Positions 1 through 64,000 of a DNA stretch of 64,000 nt are shown one piece after another; the first letter of the stretch is position 1, and the number at the start of each line of letters is the position of its first letter. The notes under the pieces were generated by a model. It had not been told where the DNA came from. It saw only the letters and a list, made by a program, of their open reading frames with translations, and made no database searches. The DNA is from Phycisphaerae bacterium (GTDB taxonomy: Bacteria > Planctomycetota > Phycisphaerae > UBA1845 > Fen-1342). The position numbers were made by a program, and so were the translations under genes. The DNA lies in contig JASFQK010000011.1 in the NCBI GenBank assembly GCA_050115495.1, positions 94,490-158,489 of the forward strand. The letters run 5' to 3'.

Positions 1-2
1 AC

Positions 3-422
3 CTCACGGTCCAGCCGCTGCCTGCTTCGCGCGACGCATTCCCCCGTGCCATCGACGAACTGCATGAGAGCGGTTGCGATGGCGTGCTCATGATCCCCGA
101 TGCCGACGTCTACGACTCGCCCAGTGTGCAGCGGCTCCTGTTGTGGGGTGCCCGGCAGCGGAAGCCGGTCTGGACCTTCTCGGAAAACGTCGTCAAAGCT
201 GGGGCATTCGCCGGCCTGGCGGCCCGCAGTGACGCCGTCGGCCGCGAGGCCGCGCAACTCGTTCGCGACGTGCTGTCCGGCAAGACGCCGGTCAGCCTCG
301 GCCTGCGCTATCCGCAGAGTGTCGACAAGGTCGTCAACGTGCATACGGCGGAGATGATCGGCGTGCGGTTGAGCGACCGCTTGCTCCGCAGCGGTGTCAG
401 GAAAGTGGGAGGACGGCCATGA
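3..422 (+). CDS. ABC-type substrate-binding/sensor-associated periplasmic protein, 5' partial
   Basis: Frame is open from the window edge. C-terminus (VWTFSENVVKAGAFAG...VGREAAQLVRDVLSG...VNVHTAEMIG) resembles the ABC_sub_bind family; lies directly upstream of a TonB-dependent receptor. Confidence 0.65.
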   Translation, partial: LTVQPLPASRDAFPRAIDELHESGCDGVLMIPDADVYDSPSVQRLLLWGARQRKPVWTFSENVVKAGAFAGLAARSDAVGREAAQLVRDVLSGKTPVSLGLRYPQSVDKVVNVHTAEMIGVRLSDRLLRSGVRKVGGRP

Positions 423-549
423 TGCCGCCAGCCGCCGGACGGCAGACGTTTGTCGCCGGCCGTGTGCCGAACCTTCGGGCCACGGGCGCGTCTTGTTCCC
501 CGGTCAGGCGGAGGTCTCTTACGAGTTCTGCCAGTCGAATTGGTGACGC

Positions 550-2574
550 ATGATCCGCTTACCCATGACAATCCGTCTGGGAGGGGTCTTGCTGGTCGGC
601 ACGCTGGTGTTCGCCGAGGCGCAGACCCTGGCCCAATCGCCACCGGCCACGCAGCCGGTTCCCGCCCGCCAGCCGGCGTCCGCTGATCTGTCCGGCCTCG
701 AGGACATCGACCTGCTGGACCTGGAGGTTCCGGTCGTGGTTACGGCCGGCCGCCGACGGCAGGAGATTCACACGGTGACCTACGCGGCGAGCGTGATTAC
801 CGCCGAGGACATTCGTCGCGCCGGCGCCCACACCGTCGCGGACGCGCTGCGCCTGGTGCCGGGGGTTGACGTAGCGGCACTTTCGGCCACGGTGCCCGCC
901 GTATCGGCCCGCGGCTTCCACGGGTTCTACAACAGTCGCACACTCGTGCTGGTCGACGGCCGGCAGCTCTACGACTCGCTGTTTGGCGGCACGTCCTGGC
1001 ACGCCTGGCCGTTTCAGATCGCCGACATCGCCCGCATCGAGGTTATTCGCGGGCCGGGCGGCGTAGGCTGGGGAGGCAACACGCTCAACGGCGTGATCAA
1101 CATCGTCACGAAGGACCCCGCCGAACAGACGGGACTGACCTTCGAGGCCCTCGGCGGTTCACGCGGCACGCACAAGACGCACCTCGGCTACGGCATCCAG
1201 GAGGGCAAGCTCCGCCTTCGCGTCTCGGGGGAGTACGCCGCCAACGACGGCTTTGTCGACGGCGGTTCGCCGCTGTACCCGCTGAAAGACAGCTATCGCG
1301 TCGGCAACGTCGGCGTCCACGGCGTGTACGCGGCCAGTGCCGACGATACGTTCACGTTCTCCGGCGGCAGCGGTCTGGTCGGCGAGTGGGCGCCGCCCGG
1401 GGTGGTCAACTACGTTGGCGTGCAACGTTCGGACGCCCAGGCCAACTACCTCATGGGCAAGTGGGAGCACCGGCGAGGGGCGGGCGACTACGTCGAGCTC
1501 ATCGGCTTTGTCAACGACTACCACGGTCACGGCGCGTCGCCCTGGCTCGACTTCCGCTTCCAGCAACTGGCCCTGCAACTCAGCCACACGCTCGAGCCGG
1601 CGAAAAACCACACGCTGACCTGGGGCGTGGACACGCGGGCCGACCTGCTGGACGCTGGCGGAGCTGATCCCTACCTCATGTCCAAGAGCTTCGTGGGCAC
1701 AGGCCTGATCGGGCTGTACGTGCAGGACACGTGGCGCTTCGCGCCGAAATGGGCGCTCGACCTGGGCGCCCGGCTCGATTACGAGTTCTACAGCGGTTTC
1801 CAGCCGAGTGGCCGGGCGGCCTTGTCCTACGAACTGAGTAAGAACTCGCTCGTCTGGATCGCCGCCTCGCGTGCCTTCCAGATGCCTCCGGCCGCCGCCC
1901 GTTTCCTGAGTGTGCCGGCGGTCACGCCGCTCGTTCGGCTCAAGGCCAACCAGGACATGGCCAGCACGAACATGCTCGCCTACGAATTGGGGTATCGCGG
2001 CCGCTTCTTCGACCGGCTCGAAACCAACGTCAACCTCTACTGGCACCAGTATGGCAATCTCGGCCAGTTCAGCCCCGGGCTCGGCCCGCCCGGGTTGATC
2101 TGCGTGGTGAGCGACAACGATGTGCCGGCGACCACGTACGGGCTCGAGTTTGACGCCCGTTATCGCGCCACCGACCGGCTGACGCTCCTGGGCCACTACA
2201 CGCTCGAATTGCTCGACTGGCGCTCGTCGTGGGACTACACGATGGGCTCCGACCTGATCTGGCCGCCCAAGCACAAGTTCATGTTGGGCAGCAACTACGC
2301 GCTGACCGACGACCTCTCGCTCTCCGCGTATCTCCACTACGTGGACGCGGTCACTGCGGCGAACTCGACTTTTCCCCTGGCGGCCCGCCACCTCAGCCCG
2401 TATTTCCGCCTCGACCTGCGCGGCGAGTACGAGTTCTGGGACGACCGCGCCGCGATCGCCGTCGGCGTGCACAACCTGCTGGACAACGGACACGCCGAGG
2501 CTGGCAGTATGTTCCTGAACAGCGCCGAGGTCCCCCGCATCATCTACGCCGAATTCCGCCTGCGCGTGAAGTGA
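550..2574 (+). CDS. TonB-dependent receptor
   Basis: Signal peptide; plug motifs VITAEDI, ALRLVPGV, LVLVDGR, IARIEVIRGPG, GVINIVTK; beta-barrel-like C-terminal region. Confidence 0.9.
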   Translation: MIRLPMTIRLGGVLLVGTLVFAEAQTLAQSPPATQPVPARQPASADLSGLEDIDLLDLEVPVVVTAGRRRQEIHTVTYAASVITAEDIRRAGAHTVADALRLVPGVDVAALSATVPAVSARGFHGFYNSRTLVLVDGRQLYDSLFGGTSWHAWPFQIADIARIEVIRGPGGVGWGGNTLNGVINIVTKDPAEQTGLTFEALGGSRGTHKTHLGYGIQEGKLRLRVSGEYAANDGFVDGGSPLYPLKDSYRVGNVGVHGVYAASADDTFTFSGGSGLVGEWAPPGVVNYVGVQRSDAQANYLMGKWEHRRGAGDYVELIGFVNDYHGHGASPWLDFRFQQLALQLSHTLEPAKNHTLTWGVDTRADLLDAGGADPYLMSKSFVGTGLIGLYVQDTWRFAPKWALDLGARLDYEFYSGFQPSGRAALSYELSKNSLVWIAASRAFQMPPAAARFLSVPAVTPLVRLKANQDMASTNMLAYELGYRGRFFDRLETNVNLYWHQYGNLGQFSPGLGPPGLICVVSDNDVPATTYGLEFDARYRATDRLTLLGHYTLELLDWRSSWDYTMGSDLIWPPKHKFMLGSNYALTDDLSLSAYLHYVDAVTAANSTFPLAARHLSPYFRLDLRGEYEFWDDRAAIAVGVHNLLDNGHAEAGSMFLNSAEVPRIIYAEFRLRVK

Positions 2575-2582
2575 CGTTCTGG

Positions 2583-2631
2583 GTGAGCCGTCAGCCGTCA
2601 GCAACGAGCCTTGAGCCGTGAGCCCTGAGCC
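2583..2631. repeat. 7 x degenerate heptamer tandem repeat (gtgagcc-like)
   Basis: gtgagcc gtcagcc gtcagca acgagcc ttgagcc gtgagcc ctgagcc read directly. Confidence 0.85.
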
Positions 2632-2636
2632 GGAGT

Positions 2637-2719
2637 GCGGCATGCTGAAGCCTTAGGCGCCGGCATGTCTTTTCCACGTGCCAGGGTTCACATGCCGGCG
2701 CTGCGCTTCGGCATGCCAC
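2637..2719. repeat. Imperfect inverted repeat (REP-doublet-like) between convergent genes
   Basis: gcggcatgctgaagccttaggcgccggcatgt ... acatgccggcgctgcgcttcggcatgccac. Confidence 0.6.
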
Positions 2720-2780
2720 ACACCGTAGCGTCAGCCCCCCGTGGCCGACGTCGATTGCCGACAGATGCCCGACCTCGCGC

Positions 2781-2808
2781 CTTCTGACTCCTGACTTCTG
2801 GCTTCTGT
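2781..2808. repeat. 4 x heptamer repeat (cttctga-like)
   Basis: cttctga ctcctga cttctgg cttctgt. Confidence 0.75.
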
Positions 2809-2885
2809 CTCCCCCTTTTCCGAAACGCACTGCTCAAGAGCAGTGGCACACCGGCAGCGTCTTCGACGAACCTCGCTTCAGACCG

Positions 2886-3302
2886 TTATGACGCGGCGTC
2901 TGCTTTGCCCAGCAGCTCGGCCACCTTCGCCACCAGGGCTTTCGGCGGAATCGGCTTGTCGAAATACGCATCCACGCCCATCGCCTTCAGGTCTTCCGGC
3001 CGGCGAGGGTGGAAATCGAGCCCGCACTGGCTCGAGACGGCGGTGACGATGATGATCGGCAGGCTGGCCAGGGCCGGTTCCTCGCGAACTCGCCGCGATA
3101 GCGAGAACCCCGAATCGAGATTGCTCATCATCAGGTCGGTGATCAGCAGGGCAGGGGGCTGGCGGTGGATGCGCTCCCAGGCTTCCTCCGGATCGGTGCA
3201 GCATTCCACGCGATAGCCCTGCGGCTCGAGGATGTGCCGGTTGATCTCGAGGAAGTCGATGTCGTCGTCGACGAGCAGGATCAGAGGGGCTTCTGCGGAC
3301 AT
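2886..3302 (-). CDS. Single-domain response regulator (receiver)
   Basis: LLVDDD, ITDLMM (phospho-Asp), IIVTAV, FDKP; start trimmed to the ATG of MSAEAP. Confidence 0.9.
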   Translation of the reverse strand: MSAEAPLILLVDDDIDFLEINRHILEPQGYRVECCTDPEEAWERIHRQPPALLITDLMMSNLDSGFSLSRRVREEPALASLPIIIVTAVSSQCGLDFHPRRPEDLKAMGVDAYFDKPIPPKALVAKVAELLGKADAAS

Positions 3303-3399
3303 CCCTGGAGTCTCCTTCCGCCGGCGGCCGCAGCCGACGGGGCGCCGCCGCATGAGGGCGACGGCGACCCGCGGCCGGCCGGCCAACTCCTGACCGAGG

Positions 3400-5172
3400 T
3401 TAGACCCGATTGCGGGCCGAGTACTTCGTGTGCAGGAGGTGATGCGACCGCTCGCCGAGCGGCTTGCCGAGATACTTCTCGTAGATCTCCTTGATCGCCG
3501 GGTTATCGTGCGACTTGCGCAGCTCCTTACCCTCATCCTCGCGGTAGATGGCGTCGATGCGCGCCTGGCGCACGCTGTTGTCGGTCATGCGCGGCTGTCC
3601 GCCGCCACCGATGCAGCCGCCCGGGCAGGTCATGATCTCGACGAAGTGATACTCCGCCTCGCCCTTGCGGATGCGCTCGATGACCTTGCGGGCGTTGCCC
3701 AGCCCGTGGGCCACCGCGACCTTCAGCGTCACACCTTCGAGGAACTTCCACTCCGGCAGAGCACCGGTGATCTTGGCCGAAGCCTCCTTCACGCCTTCGA
3801 GGCTCTCGATCGGCGCGACGTGCAGGTTCTCAAACGGCAGCGGCTTGCCAGTGACGATTTCCCAGGCCGTACGCAGGGCCGCTTCCATCACGCCGCCGGT
3901 GTTGGCGAAGATGTCCGCCGCACCGGAGGACAAGCCGAGCGGGGCGTCCATCTCTTCGTCCGGCAGCGCCGGGAAATTGATCCCGGCCTGCTTGATCATG
4001 CGGCCGAGCTCCCGCGTGGTCAGCACGGCGTCGACGTCGCGCACGCCGCTGTCGTTCATCTCCGGCCGCTCGCACTCGTACTTCTTCGCCGTGCACGGCA
4101 TCACCGACACGACGAAGATGTCCTCGGGCTTCTTGCCGATCTGCTCGGCGTAGTACGTCTTGGCCACCGCTCCGAACATCTGCTGCGGCGACTTGCACGT
4201 CGACACGTTGTCCAGCATGTCCGGGTAGAAGTGCTCGATGTACTTGATCCAGCCCGGCGAGCAGCTCGTGAACTGCGGCAGGGCGACCGGCTTCTTGTCG
4301 ACCAGGGCCTGCTTGAGCCGCATGAGCAGCTCCGTGCCCTCTTCCATGATGGTCAGGTCGGCGGTGAAGTTCGTGTCGAACACGCCGTCGAACCCGAGCC
4401 GCCGCAGCGCGGCCGTCATCTTCCCGGTCACCAGCGTGCCCGGCGGATAGGCGAAGCACTCGCCCAGCGCCGCCCGGATGGCCGGCGCCGTCTGCACGAC
4501 CACGTGCTTGTTCGGGTCGTCCAGCGCGTCCCAGACGGTGCGGATATCGTCCTTCTCGCTGATGGCTCCGACGGGGCACACCGCGGCGCACTGCCCGCAC
4601 TGCACGCAGACGACGTCGCTCAGGTCCTGGCAGAACGCCGGTCCGATGACCGTGTCAAAGCCGCGGTTCTGCGCGAAGATCGCGCCGACGCCCTGCACCT
4701 CGCCGCAGACGGTCACGCACCGCCGGCAGAAGATGCACTTGCCGGCGTCGCGCGTCAGCCCGGCGGTGCTGAAGTCCAGCATCCGCTTGTTGCGCTCACC
4801 TTCATACGGGATGTCCTGGATGCCCAGTTCCCGAGCTACCGCCTGCAACTCGCAGTCTTCGCTGCGGGCGCAGGTCTGGCAGTCGCCGTTGTGCTCGGAC
4901 AGCAGCAGCTCGACGACCGTCCGCCGGGCTTCGCGCACGCGGCGGCTGTTCGTCTTGACTTTCATGCCCTCAGTCGCCGGCGCGGTGCACGAGGCCACGA
5001 GCGAGCGGGCCCCTTCGACCTCCACCGTGCACACGCGGCAGGCACCGATGGCCTGCACGTCTTTCAGGTAGCACAGCGTGGGAATGTGCACCCCGGCCTG
5101 CTGGGCGGCCTGGAGGACCGTCGCCCCTTGGGGCACCTCCACGGGTACGTTGTCAATCGTCAGTTTCGGCAT
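3400..5172 (-). CDS. hydA: [FeFe]-hydrogenase catalytic subunit, group A multimeric type (HydA/HndD-like), copy 1
   Basis: N-terminal 2Fe-2S, His-ligated and 2x4Fe-4S motifs; H-cluster motifs FTSCSPGW, MPCTAKKYE, EIMTCPGGCIGGGGQP; C-terminal SHHLLHT. Confidence 0.95.
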   Translation of the reverse strand: MPKLTIDNVPVEVPQGATVLQAAQQAGVHIPTLCYLKDVQAIGACRVCTVEVEGARSLVASCTAPATEGMKVKTNSRRVREARRTVVELLLSEHNGDCQTCARSEDCELQAVARELGIQDIPYEGERNKRMLDFSTAGLTRDAGKCIFCRRCVTVCGEVQGVGAIFAQNRGFDTVIGPAFCQDLSDVVCVQCGQCAAVCPVGAISEKDDIRTVWDALDDPNKHVVVQTAPAIRAALGECFAYPPGTLVTGKMTAALRRLGFDGVFDTNFTADLTIMEEGTELLMRLKQALVDKKPVALPQFTSCSPGWIKYIEHFYPDMLDNVSTCKSPQQMFGAVAKTYYAEQIGKKPEDIFVVSVMPCTAKKYECERPEMNDSGVRDVDAVLTTRELGRMIKQAGINFPALPDEEMDAPLGLSSGAADIFANTGGVMEAALRTAWEIVTGKPLPFENLHVAPIESLEGVKEASAKITGALPEWKFLEGVTLKVAVAHGLGNARKVIERIRKGEAEYHFVEIMTCPGGCIGGGGQPRMTDNSVRQARIDAIYREDEGKELRKSHDNPAIKEIYEKYLGKPLGERSHHLLHTKYSARNRV

Positions 5173-5194
5173 GGATTACGCTCTCCTTTCCAGG

Positions 5195-8100
5195 TTAGTC
5201 CTGGTGGCAGTCGTGGCCGAAGTCGCAGCGCAGACAGCGATGCGCCTCGCGCACCGCCACCGTCTCCGCCCACGGCAGCTCGACTTCCTGGAAGTTGTTC
5301 TTTCGCTTATTCACGGGGATCGTCCGCATCTTCGCCCGGGCGTACTCGACCGGCTCGGCGTCCGGATCGAAGGTCGTGTCCGCGGGCTTCGTTTCACGCC
5401 AGAAGGCGTGCTCGGCACCGGTCAGGGTCTTGTCGATCGACACCGCCGCCTTCTCGCCGGCACCGATCGCCGCCACCACCGACCACGGTCCCATGACCGC
5501 GTCGCCGCCGGCGTAGATCCAGTCCACGGACGTCTTGCAGGTAACCGGGTCGGCCTGGATGAAGCCGCCCGCGTTCATCGCCAGCTTCGTGCCGTCCAGC
5601 ATCTCGCCCGTGTCGAGCTTCTGCCCGATCGCCGCGATGACCTGGTCGGCCTCGACGACGAAGTCCTCTTCGCTGCTGCCCACCGGACGCCGGCGGCCGC
5701 TGCGGTCGAACTCGCCCAGGACCATGTGCCGGCACTTCACGCCCGTCACGCGGCCCTTCTTGCCGACCAGCTCCAGCGGAGCCACCAGCACGGCGATGCG
5801 CACGCCCTCGTGCTCGGCCTCGTCCACCTCTTCGGCGTAGGCGGGCATTTCCGCACGCGTCCGCCGGTACAGGATCGTGACCGATTCGGCGCCGAGCCGC
5901 TGGGCGGTGCGGGCGGCGTCGATGGCCGCGTTGCCGCCGCCGATCACCACCACGTTCTTGCCGACGGGGACGCTACCGCGGATGTTGTATTGCCGCAGGA
6001 AGGCCAGGGCGTCGACGACGCCTTCCTGGTCTTCACCGGTAATGCCCAACTGCGTGCCGCGCGGGGCGCCGACGGCGACGTATACCGCCTCGTAGCCCTC
6101 ATCGCGCAGACTCTGGAGCGTGAAGTCGCGGCCGAGCCGCATGTTCGTCTCGATATCGACGCCCAGCCGCTCGATCATACGAATCTCGCGGGCGAGCTCT
6201 TCACGCGGCAGCCGGTACGCCGGAATGGCCTGCACCAGCATGCCACCCGGTCGCGGTTCGGCTTCGAGCACCTTCGGCCGATAGCCGAGTCGCGCCAGGA
6301 AGTACGCACAGGACAGGCCGGCCGGACCGGCTCCGATCACCGCAATCTTGCGGCCGGCGTTCTTCTCGCTCTCGCGCACCTCGGGCAACTGCACCGTGAC
6401 TTCCTGCTCGGCCATGAAGCGCTTCAGGGCGCGGATGGCCACCGCCTCGTCCAGCGAGCCGCGGCGGCACTTGTCCTCGCACGTGTGGAAGCACACGCGG
6501 GCACAGACCGACGCGAACGGGTTGCGGTTGCGGTGCAGGGACAGGGCCTCGGCGTAGCGCTTCTCGCCGATGAGCGAGACGAACCCGGGCACATCCACAC
6601 TGGCCGGGCAGGCGCTCTGGCAGGGGGCCCGCGTCAGGGCCGCGCAGACGCCGGCAGGGCAGTGCTTGTCGCGGATGTGCGCTTCGTACTCGTCGCGGAA
6701 GTAGCGGATCGTCGAGAGCACCGGGTTGGGGGCCGTCTGGCCCAGACCGCAGAGCGAGGCGTCCTTGATGACGTTGCCCAGCTCGATCAGCCTCTCGATG
6801 TCGCCTTCCTCGCCGTGCCCCTCGCAGATGCGGGTCACGATCTCCAGCATGCGCTTGGTGCCGACGCGGCACGGCGGGCACTTGCCGCACGATTCGTCCT
6901 GGACGAAATCCAGGAAGAAGCGGGCCACGTCCACCATGCACGTGTCCTCGTCCATCACGATCAGGCCGCCCGAGCCCATGATCGCGCCGAGCTCGTTCAG
7001 CGACTCGTAATCGACCGGGACGTTCAGATGCTCTTTCGGGATGCAGCCGCCCGAAGGACCGCCCATCTGGGCCGCCTTGAAGCGCTTGCCGCCCGGGATG
7101 CCGCCGCCGATATCGTAGATGATCTCGCCCAGCGGCATGCCGATGGGCACCTCGACTAGGCCCGTGTTGTTCACGGCGCCGGCGAGGGCGAAGACCTTCG
7201 TGCCGCGGCTCTTCTCGGTGCCGTACGAGGCGAACCAGTCGGCGCCCTTCTGAATGATCGGGGCGACGTTGGCGAACGTCTCGACGTTGTTCAGGCAGCT
7301 CGGCTTGCCCCACAGACCCTGCTGGGCCGGGAAGGGCGGTCGCGGACGCGGTTCGCCGCGGTTGCCCTCGATCGACGTCATCAGCGCGGTTTCTTCGCCG
7401 CAGACGAACGCCCCGGAGCCCATGCGGACCTCGATGTCGAAGTCGAAGCCGCGGCTCATGATGTTCTTGCCCAGCAGCCCGTACTCGCGGGCCTGCTCGA
7501 GTGCTTTCTTGAAGCGCTCCACGGCCAGCGGGTACTCGGCCCGGATGTACGCGTAACCCTGGCTCGCGCCGATGGCGTAGCCGGCGATGGCCATGCCCTC
7601 GATCACGCTGTGCGGGTCGCCTTCGAGGACGCTGCGGTCCATGAAGGCCCCGGGGTCACCTTCGTCACCGTTGCACAGGATGTACTTCACGTCACCCGGC
7701 GACTTCCGCGTAAACTCCCACTTCAGGCCCGTCAGGAAGCCGGCCCCGCCGCGGCCGCGCAGACCGGACTTCTTCATCTCGGCGATGACCTGCTCCGGCG
7801 TCATGTCCGCCAGCGCCTTGCCCAGCGCCTGGTAGCCGTCGCGGGCGATGTATTCTTCGATCTTCAGCGGGTCGATCACGCCGCAGTTACGCAGTACGAT
7901 CTTCACCTGCTTCTGGAAGAAGCCGATCTCGTGCAGCCCGGGCACCGTCTGGCCGGCGATCGTCTTGTGCACCAGCCGCTCGACCACGCGGCCCTTCAGC
8001 AGGTGTTCTTCGACGATCTCCGCCGCGTCGTCCGGACGCAGCCCCTGGTAGAACACGCCGTCGGGATAGACGACGGCCACCGGCCCCGCGGCACATGGCC

Positions 8101-8248
8101 CCAGGCAGCCGGATTCGATGATCATGATTTCTTCGTCGAGCCCCTGGCGTTTGATCGCCGTCCGCAGGGCCTCGCCGACCTCCAGGGCCCCGGAGGCGAT
8201 GCAGCCGCCGCCCGTGCAGAGGAGGATGTGCGTTCTGATATTACTCAT
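5195..8248 (-). CDS. HydB/NuoF-like FMN-NADH subunit fused to a GltD/NfnB-like FAD/NADP(H) oxidoreductase module
   Basis: GLRGRGGAGF, NGDEGDPGAFMDR, GGPSGGC, ESCGKCPPCR, CPAGVC; then APCQSACP, CARVCFHTCEDKC, IGAGPAGL, IGGGNAAID, YRRT, IYAGGD, RCLRCD. Confidence 0.9.
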   Translation of the reverse strand: MSNIRTHILLCTGGGCIASGALEVGEALRTAIKRQGLDEEIMIIESGCLGPCAAGPVAVVYPDGVFYQGLRPDDAAEIVEEHLLKGRVVERLVHKTIAGQTVPGLHEIGFFQKQVKIVLRNCGVIDPLKIEEYIARDGYQALGKALADMTPEQVIAEMKKSGLRGRGGAGFLTGLKWEFTRKSPGDVKYILCNGDEGDPGAFMDRSVLEGDPHSVIEGMAIAGYAIGASQGYAYIRAEYPLAVERFKKALEQAREYGLLGKNIMSRGFDFDIEVRMGSGAFVCGEETALMTSIEGNRGEPRPRPPFPAQQGLWGKPSCLNNVETFANVAPIIQKGADWFASYGTEKSRGTKVFALAGAVNNTGLVEVPIGMPLGEIIYDIGGGIPGGKRFKAAQMGGPSGGCIPKEHLNVPVDYESLNELGAIMGSGGLIVMDEDTCMVDVARFFLDFVQDESCGKCPPCRVGTKRMLEIVTRICEGHGEEGDIERLIELGNVIKDASLCGLGQTAPNPVLSTIRYFRDEYEAHIRDKHCPAGVCAALTRAPCQSACPASVDVPGFVSLIGEKRYAEALSLHRNRNPFASVCARVCFHTCEDKCRRGSLDEAVAIRALKRFMAEQEVTVQLPEVRESEKNAGRKIAVIGAGPAGLSCAYFLARLGYRPKVLEAEPRPGGMLVQAIPAYRLPREELAREIRMIERLGVDIETNMRLGRDFTLQSLRDEGYEAVYVAVGAPRGTQLGITGEDQEGVVDALAFLRQYNIRGSVPVGKNVVVIGGGNAAIDAARTAQRLGAESVTILYRRTRAEMPAYAEEVDEAEHEGVRIAVLVAPLELVGKKGRVTGVKCRHMVLGEFDRSGRRRPVGSSEEDFVVEADQVIAAIGQKLDTGEMLDGTKLAMNAGGFIQADPVTCKTSVDWIYAGGDAVMGPWSVVAAIGAGEKAAVSIDKTLTGAEHAFWRETKPADTTFDPDAEPVEYARAKMRTIPVNKRKNNFQEVELPWAETVAVREAHRCLRCDFGHDCHQD

Positions 8249-8273
8249 GGACGGGTATTCTCCCTGTTGTCGC

Positions 8274-8645
8274 TCAGCTCTTGATCAGGTATTCCACGAC
8301 CGGCCGGCCGCGCACCACGTGCTCCCGCACGATCTCACCGATCTTGTTCTTGTCCAGCTTGCCGTAACGGAAGCTGCCGCCGGCGTTGTCCGTCAGCGTC
8401 AGCATCGGCTCCTGGTCGCACAGCCCCGCACAGCCGCTTTGCTGCACTTGCACGTTGTTCGCCTGCACCGCGGTCAGGGCGTTCATCAGCGACGTCATGA
8501 TGTCACGCGCGCCGGCGGCGATGCCGCAGGTGCCCATGTGCACCGTGACCCGCATGTCCTTCTGTCCCGTCCGCAGATCCAGTTGTCCCTGGACCTCCTG
8601 CTGCATGGCCTTCAGGTCCGCCGGGCTGTTGATGCGCTTCGCCAT
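8274..8645 (-). CDS. Thioredoxin-like [2Fe-2S] ferredoxin subunit (HndB/HydD-like)
   Basis: HMGTCGIAAGA and SGCAGLCDQEP motifs; start trimmed to MAKRINS. Confidence 0.85.
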   Translation of the reverse strand: MAKRINSPADLKAMQQEVQGQLDLRTGQKDMRVTVHMGTCGIAAGARDIMTSLMNALTAVQANNVQVQQSGCAGLCDQEPMLTLTDNAGGSFRYGKLDKNKIGEIVREHVVRGRPVVEYLIKS

Positions 8646-8647
8646 GG

Positions 8648-9187
8648 CTACGCACTCCTCTTCTGTTCGGCCGCGTCGCCGGTGCGGTAGGGATCGAGCA
8701 CGGCGTCGAGACGGTTGGGCTTCACGCGGTGATGCACGTCGTCGTCGATCATGATGGCCGGGGCCAGGCCGCACGCCCCGAAGCAGCGCGCCACTTCGAG
8801 CGTGAACAGCCGGTCGGCGGTCGTCTCACCGACGTCGATGTTCAGCTTCTGCTTGAGCGTGTCCAGCACGCGCTTCCCGCCGCGCACGTAGCAGGCCGTT
8901 CCCAGGCACACCCGCACCAGGTGCTTGCCCCGCGGCTTCGTCGAGAAGAACGAGTAGAAGCTCACCACGCCCGCGACCTCGCTGTAGGACTTGCCCAGTC
9001 CCAGCGCGATCCGCTTCAGAGCCACCTCGGGCAGGTACCCGAAGATGCTCTGGGCGATCTGTAGCACGGGGATGAGCGCTCCCGGCTTGTCGCGATACTC
9101 CTCCAGAACCGTGTCCAGCCGGCTGAGCAGCTCCTCCTCGGAGACCTCCTCGCCACACTGGCACTGCACTTTCTCGTCTTGCGCCAT
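8648..9187 (-). CDS. hydC: NuoE-like [2Fe-2S] subunit (HydC/HndA), copy 1
   Basis: LIPVLQIAQ..GYL, VVSFYSFF, VCLGTACYVRG, RCFGACGLAP. Confidence 0.9.
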   Translation of the reverse strand: MAQDEKVQCQCGEEVSEEELLSRLDTVLEEYRDKPGALIPVLQIAQSIFGYLPEVALKRIALGLGKSYSEVAGVVSFYSFFSTKPRGKHLVRVCLGTACYVRGGKRVLDTLKQKLNIDVGETTADRLFTLEVARCFGACGLAPAIMIDDDVHHRVKPNRLDAVLDPYRTGDAAEQKRSA

Positions 9188-9259
9188 ACTCAACTCCAGA
9201 TTGCTCTGCCGCGGAAACCTCGATTACGAAGATCGCCGCTGGCGACCCGGGCGACGCCC

Positions 9260-9826
9260 TCAGCGGAGGACGTCCGTCGCCGCCAGCGCCGCTTCGATCA
9301 ACCGTCCAACCTCTTGCGCGACGGCCAGTCCGCCGCGCTCCCGGCCGATCGTCTCGGCCAGTTCCTTCACGTTTATCTGCCACTCCTGCTCGCCTGCGGC
9401 CTGGCCATTCTGGCCGCCCACCCGCAGGCGGAAGCGGAAGTCTATCTCCGGGCTCGTGCACACCACAGACGACAGCGTCGCCGCCAGGTCACCCAGCGGT
9501 GTCCGGTCCACGTGCGTCAGGCCCAACTCCGCCCGGACCGCCGTCCCGCCCAGGTCCGACCGTCCGATCGTCAGGTCGCCGCCGCTGGCCGCCGCCGCTG
9601 CCCGAAACAGCGCCAGTCCCAGCCCCGTTCGTTTGCCCTGTTTCGTCGTGTAGAACGGGTCGAGGGCATCATCCGGCGACACCTTCAGCCCGCGACCGTC
9701 GTCCTCGATCTCGATCCGCAGCCGGTCTTCCCGCGGCAGTGCCTCGACCGTGACCGTGATCACCTTCGCTTCCGCCCGTAGCGAGTTCTCGATCAGGTCC
9801 AGGATGTGCAGCGACAGCTCACGCAA
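9260..9826 (-). CDS. GHKL/HATPase_c ATP-binding protein (kinase-like) of hydrogenase operons
   Basis: (M)RELSLHILDLIENSLRA, DDGRG, DPFYTTK, GLGLAL, HVDRTPLGD; TTG start overlaps the PHP gene stop. Confidence 0.8.
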   Translation of the reverse strand: MRELSLHILDLIENSLRAEAKVITVTVEALPREDRLRIEIEDDGRGLKVSPDDALDPFYTTKQGKRTGLGLALFRAAAAASGGDLTIGRSDLGGTAVRAELGLTHVDRTPLGDLAATLSSVVCTSPEIDFRFRLRVGGQNGQAAGEQEWQINVKELAETIGRERGGLAVAQEVGRLIEAALAATDVLR

Positions 9827-10562
9827 CGCGCACCTCCCGTTTGCCGTTGCCACGCATCGCCTGCACCAGCTCCGCGAACGTCGGCGCCTCCATCACCAGC
9901 GTCGTCTGCACGCTGCCGATGTCGCCGAGGTAGTGGCTGTCCGACGACGCCACCACCGCCAGTCCCAATGCCGCCACCGCCTCCGGCAGGGCTTTCGCCG
10001 CTCCGCCGGCCGGCGTGAAGACCTCGATGGCGTCAAAGCCGGCGTCCGCCGGGAAGACGCCCAGTTGACTCAACACGCTGAACGACGGCCGGTTCACGTG
10101 AGCCGCCAGCGCCAGCCCGTCGTGCTCGTGGATCAGCCGGACCGCCGCCGGCAGATCCAGCCCCGACGCCACCGCCAGCAGCCGCTTCTCGCGGCCGACG
10201 GCTCGCCCCGCGGCGTCCATCAGCACCTGCGACCCAAACTGCTGCTCATCGCCGGCGCTCGCTACCGGCAGCGTGCCGAGCACCTCGCTCGCCGCGGCCT
10301 CCGCCGACTTCACGTCGGGGAAGAGCCCTAGCACGTGGCATTCCTCGACCGTCGTGATTTCCATACCGGCGACGACCGACAACCGCTCGCCCGCCGCCTC
10401 CTGCGTCGCCGCCGTGTTACCGGCCGCGTTGTGGTCGCAGATGGCGATCATGGCCAACCCGCGGTCTACGGCAGCCTGCACGATCGCCGGCGGAGTCATC
10501 TCCTCCGACGCACAGGGCGACAGCGCCGTGTGGATGTGCAGATCGGCCGCGAACGTCTTCAC
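9819..10562 (-). CDS. PHP-domain phosphoesterase
   Basis: DLHIHT, AICDHN, GMEITT, AAHVNR, SSDSHY metal-binding motifs. Confidence 0.9.
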   Translation of the reverse strand: MKTFAADLHIHTALSPCASEEMTPPAIVQAAVDRGLAMIAICDHNAAGNTAATQEAAGERLSVVAGMEITTVEECHVLGLFPDVKSAEAAASEVLGTLPVASAGDEQQFGSQVLMDAAGRAVGREKRLLAVASGLDLPAAVRLIHEHDGLALAAHVNRPSFSVLSQLGVFPADAGFDAIEVFTPAGGAAKALPEAVAALGLAVVASSDSHYLGDIGSVQTTLVMEAPTFAELVQAMRGNGKREVRVA

Positions 10563-10909
10563 CGGCGAGGTCCTCGCAACCCGAGCTCGTACATCTGGCC
10601 CGCGATGTCGAACGCGGTATCGTCCGATACGAACAGCGCGATGCCTTCCTCGATCGCCTTGGCCCGCACAGCGTCGTCCGGTTTGCGACCCATGGCGAAG
10701 ACCACCGCGGTCAGACCCGCGTGCAGGGCGACCGCGATCACGTTCAGGTGCACCTGAACCGTCACCAGCACCCCGTCCGCCGGCGCGTGCGCCAGCACGT
10801 CACTCAGCAGATCCGACGCATACCCGCCGGCGACGGTCTTCGTGTCGACCGCCACCTCGGGTGTCAAGGTCTGCCAGTCGAGCCGTTCGGCCAGCATTTT
10901 CAGGTTCAT
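10559..10909 (-). CDS. DRTGG-domain protein
   Basis: GGYASDLLSDVLA motif typical of hydrogenase-linked DRTGG proteins; 4-bp overlaps with both neighbours. Confidence 0.8.
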   Translation of the reverse strand: MNLKMLAERLDWQTLTPEVAVDTKTVAGGYASDLLSDVLAHAPADGVLVTVQVHLNVIAVALHAGLTAVVFAMGRKPDDAVRAKAIEEGIALFVSDDTAFDIAGQMYELGLRGPRR

Positions 10910-12468
10910 TCGGCCTTCTCCTTCTTCCGCTCACCGCGTGGACACGCATCGCGGTCCGCCCGCCCCAGCACGATGTCTTCCGCCAGAGCGGCACACGTCG
11001 GCGCCCCGCACTGCCCACAATCGTCCCCGGGCAGACTGCGGGCCAGCCGGTCGATCCGGGCGAGCTTCTGCACCGCCTTGGCCATGTCGTCGTCCAGCCG
11101 CAAACCCGGTCGCGGCGTACGCTCAGCCGTTCGTCGTTGGGCCTTTGCCTCTCCGTCCGGCGTTGCCGCGGCATGATGCCACCGGCGGGAACCGAGGTAC
11201 GCATCGGCGGCCAGCAGCGGCGATCCGAAGCAGCCTTCGTCGCACGCCCACGGTTCGATAATCTCGACGTCTTCGGCCAGACCGTCTTCGACGTCGTCCA
11301 GGACGCGGAGCACGTGTTGCAGGCCGGTGACCCGCATCACGCCGTTCTCGTCCGTCGTCGGCGTGGCCGCCACGTACGCCGCCGCCGGCTGCTCCTCGGT
11401 ATGCTTGCCCGTCAGCCGCGGCATCACGGCTGCCCGCAGCGCCGCGGGCGAAACGACCTCCACCCCATCTCCGACCACCAGTGTCCGCTGAGCCGGGCAG
11501 CTCACCACGCAGACGACGCGCTCGCCCTTGAGCGTCGCCCGCAACGCCACCACCGCCGTATCAAACGGCGCTACGTGCGGCAGCAATCCCGGGAACCGCG
11601 TCTCAATCAGGTTGACCACGGCCGGACACGCCGGCGAGATCACCGGCCAACCCGCGGCCTCGGTCTTCGCGTACTCGACGACCGCCTGCCGCAGGGCCAC
11701 TTCCCAGCCGGCGGTAACGCGCACGTCCCGGAAACCCAGTTGCCGAATTTCGTTCAGCACGGCCGCTGGGTCAGCATCAGCGCCAAACTGCGCCAGACTC
11801 TCGGCAGAAACCACCAAAACGGCGTCTTTCGCGGTCGGCAACGCGTCCCCCAACCCCGTCACGCCCATCGTTCCCGTCGGACACCCGGCGATGCACGCCG
11901 TGCAGTCGATGCACAGGTAGTCCAGCACGTCCGGTCGCCCGCGGAACACCCGTACCGCCTGCGTCGGACAGGCGTGCAGGCAGCGCAGACTTTGCCGGCA
12001 ACGCTCGGGCGCCACGTGCAGCGAATGCCGCCCGACGCCGTACAGGGCAGGGGGGCGAAGCGACAGGCCGAAGCACAGCTGCGTGCCTTTGCCCGGCGTC
12101 GATTCGATCGTGAACGAATCCGCACTCTTTCGGATATTGGGCAGACCCATGCCCGCCCCGAAACCGAGCTGCCGCGCCTCGGCGCTGGCCGTCGAGAAGC
12201 CTTCGCGCAGGGCTTGCTCGACGTTCGGGATGCCGGGCCCCGTGTCCGCCACCTCGACCTCGAGATGTCCGTTATCGAGCACGGCGCTCAGGTGGCCGCG
12301 ATGGGCGTGGATGACGACGTTCATCTCGGCTTCGTACGCCGCGATCATCGCCCGCCGGAGCACCGCTGGATCTGCGCCGACCCGCTTGAGCTGCTCCTTG
12401 AGCGCACGAGATGCGCGGCCCCCGCGCTCATAGTCGCCGCCCTCAATCTCGTAGCGGAACGTCGGCAT
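10906..12468 (-). CDS. RsbT-like Ser/Thr kinase (anti-sigma type) fused to Fe-S/degenerate [FeFe]-hydrogenase domains
   Basis: N-terminal AYEAEMNVVIHA, DTGPGI, GFSTA, GAGMGLPNI; then CRQSLRCLHACP, CIDCTACIAGCP, ISPACPAVV, VSCPAQ, ACDEGCFGSP, DCGQCGAPTC...CP. Confidence 0.8.
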   Translation of the reverse strand: MPTFRYEIEGGDYERGGRASRALKEQLKRVGADPAVLRRAMIAAYEAEMNVVIHAHRGHLSAVLDNGHLEVEVADTGPGIPNVEQALREGFSTASAEARQLGFGAGMGLPNIRKSADSFTIESTPGKGTQLCFGLSLRPPALYGVGRHSLHVAPERCRQSLRCLHACPTQAVRVFRGRPDVLDYLCIDCTACIAGCPTGTMGVTGLGDALPTAKDAVLVVSAESLAQFGADADPAAVLNEIRQLGFRDVRVTAGWEVALRQAVVEYAKTEAAGWPVISPACPAVVNLIETRFPGLLPHVAPFDTAVVALRATLKGERVVCVVSCPAQRTLVVGDGVEVVSPAALRAAVMPRLTGKHTEEQPAAAYVAATPTTDENGVMRVTGLQHVLRVLDDVEDGLAEDVEIIEPWACDEGCFGSPLLAADAYLGSRRWHHAAATPDGEAKAQRRTAERTPRPGLRLDDDMAKAVQKLARIDRLARSLPGDDCGQCGAPTCAALAEDIVLGRADRDACPRGERKKEKAE

Positions 12469-12483
12469 CAGTCGGGTCCGCTC

Positions 12484-12819
12484 TTACGCTCCAAGGCACT
12501 TGTAAAGGCGACCGCACGTCTCGAAAAGCCCGCACGGCGAAACCAGCACCTGCGTGCCATGTTCGCTGGCGGCGGCCAGCATCGCCTCATCCGGCTGCTG
12601 CCCGTTGACCAGGCAGATCCCCGGAATGTCCATCAGCTCGGCGACGCGCAGCAGGTGACTGCTCGCCAGGTTGGTCACCAGCAGCGTGTGTTCGCCGGCC
12701 GCCGCCAGCAGGTCGCTGATGCGGTCGCCCGCGTAGACCTGGTCGATGCTGACCCGCGCCCCGTTGGGCTGGCCATGCACCCGGGCTCCGATTCTGACTG
12801 CCAATTCTTCGAGCTTCAT
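12484..12819 (-). CDS. DRTGG-domain protein
   Basis: VYAGDRISDLLA, LLVTNL, GLFETCGRLY; start trimmed to MKLEEL. Confidence 0.75.
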   Translation of the reverse strand: MKLEELAVRIGARVHGQPNGARVSIDQVYAGDRISDLLAAAGEHTLLVTNLASSHLLRVAELMDIPGICLVNGQQPDEAMLAAASEHGTQVLVSPCGLFETCGRLYKCLGA

Positions 12820-13060
12820 CCTGTCACCCGAGGTCTTGCGGCCGGGCGGGCCGGTTACACGTTTTGGTGCGGATTTCGGTCGAGAACGCGCGCAGCAACC
12901 AAGACGGCTTGCGCCAATACAGACTGGCAAGCGGCGGGCCAGACGCCGTCGGAGTGGCGCAGTTACCGGCGGCGACGGGCCGGGATACCACGGACCCTGA
13001 TGAACATGTTTACCGCTGTGAAACCGCGACGAACAGTCAGGACCCGCGCCAGTCAGTTCA

Positions 13061-13082
13061 CACTGTTACGATCGTCACAGTG
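13061..13082. promoter_or_regulatory. Candidate Rex operator upstream of hydrogenase operon 1
   Basis: 22-bp near-perfect palindrome cactgttacgatcgtcacagtg with core TGTTA-N6-TCACA. Confidence 0.6.
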
Positions 13083-13221
13083 AGTTGAAAACGGGCACAG
13101 CGGCAAATCACCAGCATCGACCGGGACCTAACACAGTGTGCAACGCGGAAGACCGGTATATCAATCGGCGTTCTACCGCCGATCTGTGCGAGCCGCACGC
13201 GCCGGCAGTAGAGCTTTCGCT

Positions 13222-14451
13222 CTATCGCCGCGCGTTTCGCCACACCTCGAGCGCCGCCGGGAAGGGGCCCAAAGCCCGCTCGAAGATGCCGAGCGAGTAG
13301 GCGATGGCCAGGCCGTAGTTGGTTATGGGCACTCCGGCCCGCTGGCAGTGCAGGATGCGCGAGAGCATCTCCCGCCGATTCTGCACGCAACCGCCGCAGT
13401 GCACGACGAGCCGGTACTCGCCGAGGTCCGCGGGGAAGTCGTGGCCCTGCATGGTGGTGAAGTCGAGCCGCCCGCCGACGTACTGCATCAGCCAGCGGGG
13501 GATTTTCACGCGCCCGATGTCGTCGACGATCGGATGGTGCGAGCAGGCCTCGGCGATCAGCACGCGATCACCGGGGCGGAGCGATTCGATCGCCAGCGCT
13601 CCGCGCACGAGCTCGGTCAGATCGCCCTTGAACCGCGCGAAGAGGATGGAGAACGACGTCATCGGCACCGCCGGCGGCGTGTCGGCGGCGACTTTGAGGA
13701 ATGCTTGTGAATCTGTAACGACGATGGCGGGTGGGCGCTTGAGGCGATCGAGGGCGTCGCGCAGCTCGCGCTCCTTCACCACCATGCAGTACGAGTCGTT
13801 GTCGAGCAGGTCGCGGATCGTTTGCACTTGGGGCAGGATCAGCCGGCCCTTCGGGGCCTCCTTGTCGATCGGTACGACCAGAACGGCGGCTTCGCCCGGC
13901 GGAACCAGGTCGCCGATGATCGTCGGCGTGTTGATGAGCTCGTCGGGGGCGGAGCGGATGAGGGCCTCGCGCACTTCGAGCACGCCCTCGCCGCGACTGG
14001 CGACCGTCTGGACGACGCGGAGCTTTTTCTCTTCGAGCCGGCCGGCGACCTGCGGGTCGGGCGGGGCGAGGTCGGTCTTGTTGAACACGACGATGACGGG
14101 CACTGAGCGGCCGGTCAGTTCCTGGACGAGTCCGTCTTCGAACTCGCCCCAGCGTCCGGCTTCGGCGACGACGATGCCGACGTCCGTGCGGTCAAAGACG
14201 CGTCGCGTCCGCTCGATCCGCATGTCGCCGAGCGCCCCGTTGTCGTCGATGCCGGCGGTGTCGATGAACAGCACCGGCCCGATCGGCAGCATCTCCATCG
14301 GCTTCTCAACCGGATCGGTCGTCGTCCCGGCGGTGTCGGAGACGATCGACACATCCTGCCGCGTCAGCGCATTGAGCAGCGACGATTTCCCAACGTTCCG
14401 CCGGCCGAAGAGGCCGATGTGCATCCGCATTCCGCGTGGGGTGGTTTGCAT
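13222..14451 (-). CDS. hydF: [FeFe]-hydrogenase maturation GTPase HydF
   Basis: GRRNVGKSS, GTTTDPV, DTAG, NKTD, PKGRLILPQ, EACSHH and HCGGC cluster ligands. Confidence 0.97.
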   Translation of the reverse strand: MQTTPRGMRMHIGLFGRRNVGKSSLLNALTRQDVSIVSDTAGTTTDPVEKPMEMLPIGPVLFIDTAGIDDNGALGDMRIERTRRVFDRTDVGIVVAEAGRWGEFEDGLVQELTGRSVPVIVVFNKTDLAPPDPQVAGRLEEKKLRVVQTVASRGEGVLEVREALIRSAPDELINTPTIIGDLVPPGEAAVLVVPIDKEAPKGRLILPQVQTIRDLLDNDSYCMVVKERELRDALDRLKRPPAIVVTDSQAFLKVAADTPPAVPMTSFSILFARFKGDLTELVRGALAIESLRPGDRVLIAEACSHHPIVDDIGRVKIPRWLMQYVGGRLDFTTMQGHDFPADLGEYRLVVHCGGCVQNRREMLSRILHCQRAGVPITNYGLAIAYSLGIFERALGPFPAALEVWRNARR

Positions 14452-14555
14452 ATGAGTATGATAGCGGGGAATCGGGGGTTGCCGAGAAGGTGGTGGTCGG
14501 GCTCTGTACCGGACGTGTTACCGCAGCGGTTCCCGGCGCGCCGGGATGCCGACCG

Positions 14556-14869
14556 TCTTCAGCCCGCGGAGCGGGCGATGGGATGTAGCCCCGGGTGAGC
14601 GAGCGGCCGCACAGCGGCTGATCGCGAAACCCGGGGGAAACGGCCGGCCTGCGTCCCAACCCGCGCAGCGGGTGACGGAAGGCGGTGCGGGACGTATGAC
14701 CGGCGATGCGTTCCGTCGCCCGCTTCGCGGGCTGAAGAGGGGTTGACGATGCGCGTGTCCCCGGGTTCCGTCCGCCGGTTGCGATGCATCGTGGGAGCGG
14801 TCGTCGATGGCGGCAAGGGATCTGTCGCGCATTTCGCGCTCGCTCGCCGGCGGACTCCACCCGGGGCTA
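14556..14869. repeat. REP/MITE-like element with interleaved inverted repeats
   Basis: tcttcagcccgcggagcgggcga (14556-14578) pairs with 14716-14738 (1 mismatch in 23); tagccccgggtg (14586-14597) pairs with cacccggggcta (14858-14869). Confidence 0.7.
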
Positions 14870-14955
14870 GATTCCGCGGTCCCTGCGGGACCAGTGGGCT
14901 TGCGAGCTCTGTGTCGGCGGTTGGACGTTGAAGAGCACACGCGAGGCACGCTCTG

Positions 14956-15040
14956 TCCGAGCCGCGACCGGTAGGGAGCTGGTTGCGGGGTGTGGGGCTG
15001 TTTTTGCGGATGACCGCCTCGCTGCCGCTCGGGGCTCGGA
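14956..15040. repeat. REP-doublet-like imperfect inverted repeat
   Basis: tccgagccgcgaccggtagggagc ... gcctcgctgccgctcggggctcgga. Confidence 0.55.
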
Positions 15041-15147
15041 TGGGCAGCCGGCCCTGTGCGGGGCGATGGACTTCGTGGCCGATGTTGAACGCCGACGGAC
15101 GCCCAGCTTGCGCGCGGCGGGCGGGCGCGGTTCGCAGGCCGCAGCGC

Positions 15148-15249
15148 TCAGTCGTCCCGACGGGACTGGGAGGAGAGAGAGGGGGACTCTGCCGCCATGG
15201 TCCCAGCACTTCGTACTGGGCTACAATCAGCCGTCCCCTTCGGGGACTG
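15148..15249. repeat. REP-like hairpin cluster
   Basis: tcagtcgtcccgacgggactg and tcagccgtccccttcggggactg hairpins flanking cccagcacttcgtactggg. Confidence 0.6.
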
Positions 15250-15351
15250 AAGGTGCAGGGCGGGCCCGGTGCCTCGGTGTCAGCAAGAGGCCGGATCGGC
15301 GCGGGCTCGCGCGGGTGGACAGCGCATGTCCCATCGTTTTGGAGGTACCCG

Positions 15352-15858
15352 GTGAGAAGCAGAATCACGCCTGAGAAGGTCGCGAGCGCGAAGTCTAACG
15401 ACGAGTTGTTCGAGTTGCTCTCTGACGAGCTTGATCGGCTGAATCCGAAGGGCCCGAGAGCGGACGACGAGTTTGTCGCAGAACTCAGGCGGCTGCCGCG
15501 CGGTCTCCGTGCGATGGCGGCCACCTATGAGCTCGACGTATCGATGACACTTGACGACATCGGGTGGCATTTCGGGAACTGGCACCACAAGAGCCTTGCC
15601 AAGGAGACTCTCGCCGGACTGACAGAGCTCGGTGCGAGGGAGTTGGCCAGCCTCTTTCGCCAAGCGTTCCTGCTGGCTCAGGAGTATTGGGTTGAGCTGG
15701 ACCGGGAGGATTGGTCCGAATGGTACCCCGATTCGCCACTTGCGCAGGCGGTCGCCCCGCTCAACGAAGCTGCCTGGGCCATCCTCGAACCCAGGGACAG
15801 GGGCATAATGGGCTACTGGCTCGAATACGCCCGCAAGCACCCGGAACGGCTTCGATAG
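15352..15858 (+). CDS. Hypothetical protein, DMP19/DUF4375-like
   Basis: GGAGG then GTG start; LPRGLRAM...DDIGWHFGN...TLAGLTELGA...YARKHPE resembles DUF4375; composition looks less GC-biased than neighbours. Confidence 0.6.
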   Translation: MRSRITPEKVASAKSNDELFELLSDELDRLNPKGPRADDEFVAELRRLPRGLRAMAATYELDVSMTLDDIGWHFGNWHHKSLAKETLAGLTELGARELASLFRQAFLLAQEYWVELDREDWSEWYPDSPLAQAVAPLNEAAWAILEPRDRGIMGYWLEYARKHPERLR

Positions 15859-15874
15859 GGCGGGCCGTTCGGCG

Positions 15875-17278
15875 TCAGGGTTTCGGCGGGGAGCCGAGGC
15901 GCATGATGGCTTCGGGGGTGAGGAGTTGGTCGAACTCGGATTCGGTGAGCAGGCCGCGGGCGAGGATGAGTTGGCGGATTGTCTTGTGCTCCGCGCGGGC
16001 GGTGGCGGCGAGGTCCTGGACGGCGGCGTAGCCGAGGGTGCCGACCAGAGCCGTGGCTACCGCCGTTGAGCTTTCGACATGTTGGCGGCAACGCTGCTCG
16101 TCGGCCTCGATACCGTCGACGCACAGCCGCCGGAAGATCGAGCAGGCGTTGGTCAGCAGGCCGAGGTTGTCCAGCAGGGTGCAGGCGACGAGCGGCAGGA
16201 AGGCGTTCAGTTCGAGCGAGCCGAGCCCGCAGGCGTGAGCGATCGCCTGGTCCTGCGCCATGACGAGCAGGGCGGCTTGCGAGACAGCCTCGGGAGTGAC
16301 CGGGTTGACCTTGCCGGGCATGATGGACGAGCCGGCCTGGCGAGGCGGCAGGCGGATTTCGCCGAGCCCGCCGTCCGGACCGGACGCCAGCAGTCGCAGG
16401 TCGCCGGCGACTTTGAGCAGATTGGCGGCGCAGGCTTTGAGAATGCCGCTGACTTCGACGAAGACGTCGGCGTTCTGCGTGGCTTCGACGAGGTTCTCGG
16501 CGCGGGCGAGACCGAGGCCGGTCAGCTCGCGCAGGTGTTCGACCACGCGGAAGATGTACTGCCGCGGGGCGCCGAGGCCGGTGCCGATGGCGGTGCCGCC
16601 GAGGTTGACGACGCGCAGCCGCTCCTCGCACTTGTACACCCGCCAGCGGTCGCGGCTGAACGCCTCGGCGTACGTGCCCATCTCGCGGCCGAGCGTGGTG
16701 AGCACGGCGTCCTGATACTGCGTCCGCCCGATCTTCACGATGTGGGCGAACTCCCGCTCCTTCACCTGCCACGCTTCGACCAGGGCGACGAGGGCGGCCT
16801 CGAGGTCGCGCAGCCGCCAGATGGCCGCGACGCGCAGGGCCGTCGGGAACGTGTCGTTCGTCGACTGGTGACGGTTGAGATCGTCGAGCGGGCTGATGCA
16901 CTCGCAGTCGCCCAGTGGGCGGCCGAGTAGCGTGAGGGCCCGGTTGGCCAGGACCTCGTTGACGTTCATGTTCAGCGACGTGCCGGCCCCGCCCTGCAAC
17001 GCGTCGACGACGATGTGGGCGTCGAGCTGCCCGTCCATCATCTCGCGGCAGGCGGTCTCGATGGCGTCGGCGGTGGCGTCATCCCAGCCGCCGAGTTCGC
17101 GGTTCGTCCGGGCCGCCGCCAGCTTGACGGCACCGTAGGCGTGGATGAGCTCGGGGGCGACGCGCCGGCCGCTGAGCGGGAAGTTCTCGATGGCCCGCTC
17201 GGTGCAGATGCCGTGCAGCGCTTCGGCCGGCACGGGCTTCTCACCCAGCAGGTCCCGTTCTGTGCGGTGTGTCCCCAT
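15875..17278 (-). CDS. aspA: Aspartate ammonia-lyase family protein
   Basis: RTERDLLG, QGGAGTSLNMNVNEV, HQSTNDTFPT, GRTQYQDA, GSSIMPGKVNPV signature. Confidence 0.85.
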   Translation of the reverse strand: MGTHRTERDLLGEKPVPAEALHGICTERAIENFPLSGRRVAPELIHAYGAVKLAAARTNRELGGWDDATADAIETACREMMDGQLDAHIVVDALQGGAGTSLNMNVNEVLANRALTLLGRPLGDCECISPLDDLNRHQSTNDTFPTALRVAAIWRLRDLEAALVALVEAWQVKEREFAHIVKIGRTQYQDAVLTTLGREMGTYAEAFSRDRWRVYKCEERLRVVNLGGTAIGTGLGAPRQYIFRVVEHLRELTGLGLARAENLVEATQNADVFVEVSGILKACAANLLKVAGDLRLLASGPDGGLGEIRLPPRQAGSSIMPGKVNPVTPEAVSQAALLVMAQDQAIAHACGLGSLELNAFLPLVACTLLDNLGLLTNACSIFRRLCVDGIEADEQRCRQHVESSTAVATALVGTLGYAAVQDLAATARAEHKTIRQLILARGLLTESEFDQLLTPEAIMRLGSPPKP

Positions 17279-17288
17279 GAAGCCTGCG

Positions 17289-18719
17289 TCAGAAGTACAG
17301 GTCGCGGTCGTCCGTTTCACGTATGCGGCGGAGCCGGTCGAGGAGCTGAGTCTTGAGCTTCTGGTCGGTCATCTGCTCGATCTCGGCGGTGATGAGCTTC
17401 TCGCCGGCGGCTCGCGTCTCCTCGCTGGCGTAATCGGTCAGGTATTCCATGAGCGTGCTGATGGCGTTCGGCGTGCAGAAGCGTTTGATGAAGCCGGGGA
17501 TGGCGAACTCCATGAAGTGCTCGCCGGTGCGGCCGAGGCGGTAGCACGCCGTGCAGAAGCTGGGCAGATAGCCGTCCTGGATCAGCTCGCGCATGACCAC
17601 GTCGAGCGGGCGAATGTCGCCGAGCTCGAACTGCTCCTTCTCGGTCATCTGCACCTGGGCGTCGCCGGCCTCGGTGTAGCCACCGAGCTCGATCCGGCTG
17701 CCGGCGTCGATCTGCGAAACGCCGAACGCCATGACCTCCCTGCGTAACTGTGGGTTCTCGCGGGCGGTGAGGATGAGGCCGGTGTAGGGCACGGCCAGCC
17801 GCAGGATGGCGATGAGGCGCTTGAAGTCGTGGTCATCGACCAGGTGGCTCTCGTCGAGGTGCACGCCCTGTGCCGGCCGCAGCCGCGGGAAACTGATGGT
17901 GTGCGGGCCGACGTGGTAGCGCTCCTGCAAGTACTGGGCGTGCCGGACGAGCCCGAGCACCTCGAACCGCCAGTCGTACAGGCCGAACAGCACGCCGACG
18001 CCGACGTCGTCGATGCCGGCTTCCTGGGCGCGGCTGAGGGCGTCGAGTCGGTAGAGGTAGTTGCCCTTGCGCGTGTTGGCCGGGTGGCAGTGGGCGTACG
18101 TCGCGTGGTGGTACGTTTCCTGGAACACCTGGTACGTGCCGATGCCTGCCTCTTTGACGCGGCGATAGCCCTCGACGTCGAGTGGGGCGGCGTTGATGTT
18201 CAGCCGGCGGATCTCGCCGCGGCCGATTTTCGTCTCGTAGATCAGCTTCACGCAGTCGTGGATGAAGTCGGCGTCGTAGCGCGGATGCTCGCCGAAGACG
18301 ACAATCAGCCGCTTGTGGCCCTTGTTCTCCAACGCTTCGACCTGCCGGCGGATCTCGTCCATGTTGAGCGTCCGGCGGACGGCATCGGGGTTCGACCGGC
18401 GGAAGGCGCAGTAGGCGCAGTCGTTGACGCAGTGGTTGCCGATGTAGAGCGGGGCGAAGAGGACGATCCGGTTGCCGTATACCCGCTTCTTCAGGTCGCG
18501 GGCGGCGGAGAAGATCTCCTCGACCAGCTCGGGATCGTCGGCGGTCAGCAGCACCGCGGTCTCTTCGATCGACAGCGCCTGCTTGTCGAGGCTCTTGGCG
18601 ATGATCTCGCGCACGTGGCCGGCGTCGGGCCGCGGCCCGGCCAGCAGACTCAATAGGTGGGGTTCGTCGATGAAATCGACAGCCCCTTCACTCAACGTCA
18701 TTGGTGCCATCGTACTCAT
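17289..18719 (-). CDS. hydG: [FeFe]-hydrogenase radical SAM maturase HydG
   Basis: FAPLYIGNHCVNDCAYC, FQETYH, GPHTISFPR, PSFCTACYR...FCTPNA, C-terminal RDLYF. Confidence 0.97.
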   Translation of the reverse strand: MSTMAPMTLSEGAVDFIDEPHLLSLLAGPRPDAGHVREIIAKSLDKQALSIEETAVLLTADDPELVEEIFSAARDLKKRVYGNRIVLFAPLYIGNHCVNDCAYCAFRRSNPDAVRRTLNMDEIRRQVEALENKGHKRLIVVFGEHPRYDADFIHDCVKLIYETKIGRGEIRRLNINAAPLDVEGYRRVKEAGIGTYQVFQETYHHATYAHCHPANTRKGNYLYRLDALSRAQEAGIDDVGVGVLFGLYDWRFEVLGLVRHAQYLQERYHVGPHTISFPRLRPAQGVHLDESHLVDDHDFKRLIAILRLAVPYTGLILTARENPQLRREVMAFGVSQIDAGSRIELGGYTEAGDAQVQMTEKEQFELGDIRPLDVVMRELIQDGYLPSFCTACYRLGRTGEHFMEFAIPGFIKRFCTPNAISTLMEYLTDYASEETRAAGEKLITAEIEQMTDQKLKTQLLDRLRRIRETDDRDLYF

Positions 18720-18720
18720 A

Positions 18721-19803
18721 TCAGCATCCCGCACCGCCCGGCGAAGGAGCACCGGTCGGCGATACATCACGCCGCCGGCGGTTCGGCGAGTCGCCGCGCC
18801 CTGTACCCACCGTGCGCTCCATGGATTCTATGCGCCCGCGCAGGCAAAGCTGGCAACACTCGGCGGTTTCGTTCAAGCATGCCTTATCGGGATAAATCTC
18901 GTACAGGCAGCGGTACTCCGGCGGTGTCGCGTTCGGCATCACCACGTTCGCCCCGCGGCTCAGCCCAAGCTCGCGGCCGGATTCCTTGTTCAACGTCGCC
19001 AGGGCCGTCGTGCTCGGGATGTTCGCGAACGGGCAGACCAGCCGGGCCAGGGCCAGGACCTTGTACGTCATCAGCTCGTCCGCCGGCACCTGGTCCGCCA
19101 CCGGCTCCGGCGGCGCCTGCGCGAGCGGCGTGTCCGGGTGGGCGATGTACGGACCGACGCCGATCATGTCCAGATCGAGCCGGCGGAACCATTCAATATC
19201 GTCAGCGAGGCTGTCAAACGTCTGACCGGGGATGCCGATCATCACGCCGCTGCCGACCTCGTAACCAAGGTCTCTCAGGACGTTGAGCAGGGCGAGCCGG
19301 TCAAAGGTCCGACCTGGCCGGGGCGGGTGGATTCGGTCATATAGTGTCCGATTCGACGTCTCGAAACGCAGCAGGTAGCGGTCCGCGCCGGCTTCGCGCC
19401 AGGTGGCGAGCGTCTGCTCGTTCTGCTCGCCGAGGCTGAGCGTCACGGCGACGGGCAATTCGTTCTTGATCCGTCGGACGAGATCGGCGACCCACTTCTC
19501 GGTGAGCTGCGGGTCCTCGCCGGCCTGGAGCACAACGGTGCCGTAGTCGAAGCTGGCGGCAGCGCGAGCCGCGGTGAGGACTTCGTCGATCGTCATGCGA
19601 TAACGAGCGAGGGACGTGTTCGGCGCCCGCAGACCGCAATAGGCGCAACTGCGCACGCAATGGTTGGAGATCTCGATCAGCCCGCGCAGGTAGACCGCCG
19701 GGCCGACGTGCCGGCGGCGGACGTCGTCCGCCCGCTGCCAAAGCGTCTCTAGCCGCTGGGGGTCAGTTTCGCGAAGCCAGTTCAGGACCTCGTCCCGTTG
19801 CAT
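18721..19803 (-). CDS. hydE: [FeFe]-hydrogenase radical SAM maturase HydE
   Basis: RGLIEISNHCVRSCAYC, GADRYLLRFET, GPYIAHPDTPL, GANVVMPN, YEIYPDK. Confidence 0.95.
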   Translation of the reverse strand: MQRDEVLNWLRETDPQRLETLWQRADDVRRRHVGPAVYLRGLIEISNHCVRSCAYCGLRAPNTSLARYRMTIDEVLTAARAAASFDYGTVVLQAGEDPQLTEKWVADLVRRIKNELPVAVTLSLGEQNEQTLATWREAGADRYLLRFETSNRTLYDRIHPPRPGRTFDRLALLNVLRDLGYEVGSGVMIGIPGQTFDSLADDIEWFRRLDLDMIGVGPYIAHPDTPLAQAPPEPVADQVPADELMTYKVLALARLVCPFANIPSTTALATLNKESGRELGLSRGANVVMPNATPPEYRCLYEIYPDKACLNETAECCQLCLRGRIESMERTVGTGRGDSPNRRRRDVSPTGAPSPGGAGC

Positions 19804-20944
19804 CGTTCATTCCCGGGGGGCTGTAGTCCCGCTGGAGGATCACGGTGAACGTGCTGCCTACCTCGGGCTCGCTCTGCACGTCCACGTCGCCGCCGTACAT
19901 GAGGGCCAGCTTCTTCACCAGCGACAGGCCCAGACCGCTGCCGGGGATGTTGCGTGTGCGGGCGTTGCTGATGCGCACGAAGTCGTGGAAGAGGCGGGCG
20001 GCTTCCTGAGGCGAGAGGCCGATGCCGGTGTCGCTCACTTCGATGGTGATGCGCTGCTCGTCGCCGGTGACGCGGATGTTCGCCTTGCCGCCTTTGCGGT
20101 TGTACTTGACGGCGTTGGTCAGGAGATTGTTGAAGATGATCTCGATTTCGCCGCGATCGGCCCGCAGGTTCAGGTCCGCCGGGCAATCGACGTGCAGCTC
20201 GATTTCCTGGTCGGCGGCGGCGGGGCGGACGGTCTCGATGGCCGACTCGGCCACCTCGTGCAGGCTGACCGTGGTGAGCGTGCGGCCCTTTTCGCCGGAC
20301 TCGATACGGGTCATGTCCAGCAGGTCGAAGATGAGCTTGCGCATGCCCTCGCCGCGAAGCAGGCAGCGCTCGACCACCTGGTCGTAGGCGCTGAGGTCGG
20401 TGCCGAGGGCGCGGTCGCGGATGATGTTGAGGTAGCCCTCGATGGCAGCCAGTGGGGCCTTCAACTCGTGGCCGAGAACGGAGATGAACTCGAAGCGGAC
20501 GCGGCGTTTCTCGGCGGCCAGCTTGCGGGCTTGTCGCTGCACCACGAGATGAGCGGCGGCCTTGCGGATAGTCTCGCGCAGCTCCTCGGGCGTGAACGGC
20601 TTGGCCAGGAAATCGAACGCGCCGGACTTCGTCGCGCGGATGGCGGTTTCCAGCGTGGCGAACGCCGTGATCATGATGGTGAGCACGTCTGTTTCGCGTT
20701 CGTGGAGGCGTTCGAGGACGTCGACGCCGGTGATGCCGCTCATCTTGTGGTCGAGCAGCATGATGTCCGGGGCGGCGGCGGCGATCTTCTGGAGCGCTTC
20801 CTCGCCGCTGCCGGCCGGCGTCACCTCGAAGCGGACCTCGCCCTCGACGTCGGGCAGGTGCACGTGGAAGGTTTGCAGGGCGCGGCCCACCGCGTGACGC
20901 ATGCCGGCTTCATCGTCCACGACCAGTACGTGCAGCGTGTCCAT
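19763..20944 (-). CDS. Hybrid response regulator-histidine kinase (REC-HisKA-HATPase)
   Basis: LVVDDE, LLDHKM, FLAKPF; GHELKAPL, NLLTNAVKYN, DTGIGL, GSGLGL; start trimmed to MDTLH. Confidence 0.9.
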   Translation of the reverse strand: MDTLHVLVVDDEAGMRHAVGRALQTFHVHLPDVEGEVRFEVTPAGSGEEALQKIAAAAPDIMLLDHKMSGITGVDVLERLHERETDVLTIMITAFATLETAIRATKSGAFDFLAKPFTPEELRETIRKAAAHLVVQRQARKLAAEKRRVRFEFISVLGHELKAPLAAIEGYLNIIRDRALGTDLSAYDQVVERCLLRGEGMRKLIFDLLDMTRIESGEKGRTLTTVSLHEVAESAIETVRPAAADQEIELHVDCPADLNLRADRGEIEIIFNNLLTNAVKYNRKGGKANIRVTGDEQRITIEVSDTGIGLSPQEAARLFHDFVRISNARTRNIPGSGLGLSLVKKLALMYGGDVDVQSEPEVGSTFTVILQRDYSPPGMNDATGRGPELASRN

Positions 20945-20946
20945 CC

Positions 20947-21336
20947 TCATTCGTCCTTGAGCAGACGCTGGATCTCGCGCTGGAGCTGCTCGAAGCGCAC
21001 CGGTTTGGCCAGCAGCCCATCCGCCTTGATCCAGGCCCGTTCCTCGTCCGTCTCGGCGTCGAAGCTCAAACCCGTTGCCGTGGCCACCGCGGTGACCATG
21101 ATGACCGGCAGGTCTGGGTGATCCCGCTTGATCTGGTAGCACAGCGTGAAGCCGGCGTCGGGCTGCTCGAGCATCAGGTCCACCACCACGATGTCGGGCT
21201 TCCGGCGGCCCAGGAGCTCGCGGGCGGCCGTGGCCGTCTCGGCGAGCAGCACCTTGTAGTCGGCGGCCTCAAGCTGGATGCGCATCTGCGTTTGAAAATC
21301 CACGTCGTCGTCGACAACCAGTACCGTATGTGCCAT
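20947..21336 (-). CDS. Single-domain response regulator
   Basis: LVVDDD, VVDLML, MVTAV, LAKP. Confidence 0.9.
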   Translation of the reverse strand: MAHTVLVVDDDVDFQTQMRIQLEAADYKVLLAETATAARELLGRRKPDIVVVDLMLEQPDAGFTLCYQIKRDHPDLPVIMVTAVATATGLSFDAETDEERAWIKADGLLAKPVRFEQLQREIQRLLKDE

Positions 21337-21401
21337 GCGTTGCTCTCACTGACCTTGGGCAGCAGGCCGTGCCGCTGCACCGGGATGACTCTGCAAGTAC
21401 T

Positions 21402-23435
<2,034 letters not shown>

Positions 23436-23524
23436 GTCGTTTCTCTCAGCGTCTCCGGGGGCCCGTGGGCCTGGCCGGCGTCGGCTCAACCTCGATCCGC
23501 CGGCTGTTCCGGGAATCCATCATG

Positions 23525-25246
23525 TTAACGCACCACCTCGCGGGCGTGGTAATGCGTGTGCAGCAATTCGTGGCTCTTCTCGCCGAGCGGCTCGCCGAGA
23601 TACTCGGCGTACAGCCGCTGCACCGACGCGTTCTGGTGGGCGGTGCGCAGCGGAGCGTCACGGTCGATTTTGTACAGGGCGTCCATGCGGGCTCGCAGCG
23701 CGGCCTGATCGGCACCCACCGGCTGACCGCCGCCGGCGATGCAGCCGCCCGGACAGGTCATCACCTCGACGAAGTGCAGGTTGTGCTCGTCGTCGCGAAT
23801 CTGTTCGAGCAGCCGCCCGGCGTTGGCCAGACCGCTGACGACGGCCACGTTCAGCTTGACGTCGCCGACCTTCACGGTGGCCTGCTTCACGCCGTTGAGT
23901 CCGCGCAGAGCCTTGAGCTTCAACACGGGCAGCTCGTCCCCGGTAAGCAGATGGTAGGCCGTGCGTACGGCGGCCTCCATCACGCCGCCGGTGGCGCCGA
24001 AGAGCTTGCCGGCGGAACTGCGTTCGCCGAAGGGATTATCGGCCGTCTCGGGCTTGAGTTGCCGCAGATCGAGGCTGCGCTGCCGGATGATGCGGGCCAG
24101 TTCGCGCGTGGTCAGGACGGCGTCGACATCGGCCAGACCGTGCCGCGTCAGCTCCGTGCGGCCGGCTTCGAACTTCTTCGCCGTACAGGGCATCACCGCG
24201 ACGCTGTAGATCTTCGCGGGGTCGAGGCCCTGCTGCTCGGCGTAGAACGTCTTGACCAGGGCACCGAGCATCTGCTGCGGGCTCTTGCAGGTGGAGAGGT
24301 TGCCCACGAAGTCGGGGGCGAATTCCTCGACGTACTTGATCCAGCCGGGCGAGCAGCTCGTCAGCAGTGGCAGACGGCCGCCGGTCTTGATGCGGTAGAT
24401 CAGCTCGGACGCCTCTTCCATCACGGTCAGGTCGGCGGCGAACGAGGTCTCAAAGACGCGCTCGAAGCCGAGCCGTCGCAGGGCCGCCGTCAGCCGCCCG
24501 CAGATGTCCGTGCCGGGCTTGAGGCCGAATTCCTCGGCGAGACTGACGGAGACGGCGGGGGCGTGCTGAATCACGACGTGCTGATCGGGATGGTTGAGAG
24601 CTTCGAGCACTTCCTTGATGTGGCTCTGCTCGGTGAGGGCCCCGGTCGGGCAGGCCATGATGCACTGGCCGCAGTTGATGCAGCTCGAGACGTTCAGGCC
24701 CTGATCGAAGGCGGTGCCGACGTAGGTCTGGCTGCCGCGCTTGAGGAAGTCGATGGCGGCCACGCCCTGGATTTCCTCGCAGACGCGGACGCACTTGCCG
24801 CAGAGGATGCACTTCGACGGGTCGCGCACGATCGAGGCGCTGGACAGGTCGGCGTGCCGTTCGGGCTTGTTGCCGAAGTAGCGGCGCTGCCGGACGCCGA
24901 GCTCGGCGGCCAGTGACTGGAGCGTGCAGTTGTTGTTGCGGATGCAGTAGAGGCAGTCGTCGGGGTGGTTGGCCAGCAGCAGCTCGACGATCGTCTTGCG
25001 GGCCCGTACGGCGCGCGGCGAGTGCGTCTGCACCTTCATGCCGGGGGCCACGGGGAACGCGCAGCTCGGCACGAGGTTGCGCTGCCCTTCGATCTCGACG
25101 ACGCACAGCCGGCAGGCACCGGTGGGGGTGAGGTTTTCCAGGTTGCACAGGGTGGGAACGTTGATGCCCGCCCGCCGCATGGCCGTCAGCAGCATCTCGC
25201 CGGGCCGGGCCTGGATCGGACGGTTGTTGACTTCGATGGTGATCAC
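23525..25246 (-). CDS. hydA: [FeFe]-hydrogenase catalytic subunit HydA, copy 2
   Basis: LTSCSPGW, MPCTAKKFE, EVMTCPGGCIAGGGQP, SHELLHT; same N-terminal Fe-S domains as copy 1. Confidence 0.95.
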   Translation of the reverse strand: MITIEVNNRPIQARPGEMLLTAMRRAGINVPTLCNLENLTPTGACRLCVVEIEGQRNLVPSCAFPVAPGMKVQTHSPRAVRARKTIVELLLANHPDDCLYCIRNNNCTLQSLAAELGVRQRRYFGNKPERHADLSSASIVRDPSKCILCGKCVRVCEEIQGVAAIDFLKRGSQTYVGTAFDQGLNVSSCINCGQCIMACPTGALTEQSHIKEVLEALNHPDQHVVIQHAPAVSVSLAEEFGLKPGTDICGRLTAALRRLGFERVFETSFAADLTVMEEASELIYRIKTGGRLPLLTSCSPGWIKYVEEFAPDFVGNLSTCKSPQQMLGALVKTFYAEQQGLDPAKIYSVAVMPCTAKKFEAGRTELTRHGLADVDAVLTTRELARIIRQRSLDLRQLKPETADNPFGERSSAGKLFGATGGVMEAAVRTAYHLLTGDELPVLKLKALRGLNGVKQATVKVGDVKLNVAVVSGLANAGRLLEQIRDDEHNLHFVEVMTCPGGCIAGGGQPVGADQAALRARMDALYKIDRDAPLRTAHQNASVQRLYAEYLGEPLGEKSHELLHTHYHAREVVR

Positions 25247-25262
25247 TTCTGGCTCCGATCAG

Positions 25263-27299
25263 TTATTCGGCGATGACGGCGCCCAGGCGGCAGGCCTGCA
25301 CGCAGGAGCCGCACCCGAGGCATTTCTCTTCGACGATGTAATGCGGGCTCTTGGGGGCGCCCATGATCGCTTCCGCAGGGCAGGCCTTGGCGCAGACGGT
25401 GCACCCGCGGCACTTGTCCGGGTCGATGCGGTAATGCAGGAGTTCGGTGCAGACGCCCGCCGGGCACTTACGCTCGAAGATGTGCGCTTCGTACTCGTCA
25501 CGGAACCAGCGCAGCGTGCTGAGCACGGGGTTCGGGGCCGACTGGCCGAGACCGCAGAGGCTGGTGTCCTTGATGACCTCCGCCAGACGCGTCAGGTACA
25601 TCACGCCCTTGAATCGCTCCAGGGCGTGATAGCCGGTCTCGCTCCGGCGGGACCGGGTGATGGCCTGGAGGATCTCGAGCATGTGCCGCGTGCCTTCGCG
25701 GCAGGGGATGCACTTGCCGCAGCTCTCGCGCTGGATGAAGTCCATGAAGAACTTGGCCACGTCGACCATGCAGTTGTCTTCATCCATGACGACCAGGCCG
25801 CCGGAGCCCATCATGGCCCCGACGGTCTTCAGCGACTCGTAGTCGATCTCGATGTCGAGGTGCGAGGTGGGGATGCAGCCGCCGGAGGGGCCGCCGATCT
25901 GCGCCGCCTTGAAGGCCTTGCCGTCAGCCGGGCCGCCGCCGATGTCGAGGACGATCTGGCGAACCGACGTCCCCATGGCGACTTCGACTAGGCCGGTGCG
26001 CTGGACCTTGCCGGACAGGGCGAAGACCTTCGTGCCCTTGCTGCTGGCGGTGCCGACGGCGGCGAAGGCCTCGGCGCCCATGCCGACCAGGGCCGGCAGG
26101 TTGGCCAGCGTCTCGACGTTGTTGATGACGGTCGGCTTGGCGAACAGGCCGCTGACGGCGGGGAAAGGGGGCCGTGGCCGGGGCATGCCCCGCCGGCCCT
26201 CGATGCTGTTGATCAGGGCGGTCTCTTCACCGCAGACGAACGCACCGGCACCCTGCTTGATGATGATGCGCAGGTTCGAGCCGCTGCCGAGGACGTTCTC
26301 GCCGAGCAGGCCGTAGTGCTCGGCCTGTTCGATGGCCCGTTCGAGCATGGCGATGGCGAGCGGATACTCGGCGCGGATGTAGACGTAAGCCTTGGTGGCG
26401 CCGATGGCGTAGGCGGCGATGCCGATGCCCTCGACGAGGCGATGCGGGTCACCCTCGATCACGGCGCGGTCCATGAATGCGCCGGGGTCGCCCTCGTCGG
26501 CGTTGCAGATCAGGTACTTCTGATAGCCAGGCGTGTTCAGGGCGATGCGCCACTTGCGGCCGGTCGGGAAACCGCCGCCGCCGCGACCACGCAGGCCGCT
26601 GGTCTCGACGATGTCGCACAGCTCGGTGCGGGTCATCTTGCGCAGGACGCGGGCGAAGGCCTGGTAGCCGCCGCGGGCGAGGTATTCGTCGATGCTGCGC
26701 GGGTCGATCAGGCCACAGTTGCGCAGGACCCAGCGGGTCTGCGGGCGGAAGAAGGGGTGCTCGTCGAGGTAGGGCACGTCGGCCCAGGGCTGGAGCACGT
26801 CGGTGCCCGCCTTGGCGTCGTCCACCGGCGGGGTGGGGTGGAACTGACCGATGACGCCTTCGGCCGGGACCTTGCCCGCCAGGAGGGCGTCGAGCACGTC
26901 GGGGACGCGGTCGGCCGTGACGCGCTCGCATGAGACGCGCGTGCGGCCGGGCAACTGCACGTCGAGCAGCGGTTCCGCCGAACACAGGCCGATGCAGCCG
27001 ACCTCAACGACGTCGGCCTGGACCTTCCGCTGCTTGAGATAGTCGCCGACGGCCTCGAGCGTTCGGCCGGCGCCGGCACCGAGGCCGCACGTTCCGGCCC
27101 CGATGAAGATTGCGGGCCGGCTGAGCACGTCGCGGCGCAGGCGGGTCATCTGCGTCCGCCAGGCCTTCCCCTCAGGACCGTGGCCATTCACGCGATGGCC
27201 GTTGTCCTGACACAATACATCGATCACCTGGTGTGGCCGCAGACCGCAGACGGCCGCGGCACCCTCGCTCGTTTCCAGAGCGCTTTCACTCGCTGGCAT
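25263..27299 (-). CDS. hydB: HydB/NuoF-like subunit with N-terminal Trx-like 2Fe-2S domain and C-terminal 2x[4Fe-4S] domain
   Basis: GTCGLGAGA/GCIGLC, GLRGRGGGGF, NADEGDPGAFMDR, GGPSGGC, ESCGKCIPCR, CPAGVC, CRGCTVCAKAC, CLGCGSCVQAC; start uncertain. Confidence 0.92.
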   Translation of the reverse strand: MPASESALETSEGAAAVCGLRPHQVIDVLCQDNGHRVNGHGPEGKAWRTQMTRLRRDVLSRPAIFIGAGTCGLGAGAGRTLEAVGDYLKQRKVQADVVEVGCIGLCSAEPLLDVQLPGRTRVSCERVTADRVPDVLDALLAGKVPAEGVIGQFHPTPPVDDAKAGTDVLQPWADVPYLDEHPFFRPQTRWVLRNCGLIDPRSIDEYLARGGYQAFARVLRKMTRTELCDIVETSGLRGRGGGGFPTGRKWRIALNTPGYQKYLICNADEGDPGAFMDRAVIEGDPHRLVEGIGIAAYAIGATKAYVYIRAEYPLAIAMLERAIEQAEHYGLLGENVLGSGSNLRIIIKQGAGAFVCGEETALINSIEGRRGMPRPRPPFPAVSGLFAKPTVINNVETLANLPALVGMGAEAFAAVGTASSKGTKVFALSGKVQRTGLVEVAMGTSVRQIVLDIGGGPADGKAFKAAQIGGPSGGCIPTSHLDIEIDYESLKTVGAMMGSGGLVVMDEDNCMVDVAKFFMDFIQRESCGKCIPCREGTRHMLEILQAITRSRRSETGYHALERFKGVMYLTRLAEVIKDTSLCGLGQSAPNPVLSTLRWFRDEYEAHIFERKCPAGVCTELLHYRIDPDKCRGCTVCAKACPAEAIMGAPKSPHYIVEEKCLGCGSCVQACRLGAVIAE

Positions 27300-27819
27300 G
27301 TTGTCCCTGCACTTCCTTGGACGGCTCGGCGGCAACTTTGCTTCGTGCCGCAGTGGCGGCCGGCTTGCCGTATTGCTTCAGAATGCGCTGCACGCTGTCC
27401 GGGGTGACCGCGGCATGGAAGTCGCCGTTGACCGTGATGACCGGCGACAGGCCGCAGGCTCCGATGCAGGCTACGACTTCGAGGCTGTACTTGCCGTCGC
27501 GCGTCGTCTGGCCCGGCTCGATCTTTAGGAGCTGCTGCGTCGCCTGGAGCACGGCGGCTGAGCCCTTCACGTGGCAGGCGGTGCCGCGGCAGACCTGGCA
27601 GTGCACCTGGCCGCGCGGCTGGAACCGGAACTGGTTGTAGAACGTGGCCACGCCGTAGACCTTGCTCACCGGCAGGTGCAGGCGCTGGCCGATCTGCTCC
27701 ATGGCCTCGCGCGACAGGTAGCCCTCGCGGTCCTGGACCGCCTGCAAGACGGGGATCAGGTGCTCGCGTCGCGCGTCGGGATACTGACTGAGGACGCTCT
27801 CGACTTCGGTGGATTTCAT
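27286..27819 (-). CDS. hydC: NuoE-like HydC subunit, copy 2
   Basis: LIPVLQ, VYGVATFYNQF, VCRGTACHVKG, ACIGACGLSP. Confidence 0.92.
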   Translation of the reverse strand: MKSTEVESVLSQYPDARREHLIPVLQAVQDREGYLSREAMEQIGQRLHLPVSKVYGVATFYNQFRFQPRGQVHCQVCRGTACHVKGSAAVLQATQQLLKIEPGQTTRDGKYSLEVVACIGACGLSPVITVNGDFHAAVTPDSVQRILKQYGKPAATAARSKVAAEPSKEVQGQHASE

Positions 27820-28454
27820 TCGCGGGACTCCGCAGGCTTCGCCGTCGGTCGCGTGAAGAACACCAGCTTTTCAAGCGAGGCGGCGATATCGACGTCTTCG
27901 ACGAACACGTCCGGCGGCACGTGCAGCCGGACGGGAGTGAAGTTCAACAGGCCGCGCACCCCGGCCCGGACGAGGCGGTCAGCCGTGTCCTGGGCGGCGT
28001 CGATGGGCACGGCCACGACGGCAACGGACACGGGGCCGGCGCGGAGGATGTCCTCCATTTCGCTGGCCGAGTAGCAGCGGCAACCGTCGATGATCCGCCC
28101 GACTTTCTCGGGCGCGACGTCGAAGGCGGCCACAACCGGCAGCTCGGGGTGAACGCGGCTGAGGTACTTGAGAATGGCTCGGCCGAGGTAGCCGAGGCCG
28201 ACGAGGACGATGGCTTCGTTGTCCGCCGGATCGAGCAGCTCGTCGATGCGGGCGATCAGGCCGGCGACGTCGTAGCCGCGGGCGGGACTGCCGGTGAAGC
28301 CGATGGTCATGAGGTCGCGGCGGACCAGTACCGGCGTAACGTTGTGAAGACTGGCCAGCTCATGGGAGTAGATGCGGGCCCGGCCCTGGTCGAGCCATCG
28401 GCGCAGGTGTCGACGGTAGGCACAGAGACGTTCGACAATTCGGACAGGAATCAT
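27816..28454 (-). CDS. rex: Redox-sensing transcriptional repressor Rex
   Basis: IVERLCAYRR, SHELA, VRRDL..IGFTG...GY, VGLGYLGRA, AAFD...KVG, GLLNFTPVRL. Confidence 0.92.
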   Translation of the reverse strand: MIPVRIVERLCAYRRHLRRWLDQGRARIYSHELASLHNVTPVLVRRDLMTIGFTGSPARGYDVAGLIARIDELLDPADNEAIVLVGLGYLGRAILKYLSRVHPELPVVAAFDVAPEKVGRIIDGCRCYSASEMEDILRAGPVSVAVVAVPIDAAQDTADRLVRAGVRGLLNFTPVRLHVPPDVFVEDVDIAASLEKLVFFTRPTAKPAESRE

Positions 28455-28578
28455 GGGAGACCTCCGGGGTTGGGGGAGGGCGGACCAGCGGTCGCGGCGG
28501 AAGACGCCGCGACCGGGGTCCGGGAGGGAAGGAGGCTTGTGTGTGGTCGATGAAGAGCCATTCGTGACTCGATTAGCA

Positions 28579-28623
28579 TCGTTACATTAATCACAATATG
28601 GCATAATAGAACGGTATCGTCAA
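28579..28623 (-). promoter_or_regulatory. Sigma70-type promoter of the rex-hydCBA operon with overlapping Rex operator
   Basis: Minus strand TTGACG-17 nt-CATATT (TG extended -10), running directly into TTGTGA-TTAATG-TAACGA (28579-28596). Confidence 0.7.
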
Positions 28624-28679
28624 GAGGGCGCGCCAAGATTTAACGATATCGTTTGCCGTTTGCTGTGCGGCGTGGAACG

Positions 28680-28697
28680 CTGTCACATATCGCACAG
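28680..28697. promoter_or_regulatory. Second weaker Rex/CRP-like site
   Basis: ctgtca-catatc-gcacag; same 18-bp geometry as the first site. Confidence 0.4.
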
Positions 28698-28819
28698 GCC
28701 GAGCCGGTCAGTGTTTCCGGCGAGAAATCGGTGATTATCGTGATTTGAGCTAGATATTATCGGTCAAGGTCGCGGTCGACGGTCGCTGCGCAAACTGGCG
28801 CACGCGCGTCTGGATACCC

Positions 28820-29797
28820 TCACATCGTATACTGCTGTCCGGATTCGCCTTTCGGAGGCGGGTCGTCGGCGTTCTCCGAGCGCGGCGGACGGACCTTCAG
28901 CACGGGCGGTGTGATCGAGACCTGGTGGCCTGGGGCGACATCCTTCGTCAGGAATACCGAGCCGCCGACAATAGAACCTTCGCCCAACTGGGCCGTGCCG
29001 AGCACGATCGCGTTGGCGTAAACGGTCACGTTGTCGCGCACGGTGGGATGGCGCTTGTGCCCCCGGATCAGCCGACCACGCTCGTCCTTCGGGAAGGACA
29101 GAGCGCCGAGGGTGACACCCTGATAGAGCTTCACGTGGTCGCCGATGTCGGTTGTTTCGCCGACAACGACGCCGGTGCCGTGATCGACGAAGAAGCTGCG
29201 GCCGATGCGGGCGCCGGGGTGGATGTCGATGCCGGTGCGATGGTGAGCGTGCTCGGTCATGATGCGGGGCATGAGCGGCACGCCGAGCTCGTAGAGCTTG
29301 TGCGCGTAGCGGTGGATCGTGACGGCGAAGACCGACGGGTACGCAAGAATGCACTCGCTGGTGCTGGCGGCGGCGGGATCACCGTCGTAGGCGGCCTGCA
29401 CGTCTTCGGCGAGGGCGCGGCGGATCTCGGGCAGGCATTCGAGGAACTGACTGGCCAGTTGCCGGGCGCGGTCGGCGCAGAGCTCGATGCGTTCACCGTC
29501 GCCGGCGGCGAGCTCGGCCTCGTGGCAGAGGCACTGCTGGATGTTGTCGACGAGCTGTTCCCACAGTCGCGGTAGCAGTTCCCCGACGTGGTAGCTGATG
29601 TTGTGACGCGAGAGGCCCATGCGGCCGAAGAAGCCGGGATAGGTCAGCTCCATCAGCATGTTGCAGATGCCGATGATGGCGGCGGTGGAGGGGAGGTACT
29701 CCTTGTCGATGCGGTGTGTGCGCTCGTCGGCGAAGTAGCTTTCGACGAGACGGTCGACGAGACGCGGGAGATCGGCGCCAAGATGTTGCGGCGGCAT
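28820..29797 (-). CDS. cysE: Serine O-acetyltransferase
   Basis: DVQAAYDGDPAA, TGIDIHPGA, VDHGTGVVVGET, YQGVTLG, KRHPT. Confidence 0.92.
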   Translation of the reverse strand: MPPQHLGADLPRLVDRLVESYFADERTHRIDKEYLPSTAAIIGICNMLMELTYPGFFGRMGLSRHNISYHVGELLPRLWEQLVDNIQQCLCHEAELAAGDGERIELCADRARQLASQFLECLPEIRRALAEDVQAAYDGDPAAASTSECILAYPSVFAVTIHRYAHKLYELGVPLMPRIMTEHAHHRTGIDIHPGARIGRSFFVDHGTGVVVGETTDIGDHVKLYQGVTLGALSFPKDERGRLIRGHKRHPTVRDNVTVYANAIVLGTAQLGEGSIVGGSVFLTKDVAPGHQVSITPPVLKVRPPRSENADDPPPKGESGQQYTM

Positions 29798-29875
29798 GGA
29801 CAAGCTCCTCGAATACACAGCGCGGGCCCAGAGCCAGATGCTCCGGGCCCGCCGCGACTATGCTGAGATCCTAGG

Positions 29876-29931
29876 TTTGAAATCTCAAATCTCAGATATC
29901 GCATCTGAGACCTCAAATCTGAGATTTCAAA
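29876..29931. repeat. AT-rich heptamer-built hairpin between rne and cysE
   Basis: tttgaaatctcaaatctcagat-atcgc-atctgaga...ctgagatttcaaa; aatctca units in both orientations. Confidence 0.7.
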
Positions 29932-29952
29932 TCCGGCACTTCAGGTCTCTTC

Positions 29953-32703
29953 TCAAATCTGCGGCACGGTGCGGCCACGCTGGTCCCAGCAGCGGATGTC
30001 CACCTGATCGAGGCCGAAGCCGGCGCCGGTGCGAATGGCGATCGTCCGGCGGTGCTTGGTCTCGAGATCGTGCAGCAGGGCCCGCTTGCGGTTGAGCAGC
30101 AGATCGCCGACCTCCTGCGAGACCGTCACCTCGATGAGGTAGACGTTGTCGCGGACGGCGTTGATCTGGAGCGTGCGCATCACGTCGAGCGTGACCGATT
30201 CGGCCGTGCGCACCATACCCGTCCCGCGACATTGCGGGCAGTCCTGGTAGGCGCTGCGGGTCAGGCTGGCCCGCTGCCGCTGGCGCGTCATCTCGATGAT
30301 GCCGAAGGCGCTCATGCGCAGGATCTTGGCGCGTTCCTTGTGGGCCTTGAGGTTCTGGGCCAGGCGCCGCTCGATCTCGCGCTTGTGCGACTCGACCCGC
30401 ATGTCGATGAAGTCGCAGATGATCACGCCGCCCAGGTCGCGCAGGCGGAGCTGGCGGGCGATCTCGTCGGCGGCCTCGCAGTTGATCTTGTAGGCGGTGG
30501 CCTCGGCGTCGTCCTCGGTGCGGAAGCGGCCGCTGTTGACGTCGATGGCCACGAGGGCCTCGGTCGACTCGATGACCAGCGAGCCGCCCGACTTCAGCGG
30601 GACATGCCGCGAGTGCAGCCGGTCGAGCTCAGCCTCGACGCCGTACTTGTGGAAGACGGGCCGGGCTTCGGTGTACTCGGTGACCACGTCGCCGCTGCGC
30701 GGGCTGAAAATGTGCAGGAACTCGCGGGCCCGACTGGCGACGGCGGTGTCATCGACGACGATGCGGCCGATCTCGGCGCTGTACAGATCGCGAATCGTGC
30801 GAATGACGAGGTCGGATTCGCGGTACAGCTCGGCGGGGGCACGCTCGGCCTGGATGCGCTTCTCGACGGCCCGCCAGAGGCGGACGAGGTAGCGCAGGTC
30901 CGATTGCAGTTCGCGCTTGGTGCGGCCCTGGGCGGCGGTGCGGGCGATGAAGCCGATGCCGTCGGGCAGCTCGAGCTCGCCGAGCTGGTGCCGCAGCGTG
31001 TGCCGCGTGTCCTCGTCCTCGATTTTGCGCGAGACGCCGAGGCGGCGCATGCCGGGCATCATGACCAGGAAGCGGCCGGGGATGCTCAGGTACGTTGAGA
31101 GGGTCGGGCCCTTGGTGCCGATGCCCTCCTTGGTGATCTGCACGATGACCTGCTGTCCGCGGCGGAGGCAGCGCTGGATCGGCGGGCGGTTCCGCCGGGG
31201 GATCTTGCAGCCGACGTTCTCGGCCGGCTGGCCACCGTCGGGGAAGTACTGCGGGTGCAGGTCGGAGATGTGCAGGAATCCGTTCTTGCCCAGGCCGAAG
31301 TCGACGAAGGCGGCCTGGATGCTGGGCTCGACGTTGGTGACCACGCCCTTGTAGATGTTGCCGACGTGGTTCTCGGAGGAGGCCCGCTCGATGTAGATCT
31401 CTTCGAGGACGCCCTTGTGCAGGATGGCGATGCGGCATTCTTCCCGGGGGAAGACGTTGATGATCATTTCCTTGTCGGGGCGGACGTGGCTCGCCCGGGC
31501 GGGCTCGTCGTCCTCCTCGGAGAACTCCGCCGGCTTGGGCTGGGCCTTTCCGCCGGAACGCCGGCCACGGCGCGACCGCCGATCTCCACGACGGCCTCGG
31601 CGGTTGTCGTCCTCCGGAGCCGGGGCAGGGGCGTCGGCGATGGCGACGGATGCGGGCTCGGAAGGCTCGACCGGCTCGATGGGTTCGATGGGCTCAACGT
31701 CCTCGTCGAACTCGTCCTCGGCGGGTTCCAGCGCGGCGGCCGGCTCCGGTGCGGGCGCGAGCGCCGGACGGGCCACCGGCTCGCCGTCGCGGGGCGTCTC
31801 CGTACGTCGCCGGCGGCGCATGCGGCGCTTCTGACTGGGCGTGAGGCGCTGTTGAGCCGATGTCGCCGGGCGTTCCAGCTCCTCGTCGGCCGGCTCGCGG
31901 TGCGCGGTCTCGGTCGAGGGGGCGCGATCGCCACCGGCGGATTGGCGGGCTTCGGCGGGCTGCTGGTCGGCACCGGGCGCCGCAGAGCGGGGCTTGCGCC
32001 GACGGCCGCGACGCCGCCGCTTGCGCGGTGCCGGCGTCTCACCGGCTTCGACTTGCTCGCCAGCGTCGGGCGCGGGTTCCTCGACCCGAAACGCCGAGGG
32101 CTCGACGTCTTCGTCGAACAGATCGCCGCGGTCCTCGGTGTCGTCGGTGAACTCCGCTACCGGCTCGGGTTCTTCCGGCGCTAAGGCCGGTTCTTCGTCG
32201 GCCGGTGCTTCCTCTGGCGGTGCCAGTTTGACCGGTGGGGCCTCGGCCTCGACTTCGGCTTCGACGTCGACCGGCTCGGGCTCCCGGGCCGCCTGCGGCT
32301 TCTCGGGTAGCGGCTGGAAGGGCGGGGGGGCCACTGGCGGGAAACGGATGACGATAGCGCCGCCGGCCTGCTCCACCTGCGCTTCGGACCCTTCCGCTTC
32401 CACGTCGGTCGTGGTGTCCGCAGGCGCCGGAGGCTCGGCAACCGCGGCCGCCGACTCGGGCTGCTCGACGACCGGCGTCTTCTTCTTCCGAGGACGCGAC
32501 GTCTTGCGTTTGGCCTTCTTGACGGGTGTGGGCGTTTCGGTGGCGGGGGCACCGTCGGCGGGTGCCTGGAGAGTGGCGACGGCTTCGCCCTCGGGGGCGA
32601 CAGCCTCGGTGGCTTCGGGCGTGGCGGCGGCGGCCGCGACTTTCTTGGTTCGCGTCGTCTTGCGGCGCTTCTTAACCGTTGGGGATTTCTTCTGCTCTGC
32701 CAA
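29953..32703 (-). CDS. rne: Ribonuclease E/G family protein with long disordered N-terminus
   Basis: VGNIYKG, QAAFVDFG..NGFLHISD, KEGIGTKG, AIDVNSG, LRLRDLGGVIICDFIDM, CPQCRG; TTG start after a GGAAGGA SD-like sequence. Confidence 0.9.
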   Translation of the reverse strand: MAEQKKSPTVKKRRKTTRTKKVAAAAATPEATEAVAPEGEAVATLQAPADGAPATETPTPVKKAKRKTSRPRKKKTPVVEQPESAAAVAEPPAPADTTTDVEAEGSEAQVEQAGGAIVIRFPPVAPPPFQPLPEKPQAAREPEPVDVEAEVEAEAPPVKLAPPEEAPADEEPALAPEEPEPVAEFTDDTEDRGDLFDEDVEPSAFRVEEPAPDAGEQVEAGETPAPRKRRRRGRRRKPRSAAPGADQQPAEARQSAGGDRAPSTETAHREPADEELERPATSAQQRLTPSQKRRMRRRRRTETPRDGEPVARPALAPAPEPAAALEPAEDEFDEDVEPIEPIEPVEPSEPASVAIADAPAPAPEDDNRRGRRGDRRSRRGRRSGGKAQPKPAEFSEEDDEPARASHVRPDKEMIINVFPREECRIAILHKGVLEEIYIERASSENHVGNIYKGVVTNVEPSIQAAFVDFGLGKNGFLHISDLHPQYFPDGGQPAENVGCKIPRRNRPPIQRCLRRGQQVIVQITKEGIGTKGPTLSTYLSIPGRFLVMMPGMRRLGVSRKIEDEDTRHTLRHQLGELELPDGIGFIARTAAQGRTKRELQSDLRYLVRLWRAVEKRIQAERAPAELYRESDLVIRTIRDLYSAEIGRIVVDDTAVASRAREFLHIFSPRSGDVVTEYTEARPVFHKYGVEAELDRLHSRHVPLKSGGSLVIESTEALVAIDVNSGRFRTEDDAEATAYKINCEAADEIARQLRLRDLGGVIICDFIDMRVESHKREIERRLAQNLKAHKERAKILRMSAFGIIEMTRQRQRASLTRSAYQDCPQCRGTGMVRTAESVTLDVMRTLQINAVRDNVYLIEVTVSQEVGDLLLNRKRALLHDLETKHRRTIAIRTGAGFGLDQVDIRCWDQRGRTVPQI

Positions 32704-33427
32704 GTTGTATTCCTTCCGGAGTGATCGGGGGCCCGTCGGGGCCCACCAGCTCCATGTCCCAGCGAACCTCGCAGCGGCAGACGGCGTGGTTGTGCGCGTC
32801 GCCGGCGAGGCCCAATGCCGTGAGGATTTCGGACGGCCGGGCGGTGCGCTGCCCATCGCAGCGCAACTGAATTCGCAAGACCGGGCCGTCCAGCGTTAAT
32901 GTCTCTAGGTAAGGTCGGATGTCCAACGGAGCGGGCGCCCGGCGGGCGTCGGTCTCGCGATGGACGAGGATTTCGTTAAGGGCCAATACGTCTTCGAGCC
33001 GCCGGCTGATGTCGCGGGCTTCGCGCGCGGGCAGCGTCACGGTGTACGTGACGCCGACCGGGTGCGGCGTTCCCGCAGGTGCCGGGGCGATGAGCTGCCG
33101 CAGCGTGATGCCGCGCGGCAGCGTGGCGGCGAGGCGGTCGGCGAGCTCCCGCGCGGGGCGAGGCTCACGCAACTCCACCAGCAGCCACTGACAGGTAGAC
33201 GCCATGCCGACGCTGCGCGGCAGGGGTAGCACCAGGCGCGGCAGGGGGTTGAACCCCTGCGAATAGCGGAGCGGCCAGCGGGCCCGCACCAAAGCGCGAA
33301 CCAGCAGGCGCAGCTCGTCGTGATGCGAGAGGTAGCGCAAATCGCCCGCCACGGCGTACTCGCCGGCGGCGCGGAAACGCTCCGCCGGGGCGTCGGGCAC
33401 CTGTCGCTCGAGGGGCCGGTCCGTCAT
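32672..33427 (-). CDS. Radical SAM-linked protein (TIGR03936/DUF2344-like)
   Basis: GDLRYLSHHD, YSQGFNPLPR, LPRSVG, DIRP, ARPSE; familiar position upstream of rne. Confidence 0.8.
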   Translation of the reverse strand: MTDRPLERQVPDAPAERFRAAGEYAVAGDLRYLSHHDELRLLVRALVRARWPLRYSQGFNPLPRLVLPLPRSVGMASTCQWLLVELREPRPARELADRLAATLPRGITLRQLIAPAPAGTPHPVGVTYTVTLPAREARDISRRLEDVLALNEILVHRETDARRAPAPLDIRPYLETLTLDGPVLRIQLRCDGQRTARPSEILTALGLAGDAHNHAVCRCEVRWDMELVGPDGPPITPEGIQLGRAEEIPNG

Positions 33428-35169
33428 CAGAGGGCCTCCGGCGGCAGGATCCTGCGGGCTTCCTCGCGCAGGAAGTTGAAGATCTGGCGATCCGCGTCCA
33501 TGCGCATGACCTTGCGGGCGATCTGCTCGCAGGCCGCGATGGTCGTCGAGCGGACGAGCTGCTTGATCTCGGGAATGTCTTTGGGGGCCATGGACAGGTG
33601 GCGCAGCCCGAGCCCGAGCAGGAGCTGCGTGTAGATCGGCGTGCCGGCCATCTCGCCGCAGAGGCTCACCGGGACGCTCGCGGCCCGGGCGGCGCGGGCG
33701 ACCTGGCGGATGAGCTGGAGCACCGCCGGGTTGTGCGGCGAGTAGAGGTGGGCGACGCGTTCGTTGGCCCGGTCCACGGCGAGCGTGTACTGCGTCAGGT
33801 CGTTCGTGCCGATGCTGAGGAAATCCGCCTCGCGGGCCAGGGCCCGACAGACCAGGGCCGCGGCGGGCGTCTCGACCATGATGCCCACCGGGATGTCGCG
33901 GCGGAAGGGGATACCCTCCTCCTCGAGGTCCTCCATCACGTCGGCCAGCGTGGCCTTGGCCTGGCGCAGCTCGAGCAGCGTGGCGATCATGGGGAACATG
34001 ATGCGCACGTCGCCGTGGGCCGAGGCCCGCAGCATGGCCCGCAGGTGCGTTTTGAACAGGTCGAGATTGAACAGGCAGTAGCGCAGGCTGCGCAGGCCGA
34101 GGGCCGGGTTCTGGTCGTGCTGCGGCGTCATCGCCGGGGCCATCTTGTCCGCCCCGAGGTCGATGGTACGCAGGCTGACCGGGCGATTGCCGGCGTCGCG
34201 GGCGGCGGCGCAGAAGGCTTCGTACTGCTGCTCTTCGGTCGGCGGGCGGTCGCTGGCCAGGAAGAGGAACTCGGTGCGGTAGAGGCCGACGCCCTCGGCG
34301 CCGACTTCGACGGCCGAGGTGGCCTCGGGCGGGAACTCGATGTTGGCCTGGAGCGAGACGGCCACGCCGTCACGGGTGACGGCGGGCAGGTCGCGCAGGC
34401 CGCGCAGGCGGTTCTCGAAGCGCTGGTAGTCGCGCTGCTGTTCGAGATAGCGTTCGATGGTCGCCGGGTCGGGCTTGGCGGCGACGACGCCGTGGCTGCC
34501 GTCGACGATCATCGTATCGCCGCCGGAAACGTCGGCGGTCACGTCCGTCAGCCCGACGACGGTCGGGATGCCGAACATGCGGGCGATGATGGCCATGTGC
34601 GAGGTCTGGCCACCGACGTTCAGGGCGAAGCCGAGGATGTGCTCGCGGTCGAGCGAGACGGCCTGCGACGGCGTGATGTCGTGGGCGACGATGATGACGG
34701 GCTCGGTGAGGCGGGCGATGTTCTCGCGGGCGCGGCCGAGCACGTGTCGAAGAATGCGTTTCTCGATGTCGAAGAGATCGTGAACGCGTTCCTGGATGTA
34801 CAGGTTGGGGACGGCGCGGAAGGCGCGCTGCTGGCGGTTGAGCTCCTGGCTGAGGGCGTAGCCGGCGGTGAAGAGCTGCTTCTCGATGAGCTCGACGACG
34901 CTGTCGTGGAGCTTGGGGTCGGAGATGAACTTCTCGTGAAACTCGAAGATGGCGGAGGTCTTGTCGCCGAGCTTGCGGGCGGCGGCAAGGCGCAGCTCGT
35001 TCACCTCCTGGCGGGACGCCTCAAGAGCGGCCTCCAGGATGCGAACCTGTTCAGTCACCTGGGAGGGGTGAATGGTACGGCGGGGGATCCGATACTCCTC
35101 GGTATCCAGGACAAACGCCGGACCAATCGCCACGCCGGGCGACGCGCTGATGCCTTTCTTCGTGATCAT
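33427..35169 (-). CDS. ptsP: Phosphoenolpyruvate-protein phosphotransferase (PTS enzyme I)
   Basis: GISASPG, GGQTSHMAI (phospho-His), GVGLYRTEF, NPALGLR, MVETPAA, SIGTNDLTQY, LCGEMA. Confidence 0.95.
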   Translation of the reverse strand: MITKKGISASPGVAIGPAFVLDTEEYRIPRRTIHPSQVTEQVRILEAALEASRQEVNELRLAAARKLGDKTSAIFEFHEKFISDPKLHDSVVELIEKQLFTAGYALSQELNRQQRAFRAVPNLYIQERVHDLFDIEKRILRHVLGRARENIARLTEPVIIVAHDITPSQAVSLDREHILGFALNVGGQTSHMAIIARMFGIPTVVGLTDVTADVSGGDTMIVDGSHGVVAAKPDPATIERYLEQQRDYQRFENRLRGLRDLPAVTRDGVAVSLQANIEFPPEATSAVEVGAEGVGLYRTEFLFLASDRPPTEEQQYEAFCAAARDAGNRPVSLRTIDLGADKMAPAMTPQHDQNPALGLRSLRYCLFNLDLFKTHLRAMLRASAHGDVRIMFPMIATLLELRQAKATLADVMEDLEEEGIPFRRDIPVGIMVETPAAALVCRALAREADFLSIGTNDLTQYTLAVDRANERVAHLYSPHNPAVLQLIRQVARAARAASVPVSLCGEMAGTPIYTQLLLGLGLRHLSMAPKDIPEIKQLVRSTTIAACEQIARKVMRMDADRQIFNFLREEARRILPPEAL

Positions 35170-35240
35170 GAGCCGCGGACACCGCGGCGTTGCCGGCCAT
35201 CAAGGCCGGAGCATGCCGTTGGTTGTTGTTCCTGTGTCAA

Positions 35241-35510
35241 CTACGTTTCGCCGAATCCTGATTCGATCAGGGTGACCAGGGCGTCGACGGCGGGGCCGGC
35301 GTCGGCCCCATCGGCCACGACGCGAACCGTCGACCCGTGGGTCGCCACAAGCATGAGCAACTCCATGGGGCTGCGGGCGTCAGCCTGGCGTTCGCCACAG
35401 TGGACGGTGATCTGCGAGGTGAAGCGTTGGGCCACGTCAACGAACTGCATGATGGGGCGGAAGTGGAGTCCTTCCCTGTTCGCGATGACGACATCCCTTT
35501 CGCAAGCCAC
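35241..35510 (-). CDS. ptsH: HPr-family phosphocarrier protein
   Basis: GLHFRP (His15) and DARSPMELL (Ser46). Confidence 0.9.
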   Translation of the reverse strand: MACERDVVIANREGLHFRPIMQFVDVAQRFTSQITVHCGERQADARSPMELLMLVATHGSTVRVVADGADAGPAVDALVTLIESGFGET

Positions 35511-35565
35511 GCGGTGAACCGTCTGTCTGGGTCGAGCCTGTATCTGCCGACGACGGCGCGGGCGG

Positions 35566-36045
35566 TCAGGCCACGAGCGTCTTTTCGTCGGCTTCCTTCA
35601 ACAAATCGAGCACCTTCTCCGGCGCGTCCGACTGCCGGAGGAACTTGCGGAACTTCTCCTGCTGCAAGTGGCGGAAGACGAGGTCCATCGCCCGCAGGTG
35701 CTCCTCGGGCTGATCCTCGGGACTGGCGATGAGGAACACGGCATAGACGGGCTCGCCGTCGAGCGAGGAGAAGTCGATGCCGTGCGTACTGCGACCCACC
35801 GCCGCCACAACGTGGTGCAGGCCTTCGAGCTTGGCGTGCGGCACGGCGACGCCCTTGCCGAAACCGGTCGTGCCGCGCGTGCGCTCCCGAGTGATGATTG
35901 ACTTCACGACGCGATCCACGGCGTCCTGCGCCAAGTGATTTCCGTCGGCGAGGATCTGCACGAGTTCGCGAATGGCGCCATTACGGTCCGTCGACGCCAG
36001 CTCGGCAATAATCGAGTCCGGGTGAACGAGGTCCAACAGCTTCAT
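35566..36045 (-). CDS. PTS EIIA component (PtsN/fructose-mannitol family)
   Basis: RER..TTGFGKGVAVPH, GIDFSSLDGEPV. Confidence 0.9.
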   Translation of the reverse strand: MKLLDLVHPDSIIAELASTDRNGAIRELVQILADGNHLAQDAVDRVVKSIITRERTRGTTGFGKGVAVPHAKLEGLHHVVAAVGRSTHGIDFSSLDGEPVYAVFLIASPEDQPEEHLRAMDLVFRHLQQEKFRKFLRQSDAPEKVLDLLKEADEKTLVA

Positions 36046-36422
36046 GGATGCTCCTGCGGCGCCTCCGGCCCCGCCTCCGGCTCTGACTCAGCCAGACCGC
36101 CTTCCGGGGCGGTCGGCGGTGGGGGCGGGTGCTTGCGGTTACGAATCCGCTCTTTGTGCCGGGACAACTGCCGCTCGATTTTGTCCATCAGCAGGTCGAT
36201 GGCCGCGTGCAGGTCGCCGTGACGCTCACGGGCCACAAAGGGGTCGGCGTGCTCTGTATGGACGATGATCTCCGCCTCGTGCACACCGTTGCGGCCGTCG
36301 AGGATGACCTCGATCGACTGGATCCGGTCGTAGAAGCGCGTGAGCCGTGAGACCTTGTCCTGGCAATATTCCTTCACCGATTCAGTGACGCTCATATGGC
36401 GACCGGAAACGGTGACCTGCAT
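36042..36422 (-). CDS. raiA: Ribosome hibernation factor HPF/RaiA
   Basis: MQVTVSGRHMSVT, DLHAAIDLLMDKIERQL..HKE. Confidence 0.9.
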   Translation of the reverse strand: MQVTVSGRHMSVTESVKEYCQDKVSRLTRFYDRIQSIEVILDGRNGVHEAEIIVHTEHADPFVARERHGDLHAAIDLLMDKIERQLSRHKERIRNRKHPPPPPTAPEGGLAESEPEAGPEAPQEHP

Positions 36423-36720
36423 AGTATTCTCCTTCTGACCAGCGCCGGCCCGCTTCGGCCCGGGCCGTACCGCGCAGCCAGCGGTCGGGACGACCGCGCC
36501 ACGCCGCGCCCCGATCCGCCCCCCCCGGCAGCGGCGCGCGACGACATACTGTACCCCGGCAGGTGCAGACACCTACCGGCTGAGACTGTAGCGGATCGGC
36601 CGCGGTGGCGTCAAGGATGCGTTACCCGTCCCCTTCGCTCCGGATTCTCGGACGCGCCGAACGGCGCAATTTCCGCGGGTGAACGGGCCTGGAATGGCGG
36701 ATGAGGGGCTGAGGACGCGG

Positions 36721-37719
36721 TCAGGCGAGGTTCTGCGTGGATTGCCGGGCGACCAGCAGGGGGGTGACCAGCGTGTGCTGGGGGGCGTCCATCCGTGACT
36801 TACTGAGCCGCTGGAGGACGGTGTCCGTGGCCCGGCGGCCAATCTCCTCGGTGCAGGCGTCGACGGTCGTCAACGTCGGGGTCAGGTGCTGGCCCGCTCG
36901 CTCGTTACCCTGACCCATGACGGCCACGTCGCGGCCGGGCTCGCGGCCGGTCCGCCAGCAGAGCGCCATGATCTGGATGGCGAGGAAGTCATCGCAGGCG
37001 GCGATGGCCCGCACGTGCGGCAGGCGGTCCGTAATCAGATGCTGGGTTTCAGGCGTGAGACCGCTGGCCGGCAACTGGATCGTGAGATCCGCGGGGTTCA
37101 AACCGTGCTCGCGGCAGATCTCCTGGAAGCCGGCCAGACGCTCGTTGGCCACCGGTCCGGAGACGTGGATGTAGAGGATCTGCCCACCGGCGCCGCGCAG
37201 CATGTGGCGGGCGACGAGCCGCCCCGACTCGGCATGGTCCGGAACCAGGACGTCGCAGGGCAGGGTGGCCAGCAGTGAGCAGGCGACCACCGGGCGATTC
37301 TCGATCGTCTCACGCAGCATGGCGACGCCGTCCTCGGACAGGTTGGTCTGCACCAGGACGCCGTCGATCCGTTCGTTCACCAGGGCGCGGATGGCACCGG
37401 GCTGTTCGTCACGGAGCGAGCCGAGCTCGGCAACGTGGATGGCGTAGCGAGCCGAGCGGGCCCGGCTGAGCGCGCCGCGCAGATACGAGGCCGCCGCCAC
37501 GGACTGCAGGTCGTCGAGCAGGACGGCCATGGCGAAGCTTCGGCCGGTGGCCAGGGAGCGGGCCGCATAGCTCGGGGAGTAATTGAGCTTGCGACAGGCT
37601 TCCAGGACCCGCTGCTTGGTTTGCTCGCTGATGTCCGGCCGGTCGTTGAGCGCGCGGGAGACGGTCCCGCGTGACAAGCCCGTCTGCCGGCTGATATCCT
37701 CAATGGTGACCTTAGCCAT
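36721..37719 (-). CDS. LacI-family transcriptional regulator
   Basis: VTIEDISRQTGLSRGTVSRALN HTH, YSPSYAARSL, ERLAGF, PTLTTV. Confidence 0.93.
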   Translation of the reverse strand: MAKVTIEDISRQTGLSRGTVSRALNDRPDISEQTKQRVLEACRKLNYSPSYAARSLATGRSFAMAVLLDDLQSVAAASYLRGALSRARSARYAIHVAELGSLRDEQPGAIRALVNERIDGVLVQTNLSEDGVAMLRETIENRPVVACSLLATLPCDVLVPDHAESGRLVARHMLRGAGGQILYIHVSGPVANERLAGFQEICREHGLNPADLTIQLPASGLTPETQHLITDRLPHVRAIAACDDFLAIQIMALCWRTGREPGRDVAVMGQGNERAGQHLTPTLTTVDACTEEIGRRATDTVLQRLSKSRMDAPQHTLVTPLLVARQSTQNLA

Positions 37720-38045
37720 GGCTACGCCCCAGATTCGCGCGGCCCCCACAGGGGGACCCACCGTAGACATACCAGGACCTGAGTACTCGAGCGATCGACC
37801 CGAGCCCTCGGCATTCTACCCGAAGCGTCCGAATATTCAAAACGAAGACCCGAAAAAAAAGCGCAGGATTGCCCGCGATCGCCCTTTCAGGGCGTTGAGG
37901 AAAGGGAATCGACCGACGGCAGGTGAACGGACGCGACCCGCGGTTGCAGCCTCCGCAGACGAGGCGGAGGCGCATATCGGACACTTCATGGTCGGTGTCC
38001 GGCCGTCCTTACGCTGTGACGGTTTACCGGCAGTGACGGCCCGCG

Positions 38046-40976
38046 TCAGGGCGAGCCGACGAGCTCTTGCAGAAGCTGCGGTGCGTCCTGGATGCCGATC
38101 TGGCCGTTGTACTGCCAGCGGTCGTCCAAGGGCGCCCGCATCAACTGAAGCGCCGGGGAGTTCACCGGCGCGTCGGCATCCATGAGGTCGGTGTTCCCGC
38201 CGGTCGTAACCCGCAGACCCATCAGGATGGCGACGAACTTCGCCGCGGCATTGCCGAGCGACAAACCGACGACGGCGGTGTCGGTGTTACCTACCTCGTC
38301 GACGACGTTCTCCACGGCGACGCGGGCGACACCGCCGAGCGTGTCATTCCGCGGATCGACGTAGGCAACGGTGCCGAACGATGTGGGGTCAAGCTTGGAG
38401 CCACCGAAGTAGACCGTCTGGTAGGGCAGCGCCGGCGGGAAGCCGGGCGTGTCCGTGTCGGTGAAGACGATGTTATACGCGCCGAAGATCGTGTTGAGCC
38501 GGGCGAGGATGGCGGCCTTGATCGTGATGGTCTCGGATGCGCCCCAGGCGGCGTTGATGCTGTTGGCGCTGAATGCACCGAAGGACACGGGATCATCGTT
38601 TCCGACGGTCAGGTTGGTGGCACCACTGAAGTCCAGGTAGACACGCTGGGCCCGCGGAGTGAGGCCGACCTGCCGCTCGAGCTCGATGGAGAGGCTTTGG
38701 CCGTAGTGGACGCCGGTGCACTCGGGCGGCCGGCAGCCGTCGACGACGAAGTAGTAGTTCGGGCTGTCGTGGCCGATGATCAGCTTGGCATCGGCGTCGA
38801 AGAGCAGCAGGCCCGCTTGGTACCAGGTGAACAGCTCCGTGTCGTAGTCGAGCATCATCACGCTGTACCGCTCGGCCGTGTACGTCTCGCTGTAGCCGGG
38901 TGTCGTCAGCAGAGAGAGGTGCACGCGATCGCCGCGGCGCAGGGCCCCGAGGTCGAAGATCTGCCGCGACGTCGTGGCGGCGACCAGGACCTCGGCCTTG
39001 TCGTCGATGAGCGGCACGCGCGGCGTGTCCACCGAGACCGTCGTGGTGAAGGGACGGATCACGTTGAAGCGCTGCGGATTGCCGTTGGACAACGTGGCGT
39101 ATTCGCGAACCGGCTCCGTGCGGTCGGTGTCGATCTCGGCCCAGAGGAAGTAGGTGCCCGGGTACTGGTCGGGGGCGAGCACGCTGAGATCCAGGGCGGC
39201 GGGCATGGTCAGGTTCATGTCGTCGCCGGTGGGGGGATCGGTGTCGAGCTGGATGCTGTTGCGGGCCCCGATGCCCAGCAGGATCTGCTCGCCGTCGGGC
39301 GAGAAGTCAACCGAGCTGATGGCCGACGTGCACGGCGTGAACTCGCGTTCCTGCTCGCCAGTGGCCAGATTCCACAGGGTGGCCGTGCCGTCGCCGCTGC
39401 CGGTGAGCACCGAGAGGCCGTCGGGGGAGAAGGCCACCGAGGTGACCCGGGCGCCACAGGTAAAGGTGCGTTCGACGGTGGCCGGCGTGCCGAGGATGTT
39501 CCAGTAGAGAGCGCGGGAGTCTTCGCCGCCGGTCATGATGAACTCGGAGCTCGGCGAGAAGGCGATCGCGTTGATGGCGGCGCTGTGACCGCCGGCGAAG
39601 GTGCTGATGACGTCGCCCTGCTCGACGCGCCAGAGCTTGGCGGTCGTGTCGGTGCTGGCGGTGACCAGCAGGTTCGAGTTGTTGGGGGCGAAGGCGACGG
39701 CGGTGATTGTGGTGGCGTGGCCGTTGGCGTCGGCCGTCGTATCCAGCACGCGGATGATGTTGCCGGTCGCGGCGTCGTAGACGATGGCCGAAGCGTCGTC
39801 CGAGCCGCTGGCCAGGCGGAGACCGTCGGCGGAGAAGGCCAGGCCGTTCACGCCGCCGGTGTGGTCGTTGAACGTGTGGATGACGACGTTGGTGACGGCG
39901 TCACGGACCACGACCGTGCCGGTGTTGGTGCCGTATGCGTAGAGACCGCCGTTAGGCGAATACGCGATGGTGTCAATGAGGCCGTTCACCTCGGCCAGGG
40001 TCAGGCCGGTGGTGGTGGTGGCGTTGAGTGTGTACAGGCTGACCGTGCCGTCTTCGCTGCCGACCAGGGCTTGCGTCCCGGCGGGCGAGATGACCACCGA
40101 CGTGACGCGGTCATCGGGGCCGGTGAATCGGCGGTCCAGGTCGCCGGTGAGGACCTCGTACAGCGCGGCCTGGGCGTCGCAGGGGTCGCGGTCGGCGTCA
40201 AGACCCGCGCGGATTGTGCGCGGCACGCCCGGTTCCGAGTCGTATTCCACAACGACCCATAACGGAGAATCGGGGGAGACGGCGATATTGGGCGCGTCAT
40301 CCGGCGGGAGGCGGAAGGAGACCTCCGGCTCGGGGATACCAACCTGGATGATGCGGCTGGTGGAATCGGTTACGCCAGTGTCGTCCGTGACCGTCAGCCG
40401 GACGCGATAGGTGCCGGCGGTGGCGAAGGTGTGGACGAGGACCGGGATGAGCTCGCGCGAGCCGTCGCCGAAGTCCCACTGGTAGTGGACGATCTCGCCG
40501 TCCGGGTCATATGAATCGGACGCGTCGAAGCTGAAAAGGGCCGGCGGCGACGGGGCCGTCGTGTTGTCGACGGTGAAGACGGCGACCGGGGCCTGCGTGA
40601 CGGTAATGATCACGGAACGCGAGGCGTCGGCACCGGCGTCGTCGGTGAGCGTCAACGTCACCGTGTATTCGCCCGTGGTCTCGAAAGTGTGCGACGGGGA
40701 GATGTCGCGGCTGGTCGTGCCGTCGCCAAAATCCCACTGGCGGGCGACGATCAGGCTGTCGTCGGTGCTGCCGACGGAGCTGAAGGTCACCGTCAGGGGG
40801 GCGATGCCGCGGATGACGTCGACCATCAACACGACCGCGGGGGGCGTGTTGAAGGTGGGCGTCGTGTTGCCGTCGCCGTCCGTGGTGCCCGTTCCGGGGC
40901 AACCAGAGATAACGAGCGGCAGCAGACAGGCGGCGGCGGCGAGATAGAATAGGGCCGGCGTACGGGACAGACGCAT
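38046..40976 (-). CDS. Lipoprotein with two PKD domains, WD40 propeller and degenerate metzincin-like C-terminal domain
   Basis: Lipobox VISGC; WDFGDG twice; several WD repeats (SGSDD, TASTDTTAKLW, TGSGDGTATLWN). Confidence 0.8.
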   Translation of the reverse strand: MRLSRTPALFYLAAAACLLPLVISGCPGTGTTDGDGNTTPTFNTPPAVVLMVDVIRGIAPLTVTFSSVGSTDDSLIVARQWDFGDGTTSRDISPSHTFETTGEYTVTLTLTDDAGADASRSVIITVTQAPVAVFTVDNTTAPSPPALFSFDASDSYDPDGEIVHYQWDFGDGSRELIPVLVHTFATAGTYRVRLTVTDDTGVTDSTSRIIQVGIPEPEVSFRLPPDDAPNIAVSPDSPLWVVVEYDSEPGVPRTIRAGLDADRDPCDAQAALYEVLTGDLDRRFTGPDDRVTSVVISPAGTQALVGSEDGTVSLYTLNATTTTGLTLAEVNGLIDTIAYSPNGGLYAYGTNTGTVVVRDAVTNVVIHTFNDHTGGVNGLAFSADGLRLASGSDDASAIVYDAATGNIIRVLDTTADANGHATTITAVAFAPNNSNLLVTASTDTTAKLWRVEQGDVISTFAGGHSAAINAIAFSPSSEFIMTGGEDSRALYWNILGTPATVERTFTCGARVTSVAFSPDGLSVLTGSGDGTATLWNLATGEQEREFTPCTSAISSVDFSPDGEQILLGIGARNSIQLDTDPPTGDDMNLTMPAALDLSVLAPDQYPGTYFLWAEIDTDRTEPVREYATLSNGNPQRFNVIRPFTTTVSVDTPRVPLIDDKAEVLVAATTSRQIFDLGALRRGDRVHLSLLTTPGYSETYTAERYSVMMLDYDTELFTWYQAGLLLFDADAKLIIGHDSPNYYFVVDGCRPPECTGVHYGQSLSIELERQVGLTPRAQRVYLDFSGATNLTVGNDDPVSFGAFSANSINAAWGASETITIKAAILARLNTIFGAYNIVFTDTDTPGFPPALPYQTVYFGGSKLDPTSFGTVAYVDPRNDTLGGVARVAVENVVDEVGNTDTAVVGLSLGNAAAKFVAILMGLRVTTGGNTDLMDADAPVNSPALQLMRAPLDDRWQYNGQIGIQDAPQLLQELVGSP

Positions 40977-41105
40977 GCGATACTCCTCAACGACCAGGGT
41001 TCCGAGCCCTGAGAATAACCCGAACAAGTATGAGGGAGGCCACGAGTCGGATCAAGGTCTTGCCGATGCGAATAATATGAGGAGCGGACCCGGAGGGGGC
41101 GGACG

Positions 41106-41738
41106 GTGCGTACGGAGCAGCTAATGACGCGATGGCTCGGATGGGTACTGGCCGGCGGCGTGATCGCACTTCTGGCGGGGGGGTGCCCCATGACGACCGG
41201 GATCGCGGGCCCGGGCGGGGGCGGCAGCTCGAGTACGGTCGTCCCGGGGGGCGGCAGCTCGGATGATACTGAGGGTCCGCCGGCCGGGGGCGGGACCGAT
41301 GGCGATGGCACGACGACGGTGCTCGACTGTGACGTCCCCGATCTCGCCGAGACCTGGGCCGCCGAAGTGCTGCAACTGGTCAACGAGGAGCGGGCGGCCA
41401 ACGGGCTGGCGCCCGTTACGGCCAATGCGACGCTCACGGCGCAGGCTGAACAGTACGCCTGCGAGATGGTGTACTACGATTTCTTTGCCCACGTGAATCC
41501 CGTAACCGGTTCAACCCTGCCGGACCGCTCGGAGGAGTTCGGGTATGTGTACCAGGTCATCGGCGAGAATCTCGCCGCCGGCCCACGCACGCCGAGCGAC
41601 GTGATGACGGCCTGGATGAACAGCGAGGGCCACCGGGAGAACATCCTCGACCCGCGTTTCACGGAGCTGGGCGTCGGCGTGCGTGAGGGCGGCGAGTACG
41701 ACCTGTACTGGGTGCAGGAATTCGGTACGCCGCGCTAG
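41106..41738 (+). CDS. CAP/SCP-domain lipoprotein
   Basis: Lipobox LAGGC; LVNEERAANGL, GENLAAG, WMNSEGHRENIL, YWVQEFG; start may be ATG 41124. Confidence 0.88.
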   Translation: MRTEQLMTRWLGWVLAGGVIALLAGGCPMTTGIAGPGGGGSSSTVVPGGGSSDDTEGPPAGGGTDGDGTTTVLDCDVPDLAETWAAEVLQLVNEERAANGLAPVTANATLTAQAEQYACEMVYYDFFAHVNPVTGSTLPDRSEEFGYVYQVIGENLAAGPRTPSDVMTAWMNSEGHRENILDPRFTELGVGVREGGEYDLYWVQEFGTPR

Positions 41739-41913
41739 CCGGCGACCGAAGCCGATCTCGATAACTTCAGTTTTGGTAAATGCTTGCGGCGTCTCTGCGG
41801 CCTTGGTCGCCGGCGGGGCGCCGCTTCTGTTGCTCTCACGCCGGCGATTTGCGAGAATACGGGTCCTCCGCGGACTCTCGGCGACTCAAGGTCTGCGGGC
41901 GTGGAGACGGGGA

Positions 41914-42873
41914 ATGGGTAGCTTCCTGCGTTCGCTCGCCCTCATCGTCGGCAGCATCCTTCTGCTCGGCTCGTCCTGCGGTTCGCCGTCTACGTCGGCA
42001 ATCCTGCCCGGCGCGGAAGGTTGCACCGAGCCCGGCGGCGGCGCGGCTGCGCGCGCCGAAGTCCTGCGCCTGGTCAACGAGCAGCGCACCGCGGCGGGGT
42101 TGGGCACGCTCACCTGGCACCAGACACTTGGCGACCAGGCCGACCAGTACGCCTGCGAGATGATCGAGTGCGGGGTCGTCGCACACGACAATCCCTGCAC
42201 CGGGACCGAGCTCGCCGACCGCTCGGCCGAGTTCGGCTATGAGTACGAGTTGGTCGGCGAGAACCTGGCGCGGGGTTACGCGACGCCCGCGGAACTCGTG
42301 GCTGCCTGGATGGACAGCCCCGCCCATCGGGCGAACATCCTGCGGGCCGAGTTCACCGAGGGCGGCGTCGGCGTGGCCGTGGATGCTGCGGACGGCGACT
42401 GGTACTGGGTGCTCGAACTCGGGCTCCCGTCCGCGGGGCAGCAAGGGCGGGTGTGCGCTGAGCCGGCCGACGCGGACACCTGGGGCGCGGACGTGCTGGC
42501 CCGGATCAACGCGGAGCGGGCGGCCGTCGGCGCGCCGCCGCTGGTCTGGCACGCGGCGCTGGCCGAGCAGGCGCAGACATTCGCCGGGGAGATGTGCGTG
42601 GACGGGTTCGTGGGGCACGTGAACCCGCGGACGGGGGCGACGCTGCGGGAGCGCTCGGAGGCGGCCGGCTACGTGGGCTTGACGCTCGCCGAGATTCTCG
42701 GCACGGGGCCGACGGACTCGGCGGACGCGGTGGCCGAGTGGCTGGCCAACTCGAGCTACCGGCAGCAGATGCTGAGTCCGACCTTCCAGGACGTTGGCGT
42801 GGGGGTGAGCGCGGGCGGTTCCCAGGGGACATATTGGGTGCTCGAACTGGGCGAGCCGCGGCAGGGGAGCTGA
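41914..42873 (+). CDS. Tandem double CAP-domain lipoprotein
   Basis: LLGSSC lipobox; domain 1 GENLARG/WMDSPAHRANIL; domain 2 AEILGTG/WLANSSYRQQML. Confidence 0.85.
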   Translation: MGSFLRSLALIVGSILLLGSSCGSPSTSAILPGAEGCTEPGGGAAARAEVLRLVNEQRTAAGLGTLTWHQTLGDQADQYACEMIECGVVAHDNPCTGTELADRSAEFGYEYELVGENLARGYATPAELVAAWMDSPAHRANILRAEFTEGGVGVAVDAADGDWYWVLELGLPSAGQQGRVCAEPADADTWGADVLARINAERAAVGAPPLVWHAALAEQAQTFAGEMCVDGFVGHVNPRTGATLRERSEAAGYVGLTLAEILGTGPTDSADAVAEWLANSSYRQQMLSPTFQDVGVGVSAGGSQGTYWVLELGEPRQGS

Positions 42874-42998
42874 GTTGAGTGGGGGGCGGGGGTTTCGATT
42901 GAGCCGTCTGGTTGAAGCATACCGTGCGCGCCGTTGATCGGCGGCCACGGTGCGGGTAGGTTGCCTTCAGGCCGAAGACCCATCCAGGAGAACGTACC

Positions 42999-44624
42999 AT
43001 GGCGACGACTGCCAGTGAGCCGCGCAACGTGTTCCCGGCTGTGGAGGCGATACCGGCGGACGCCCGCCCACCAACGCCGGGGGAGGCCCGTTATCTGCTG
43101 AATGGCAAGGTGCACAGTTGGTCGGGGACGTGCCACGAGGTGGCTTCGCCGGTATGCACGAGCGGGCCCGGCGGGGTCGAGCCGGTGGGGCTCGGGCGCT
43201 ACCCGCTGATGGGAGAGGCCGAGGCACAGGCGGCGCTGCTGGCGGCGTGCGACGCGTACGGTCACGGCGGTGGCGAGTGGCCGACGATGTCCGTCGCCGA
43301 CCGCATCCGCTGCGTCGAGTCGTTCGTGCCGCGCATGCAGGCCGTGCGCGACGAAGTCGTGCGCTTGCTCATGTGGGAGATCGGCAAGACCGCCGGCGAC
43401 GCCGCGAAGGAGTTCGACCGCACCGTGGAGTACGTGGCGGACACGGTCGAGGCGCTCAAGGACCTGGACCGCGTCAGCTCGCGGTTTGTGCTCGAACCCG
43501 GCTTTTTGGCGCAGGTGCGGCGCAGCCCGCTCGGCGTCGTGCTGTGCATGGGGCCGTACAACTATCCGCTGAACGAAACGTTCACGACGCTTATCCCCGC
43601 CCTCATCATGGGCAACACCATCATCTTCAAGCCGCCGAAATACGGCGTGCTGCTGCATGCCCCGCTGCTGAAGGCGTTCGCCGAGTCGTTCCCGCCGGGC
43701 GTGGTGAACACGGTGTACGGCGATGGGGCGACAGTCGTCGGCCCGCTGATTCAGAGCGGGCGGATCGACGTGCTGGCGTTCATCGGTTCGTCGCGCGTGG
43801 CGGCACTGCTCAAGCACCAACACCCGAAGCCGAACCGGCTGCGCTGCGTGCTGGGGCTCGATGCCAAGAACGCGGCGACGGTGCTGTCGCATGCGGACCT
43901 GGACCTCGCCGCCCGCGAGTGCACGCTTGGGGCGTTTTCGTACAACGGCCAACGCTGCACGGCGATCAAGATCGTCTTCTGCCATCGCAGCGTCGTCGAT
44001 GCGTTCTGCGAGAAGATGGTCGCCCAGGTCGATCGGCTCGTCGTGGGCATGCCGTGGGAAGACGGCGTCAAGATCACGCCGCTGCCCGAAGAGGGCAAGC
44101 CGCAGTGGCTCAAGGAGCTGGTCGACGATGCCGTCGGCGGCGGGGCCCGCATCATCAACCGCGGCGGGGCGACGATCGACCACACGCTCTTCCATCCGGC
44201 GGTGCTCTACCCGACGCGGCCGGAGATGCGCATCTGCCAGGTTGAGCAGTTCGGACCCGTGCTGCCCGTTGTGCCGTTCGACGACGAGCAGGAGGTTATC
44301 GACTGGACCGTCGCCTGCCCGTTCGGGCAGCAGGCGGCCCTGTTCGGCGAGGACCCGACGAAGCTCAGCCGGCTGTTGGACATCCTGGTGAACCAGGTGT
44401 GCCGCGTGAACCTCAACAGCCAGTGCCAGCGCGGGCCGGACCGCTACCCGTTCGCCGGCCGGAAAGACTCGGCCGAGGGGACGCTGTCCGTGTCCGACGC
44501 GCTGCGCGTGTTCTCGATTCGCAGCCTGGTGGCGGCGAAGTCGACGGAGACCAACGAGCGGATCGTGTCGCAGATCCTGGCGGAGCGGCGGTCGAAGTTC
44601 CTGTCCACCGATTTCATCTTCTAG
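42999..44624 (+). CDS. gapN: Non-phosphorylating NADP-dependent glyceraldehyde-3-phosphate dehydrogenase (ALDH family)
   Basis: MGPYNYPLNE, FIGSS, LGLDAKN, GQRCTA catalytic Cys, EQFGP, PFAGRKDS. Confidence 0.8.
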   Translation: MATTASEPRNVFPAVEAIPADARPPTPGEARYLLNGKVHSWSGTCHEVASPVCTSGPGGVEPVGLGRYPLMGEAEAQAALLAACDAYGHGGGEWPTMSVADRIRCVESFVPRMQAVRDEVVRLLMWEIGKTAGDAAKEFDRTVEYVADTVEALKDLDRVSSRFVLEPGFLAQVRRSPLGVVLCMGPYNYPLNETFTTLIPALIMGNTIIFKPPKYGVLLHAPLLKAFAESFPPGVVNTVYGDGATVVGPLIQSGRIDVLAFIGSSRVAALLKHQHPKPNRLRCVLGLDAKNAATVLSHADLDLAARECTLGAFSYNGQRCTAIKIVFCHRSVVDAFCEKMVAQVDRLVVGMPWEDGVKITPLPEEGKPQWLKELVDDAVGGGARIINRGGATIDHTLFHPAVLYPTRPEMRICQVEQFGPVLPVVPFDDEQEVIDWTVACPFGQQAALFGEDPTKLSRLLDILVNQVCRVNLNSQCQRGPDRYPFAGRKDSAEGTLSVSDALRVFSIRSLVAAKSTETNERIVSQILAERRSKFLSTDFIF

Positions 44625-44643
44625 CGGGGCGGCGAGGGCGGCA

Positions 44644-46578
<1,935 letters not shown>

Positions 46579-46849
46579 GCGCTGAGCAACGGGGAGCTAT
46601 GCCGAGATGGTCGCGCAGACTGCAGCAGCAGCGGCGGCGGCATCACCGCTGGGGTTGCGCCGGAGGCGGCGGGCGTTATCGCGAAGATCCGGTTGAGTTG
46701 GCGTTCGCGTACGGCGAATTCTGTGACGAATACGGCGAAGACGTCGCAACGCGATAGCGTTTGCGAAAATGCGTGATAGGATCCCCTCCGAACGTGTGCC
46801 GGCGCACGAGTGGCGTGTGCCGGCACGCTACATTTGGAGGAGAGAGCGG

Positions 46850-47569
46850 ATGTCGATCGGGCGAGTTGTAATCTCGGTAGCCGTGTGCTGCGCGCTGGTG
46901 GCGCCCGCCAGCGCGGAAGTGATTCACACGGTGACGGAAGTCTCGGTGGCGGGGAATGCGCCCGGTCTCGCAGGGCATTTTCACGCCGACGGCGATGCGC
47001 CGATCCACGAGTTCTGCAACGCGTCGACCGTGGCCTGCTCAGGCCTGGACGATCTGCTGTGCAGCTACTGCCTTGATGTCGTGAATGGCAGCGGCCGTCG
47101 GCCGACGCCGACCTGCACCGGCGCGCCGGAACAGGCGTGGATGACCGGTTGCTGGCCGCCGGACGAGGCCCGTGACGCATCCGCGGAACTCCGGGCGGTC
47201 GATCCCGAGCCGGACGCGTGGCCGTTTCGCCTGTTGGCCGACGCCGACATGCCGCGCGTGGGTTTTCGCGTCGGCACGGTGACCCAGTCAGCGCTTGACG
47301 CCGGCGGCTTCGACTGCGACATCGTCGGCGCGTTCGTGTATGGGTTGTACGCGGGCGACGCGAGCACGGGGGAGCTCGGCGGCTACGTGCTGGCCGAGCC
47401 CCGAGTCGAGCTTACGTTCCCTGACATGCCCGGCTTCGCCGGGGCGGACATCGCGGACGTGCACGGGCTCAGGCTGGGCGTCGGGCCCGGGAGTGCGTTG
47501 TGCTTGCCCGAGCCGATGACCGGGTTCTCGGTTAGCCTCGGTACGGTGGCCTTGCGTCGCTGGCGCTAG
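46850..47569 (+). CDS. Secreted Cys-rich hypothetical protein with PEP-CTERM-like tail
   Basis: GGAGG SD; signal peptide (..APASA); C-terminus LPEPMTGFSVSLGTVALRRWR. Confidence 0.6.
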   Translation: MSIGRVVISVAVCCALVAPASAEVIHTVTEVSVAGNAPGLAGHFHADGDAPIHEFCNASTVACSGLDDLLCSYCLDVVNGSGRRPTPTCTGAPEQAWMTGCWPPDEARDASAELRAVDPEPDAWPFRLLADADMPRVGFRVGTVTQSALDAGGFDCDIVGAFVYGLYAGDASTGELGGYVLAEPRVELTFPDMPGFAGADIADVHGLRLGVGPGSALCLPEPMTGFSVSLGTVALRRWR

Positions 47570-47674
47570 CGGCGGCGAGCGCACGCGCGCCCGTCAGCCG
47601 GTGTGACAGCGAATGCGCGAAGGCTGCATTTCGATCTGCTGGCTGATAACGTCCGGTATGGCTGACGGCTGGCG

Positions 47675-47703
47675 TTGACAGGCCATGCTGTCAGCGCTAG
47701 CCT
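47675..47703 (+). promoter_or_regulatory. Sigma70-type promoter
   Basis: TTGACA-17 nt-TAGCCT. Confidence 0.6.
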
Positions 47704-47725
47704 CTATTTGGAATAACCTGAGAAA

Positions 47726-47775
47726 GGGTGCGGGCGCTGTGTACGCTCGCAGGCATTTCGGATGGTCGGGCCGCC
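47726..47775 (+). ncRNA. Candidate nhaA-I motif (Li+-type) riboswitch
   Basis: GGGUG-stem(ugcgggcg/cgcucgca)-GG...GGUCGGGCCGCC, ~22 nt downstream of the -10 element and ~108 nt upstream of a membrane protein gene; match to the consensus is from memory. Confidence 0.6.
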
Positions 47776-47883
47776 ACTCCTGCAACTTCCGGCCTGTCTC
47801 CTCACCAGCCGGCGTGATGCGTCCGTTTCGAGGCGCCGGCGACGCGCGCAGGGGGCTGAGGCTGGGACCAAGGAGGTGATGGC

Positions 47884-48333
47884 ATGGGCGGACACCACCG
47901 AACGAGTAGAGCATCACACCGCGAGCGGCCGGCCGCGGAGGACGGTGCACCCGACCAGGGACACGCCGTACGCCGGCACGACGCGGCAAAACCGGAGGAT
48001 ATCGGCCCCAAGCCCGGCGAAATCACCAGCTTCGGCGTGCTGGTCGCCCGGCTCACCTGGGTGCTCGCCGGCCCGTTAGCGCTGATCGGGTTTGTCTACG
48101 GCATCGTGTCCAGCGGTGCCGGCTGGCTGACCGGCCTCGACGTCGGCTTCGCGATCGTTGTGTTGCTGATGCTGCTGGGACGCTGGGTCGAACAGCGTTC
48201 CGGGACGGCGACGACCGTCACAGGTGAGCCGGCGACGCCGGCGCAGCTCAGGCGGTACGTGACCATACTGATCCCGGGGGCCGCGGTCGTGTGGGTCGTG
48301 GCCAATGTGGTGGGAAACCATGTGTTGAACTAG
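47884..48333 (+). CDS. Small hypothetical membrane protein (~3 TM)
   Basis: AGGAGG SD 7 nt upstream; hydrophilic His/Arg-rich N-terminus followed by three hydrophobic segments. Confidence 0.75.
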   Translation: MGGHHRTSRASHRERPAAEDGAPDQGHAVRRHDAAKPEDIGPKPGEITSFGVLVARLTWVLAGPLALIGFVYGIVSSGAGWLTGLDVGFAIVVLLMLLGRWVEQRSGTATTVTGEPATPAQLRRYVTILIPGAAVVWVVANVVGNHVLN

Positions 48334-48577
48334 CGCAGCCGCCTGCTCGGCCGGCACGCGGCGGGCGCAACGTGCGCGCACTGGGACTGCACGGGGCGGG
48401 GCGGAGAAGGCCGGCGCACACCGGTCTTCTCCGTCCCTGTTGGCGCGCGGCTCCGCGGCGGACTGAGGCCGACCGCGGCCCTGCGCGTGAGAAAGGGGAT
48501 ATGCACTTCGCCGTGTCCGGCTCCGGAGGCACTGGCGGCCTCTCTGCTCGGAGTCCGTCCCCTTCTGCGACGTATCG

Positions 48578-49183
48578 CTAACGCCGGCGCAGCAGCCAGA
48601 GCCCGCCGATGAGAAGCAGCCCTGCGGTCGCCGGTTCGGGAATGAACTTGAAGTTCGGCCCGAAGCGGTAATAGGTCGTGGAAGTGCTGGGGCCGGGCAT
48701 CAGCAGGCTGCCGTTGCCGCCGTAGCGTGCTTCGATGTAGTTGATGGCCGGGTCGACCCACAGATCGGTGGGCGAGGCGTAGACCATCTTGTCGTCGTTG
48801 CTGGTGTGCGTGTAGAAGCCGACGACGTAATCGCCGCCGACCTGGAGGAGGACATCGTCGACGTCCACGTAACGGAAGTGGTCGAAGAGCTCGTCGCCGG
48901 TGCCGGCGTGGATGATGCCGGAGGTCAGCAGCGTTCCCGAAGAGAACTCCCAGAGGCCGATGGGGTGATCGATGTCCATGCCGTCGTTGTCGTCATCCCA
49001 CAGGCCCAGCTCGGTGACGGTGATGGCCTCGTTGGCGGTGAAGCGCCAGCCGTGATTCGTGGTGGCGCCCATGGGGGCCTGCGTGCCACCCGTCAGACCG
49101 ACCGCGGTCTGGCCCCATGCTGGTGTGGCGAGCACCAGCAGGAGCGTACAGCCCAGGGCAATGACATCCAGAAGTCTTTTCAT
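48578..49183 (-). CDS. PEP-CTERM secreted protein (DUF4082-like beta domain)
   Basis: Signal peptide; GWRFTAN..ITVTELG, FGPNF; IPEPATAGLLLIGGLWLLRRR. Confidence 0.85.
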   Translation of the reverse strand: MKRLLDVIALGCTLLLVLATPAWGQTAVGLTGGTQAPMGATTNHGWRFTANEAITVTELGLWDDDNDGMDIDHPIGLWEFSSGTLLTSGIIHAGTGDELFDHFRYVDVDDVLLQVGGDYVVGFYTHTSNDDKMVYASPTDLWVDPAINYIEARYGGNGSLLMPGPSTSTTYYRFGPNFKFIPEPATAGLLLIGGLWLLRRR

Positions 49184-49678
49184 CGTGTTCTCCTCTCTCC
49201 TGAACGAAAGAAATGATTTCCGGACCGGTGACCTACCCCGGGTCCCCGCTGGTCCGGTTCCCCTGGTGGAGGCAGGGACCATAAATAAACCTAACCGAAC
49301 CGCGGACGGTGACGCAAGCGAAAAATACCTTTAAGGGGCTGTGGCGGTGCAGGGTGGTGAACGCCCTGAGACGGTCGCGGCAAGCGAGTTCTGGATAAGC
49401 AACTCCGCGACCTGCTCATCGCCGACGAAATCGAACGAACAGGGAAATCTCCGCGAAAAGTGCTTTGGTCAGTTGCCGATTCACCCTACTATGCGGTCTC
49501 AGGGTGGGCGGGTCGGTGAGCGTGCGGTTGCGCTGGTGGGGGCCCGGTTGAGACAACGCGGCGGCATCTTGTGCGCCATGGAAGTATGATCATGTGCCAC
49601 GACATCGCTGTAATCACAATCCTGGTGCCGGGCATCGTCAGATACGCAGGACCGAGCCTCGTCTGTGGCGGGCTGTCA

Positions 49679-49798
49679 CTCTGCATCGACGCGGGGCGCA
49701 ATGCCGCCGCGCCTGTCGACGTGCTCGACCTCGACGGCGACCAGGATGTGGGTACTTCCGAGCTGTTTTAGCAGCAATTTACCGGTCCGCAGGCGTGA
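49679..49798 (+). pseudogene. Remnant of the 3' end of a fifth array paralogue
   Basis: Translates LCIDAGRNAAAPVDVLDLDGDQDVGTSELF*QQFTGPQA*, compared with PCIDAGSNAIVPADTFDLD...DLDGDGDVDIDDFELFQQQFTGPLP* in copy 4. Confidence 0.7.
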
Positions 49799-49880
49799 TG
49801 GTGCGACGTTTACGGGCACGCGTACTTCTCGGACGGCTGGTACGTTTGGGGAGAGAGTGCAGTCTGAAAGGAGACTGGCA

Positions 49881-52800
49881 GTGAAGCGCTATTTGACGGT
49901 CGTATTCCTGTGTGTGATTGCCGTGGCTGGGTGGATGTACGATCGGGACATTCGGCATGCGGACGCCAAACCGCCGATCGTCGAGGCTGGGCGTGATGAT
50001 TCGCGGACGGACTGTAACGGCAATGGCATTGAGGACGAGATCGAGTTGGGGCCGCTGCCGGGGCATGCGTTGGCGTTCGACGGGAACGGCGATTATGTGG
50101 ACCCGGGGACGTCGTCGGCGTTGGCTGATCTGACGCAGGGCGACTTCACGATCGAGGCGTGGATTCGTACGGACGATCCGGGGCACGCCATCCTTGTGGG
50201 CAATGCGGGCGGTGCGCAGCGGCTGTATAACTTCGTGATTCGCGGCGAAGATGAAGGCGGCGTGATTCGTCTGCGCATAGTGGACGGCGAAACCAGTCAC
50301 ACCTGCGACGGCAGCGCCTCCATCAACGACGGAAACTGGCACCATGTGGCGGCGGCGCGCTGGATCAACGGACCAGGGGGCATCCGCATCTATGTCGATG
50401 GTGAAGAGGTCGGGACGCTCTGGGGCAACTTTGATATGACGTCATTCACGGTCGACAAAGATACCCTCATTGGTCGGGACCAGCAGCCGTCCCCGCATTA
50501 CTTCAACGGCGCGATGGACGAGGTGCGGGTGTGGAACGTCGGTCGCTTCTGGAACGAAATCAGGGCCGACATGTATCGGGTTCTGGACGGCGACGAGGAG
50601 GGCCTGGTTGCGTATTGGCGCTTCGACGAAGGGGAGGGCTTGGTCGCTCATGACTCGGCGGGCGACAGCGACGGTGAGCTGGTCGGTTCGCCTGAGTGGC
50701 TGCTGGACGCCGACTGCAACGGCAACGATATCCTGGACGAGTGCGACATTTACGACGGGACGAGCCAGGACTGCAACGGAAACGGCAATCCGGATGAATG
50801 CGACATCGCCGACGGGACGAGCCAGGACTGCAACGAGAACGGAATCCCGGATGAGTGCGAAGTCGGGGGAACCGAAGACTGCAACACGAACGGCGTGCCC
50901 GATCTGTGCGACATCTTCAACGCAACGAGCGCCGATTGCAATGAAAACGCGATCCCTGACGAATGCGAAACTGGCGGCCAGGAAGACTGCAACGGCAACG
51001 GCACGCCTGATTTATGCGACATTGCCGACGGCGCGAGCCAGGACTGCAACGAGAACAGAATTCCCGATGAGTGCGAACCCTGGAGTACGGAAGACTGCAA
51101 CAGCAACGGCACGCCTGATCTTTGCGACATCATCGAAGGTACGAGCGGCGACTGCAATGGAAACGGCGTTCCAGACGAATGCGACGTGTCGGCGGGGACA
51201 AGTGAGGACTGCAACGGGAACGGCGTCCCGGACGAGTGCGACCTGTCGGGCGGCGCCGGGCAGGACTGCAACGGCAACGGCGTGCTGGATGAGTGCGAAA
51301 CGGTAGTCGTTGGCACGATTTTCGTCGACGACGACGCCACGAGCGGCCTGAACGACGGGTCGAGTTGGGTGGATGCGTTCGTGGATTTGGAGGACGCGCT
51401 GGCGTATTCCCAATGCAGCGGGCTTGTCTACGAGATCCGCGTGGCCGGCGGCACGTACAAGCCGGGGACGGACCAGGAGGATTCATTCCACCTGGTCAAC
51501 GGCGTCGAGCTGCGCGGCGGTTACCGCGGGCTGGCGGGCGGCGGCGATCCGGATGAGCGCGACATCGACGCTTTCGAGAGCGTTCTCAGCGGCGACATCG
51601 GGGTGATCGGCGAGTCGGGGGACAACTGCAGGCATGTCGTCGTGTGCGAGAATGCGGATGCAACCACTGTGATCGAGGGCTTCACGATTACCGAGGGACT
51701 TGCGTCCGGCGCGTCGGGCGGCGGCATGTTGATCATGCAGGAAGGCAGCCCGACGATTGTCCAGTGCAGGTTTGTCGCGAACGGCGCCTCGCAAGGCGGC
51801 GGTATACGCATCAGCCATTCTAACGCCGCCCCAACGATCCTGGACTGCACGTTCAGCGGCAACCGGGCCTCCAAAGGCGGCGGGCTGAGCAGCTCCTCCT
51901 TGACCGGCATGACGATCGCAGACTGTAAGTTCAGCAACAACTCGGCGGGTAATGGCGGCGGGATGTACATCGTGGCCGGCTCCCCAACGCTGTCGAACTG
52001 CACGTTCAGCAGCAATAACTCGGGCGATGGAGGCGGCGGGATGTACGCCGAGGATGGCTCCCCAACGCTGACGAACTGCACGTTCAGCGGCAACTTCGCC
52101 GAGGTTTATGGCGGCGGGATGTTGGCTGAGAATGCTTCCCCAACGTTGACCAACTGCGTGTTCAGCGGCAATTCGACCGACCTCTATGGCGGTGGGATGT
52201 ATCAGCATGATGGGCATACCACGGCGGTTAACTGTACGATCGTAGGCAACTCCGCCGGCATGTGGGCTGGAGGATGCTTCAACTGGTGGGAGACGGACGG
52301 CGTCACGACGTGTAAGAATTGCATCATATGGGGCAACACGGCCCCGGATAGTCCACAAGCCAGCTATTCGGACATTGACTCAAGCTGCGTCCAGGGCGGC
52401 CACCCTGGATCCGGCAATATCGACGCCGATCCGCTGTTCGTCGATGCGGACGGGCCGGACGGCATCTATGGAACCGCGGACGACGACGTGCATCTGCTGG
52501 AAGGATCGCCGTGCATCAACGCCGGCGACGACGAGGCGATTCCGGAAGGCGTGACGATCGACTTCGACGGCGAGCCGCGCGTTCAGCAGTGCCGAGTGGA
52601 CATGGGCGTGGACGAGACGCCGTACTTTGAAGACTGCAACAGCAACGGCGCGTCCGATGCGTGCGATATTTCATCCTGCGACGGGAGCGCCTGGTGCAGC
52701 GACTGCAATGAGAACGGCATCCCGGACGAATGTGATATTGCGTCAGGCGCGAGTACGGATTTGAACGGCAACGGCGTGCCGGATGAATGCGAACTGTTCG

Positions 52801-52982
52801 GCGATTGCGACTTCGACGGCGATGTAGACCTGGACGACTTGGAGGCCATGCTGGGCTGCTTGTTCGGGCCGGATGAGACGCCGAGCGAGGGTTGCGAATG
52901 CGGCGACGGTGACGCCGACCTTGACGTGGACCTGGCCGACTTCGCGCTGTTCCAGCAGCAGTTCACCGGCCCGCTGCCGTAG
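49881..52982 (+). CDS. Secreted LamG + DCNxNGxPDEC repeats + right-handed beta-helix + dockerin/EF-hand-like tail, copy 1
   Basis: GTG start after a GGAG SD; FTIEAWI/WHHVA/FNGAMDEVRVW LamG motifs; CTFSGN..GGG repeats; C-terminal DxDxDVDL..F..FQQQFTGPLP. Confidence 0.85.
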   Translation: MKRYLTVVFLCVIAVAGWMYDRDIRHADAKPPIVEAGRDDSRTDCNGNGIEDEIELGPLPGHALAFDGNGDYVDPGTSSALADLTQGDFTIEAWIRTDDPGHAILVGNAGGAQRLYNFVIRGEDEGGVIRLRIVDGETSHTCDGSASINDGNWHHVAAARWINGPGGIRIYVDGEEVGTLWGNFDMTSFTVDKDTLIGRDQQPSPHYFNGAMDEVRVWNVGRFWNEIRADMYRVLDGDEEGLVAYWRFDEGEGLVAHDSAGDSDGELVGSPEWLLDADCNGNDILDECDIYDGTSQDCNGNGNPDECDIADGTSQDCNENGIPDECEVGGTEDCNTNGVPDLCDIFNATSADCNENAIPDECETGGQEDCNGNGTPDLCDIADGASQDCNENRIPDECEPWSTEDCNSNGTPDLCDIIEGTSGDCNGNGVPDECDVSAGTSEDCNGNGVPDECDLSGGAGQDCNGNGVLDECETVVVGTIFVDDDATSGLNDGSSWVDAFVDLEDALAYSQCSGLVYEIRVAGGTYKPGTDQEDSFHLVNGVELRGGYRGLAGGGDPDERDIDAFESVLSGDIGVIGESGDNCRHVVVCENADATTVIEGFTITEGLASGASGGGMLIMQEGSPTIVQCRFVANGASQGGGIRISHSNAAPTILDCTFSGNRASKGGGLSSSSLTGMTIADCKFSNNSAGNGGGMYIVAGSPTLSNCTFSSNNSGDGGGGMYAEDGSPTLTNCTFSGNFAEVYGGGMLAENASPTLTNCVFSGNSTDLYGGGMYQHDGHTTAVNCTIVGNSAGMWAGGCFNWWETDGVTTCKNCIIWGNTAPDSPQASYSDIDSSCVQGGHPGSGNIDADPLFVDADGPDGIYGTADDDVHLLEGSPCINAGDDEAIPEGVTIDFDGEPRVQQCRVDMGVDETPYFEDCNSNGASDACDISSCDGSAWCSDCNENGIPDECDIASGASTDLNGNGVPDECELFGDCDFDGDVDLDDLEAMLGCLFGPDETPSEGCECGDGDADLDVDLADFALFQQQFTGPLP
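50712..51299 (+). repeat. 11 tandem DCNxNGxPDEC-type coding repeats (17-19 aa)
   Basis: Counted in the translation of copy 1. Confidence 0.85.
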
Positions 52983-53090
52983 TGCAACAACCTTGTTCCA
53001 GCGACGCAGAAGGAATGAAGCCGATCGAGCCGGGCCCGAGAGCCCCGCGCCCCATGGTAGTCAGATAAGTTGAAGTAGGAGTACGGAGTA
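52983..53090 (+). repeat. Conserved 108-bp intergenic spacer, copy 1
   Basis: Highly similar to 57367-57474 and 60049-60156. Confidence 0.9.
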
Positions 53091-56000
53091 ATGCGATCCA
53101 GTCTGTTTGCGTTTATGTGCGTCATCACCCTGATCATGGCCGCGGCCTCTCAGGCCACTCCGGGTGGCGACGATTACGCCGACGACGGCGGGCAACTGCG
53201 CCAGGGCCGGACCGACTGCAACGGCAACGGCGTCGCGGATGAGGACGAAATGCACCCGCTGCCGGGGCATGCGTTGGTGTTCGACGGTGACGGCGATTAT
53301 GTGAACCCGGGGGCGTCGACGGCGTTGGCTGAGCTGGGGCAGGGGGACTTCACGATCGAGGCGTGGATTCGTACGGATGATCCGGGGCACGCTATCCTGG
53401 TGGGCAACGCCGGCAGCGCGTCGCGGCTGTATAACTTCGTGATTCGCGGCCACGACGAAGGCGGCGTAATCCGCCTCCGTACAGCGGACGGAACGACCAG
53501 TCACATCTGCGACGGCGCCGTTGCCATCAACGACGGGGCCTGGCATCATGTGGCGGCGTCGCGCTGGATCAACGGGCCAGGGTGCATCCGTCTCTATGTC
53601 GACGGTGAAGAGACCGCGGTGTGCTGGGGCGACTTTGATATGACGCCGTTCACGGCCGACAACGCGACCCTTATTGGTCGCGATCAGCAGGCGTCGCCGC
53701 ATTACTTCAACGGCGCGATGGACGAGGTGCGGGTGTGGAACGTCGGGCGGTTCAGGGACGATATCCATGCCGACATGTATCGGGTTCTGGACGGCGACGA
53801 GCCGGGCCTGGTTGCGTATTGGCGTTTTCGAGGGCTTGGTCGCTCATGACTCGGCGGGCGACAACGACGGGACGTTGGTCAGTTCGCCGGCGTGGGCGCC
53901 GTTCGGCGGGGACTGCAACGGCAACGGCGTGCTGGACGAGTGCGAAACGATCGTCGACGGGGCGATCTACGTCGACGACGACGCCACGGGCGGCCTGAAC
54001 GATGGACTGAGCTGGGCGAATGCGTTCGTGGACTTGCAGGACGCGCTGGCGTGCGCCACGTGCGACAGCCGCGTAACCGAGATTCGCGTGGCCGAGGGCA
54101 CGTACAAGCCGGGGTGGGACGAGAGCCATTCATTCCACATGGTCAACGGCGTCGCGCTGCGCGGCGGTTACCGCGGGTTGGCGGGCGGCGGCGATCCGGA
54201 TGACCGCGACATCGACGCTTTCGAGAGCATTCTCAGCGGCGACGTCCGCGTGACCGGCGATCCGGACGATAATTGCAGGCATGTGGTCGTCTGCGAGACC
54301 GTGGATGAATCCACCGTGATCGAGGGCTTCACGATTACCGAGGGGAACGCATCCGGCCAGGGCGAGGGGGACGAGTACGGCGGCGGCATGTTCATCGCGG
54401 AGGACGCCGGCCCAACGATTGCTCGATGCAAGTTCGTTGCGAACAGGGCGGATTCCGGCGGCGGGATATACAACGACTTCGGCCGCCCGACGCTGACGGG
54501 ATGCACGTTCAGCGGCAACTCGGCTAACTGGGGCGGCGCGATGTACGGCGGCGGCTTGCTCGCGAACCCCGTAACGATCGCGAACTGCACGTTCAGCGGC
54601 AACTCGGCCGACGGAATGGGCGGCGGAGTATTCTTCGCGAGCGGCACAATAAAGCTGACCAACTGTACGTTCAGCGGCAACGCGGCCGGCACCCATGGCG
54701 GCGCGGCGGCCGTGGATCACCGTTCCTTGTCCATGACGTTCGCAAACTGCACGTTCAGCGGCAACTCGGCCGGCACGTTAGGCGGAGTACTATTCAGTAT
54801 TTTGAATAGCTACTCATCTATACATGCTGTGAACTGCGTCTTATGGGGCAACACGGCTCCCGTGAATCCACAATTGGATTCTGGTGCAGACGTTTCTTTC
54901 AGTTGTGTTCAGGGCAGCTACGCTGGGTCGGGCAATATCGACGCCGATCCGCTGTTCGTCGACGCGGACGGTCCGGACGGCATCTATGGAACCGCGGACG
55001 ACAACCTGCGTCTGCTGGAGGGGTCGCCCTGCATCAACACCGGCGACGACGAGTCGATTCCCGCGGGCGTGACGATCGACCTCGACGGGGAGCCGCGCGT
55101 TCAGCACTGCCACGTGGACATGGGCGCGTACGAGACGCCGTACTTCGACGAAGACTGCAACAGCAACGACGTGTCCGATGAGTGCGATATCGAGAATTGC
55201 GACGGCAGTCCCTGGTGCGGCGACTGCAATGAGAACGGCGTCCCGGACGAATGCGACATCGCCGACGGTACGGCGCAGGACTGCAATGAGAATGGTATTC
55301 CGGACGAGTGTGAGCCCGGCTGGCTCGAGGACTGCAACGAGAACGGCGTGCCGGATTTCTGCGATCTTTTCGGCGGCACGAGTCAGGATTGCAACGACAA
55401 CAGCGTGCCGGACGAATGTGACATCGCCAGCGGTACGTCGCAGGACTGCAACGAGAACGGAATTCCGGACGAGTGCGATATCGACAATTGCGACGGGAGT
55501 TCCTGGTGCGGGGACTGCAACGACAACGGCGTGCCGGACGGATGCGACGTCGCCATCGGTACGTCGCAGGACTGCAACGAGAACGGAATTCCGGACGAGT
55601 GCGATATCGAGAATTGCGACGGGAGTCCCTGGTGCGGGGACTGCAACAACAACAGCGTGCCGGACGAATGCGACATCGCCAGCGGTACGGCGCAGGACTG
55701 CAACGCGAACGGAATTCCGGACGAGTGCGAGCCCGGCGGTACGGAGGACTGCAATGCGAACGGCATTTCGGATCTGTGCGATCTCCATACCGGGACGAGT
55801 CCGGACTGTAACGGCAACGGCGTTCCGGACGAGTGCGAAACGTTGGTGAGCGGCGTGATCTACGTCGACGACGATGCGGCCGGCGGCCTGAACGACGGGT
55901 CGAGCTGGGCGGATGCGTTCGTTGACTTGCAGGAAGCGCTGGCCTACAGCAAGTGCAGCGGCCTGGTCAGCGAAATCCGCGTGGCCGGCGGCACCTACTT

Positions 56001-57366
56001 CCCGGGGACGTCGCCCCACAACTCAATCTACCTGCAAAACGGCGTGGCGCTGCGCGGCGGCTATCGCGGCCTGGCGAGCGGCGGCGATCCGGACGACCGC
56101 GACATCGGCGCTTTCGAGAGCATCCTCAGCGGCGACATCGGCGTCGTCGGCAATCCGGGCGATAACTCCCGTAGTGTGGTCGACGGCGGCGATACGGATG
56201 CCTCGGCCGTGCTCGAGGGCTTCACGATTACGGAGGGGCATGCCAACTTCTACGGCGGCGGTATGTACATTCCGAACGGCAGTCCCACAATCGTGCGCTG
56301 CACGATCAGCGCGAACAGCGCGGGCATGGCGGGCGGCGGCGTATGGCTCTCGTCCGGCAGTCCCACGATCCGTGACTGTACGATCAGCGCGAACAGCGCG
56401 GGCTACGGCGGCGCCGGGATGTACAGCGGAGGGAGCAGTCCAACGCTGACCAACTGTACGTTCAGCGGAAACTCGGCCGATTATGGCGGCGGGATGCTCA
56501 ACGAAGGCCTCTACAACCTCGCGCTGACGAACTGCACGTTCAGCGGAAACTCGGCCAGTCGTGGCGGCGGGCTGTTCAATGATTCGGGTAGCAGCGGCGT
56601 GACGGTGACGGGCTGCACGTTCAGCGGTAACTCGGCCAGTAACTACGGCGGCGGGATCGCCGACCTCAGTGACGATTCGGCGGTGGTGAACTGCGTCGTG
56701 TGGGGCAACACGTCCCCCCAGGATCCACAGATAAGAGGCTCAGACGGTCACCTGGTAGTCACCTACAGTTGCGTCCAGGGCGGCTGGGAAGGCGACGGTA
56801 ATATCGACGCCGACCCGCTATTCGTCGACGCGGACGGGCCCGACGACGTCTTCGGAACCGAGGACGACGACCTGCATCTGCTGGAAGGATCGCCCTGCAT
56901 CAACGCCGGCGACAACGCGGCGATTCCGAGCGGCGTGACGACCGACTTCGAAGGCGAGGACCGCGTTCAGCAGTGCCGCGTGGACATGGGCGCGGACGAG
57001 ACGCCGTACTTTGAAGACTGCAACAGCAACGACGTGGCGGATGCGTGTGATATCGCCGATTGCGACGGGAGCCCCTGGTGCGGGGATTGCAATGGCAACG
57101 GCGTCCCGGACGAGTGTGATATTGCGTCAGGCACGAGTGAGGATTTGAACGGCAACGGCGTGCCGGACGAATGCGAGATATTCGGCGATTGCGACCACGA
57201 CTTGGATGTGGATCTGGACGACTTGGAGGCCATGCTGGGCTGCTTGTTCGGGCCAGATGAGACGCCGAGCGAGGGTTGTGATTGCGCCGACATTAATGCC
57301 GACCTTGACGTGGACCTGGCCGACTTCGCGCTGTTCCAGCAGCAGTTCACCGGCCCACTGCCGTAG
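53091..57366 (+). pseudogene. Array paralogue copy 2 (two beta-helix domains), frameshifted at ~53828
   Basis: ORFs 53091-53849 and 53674-57366 join into one paralogue; 8 nt are missing relative to copy 1 at WRFDEGEG. Confidence 0.8.
55153..55839 (+). repeat. 12 tandem DCNxNxxPDEC-type coding repeats
   Basis: Counted in the translation of copy 2. Confidence 0.85.
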
Positions 57367-57474
57367 TGCAACAACCTTAATCCAGCGACGCAGAAGGAAT
57401 GAAGCCGATCGAGCCGGGCGCGAGAGCCCCGCGTCCCATGGCGGTCAGATAAGTTGAAGTAGGAGTGCGGAGTA
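57367..57474 (+). repeat. Conserved 108-bp intergenic spacer, copy 2
   Basis: Highly similar to 52983-53090. Confidence 0.9.
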
Positions 57475-60048
57475 ATGCGATCCAGTCTGTTTGCGTTTGT
57501 GTGCGTCATCGCCCTGATCATGGCCACGGCCTCGCAGGCCACTCCGGGTGGCGACGATTACGCCGACGATGGTGGGCAACTGCGCCAGGGCCGAACCGAC
57601 TGCAACAGCAATGGCATCGACGACGAGATCGAAATGAGTCCGTTGGGCGGTAACGTGCTGCTGTTCGACGGCGAAAACGATTACGTGGTTCCGGGAGAGT
57701 CATGGGCCCTGGACGGGTTGGGCCAGGAAGACTTCACCGTGGAGGCCTGGATCTGGACGGCGGACACGGGCCACAGCATTCTGGTCGGAAACGCGGGCAG
57801 CGAGCCCCAATTGTGGAACTTCGTGATTCGCGGCGAAGCTCAAGGCGGCGTGGTCCGCATCAGGTTTGAAAGCGGCGACGTGGAGGCTCTTTGCGACGGC
57901 GTCACGACCGTCACGGATAGTGCATGGCATCATGTGGCTGCCGTACGGCGCGTGGGGGCGAACGGCAGCCTGTCGGTCTATGTGGATGGCATCCTGGACG
58001 CGACGATTGAAGTAAACTCTCCTCCCTTCGTCGCCTACAACCAAACCTACATCGGCCGTGAAGCCTATGACTCCTATAAACGGTGGTTCAACGGCGCGAT
58101 GGATGAGGTACGGATCTGGTCCGTGGCTCGCAGCGGCGCCGAGATCGCCGGCAACATGTACCAAACGCTGAATGGAACCGAGCCGGGCTTGGTGGGTTAC
58201 TGGCGCTTCGACGAGAGTGAAGGGACAACGGCCGCGGATTCGACAGGTGGCCCGGACGCAGACTTGATCGGCCCCCCGGTGTGGGTACTGCAAGCGAACG
58301 ACTGCAACGGCAACGGCGTGCCGGACGAGTGCGAGACGATCGTCAACGGCGTGATCTACGTCGACGACGACGCCACGGGCGGCCTGAACGACGGATTGAG
58401 TTGGACCAATGCGTTCGAGGACTTGCAGGACGCGCTGGCATTTGCCGAGTGCGACAGCCGCATCACTGAGATTCGCGTGGCCGGCGGGACGTACAAGCCG
58501 GGGACGAACCGGGGCGACTCATTCCACTTGCTTAACGGCGTTGCGCTGCGCGGCGGCTATCGCGGCCTGGCGGGTGGCGGCGATCCGGACGACCGCGACA
58601 TCGACGCTTTCCCGAGCATCCTCAGCGGCGACATCGGCGTCAGCGGCGAGCCGGACGATAACTGCTACAACGTTGTCCTTGGAAGCTACACGGATGCGAC
58701 GGCCGAGATCGAGGGCTTCACGATCACAGGCGGGAGGGATGAGCGCGCGTATCCGGGGGGGCGGGGCGCCGGCGTATTCATTTTAAACGGCAGCCCCACG
58801 ATCGCTTACTGCACGATCAGCGGCAACAGCGTTAGCGGCAGCGGCGGCGGCGTATGCACTTGGGAAGGCAGCCCCACAATCGCTCACTGCACGATCCGCG
58901 ACAACACCGCGGACAGCGGAGGCGGGTTGTCCAGCTACGAAAGCAGCCCAACCGTGACGGGCTGCACGTTCAGCAACAACCAAGCTGGCATCGTCGGCGG
59001 CGGGATGTCCAACAGCCGCGGCAACCCGACCGTGACGCAATGCACGTTCAGCGGCAACGCGGCCGCGTTCTACGGCGGCGGGATGTTCAGCGATAACACC
59101 AGCAGCAACATGACGGTGGCGAGTTGCATGTTCAGCGGCAATTCGGCCAACTCCGGGGGCGGGCTGTACAACGAGGAGAGCCACTCTCTGACGCTGGTAA
59201 CCTGCACGTTCAGCGGCAACGCCGCCACTCAATCCGCTGGAGGAATCTACAACGGGGAGTACGGCTTCGATGCGCTGATCGTGAACTGCATCGTGTGGGG
59301 CAACACGGCCCGCTTTTCCCCACAAATCTACGACCAGGGGGGTTACCGCTTGACGGTCACGTACAGTTGCATCCAGGGCGGACATGAAGGCGATGGCAAC
59401 ATCGACGCCGATCCGCTGCTGGTCGACGCGGACGGCCCCGACGGGGTCTTTGGCACCCCGGACGACGACGTGCATCTCCAAGCGGGTTCGCCGTGCGTGA
59501 ATACCGGGGATGACGCCGCGATCCCGAGCGGCCTGACGACAGACTACGAAGGGGAGGACCGCATTCAGCAGTGCCAGGTGGACATGGGGGCGGACGAGTC
59601 GCCGCACTGGATCATCGACTGCAACGGCAACGGCGGCGATGATCCTTGTGATATCGAAGAAGGCACCAGTCCGGACTGCAATGAGAACGGCATTCCGGAT
59701 GAGTGCGATATCGCCGCTTGCGACGGGAGCCCCTGGTGCGGGGACTGCAACGGCAACGGCGTGCCGGATGCGTGCGATATCGAGAACGGGACCAGCCTGG
59801 ACGTGTGCCCCCTCGACGGCATTCCGGATGAGTGTCAGCCTGCCGGGGCCTGTTGTTTGCGCGGCGCTTGCATCGTCGCGCAGGAGGCGGCTTGTCTGGC
59901 GGCGGGCGGCGAGTATCATGGAGATGGCATGATGTGCAGCGGCGTCGAGTGTCCTGAGCCGCTGCTGGCCGACCTCGACGGCGACGGCGATGTGGATATG
60001 GACGACTTCGAGCTGTTCCAGCAGCAGTTCACCGGTCCACTGCCGTAG
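57475..60048 (+). CDS. Array paralogue copy 3 (LamG, beta-helix, Cys repeats, GACC motif, EF-hand-like tail)
   Basis: Same N-terminus MRSSLFAF...GRTDCN and same C-terminus FQQQFTGPLP. Confidence 0.88.
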   Translation: MRSSLFAFVCVIALIMATASQATPGGDDYADDGGQLRQGRTDCNSNGIDDEIEMSPLGGNVLLFDGENDYVVPGESWALDGLGQEDFTVEAWIWTADTGHSILVGNAGSEPQLWNFVIRGEAQGGVVRIRFESGDVEALCDGVTTVTDSAWHHVAAVRRVGANGSLSVYVDGILDATIEVNSPPFVAYNQTYIGREAYDSYKRWFNGAMDEVRIWSVARSGAEIAGNMYQTLNGTEPGLVGYWRFDESEGTTAADSTGGPDADLIGPPVWVLQANDCNGNGVPDECETIVNGVIYVDDDATGGLNDGLSWTNAFEDLQDALAFAECDSRITEIRVAGGTYKPGTNRGDSFHLLNGVALRGGYRGLAGGGDPDDRDIDAFPSILSGDIGVSGEPDDNCYNVVLGSYTDATAEIEGFTITGGRDERAYPGGRGAGVFILNGSPTIAYCTISGNSVSGSGGGVCTWEGSPTIAHCTIRDNTADSGGGLSSYESSPTVTGCTFSNNQAGIVGGGMSNSRGNPTVTQCTFSGNAAAFYGGGMFSDNTSSNMTVASCMFSGNSANSGGGLYNEESHSLTLVTCTFSGNAATQSAGGIYNGEYGFDALIVNCIVWGNTARFSPQIYDQGGYRLTVTYSCIQGGHEGDGNIDADPLLVDADGPDGVFGTPDDDVHLQAGSPCVNTGDDAAIPSGLTTDYEGEDRIQQCQVDMGADESPHWIIDCNGNGGDDPCDIEEGTSPDCNENGIPDECDIAACDGSPWCGDCNGNGVPDACDIENGTSLDVCPLDGIPDECQPAGACCLRGACIVAQEAACLAAGGEYHGDGMMCSGVECPEPLLADLDGDGDVDMDDFELFQQQFTGPLP

Positions 60049-60156
60049 TGTAGCAGTCTTATTCCAGCGACGCAGAAGGAATGAAGCCGACCAAGCCAGG
60101 CCCGAGAGCACCGCGTCCCGTGGGAGTCAGATGAGTTGAGGAAGGAGTGTGGAGTG
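60049..60156 (+). repeat. Conserved 108-bp intergenic spacer, copy 3 (more diverged)
   Basis: Shares ttccagcgacgcagaaggaatgaagccga and the overall length. Confidence 0.88.
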
Positions 60157-62355
60157 ATGCGATCCAGTCTGTTTGTGTTTGTGTGCGTCACCGCCCTGAT
60201 CATGGCCGTGGCCTCTCAGGCTACTCCGGGTGGCGACGGTTACGCCGACGACGGTGGGCGACTGCGCCAGGGCCGAACCGACTGCAACAACAACGGCATT
60301 GCTGACGCGATCGAAGTGGGGCCGCTCGACGGTCACGCGCTGTTGTTTGATGGCGTGGATGATTATGTGGACCCGGGGGCATCAGCGGTGTTGGACGACT
60401 TGGGGCAGGGGAACTTCACGCTGGAGGCGTGGGTATGCACGACGGATGAGGATCACGGTGTTCTGATCGGCAATGGCGGCGGTGCGGCGAGCATGTGGAA
60501 TCTCGTGATTCGTGGCTTCGAGTATGGTGGCGTGATCCGCCTCAGAATTAACGACGGCGTGTCCGAGAAGGACTGCCTGGGCACCGTCTCCGTCACTGAC
60601 GGGGCGTGGCATCACGTGGCCGCGGTGAGGCGGTTGGGGACGGGCAGCCTCGCGATCTTTATCGACGGCGTGCTCGATACCGAGGTCGCGGAGGAGTCCT
60701 CGCCATTCTCCTCGGTGAATCCGACGTACATAGGTCGTGATGCACGAACGAACCCGCCGTACTTCGAGGGAGCGATGGACGACGTGCGTGTGTGGAACAC
60801 GGCGCGGAGCGAGGCCGAGATTGCGGCAGACATGTACAGGGTTCTGAAGGGCGACGAGTGGCTGTTGGCGGCGTACTGGCGGTTCGACGAGGGAGCAGGC
60901 ACGATTGCTTCGGACTCGGCGGGCGACAGCGACGGGGATTTGGTTGGCCCGCCGGCGTGGCTGGCGATCGCCGACGACTGCAACGGCAGCGGCGTGCCGG
61001 ACGAGTGCGAGACACTGCCGACCGGCGTCATCTATGTCGATGACGACGCGGGCGGCGGTCTGAATGACGGATCGAGCTGGGCGGACGCGTTTGTGGAACT
61101 GCGCGACGCACTGGCCTACGCGGAGTGTACCGGGCAGATCACCGAGATTCGCGTGGCGGGTGGGACGTACAAGCCGGGGACGGTCCCTAACGAATCATTC
61201 GATTTGCAGAACGGCGTTGCGTTGCGCGGCGGTTATCGCGGATTGGCGGGCGGGGGTGGACCGGATGACCGCGACATCGCCGCCTTCGAGAGTATCCTCA
61301 GCGGCGATATCGGCGTCATCGACGATACGAGCGACAACAGCAACCACGTCGTGGCCGGTCGCAACGTGGACGCGTCGGCTGTGATTGAGGGATTCACGAT
61401 CACCAAAGGGAACGGAACCAGCGGCAGCGGCGCGCGAATTGTTCAAGGCAGCCCGACGATCGCTTACTGCACGTTCAGCAGGAACAAAGCCACTTACGGC
61501 GGTGGCATGGCCATCGTCGAGCACAGCGCCCCAACGCTCATAAGCTGCACGTTCAGCCGCAACTCGGCCGACCTTCGTGGCGGTGGGGTGTACAACGACG
61601 ACCACAGCGACCCAACGCTCATATATTGCACGTTCAGCCGCAACTCGGCCGTCCATAGCGGCGGTGGGGTGTGCAGCTTCGACCAGGGGAACTCGACGCT
61701 CACATGCTGCGTATTCAGCGGCAACTCGGCCGATTACGGCGGCGCGGCATACAACAACGAAAGTGATCAGACGCTGGCCAATTGCACGTTTTGCAGGAAC
61801 TCGGCCACCTACGGAGGTGGGGCGATTTACAACTCTTGGTACAGCAGCGCGGTGGTACAGAACTGCACCCTATGGGCCAACACGGCTGCCAGCGGTCCAC
61901 AGATCGACGGTGATGAGAGCGTCACGACAGCAACCTACAGTTGCATCCAGGGCGGCTGGCCGGGCGAGGGCAACATCAGTGCCAACCCGTTCTTCGTGGA
62001 CGCCGACGGGCCCGACGATATCCCCGGCACGGAGGATGACGATCTGCGTCTGATGCCCACGGCATCGCCCTGTATCGATGCCGGCAGTAATGCGATCGTT
62101 CCGGCCGACACGTTTGATCTCGACGACGACGGCGACACGACTGAGCCGATTCCGTTCGATGTCGCGGGCAACGCCCGGTTTGTGAATGACGTGAACCGCC
62201 CGGATGGCGGAGAAGGCGAGTCGCCGGTCGTCGACATGGGAGCCTTCGAGTCTGTCGGGCAGGTTGCCGGCTCGGCTGACCTCGACGGCGACGGCGACGT
62301 GGACATAGACGACTTCGAGCTGTTCCAGCAGCAGTTCACCGGCCCACTGCCGTAG
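60157..62355 (+). CDS. Array paralogue copy 4 (LamG, beta-helix, EF-hand-like tail)
   Basis: MRSSLFVF... start; VDMGAFE; DLDGDGDVDIDDFELFQQQFTGPLP. Confidence 0.88.
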   Translation: MRSSLFVFVCVTALIMAVASQATPGGDGYADDGGRLRQGRTDCNNNGIADAIEVGPLDGHALLFDGVDDYVDPGASAVLDDLGQGNFTLEAWVCTTDEDHGVLIGNGGGAASMWNLVIRGFEYGGVIRLRINDGVSEKDCLGTVSVTDGAWHHVAAVRRLGTGSLAIFIDGVLDTEVAEESSPFSSVNPTYIGRDARTNPPYFEGAMDDVRVWNTARSEAEIAADMYRVLKGDEWLLAAYWRFDEGAGTIASDSAGDSDGDLVGPPAWLAIADDCNGSGVPDECETLPTGVIYVDDDAGGGLNDGSSWADAFVELRDALAYAECTGQITEIRVAGGTYKPGTVPNESFDLQNGVALRGGYRGLAGGGGPDDRDIAAFESILSGDIGVIDDTSDNSNHVVAGRNVDASAVIEGFTITKGNGTSGSGARIVQGSPTIAYCTFSRNKATYGGGMAIVEHSAPTLISCTFSRNSADLRGGGVYNDDHSDPTLIYCTFSRNSAVHSGGGVCSFDQGNSTLTCCVFSGNSADYGGAAYNNESDQTLANCTFCRNSATYGGGAIYNSWYSSAVVQNCTLWANTAASGPQIDGDESVTTATYSCIQGGWPGEGNISANPFFVDADGPDDIPGTEDDDLRLMPTASPCIDAGSNAIVPADTFDLDDDGDTTEPIPFDVAGNARFVNDVNRPDGGEGESPVVDMGAFESVGQVAGSADLDGDGDVDIDDFELFQQQFTGPLP

Positions 62356-62381
62356 CGGCCACCGCGCGCGGACATAGCGAT

Positions 62382-62407
62382 GTAGGGCAGGTCATTGACC
62401 TGCCCTA
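62382..62407. repeat. GTAG-type REP-like hairpin between convergent genes
   Basis: g-tagggcaggtca-t-tgacctgcccta; perfect 12-bp arms. Confidence 0.65.
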
Positions 62408-62421
62408 TCCGGCCCTTGCCA

Positions 62422-63417
62422 TCAGGCTCTCTGGCGGCGAATCGCCACGACGCCCGTGAGCAGCAGCATCAGCCCGGCCGCCGGTTCCGGAACCATCGCC
62501 ACCCGGAAACCGATCCCGTACGGCTCGTTGCTGGGATCGCTGCTCATGCAGGCGGAAGCGCTCAGGACGAACGGCGTCGGTTCACTGAACGAACCGCCGC
62601 GCATCCCGCGCTGCCCGCCGACGACGCTCTCGTTCCACTCCCACACATTGCCGCCCTGATCGAACGTCCCATAAGCACTGTCCGAGGGCTTGGCCGTGTA
62701 GGCTCCGACTTCCGTGGTGAAATAGGTCGGGTCGATGTAACCGCCGGGCAGTTTGAACTGGTTGACCGATCCGTTCGTCATGTCCGTGCCTGGGGGCGCT
62801 TCGGCCGTCGGCGCCGCGTCGGACTGCGTTGGGTAGTCCCAGTAGCCCGCGTCGAGCCCGCCGCCCTTGTAGTAGGCCGCCTTGTACCACTCGTCCTGCG
62901 TCGGCAGGAACACCAATGCGTCTGGATTGCGCGTCACGCTCGCGCCCAGCGACATGTTGTACGCCCCATTCTCCGTCGTCGTCTCATCCTGCGTGCCGAC
63001 GGGGCAGCCGTTGTGCATCCAGTTCGCAAACCGCAACGCGTCGTACCAACTGACGTAATTCACCGGCCGACTCTCTCGACTGGCCCGCGCCGTATAGACC
63101 CACGGATCCGCGTCGGTCCCGGCCCCGGTGCGGGCGATTCCGCCGATGCTGTTCCATCCGCCGCCCATGTCGGCGTTGTAGAGGCCGTTCGCGTCGCCCG
63201 TAGCCGCCACGGCGTTCAGGAACGAGGCATACTGGGTGTTCGTCACCTCATATGTGCCGATGCAGTACTCGCGGCCGACTGCTCCATATCCTTCGCCATG
63301 GATGTCCGCGGCGTTGCCGGCGTCGCCGACCGAGACCCATGCCATGTCGATGTCCGCGAACGCCGCCACGGTGCACATAACCGCAACGATGAGCGCTGTT
63401 CCAATGCTCCTATCCAT
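62422..63417 (-). CDS. FGE-sulfatase (SUMF1/formylglycine-generating enzyme-like) domain PEP-CTERM protein
   Basis: Signal peptide; YEVTNTQY, PVNYVSWYDALRFANW, LPTQDEWYKAAY, DQGGNVWEW, RGGSF, IGFRVA; VPEP..RRQR tail. Confidence 0.9.
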   Translation of the reverse strand: MDRSIGTALIVAVMCTVAAFADIDMAWVSVGDAGNAADIHGEGYGAVGREYCIGTYEVTNTQYASFLNAVAATGDANGLYNADMGGGWNSIGGIARTGAGTDADPWVYTARASRESRPVNYVSWYDALRFANWMHNGCPVGTQDETTTENGAYNMSLGASVTRNPDALVFLPTQDEWYKAAYYKGGGLDAGYWDYPTQSDAAPTAEAPPGTDMTNGSVNQFKLPGGYIDPTYFTTEVGAYTAKPSDSAYGTFDQGGNVWEWNESVVGGQRGMRGGSFSEPTPFVLSASACMSSDPSNEPYGIGFRVAMVPEPAAGLMLLLTGVVAIRRQRA

Positions 63418-63641
63418 CCTGTCACCTCTCCTGGAATCGCCCACACAGGTCGAAGACCGCTCCTCCGGCCCCGCGCCGGATTCGGATCCCCGCCATGCCA
63501 GGTCCATTCAGATGCCGCTCGCGGCCCACGGAGGCCGCGACCGGTAGTATGACGATAGTATAAATCGTAATATGTCACAAGTCAGACCATCGACTTTGAC
63601 ACCGTAGACGCCACAAGCCCGCCGCCCCGCGCGGGCATAGC

Positions 63642-63698
63642 AATGTAGGGCGGGCCGTGCCCGCCAGAGAGTCCGGCGGGCACGGCCCGCCCTACATT
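63642..63698. repeat. GTAG-type REP doublet (REPIN-like)
   Basis: aatgtagggcgggccgtgcccgcc / ggcgggcacggcccgccctacatt; perfect 24-bp inverted repeat with a 9-nt spacer. Confidence 0.8.
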
Positions 63699-63727
63699 TC
63701 TTGAAGGACCTTTTTTGCGAGTTTTTC

Positions 63728-63756
63728 TTGACTTGCACGCGTTTATCGGGCATACT
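63728..63756 (+). promoter_or_regulatory. Sigma70-type promoter for a gene beyond the window
   Basis: TTGACT-17 nt-CATACT in an AT-richer stretch. Confidence 0.5.
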
Positions 63757-64000
63757 TGCCTATGATCAAACAGGCGAATCGCGCAATGCGATTATGCAAG
63801 ACAATTTGAGTTTGCGGAGTCATCGTGAGCCTTCCAATGCGCCCTCGCGGCGCTGCGGTTCGTGCTGTTTGATCACACGGTGGCTCCGCCTATGTGCAAG
63901 GCGAGCCGAGAAGGTGCTGCAACACCAACCCGGCTCTGGCCAAGCTACACCCCAAGGAGGTGCAGATGGTTGCCGTCAATAGTACCGGGGATCCCATCGA

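Follow-up and report, generated by a model that had tools for sequence, protein, structure and literature searches.

Does a locus that carries two [FeFe] hydrogenases and three sensory systems act as one switch between the enzymes, or does it hold neighbours under separate control? We addressed this for a locus in a 64,000-nucleotide stretch of a Phycisphaerae genome (the window). Our preferred reading, to which we give odds of about two in three, is that two separately evolved hydrogenase operons lie beside the cell's sole maturase genes, each likely under its own attached sensors and with no single switch over both. It is the best explanation of the genes, domains, motifs, distribution and phylogeny described below, from which activities, directions and regulatory targets are predicted. 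The 26-kb stretch is probably two known modules side by side and not a dedicated two-enzyme switch.

Gene order, host and assembly

All 21 genes named in the initial annotation were found on the minus strand and in the order it gave, from the rex start at 28454 down to the stop of the last response regulator at 2886, so the co-oriented two-hydrogenase arrangement is real. Rex, HydE, HydG, HydF, AspA and both HydA proteins (NF040763) passed their NCBIfam cut-offs. Two details were revised: the last regulator most likely starts at 3302 (138 aa) rather than 3536, and the genes do not form one continuous block, as 1,423 bp separate aspA and hydF. This gap contains a genome-dispersed, REP-like cluster of non-coding repeats (14498..15260; matched by blastn on over 40 further contigs of this genome but in none of the related loci compared) and an inserted DMP19-like gene on the opposite, plus strand (15352..15858; PF14300, 28.7 bits against a cut-off of 25). 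In G023, a genome of another genus, aspA and hydF are only 32 bp apart and the DMP19-like gene is absent at that place. Long plus-strand open reading frames such as 10273-13083 were without any Pfam family and were dismissed as shadows. The suggestion of a probable planctomycete agreed with the matches listed for the PtsI encoded in the window: among these 120, all seven homologs with an organism name were from Planctomycetota, four of them from Phycisphaerae or Phycisphaerales. The host is likely uncultured. Its genome encodes four [FeFe] HydABC sets but one maturase set, with two of the [FeFe] enzymes and a second Rex encoded outside the locus.

GC skew and third-position skew switched sign at the hydF/DRTGG junction; this was not seen in G023, and a dnaA-linked flip was ruled out, dnaA being on C1 and C3. 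The initial annotation had itself raised the possibility of a chimeric assembly; a join of two contigs would fit the sign change and the repeats 1-2 kb from the junction. However, the whole cluster is present in identical order in G023, which largely rules a chimera out; the junction also recurs in G002, G003, G004 and G006, both HydB cores of the window are sister to those of G023 in the tree, and GC content is uniform across the window. We regard a chimera as very improbable. With the junction kept in these five genomes the adjacency is no one-off, and some co-regulation is possible.

Operon 1, its sensors and the maturases

Operon 1 starts with rex (27816..28454; NF003995, 191 bits against a cut-off of 126), encoding an NADH/NAD+-sensing repressor. 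Ahead of it lies a predicted palindromic Rex-type operator (28579..28596, minus strand), second among 5.97 million genome positions at a held-out 20.3 bits and adjoined by a weaker predicted box (28562-28579). All 16 rex-upstream regions compared had similar boxes, in keeping with the Rex sensing proposed earlier. The search was seeded with a Rex-box consensus. A possible box before operon 2 (13063..13080, minus strand) scored 15.6 bits (rank 9 in the genome), the level of shuffled background; the best score at the same place in G023 was 7.1, and a site with at most one core mismatch was found in 1 of 21 DRTGG-upstream regions. Among the regions compared, conserved Rex boxes were seen before operon 1 only. 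Shuffled DNA (3.29 Mb) gave 5 sites above 16 bits and the 5.97-Mb genome 8, and inspection by eye of the neighbours of the seven other top genome sites revealed no obvious redox genes, so a genome-wide Rex regulon cannot be drawn.

The enzyme of this operon is encoded by hydC1 (27286..27819; NuoE-like [2Fe-2S], PF01257), hydB1 (25263..27302; FMN/NADH subunit) and hydA1 (23525..25246; catalytic [FeFe] subunit, NF040763, 821 bits). Both HydA proteins of the locus have intact P1, P2 and P3 H-cluster motifs (TSCSPGW, MPCTAKK(F/Y)E and E(V/I)MTCPGGC), and in both operons a NuoF-like HydB and a NuoE-like HydC adjoin HydA, the rule for group A3 (PMC5037454). HydB1 has the BfuB features (motifs from PMC12018979), namely the FMN site, AFM, GGPSG, the B5 site and the C-terminal 2x[4Fe-4S] (B3/B4) domain, and thus keeps the whole architecture of the Acetobacterium woodii, Thermoanaerobacter kivui and Thermotoga maritima enzymes. 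By domains and motifs HydABC1 is of the bifurcating BfuABC type, with NAD+/ferredoxin coupling predicted.

The next gene encodes a group C-type sensory hydrogenase fused to a HisKA/HATPase histidine kinase (HydS-kinase; 21402..23435, from its Pfam architecture). It is followed by a single-domain response regulator (20947..21336; PF00072 only) and a receiver-histidine kinase hybrid that lacks a sensor domain (19763..20944; PF00072, PF00512 and PF02518); a paralog of the regulator closes the locus (2886..3302; PF00072 only) and adjoins the HydS-kinase in L057, L060, L062 and L066. The H-cluster cysteines, the P2 lysine and the H-box histidine were invariant in 16 of 16 HydS-kinase sequences (motifs T(T/S)CP, GPC.AK, E.L.C.GC and AHEVNNP). 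Four cysteines with the P2 lysine, no group A proton-transfer cysteine and a phospho-accepting histidine on HisKA/HATPase place it in group C, like the 'histidine kinase-linked' group C1 of HydDB, a family whose role is listed as undetermined as a whole (PMC5037454). Of the proposed H2 sensing by a His-Asp relay, the relay proteins are thus present and an H2-dependent output of the kinase is predicted; a Pfam search of the His-Asp components of the locus found no DNA-binding output domain.

The layout hydC-hydB-hydA followed by a sensory hydrogenase-histidine kinase fusion recalls sub-type V BfuABC with the histidine kinase BfuT, which Zheng & Huang (2024) catalogued together with sub-type I (PMC11406978). 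As far as sub-type V is described there, operon 1 differs in its extra rex, receiver, receiver-kinase and hydE-hydG-aspA-hydF. Likeness to either sub-type is judged from layout and domains. The remaining genes of operon 1 are hydE (18721..19803; TIGR03956), hydG (17289..18713; TIGR03955), aspA (15875..17278; aspartate ammonia-lyase, NF008909) and hydF (13222..14451; TIGR03918), all over cut-off, with hydE, hydG and hydF in single copy in the genome.

Operon 2: a fused HydB and a kinase-FeS module

The second hydrogenase is encoded by hydC2 (8648..9187; PF01257), hydD (8274..8645; a thioredoxin-like [2Fe-2S]-type subunit with a weak PF01257 match, found in relatives at 46-77%), a hydB2-GltD fusion (5195..8248) and hydA2 (3400..5172; NF040763, 897 bits). 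The FMN/NADH core of HydB2 matched best those of the electron-bifurcating HydABC(D) of A. woodii, T. kivui and T. maritima (PDB 7q4v, 8a6t, 7p5h; 51-62% identity), which have the ferredoxin-docking domain that HydB2 lacks (PMC12018979): its C-terminal B3/B4 domain is replaced by Fer4_20 and Pyr_redox_2, a 2x[4Fe-4S]/FAD/NADPH module. On these domains HydABCD2 is not a canonical Bfu member, though its flavin core is intact. It shares with sub-type I BfuABC(D) (group A3) the replacement of B3/B4 by DPD_II and a FAD/NAD(P) domain and the presence of HydD; as far as that catalogue describes, only operon 2 is preceded by a DRTGG/kinase-FeS/PHP/HATPase module (PMC11406978). The claim that nothing like this is characterised in Planctomycetota was too strong, since that genome-based catalogue has both layouts and names homologs of the fused enzyme in Planctomycetota; no biochemical characterisation of members was found in the literature consulted on these enzymes. 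In Kiritimatiellia, fused hydB genes are reported from 163 genomes, 132 with both forms, and in two cultured species the fused form adjoins an unfused operon; as described, those arrays are without HydD and no stack of Rex, histidine kinase and serine kinase is reported (bioRxiv 10.64898/2026.10.06.756941).

Tandem duplication as the source of the two enzymes was rejected, given 49% identity between HydA1 and HydA2 and the placement of their HydB partners' cores in different, supported clades. A single clade for GltD-tailed HydB cores was rejected (p-AU 5e-11), and the GltD arm and ferredoxin-docking domain appear from the tree to have been exchanged more than once. The best matches of the GltD module were NfnA and StnC of the Stn (Nfn-Bfu) transhydrogenases (PDB 8oh5, 9bov, 9n5u), which share its NADPH/FAD module and a lysine-ligated proximal cluster. 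Lys609, the ligand of the FAD-proximal [4Fe-4S] cluster, aligns with StnC K170 and was invariant (22/22), whereas NfnB has Glu at that place (PMC10482914), as does the genome's own NfnB. The Stn module belongs to the A-type subunit, where it supplies the mid-potential path, and B3/B4 are retained, whereas in HydABCD2 the module takes the place of B3/B4 on HydB and a hydrogenase forms the A subunit. With a Stn-type lysine and the ferredoxin-docking domain replaced, HydABCD2 may couple H2 to NADH plus NADPH. A serious contender, though short of even odds, is that our reading of the locus holds but that the FAD of the fusion is a second bifurcating centre still reducing ferredoxin, as suggested for such enzymes (PMC11406978), or that the hydrogenase is simply NADPH-linked, its NADH site idle. 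In structure matches the module shares 36-40% identity with bifurcating NfnB/NfnL chains, and it keeps both [4Fe-4S] sites, but the lysine and the best matches point to the non-bifurcating Stn type, and invariance of the NADH-site signatures (A201, M203, F281, E286, GGPSG) and B1/B5 ligands (22/22) argues against an idle site. The predicted fold of HydB-GltD (pTM 0.58) did not fix the placement of the NADPH arm. The two hydrogenases of the locus, both catalytic, do appear to differ in electron partners, as first proposed, the partners being predicted from domains.

Ahead of hydC2 lie genes for DRTGG protein 1 (12484..12819), a SpoIIAB/RsbW-like Ser/Thr kinase fused to a group D (M2e)-like hydrogenase domain (kinase-FeS; 10906..12468), DRTGG protein 2 (10559..10909; weak PF07085), a PHP-family phosphoesterase (9819..10562; PF02811 and PF13263) and a stand-alone HATPase_c protein of uncertain start (9260..9853; PF02518). 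Singly, the DRTGG calls were under the Pfam cut-off (E 0.018 and 0.04); a profile of 81 homologs of the upstream protein matched AF_1212 (2ioj; E 8e-6) and part of a Mn-dependent pyrophosphatase (3l2b; E 4e-5), both of which we take to be DRTGG domains. Only D32 and S35 were invariant in all 81, S35 lying near the start of a predicted helix (34-39); the invariant serine is a candidate phosphorylation substrate. In protein 2 a DLLS motif is kept at at least 90% in 68 homologs. The GHKL motifs of the kinase (E46, N50, D75 and the G-boxes) were invariant in 81 sequences and its profile matched SpoIIAB and RsbW, in keeping with the Ser/Thr kinase module proposed as a third sensor type. No STAS domain, the substrate expected of a SpoIIAB/RsbW-type module, was found by Pfam among the cluster proteins; DRTGG proteins flank the kinase instead.

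The P2 lysine helps to hold the di-iron site of the H-cluster. In the fused kinase-FeS proteins the four H-cluster cysteines are kept, and all 20 sequences have Gln (19) or Glu (1) instead of this lysine, making H2 sensing by the fused protein doubtful; among 78 aligned rows, mostly taken from loci with kinase and FeS as separate genes, 64 have Lys. The window protein and 6 of 20 have Ser in place of one ferredoxin cysteine (position 160). Named kinase-FeS loci are not all fusions: of 80, 70 have two genes, 8 are fused and 2 are partial. The architecture (N-terminal 2x[4Fe-4S], H-domain, C-terminal Cx2Cx4Cx16C) is that of TamHydS, a group D (M2e) putative sensory hydrogenase likewise encoded upstream of a bifurcating hydrogenase and beside a kinase-like ATPase (PMC8163306), from which kinase-FeS differs in its fusion to the kinase and the P2 change.

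One switch or two neighbours

Synteny was surveyed in 301 genomes of the class; most relatives are fragmented assemblies, 84-99% complete, so adjacency and presence are undercounted. HydS-kinase was found in 42 genomes and fused kinase-FeS in 9, and both catalytic operons were adjacent in only 2. Operon 1 occurred without operon 2 (G009, G254, G060, G162 and others) and operon 2 without operon 1 (G025, G286, G066, G036). Rex, HydS-kinase and kinase-FeS accompany one HydA in G028, where all three sensor systems flank a single hydrogenase, and in the four Actinomycetota loci (L057, L060, L062, L066), which end at the 10-kb flank and could have a second hydrogenase past the HydS-kinase. Five of five congeners tested keep HydS-kinase beside hydE/hydG, with no match in them to a HydB1 ortholog or to Rex; hydF shares a contig with HydS-kinase in 26 of the 42 genomes (counted by hand). 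The sensors accompany single hydrogenases in G028 and the Actinomycetota loci, and maturases in the congeners.

The initial annotation's central proposal, that Rex, an H2 phosphorelay and Ser/Thr phosphorylation jointly select the hydrogenase in use, fares poorly against this distribution. Conservation of the entire cluster in G023 and of the hydF-DRTGG junction in several congeners speaks for it, as do Rex-like sites ahead of both operons in this genome. By calculation the enzymes differ in H2 equilibrium, at about 15 kPa (NADH plus ferredoxin) and 145 Pa (NADH plus NADPH), which would make choosing by H2 level useful. Yet the enzymes are rarely linked, the triple sensor set serves one enzyme in G028, congeners keep the relay without HydB1 or Rex, the relay lacks a DNA-binding output, the operon-2 Rex site is missing in G023 and at chance level genome-wide, and the genome has a further pair of [FeFe] enzymes and another Rex outside the locus. 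We consider joint selection quite unlikely.

Under the preferred reading of two separately controlled operons, Rex would repress operon 1 (rex to aspA/hydF) until NADH rises, whereupon a standard NADH- and ferredoxin-confurcating HydABC would be made along with the maturases needed by all four [FeFe] enzymes of the cell. The HydS-kinase may signal H2 by way of the stand-alone receivers and the receiver-kinase; its target would lie beyond the locus, or its action would be post-translational. HydABCD2, its Stn-type NADPH module in the ferredoxin-docking place, would likely pass electrons from H2 to NADH and NADPH without ferredoxin, and the kinase-FeS/DRTGG/PHP set likely acts as a switch by serine phosphorylation, its Fe-S clusters sensing redox state and not H2. 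A bolder version is speculative, if a shade less unlikely than joint selection: operon 2 would encode a ferredoxin-free bifurcating hydrogenase (2 H2 + NAD+ + NADP+ -> NADH + NADPH) under post-translational control by a serine-phosphorylation module of a new type. Its Fe-S redox sensor would be a hydrogenase homolog that has lost the di-iron site, with the fused kinase phosphorylating DRTGG Ser35 and PHP reversing this; the operon-2 enzyme and the Rex-gated NADH/ferredoxin enzyme, served by a single maturase hub, would equip the cell for two H2 regimes, about 15 kPa and about 0.15 kPa.

Common modules are joined here in a rare arrangement, and the supercluster as such changes little. Our analysis adds the conserved Rex boxes before operon 1, the Stn-type lysine of the GltD arm, the loss of the P2 lysine in the fused kinase and the invariant DRTGG serine. 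Three questions can be approached at this compact locus: which electron partners the widespread HydB-GltD hydrogenase uses, what the output of histidine kinase-linked sensory hydrogenases is, and how group D sensors pass on their signal. On the last, the fused kinase and the DRTGG serine kept in every homolog lead to a concrete prediction.

The locus and its counterpart in a second genome

All 21 genes listed by the initial annotation were recovered on the - strand at 2886–28454, in the order it gave (six-frame ORFs, translations, Pfam/NCBIfam scans). Gaps between genes were <100 bp except at aspA–hydF (1423 bp) and hydF–DRTGG (402 bp), which divide the cluster into two operon-like halves: operon 1 (rex to hydF) and operon 2 (DRTGG to the last receiver). 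The aspA–hydF gap held an opposite-strand DMP19-like gene and repeats present on >40 other contigs of the genome. These dispersed, non-coding repeats form a cluster (14498–15260) with imperfect inverted arms (e.g. 14553–14594/14700–14741) and, together with the DMP19-like gene, constitute an insertion. A genome from another genus of the same family (G023) carried all 21 genes in identical order, lacking this insert, which all but rules out the chimeric assembly that the initial annotation had considered.

In a quick tree of 78 HydB cores, the two HydB proteins of the window fell in separate clades (SH-aLRT 96 and 99), ruling out duplication as the origin of the two operons, and each was sister to its G023 counterpart, not to those of congeners. 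Presumably, two distinct operons were joined and the pair is common to both genomes by descent or transfer. GC skew and third-codon-position skew flip sign at ~13000, the hydF/DRTGG junction, although all genes lie on one strand. G023 showed no such flip, and dnaA was located on different contigs of the genome, away from this point. The flip may date from a recent rearrangement, or from the replacement of operon 2.

The proposed planctomycete lineage held: among 120 listed PtsI homologs, 7/7 organism-named matches were Planctomycetota, four of them Phycisphaerae/Phycisphaerales. The genome encodes RnfC and a likely NfnAB pair and, at 92% completeness, gave no match to a haem-copper oxidase, consistent with an anaerobic fermenter. 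Upstream housekeeping genes (28820–37770) encode a serine acetyltransferase-like protein, RNase E/G with a long acidic N-terminus, DUF2344, PtsI, PTS IIA, HPF and a LacI regulator. A lower-GC (61–64%) block at 49665–62355, with long + strand ORFs matching choice-of-anchor Q and POMP repeats, probably represents acquired surface proteins.

Independence of the modules

We surveyed synteny in 301 evenly drawn genomes of the class, including the window's own. HydB-GltD, in which the HydB B3/B4 domain is replaced by an FAD/NADPH module, matched in 59 at E<=1e-240, the match extending into the GltD arm in 56. The full HydS-kinase (sensory hydrogenase–histidine kinase fusion) occurred in 42, matches to kinase-FeS (Ser/Thr kinase–hydrogenase domain fusion) in 16 (as a full fusion in 9) and hydF in 85. 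Both catalytic operons were linked only in the window's genome and G023. Operon 1 occurred without operon 2 (G009, G254, G221, G058 and others) or with a GltD-fused HydB in place of its own (G039, G059, G060, G162, G325), and operon 2 without operon 1 (G025, G286, G066, G036). In one genome (G028), the genes around a single GltD-type enzyme comprised rex and HydS-kinase, the two relay genes, the kinase module and the maturases, and four Actinomycetota loci, ending at the flank limit, held rex, the kinase module, one enzyme, a receiver and HydS-kinase. Among five congeners (84–93% complete), HydS-kinase adjoined hydE/hydG in all; none had a HydB1 ortholog (best 48–56%) or a Rex match, the latter in a search without an internal positive control. 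A locus in G286 (L041:5248–9533) retained HydS-kinase and maturases beside a truncated long-branch HydB and divergent HydA (51%), with no hydC; its operon 1 catalytic module is possibly degenerate.

The window's own genome encodes one copy each of hydE, hydG and hydF, and further hydrogenases. A third cluster (L002:5769–13888, contig C19) comprised a second rex, hydC-hydB-hydA with an extra C-terminal 2Fe-2S, HydS-PAS and a SpoIIE phosphatase, a sub-type IV layout. A fourth HydABC (L003:8127–12171, contig C22; receiver-hydC-short hydB-hydA) had a sub-type II layout and is likely non-bifurcating and NADH-dependent. There was also a Hox-type [NiFe] enzyme. On contig C27 (L004:1095–7000), a NuoE-NuoF fusion (943-aa open frame) followed polyferredoxin-like genes and preceded a HydA-N/GltD-like region not recovered as a single gene by the ORF filter used, which suggests a Stn-like complex, or a broken one. 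The modules are thus mutually independent. Their separation in relatives, and the further hydrogenases with a single maturase set, are the main evidence against the initial reading of one locus choosing between two hydrogenases.

Predicted regulation and electron partners

Using a Rex operator consensus as seed, a TGTGA-N6-TCACA-like box (<=2 core mismatches) was found in 16/16 rex-upstream regions, often in tandem 17 bp apart. The window site (28579–28596) ranked second in the genome with a matrix trained without the window, and Rex control of operon 1 is a well-supported prediction. Upstream of DRTGG, scores exceeded 14 bits in only 2/21 regions (window, 15.6; L064, 14.1; G023 scored 7.1), and shuffled DNA gave similar scores at a similar rate; support for Rex control of operon 2 is weak.

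HydS-kinase kept all H-cluster cysteines, the phospho-histidine and the P2 lysine, which anchors the di-iron site of the H-cluster, in 16/16. Domain scans showed two single-domain receivers and a receiver-kinase hybrid without sensor domain, and detected no DNA-binding domain in any of them; the relay would therefore act on a target outside the locus or post-translationally. In kinase-FeS, the P2 lysine position was Gln or Glu in 20/20 intact fusions (Lys in 64/78 rows of a wider set), with the four H-cluster cysteines kept. The kinase was SpoIIAB/RsbW-like, and the two parts were separate genes in 70/80 named loci. The FeS part shares the M2e layout described in the available text of PMC8163306. 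In the upstream DRTGG protein, the putative kinase partner, D32 and S35 were the sole invariant residues (81 sequences), S35 modelled close to the start of a helix. Kinase, DRTGG and PHP proteins could form a serine switch reading Fe-S redox state.

In 22 fused HydB-GltD sequences, NADH/FMN signatures and B1 and B5 ligands were invariant except F202 (Tyr in 4), as were Lys609 and the GGG(N/D).A and YRR motifs, which we take to be NADPH-type. B2 cysteines were Gly in 3/22. Lys609 aligned to StnC K170, a position occupied by Glu in NfnB/NfnL; the StnC FAD is described as not bifurcating (PMC10482914, available text), and ferredoxin binding has been placed at the B3/B4 domain (PMC12018979, available text). 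Read most simply, NADP(H) would serve the low-potential branch in place of ferredoxin. The potentials listed in PMC9304861 (Table 1) give calculated H2 equilibria of 3 Pa (NADH), 145 Pa (NADH+NADPH), 7 kPa (NADPH) and 15 kPa (NADH+Fd). The AlphaFold model (pTM 0.58) did not fix the position of the GltD arm. For an AU test, the set of 78 HydB cores was reduced to 50 by leaving out three aberrant rows and thinning the distant B3/B4 ones. The test rejected a single clade for the 29 GltD-tailed cores; the two tails have therefore been swapped at this junction on at least two occasions. In a long-branch HydB-GltD clade (L034, L035, L036), the following HydA-like gene matched only the N-terminal 200 residues and probably lacks the H-domain.

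Relation to described systems

Sub-types I and V, Planctomycetota homologs and several sub-types in one genome are described in PMC11406978, and Kiritimatiellia are reported to carry fused operons next to unfused ones (bioRxiv 10.64898/2026.10.06.756941), as far as the available texts go. Across these and the accessible parts of PMC5037454, PMC7483475, PMC5707799, PMC11929135, PMC8924675 and PMC11376134, in a search covering few subscription papers and main texts only (supplements, such as that of PMC11406978, may list such clusters), we found no description of the whole arrangement or of the DRTGG/kinase module. The locus exists as described and is conserved in a single further genome, and by its gene content it represents a new combination of already catalogued modules with predicted functions.

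Follow-up and report, generated by a model that had tools for sequence, protein, structure and literature searches.

The window, by which we mean the whole stretch of 64,000 nucleotides analysed, contains an [FeFe] hydrogenase operon on one strand (minus), transcribed in the order hydC-hydD-hydB-hydA with gaps of 2, 25 and 22 nucleotides. Its hydB is a single open reading frame (5195–8248, minus strand) of 1017 amino acids, with an ATG start codon and the sequence AGGGAG upstream of it, and encodes a HydB fused to a GltD-like module (BfuB of sub-type I, see below). The other genes of the operon and its surroundings are:

2886–3302, minus strand: stand-alone response regulator downstream of hydA (Pfam Response_reg)
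3400–5172, minus strand: hydA, catalytic subunit of a group A [FeFe] hydrogenase, 590 amino acids (NF040763, 896.7 bits against a cutoff of 765; motifs; Pfam)
8274–8645, minus strand: hydD, small thioredoxin-like subunit, 123 amino acids from the ATG at 8645, with three cysteines and a histidine (weak Pfam 2Fe-2S_thioredx match, E = 4e-5; translation and ribosome-binding site)
8648–9193, minus strand: hydC (NuoE-like), with C1 [2Fe-2S] ligands C96, C101, C137 and C141 (Pfam, E = 2e-49; NF005722 above cutoff)
9260–12930, minus strand: upstream accessory/regulatory cassette (Pfam), made up of the next five genes
9260–9853, minus strand: HATPase kinase (Pfam)
9819–10562, minus strand: PHP protein (Pfam)
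10559–10909, minus strand: small protein
10906–12468, minus strand: anti-sigma-like HATPase fused to an [FeFe]-hydrogenase-like/FeS domain (Pfam)
12484–12930, minus strand: small protein
13222–19803, minus strand: H-cluster maturase region
13222–14451, minus strand: hydF (TIGR03918 HydF, above cutoff)
15875–17320, minus strand: aspartase/fumarase-family gene between the maturase genes (Lyase_1 domain)
17289–18770, minus strand: putative hydG, named from its domain content (radical SAM, BATS)
18721–19803, minus strand: putative hydE, named from its domain content (radical SAM, BATS)
21402–28454, minus strand: neighbouring canonical operon, used as comparison
21402–23489, minus strand: sensory hydrogenase-kinase of the canonical operon
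23525–25246, minus strand: hydA of the canonical operon
25263–27299, minus strand: hydB of the canonical operon, with a 2x[4Fe-4S] tail (Fer4 diclusters at residues 635–686 of the reading frame)
27286–27819, minus strand: hydC of the canonical operon
27816–28454, minus strand: rex of the canonical operon

The hydA product has all three H-cluster motifs P1 to P3 intact (TSCSPGW, MPCTAKKYE and EIMTCPGGCIGGGGQP), and a Pfam search found no C-terminal [2Fe-2S] domain (A5 cluster) in it. The accessory/regulatory cassette is likewise located upstream in the six hydD-bearing related loci (L026–L028, L033, L034 and L105), and the response regulator is also found downstream in L026–L028 and L033. Judged from gene content, HydD is an optional subunit: of 66 related loci that extend far enough upstream, 6 encode it. 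The initial annotation had inferred a four-subunit hydrogenase; the C-D-B-A operon is present, and its fourth member is optional. A search between 2500 and 13300 gave no sigma-70-like promoter; terminator-like sites there number three, fewer than expected by chance, and all lie on the opposite strand. A Rex-box pattern has no matches in the window.

Sequence comparison confirms that the fused HydB consists of a HydB/NuoF core (residues 1–535), followed by a circularly permuted GltD-like module with predicted 2x[4Fe-4S], FAD and YRR elements (residues 543–1008). The module occupies the position of the ferredoxin domain of canonical HydB. From the amino- to the carboxy-terminus, the features are:

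8006–8236, minus strand: thioredoxin-like [2Fe-2S] (B5-type) domain, C11, C16, C48 and C52 (Pfam 2Fe-2S_thioredx, residues 5–81)
6644–7921, minus strand: FMN/NAD(H) core, with the B1 [4Fe-4S] cluster at C454, C457, C460 and C500 (Pfam and alignment)
within 6644–7921, minus strand: core signatures AFM 201–203 (7640–7648), F281 (7406–7408) and GGPSG 396–400 (7049–7063)
within 6644–7921, minus strand: predicted Zn site C437/H524/C530/C535, with ligands assigned from the 3C1H site in PMC11829005
6623–6643, minus strand: linker of 7 residues between Zn-site C535 and the first module cysteine, C543 (the same length in all 77 loci with a readable pattern)
5225–6622, minus strand: permuted GltD/StnC-like module (alignment to PDB matches), with predicted [4Fe-4S] ligands C547/C586/C590/K609 and C543/C594/C1005/C1008, the second set taken from alignment
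5924–5941 and 5861–5869, minus strand: GGGNAA and YRR of the predicted NADP(H) site of the module, the FAD elements of which are GAGPAG and R679

The initial annotation had described a NuoF/HydB core continuing into an FAD- and YRR-containing module, and this description holds: DEGDPGAFM (residue 195), GGPSG (396) and CPAGVC (530, nucleotide 6661) share one reading frame with GAGPAG (639), GGGNAA (770), YRR (794) and RCLRC (1004), and the Pfam domains agree. In the core half these are, besides the thioredoxin-like domain, Complex1_51K (158–329), SLBB (353–401) and NADH_4Fe-4S (440–524); in the module half, the domain search that had been proposed found Fer4_20 (532–617) and Pyr_redox_2 (634–931). 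The transition, placed near 6630, falls there, with C543 at nucleotide 6622, and the tail reported as missing is indeed missing: a Pfam search of the fused protein found no Fer4 dicluster, in contrast to the second HydB. In that canonical protein, 12 residues separate the cysteine equivalent to C535 from the first ferredoxin cysteine (Cys 629 and 642), and its core is 51% identical to the fused core. The GC3 values of core and module are 0.91 and 0.90. An AlphaFold2 model of the fused HydB has a mean pLDDT of 84.5 and a pTM of 0.80; core and module were matched separately with Foldseek.

An assembly artefact, which the initial annotation had named as a possible undoing of its reading, is ruled out, as is an annotation artefact, and we give them practically no chance of being the explanation. 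There are 119 full-length relatives with 73–87% identity, among them three labelled Hydrogenedentes (P0068, P0097 and P0119; 73–74%), and the fused state is found in all 77 loci with upstream DNA, 75 by a strict test and the other two as single open reading frames. The junction is bridged by contigs from three runs: X1, a possible source (3300–6871, 0 differences), X2, from a separate study (6575–6959, 12 differences), and the RNA library X4 (6564–6714, 0 differences), the last not being a sign of transcription.

HydC with C1 ligands is encoded upstream in 66 of 66 loci and HydA downstream in 72 of 72, counting loci with enough flank. One of the loci, L078, belongs to a cultured strain, Pontiella sulfatireligans. 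In a quick, provisional tree of 53 rows, in which about one in three close fused loci was kept, the fused core falls in a clade of 28 fused cores with 96% support. Together with the Hydrogenedentes-labelled relatives, this may be taken as indirect support for a place in the sub-type I clade of the concatenated ABC tree of Zheng & Huang 2024, the sequences of which are not among the 53 rows. The fused state needs three changes on the quick tree, and one origin is also compatible. Fused B genes without an adjacent A gene had been considered as evidence that the module acts through C1. This argument was dropped, A arms being present elsewhere: in G163 at a distance of about 5 kb, with inserted genes in between, and for G057, G107 and G082, where the contigs are short, as A-like arms elsewhere in the genome.

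The bifurcation signatures of HydB are A/E-x-M near the NADH site, a phenylalanine at the FMN site and GGPSG in the SLBB domain (Losey et al. 2020, PMC7311640), and the same signature numbering is given for Tsi NfnB (PMC12018979). All three are kept in the fused core (A201-F202-M203, F281 and G396–G400), together with the Zn motif. In the relatives, A201, M203, F281, G396 and H524/C530/C535 are conserved in 119 of 119, the cysteines of the B5-type domain in 118–119, and there is little or no variation at the residues of the NAD(H)/FMN site; in the GTDB loci, GGPSG is present in 71 of 71 and AFM or AYM in 71 of 71. Three HydB/NuoF proteins with ferredoxin tails in the same genome carry the AFM-type, F281 and GGPSG signatures. 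The short HydB on C22, HoxF and the complex I NuoF of this genome have a tyrosine for F281 and lack GGPSG, and the first two also have TFK. From this comparison, loss of the tail alone usually accompanies loss of the signatures, which is not the case in the fused HydB.

The best PDB matches of the module are 9bov_A (E = 1e-118), 8oh5_C and 9n5u_A, followed by NfnB (4ylf, E = 9e-86), and the alignments to 9bov_A and 8oh5_C span residues 540–1009. Two cluster cysteines (C1005 and C1008) are at the carboxy-terminus, as in StnC/NfnA and unlike NfnB. The putative ligand K609, present in 119 of 119 relatives and 80 of 80 loci, corresponds in the alignments to K170 of Csac NfnA and of Sov StnC; a lysine ligand marks a non-bifurcating NADPH port (PMC10482914; PMC12018979). 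By its sequence the module is therefore of the non-bifurcating StnC/NfnA type and not of the Glu-ligated NfnB type, so that of the earlier label GltD/NfnB-like only the first half is kept.

This bears on the suggestion, made by Zheng & Huang 2024 (PMC11406978), of a second bifurcation at the FAD. In a rival reading, ferredoxin would still be used, either via such an NfnB-like site or at the outer cluster of the module, in a four-substrate enzyme for H2, NAD, NADP and ferredoxin. The two clusters of NfnB do lead to ferredoxin, and R679, the equivalent of NfnB R201, is present in 119 of 119 relatives. However, the conserved arginine also occurs in non-bifurcating StnC and is not diagnostic, the lysine stands in place of the Glu ligand of bifurcating NfnB, including the genome's own (VGHLERF), and a Pfam search found no NfnA-like gene in the window operon to take the high-potential electron; the nfnA of the genome adjoins its own nfnB on C8. 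The ligand type of the module thus argues against a second bifurcation site, and we consider continued use of ferredoxin improbable.

YRR accompanies NADP(H) use in DsrL-2 and binds phosphate in NfnB (PMC7596348). It is conserved in 119 of 119 relatives and 80 of 80 loci, as is GxGNxA in 119 of 119; with the NAD(H)/FMN residues, this agrees with the two pyridine-nucleotide sites predicted initially. The same conservation makes it very unlikely that the module flavin hands electrons to another acceptor (artificial, sulfur or a partner enzyme), NADP(H) binding being incidental. Related GltD-like modules do serve sulfur and other oxidoreductases (SudA, Nso, SfrB), and more distant fusions adjoin glutamate-synthase-like FMN proteins, but no such partner appeared among the window-derived queries on 80 loci.

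The gene products probably form a cytoplasmic HydA-B-C(-D) [FeFe] hydrogenase, which likely couples H2 to NADH and NADPH together. To a ferredoxin-independent bifurcation or confurcation at the FMN, with NAD(H) and NADP(H) as the two partners (2H2 + NAD+ + NADP+ <=> NADH + NADPH + 2 H+), we would give about an even chance. Electrons from H2 would pass from the H-cluster via the HydA clusters to B1, FMN and C1; one pair would be transferred to NAD+ as hydride, and the other would go through a gated HydC C1 to the outer [4Fe-4S] cluster of the module, the Lys-ligated [4Fe-4S] cluster, FAD and NADP+. C1 is needed for coupling in Stn. The coupled reaction is computed to be in equilibrium near 100 Pa H2; with a single nucleotide, the corresponding pressure is about 3 Pa for NADH and about 3,300 Pa for NADPH (taking E' as about -280 mV for NAD and -370 mV for NADP). 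In this range, NADH could be vented as H2 with NADPH as co-donor, or low-pressure H2 could be used to make NADPH with NAD+ as co-acceptor. The fixed position of the module, the intact signatures, the HydC and HydA neighbours, the Lys/YRR module and this thermodynamic range make coupling at the FMN the best reading of the sequence data, in line with the internal link between H2, NAD(H) and NADP(H) proposed in the initial annotation.

The main rival is an uncoupled NADP(H)-linked hydrogenase. Its module would be connected to the HydA chain, as in StnC, or joined to C1 without gating, so that H2 equilibrates directly with NADP(H), and the FMN site would serve as a slow side port for NAD(H) or only as a relay. 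We judge it somewhat unlikely. It would fit the StnC/NfnA-like character of the module, in which the mid-potential A-chain is fed, the near-equilibrium of NADPH and H2 at kPa H2, and the S. wolfei HydB without B3/B4, cited as non-bifurcating in PMC11406978 and PMC9304861. Against it stands the full conservation of the residues that bind NAD and of the bifurcation signatures, which sets the protein apart from the non-bifurcating-type HydB of the genome, and two ungated nucleotide sites would be expected to short-circuit NADPH into NAD+.

Several observations speak against coupling at the FMN. The gap between NAD and NADP is only about 90 mV, far below that between NAD and ferredoxin, so that strict coupling would bring little gain. 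NADPH could also be made from H2 by the NfnAB and the two canonical HydABC sets that the genome already has. A module of 470 residues on a tether of 7 may hinder the carboxy-terminal swing that HydABC gating needs, the StnC/NfnA module feeds the cluster chain of the A subunit and not C1, and the motif signatures, being correlative, may have been kept by inheritance alone.

A broader form of the FMN-centred reading, that these are ferredoxin-free hydrogenases strictly coupling NAD+ and NADP+ reduction via the BfuBC flavobicluster, with BfuC and BfuB::GltD as a portable NAD/NADP two-port module also for formate-dehydrogenase-type and other A subunits, is tentative, and we put it a little below an even chance. 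If coupling is strict, HydBC-type bifurcation can run with NADP(H) for ferredoxin across only about 90 mV and, the standard potentials of NAD and NADP being nearly equal, would offer a ferredoxin-free assay in which conformational gating can be told apart from thermodynamic coupling, a question that the Bfu family poses. We know of no earlier case of a Bfu-type bifurcation between two pyridine nucleotides. The reading of 'group A3' hydrogenases in metabolic models would change as well, for many genomes of Planctomycetota, Spirochaetota, Kiritimatiellota, Lentisphaerota and Bacteroidota. With either outcome, the enzyme would be an H2-driven regenerator of NADPH.

The initial annotation had noted that NuoF-GltD fusions exist elsewhere and had called their chemistry with HydA poorly defined. 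The design is not new: the architecture is in print, from genomes only, as sub-type I BfuAB(D)C of the group A3 [FeFe]-hydrogenases (Zheng & Huang 2024, mSystems, PMC11406978). According to that paper, B3/B4 are replaced by DPD_II and a carboxy-terminal FAD/NAD(P)-binding domain, the gene set is BfuABDC with D often lost and an M3a-type BfuA, and it occurs in Spirochaetota, Planctomycetota, Verrucomicrobiota, Kiritimatiellota and Hydrogenedentota, in agreement with the taxa of the relatives found here. The fused HydB has the same replacement (Fer4_20 and Pyr_redox_2, without a Fer4 dicluster), the cluster is C-D-B-A with D optional, and the BfuA is M3a-type with P1–P3 and without a C-terminal A5 cluster. 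There is no architectural difference. The paper contains no biochemistry, and the Lys-type cluster argues against the second FAD bifurcation centre that it suggests. The design is widespread and common in anaerobes, and this copy is no discovery. No purification, assay or structure of the fusion type was found in the open-access PMC and bioRxiv literature.

IPR017896, which we take to be the 4Fe-4S ferredoxin-type domain, that is B3/B4, is missing from the fused HydB, no CxxCxxCxxxC motif being present after residue 600 in any of 120 proteins. It is carried by BfuB in the BfuABC family of Schut et al. 2022, for which NAD(H) and ferredoxin are by definition two of the three substrates (PMC9304861). 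Electron-bifurcating HydABC/HndABCD (A. woodii, 7q4v; T. kivui, 8a6t; T. maritima, 7p5h; NiFe-HydB, 7t2r) shares with the fused enzyme the HydA H-cluster, HydC C1 and all bifurcation signatures, and the Trx-FMN-SLBB-B1-Zn core is 57–62% identical to A. woodii and T. kivui HydB in Foldseek structural alignments; the fused HydB, however, has the 470-residue FAD/NADP(H) module instead of the B3/B4 ferredoxin-docking domain. The non-bifurcating NADH-dependent HydAB(C) of S. wolfei and S. aciditrophicus also lacks B3/B4, but has T/S-x-K/S/A, a tyrosine and no GGPSG where the fused HydB has AFM, a phenylalanine and GGPSG (PMC7311640). The large subunit NfnB of NfnAB (NfnSL; 4ylf, 5jca) has the fold, YRR and conserved arginine in common with the module, while its Glu-ligated low-potential proximal cluster, amino-terminal RCLxC and NfnA partner ([2Fe-2S]/FAD/NAD), the gene for which is adjacent, have no counterpart in the fused enzyme. 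The closest module is that of the Bfu-type transhydrogenase StnABC/NfnABC (S. ovata, 8oh5; C. saccharolyticus, 9bov; T. sibiricus, 9n5u), with 40–44% identity, the same permuted topology, Lys-ligated FAD-proximal cluster, NADPH site and BfuBC core. There the module is inserted in a NuoG-like A subunit as mid-potential input and BfuB keeps B3/B4 for ferredoxin, whereas in the fused enzyme it forms the carboxy-terminal part of B, in the place of the ferredoxin domain, with an uninterrupted HydA as the A subunit.

The hydB::gltD-like fusion gene (5195–8248, minus strand) is one uninterrupted ORF of 1017 amino acids, with a core (residues 1–535) and a GltD-like module (residues 543–1008). Its Pfam domains are:

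Residues 5–81, thioredoxin-like [2Fe-2S] domain
Residues 158–329, Complex1_51K
Residues 353–401, SLBB
Residues 440–524, NADH_4Fe-4S
Residues 532–617, Fer4_20/DPD_II
Residues 634–931, Pyr_redox_2

The motifs named in the initial annotation are all found in this ORF at the positions it gave. It also described the ferredoxin tail as missing here and present in the other HydB of the window; Pfam agrees, with no ferredoxin-type dicluster in the former and two in the latter. The gene belongs to a tight operon with gaps of 2, 25 and 22 nt:

8648–9193, hydC, first gene
8274–8645, hydD, between hydC and the fusion
5195–8248, minus strand, hydB fusion
3400–5172, hydA, after the fusion

HydA scores above the cutoff of the NCBIfam model for NADH-dependent group A [FeFe] hydrogenases, with intact H-cluster motifs. 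Upstream of the operon are a regulatory cassette, genes for the maturases HydF, HydG and HydE, and a second, canonical operon, rex-hydCBA. A gene at 10906–12468 (minus strand) combines an anti-sigma-factor-like HATPase, a ferredoxin domain, a degenerate Fe_hyd_lg_C domain and a carboxy-terminal FeS domain; its five-gene cassette lies upstream in all six related hydD-bearing loci. Between hydG and hydF, an aspartase/fumarase-family lyase gene is located (15875–17320, minus strand). The gene at 21402–23489 (minus strand) joins a BfuT/group C-like sensory [FeFe]-hydrogenase-like domain to a histidine kinase; genes for a response regulator and a receiver-kinase hybrid come next. Unrelated to the fusion, the region 53674–62355 (plus strand) encodes three large proteins, probably surface proteins, that contain Laminin_G_3 and/or Chlam_PMP repeats.

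The fusion is real and common. Of 7,999 scored candidates, the top 120 include 119 other proteins, which are 73–87% identical across 97–100% of their length; those few that carry a taxon name come from Phycisphaerae, other Planctomycetota, Hydrogenedentes and one Abyssobacteria. A GTDB scan by module alignment confirmed 595 of at least 601 pattern matches; the best 80 loci were kept and span Planctomycetota, Spirochaetota, Kiritimatiellota, Lentisphaerota, Verrucomicrobiota, Bacteroidota, Omnitrophota and others. Within these 80, the gene is fused in 77/77 loci having upstream DNA (75 pass a strict test; L072 and L074 fail it, yet are single ORFs). Where flanking DNA suffices, hydC is upstream in 66/66 loci, hydD in 6/66, and HydA downstream in 72/72; 68 full-length HydA proteins contain motifs P1 (67/68), P2 (68/68) and P3 (68/68). 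The junction is bridged by contigs from a possible source run, from one RNA library and from a separate study of sediment, where the contig shows 12 differences over 385 nt. With the relatives and the fused loci, they make an assembly artefact, which the initial annotation had allowed for, extremely improbable. In two Omnitrophota loci, the fused operon has a canonical hydCDBA operon downstream and a separate GltD-like gene upstream (L053, 2349–3767; L070, 4231–5637).

Residues 3–540 match solved bifurcating HydB/NfnB/StnB chains (E 1e-186 to 1e-248) and, far more weakly, complex I NuoF. Bifurcating and non-bifurcating beta subunits are told apart by A/E-x-M, a Phe and GGPSG (Losey et al. 2020, PMC7311640). 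The fused protein contains AFM 201–203, F281 and GGPSG 396–400, numbered as the signatures AFM 201–203, F281 and GGPSG 396–400 of T. sibiricus NfnABC (PMC12018979). All 119 relatives keep A201, M203, F281 and G396, NAD-binding F171, K176 and E285, the B1 cluster cysteines and the predicted Zn ligands H524, C530 and C535; predicted ligand C437 is kept in 118. Other NuoF-type proteins of the genome served as controls: AFM, Phe and GGPSG occur together in the three that carry ferredoxin tails. GGPSG is absent and Tyr replaces the Phe in complex I NuoF, in HoxF and in the short HydB without a tail (contig C22); the last two also have TFK. Despite having no tail, the fused protein keeps the bifurcating signatures, which are correlative sequence markers.

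The best structure matches of residues 540–1009 are NfnA/StnC NADPH domains (9bov_A, E 1e-118; 8oh5_C, 2e-105; 9n5u_A, 3e-104); NfnB (9e-86, 4e-82), GltD and DPD rank behind. The RCLxC segment is carboxy-terminal in the module and in StnC/NfnA, but amino-terminal in NfnB. K609 aligns with K170 of C. saccharolyticus NfnA, where it ligates the FAD-proximal cluster (PMC11829005), and of S. ovata StnC. Lysine occupies this position in 119/119 proteins and 80/80 loci, whereas the genome's own NfnB has Glu. In NfnB the ligand is Glu, and the FAD of StnC/NfnA is an NADPH port that does not bifurcate (PMC10482914). The earlier "GltD/NfnB-like" label holds for the GltD-like fold and YRR, while the closest relative is StnC/NfnA. 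R679 corresponds to NfnB R201 but has no diagnostic value, since such an Arg occurs in StnC too. YRR, present in 119/119 proteins and 80/80 loci, tracks NADP(H) use in DsrL-2 and contacts the 2'-phosphate in NfnB (PMC7596348); an acceptor other than NADP+ appears very improbable. The C535–C543 linker is 7 residues in 77/77 loci read. In a confident AlphaFold2 model (83 sequences, pLDDT 84.5, pTM 0.80), Foldseek matches the core half to HydB/NfnB(BC) and the module half to NfnA/StnC, which bears on each half and not on the module's place in the complex. StnC is itself a GltD-NuoG fusion (Kremp et al. 2020, PMC7483475).

Our best reading, held at about even odds, is that gating would stay at the BfuBC flavobicluster, and the branch normally running from C1 through B3/B4 to ferredoxin would be rerouted from C1 to NADP+ by way of both module clusters and the FAD, with the net reaction 2 H2 + NAD+ + NADP+ <=> NADH + NADPH + 2 H+. 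With potentials of -414 mV (H2), -280 mV (NAD, PMC9304861) and -370 mV (NADP, PMC6288185), the computed equilibrium H2 rises from ~3 Pa with NADH by itself to 98 Pa with NADH and NADPH together and 3,255 Pa with NADPH by itself. On these figures, coupling would extend the NADH-venting range ~30-fold, or permit NADPH formation from ~100 Pa H2. Against this coupled reading, the NAD–NADP potential gap is small, the same module type in Stn feeds the A chain, and the genome already encodes Hox, complex I, NfnAB and three HydABC sets, two of them canonical and one short. An uncoupled NADP(H) hydrogenase is a serious but less probable alternative, set against the retained signatures. Continued ferredoxin use, or bifurcation at the FAD, is rather unlikely given the port-type Lys; a second FAD bifurcation centre is a speculation of Zheng & Huang (2024, PMC11406978).

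Among 301 sampled genomes of the phylum, HydA at 66–78% identity lies downstream of each of the ten fused genes closest to this one (L002–L011); behind more distant fusions (46–54%) lie either NuoG-like proteins that lack an H-cluster match or no similar protein. Eleven distant loci (L113–L123; genomes G179, G015, G101, G225, G088, G063, G124 and others) were annotated with Pfam: two have molybdopterin (formate-dehydrogenase-type) A subunits, one a nearby FdhD gene, one HydA of another clade, and two a short Fer2 arm. A glutamate-synthase-like FMN protein comes after one of these arms and also occurs in a third locus; four loci have no A gene directly downstream. The fused B subunit looks like a portable module. 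Among these loci, short Fer2 arms adjoin glutamate-synthase-like FMN or PPDK-domain proteins. At 10119–14088 of L116 (G057, contig C25), and likewise in L115 and L122, hydC-hydD-hydB::gltD has no A gene immediately after it; all three are short contigs from genomes with A-like arms elsewhere. This arrangement could be an A-less NAD/NADP unit or take A in trans.

Across contigs C11, C19, C22, C7, C8 and C28, the genome of the window encodes NfnAB, complex I, a Hox-type NiFe hydrogenase and four operons for group A [FeFe] hydrogenases that differ in sub-type. On its contig C27 (L106, 2602–7004), a single-ORF NuoE-NuoF fusion with a ferredoxin tail precedes a shortened StnC-like protein without YRR or the Lys ligand; the pair looks like a degenerate or repurposed NfnABC. 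On C9 (L107, 4260–8862), the gamma subunit of a 2-oxoacid:ferredoxin oxidoreductase is fused to a permuted GltD-like module of Glu type, with YRR and a carboxy-terminal ferredoxin-like segment.

Open-access PMC and bioRxiv yielded no assay, other biochemistry or structure of a HydB-GltD fusion. In Zheng & Huang (2024, PMC11406978), sub-type I BfuB has B3/B4 replaced by DPD_II and an FAD/NAD(P) domain. They report 45 such clusters from Hydrogenedentota, with frequent loss of D, and note that three HoxF proteins show this replacement as well. Sub-type I BfuB matches the fused architecture exactly, with relatives in the same phyla as found here. BfuB as defined by Schut et al. (2022, PMC9304861) requires a ferredoxin-type domain, which places the fused protein outside strict Bfu membership, although its core resembles Bfu. 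It is a further member of an architecture already catalogued from genomes, with a chemistry predicted from sequence.
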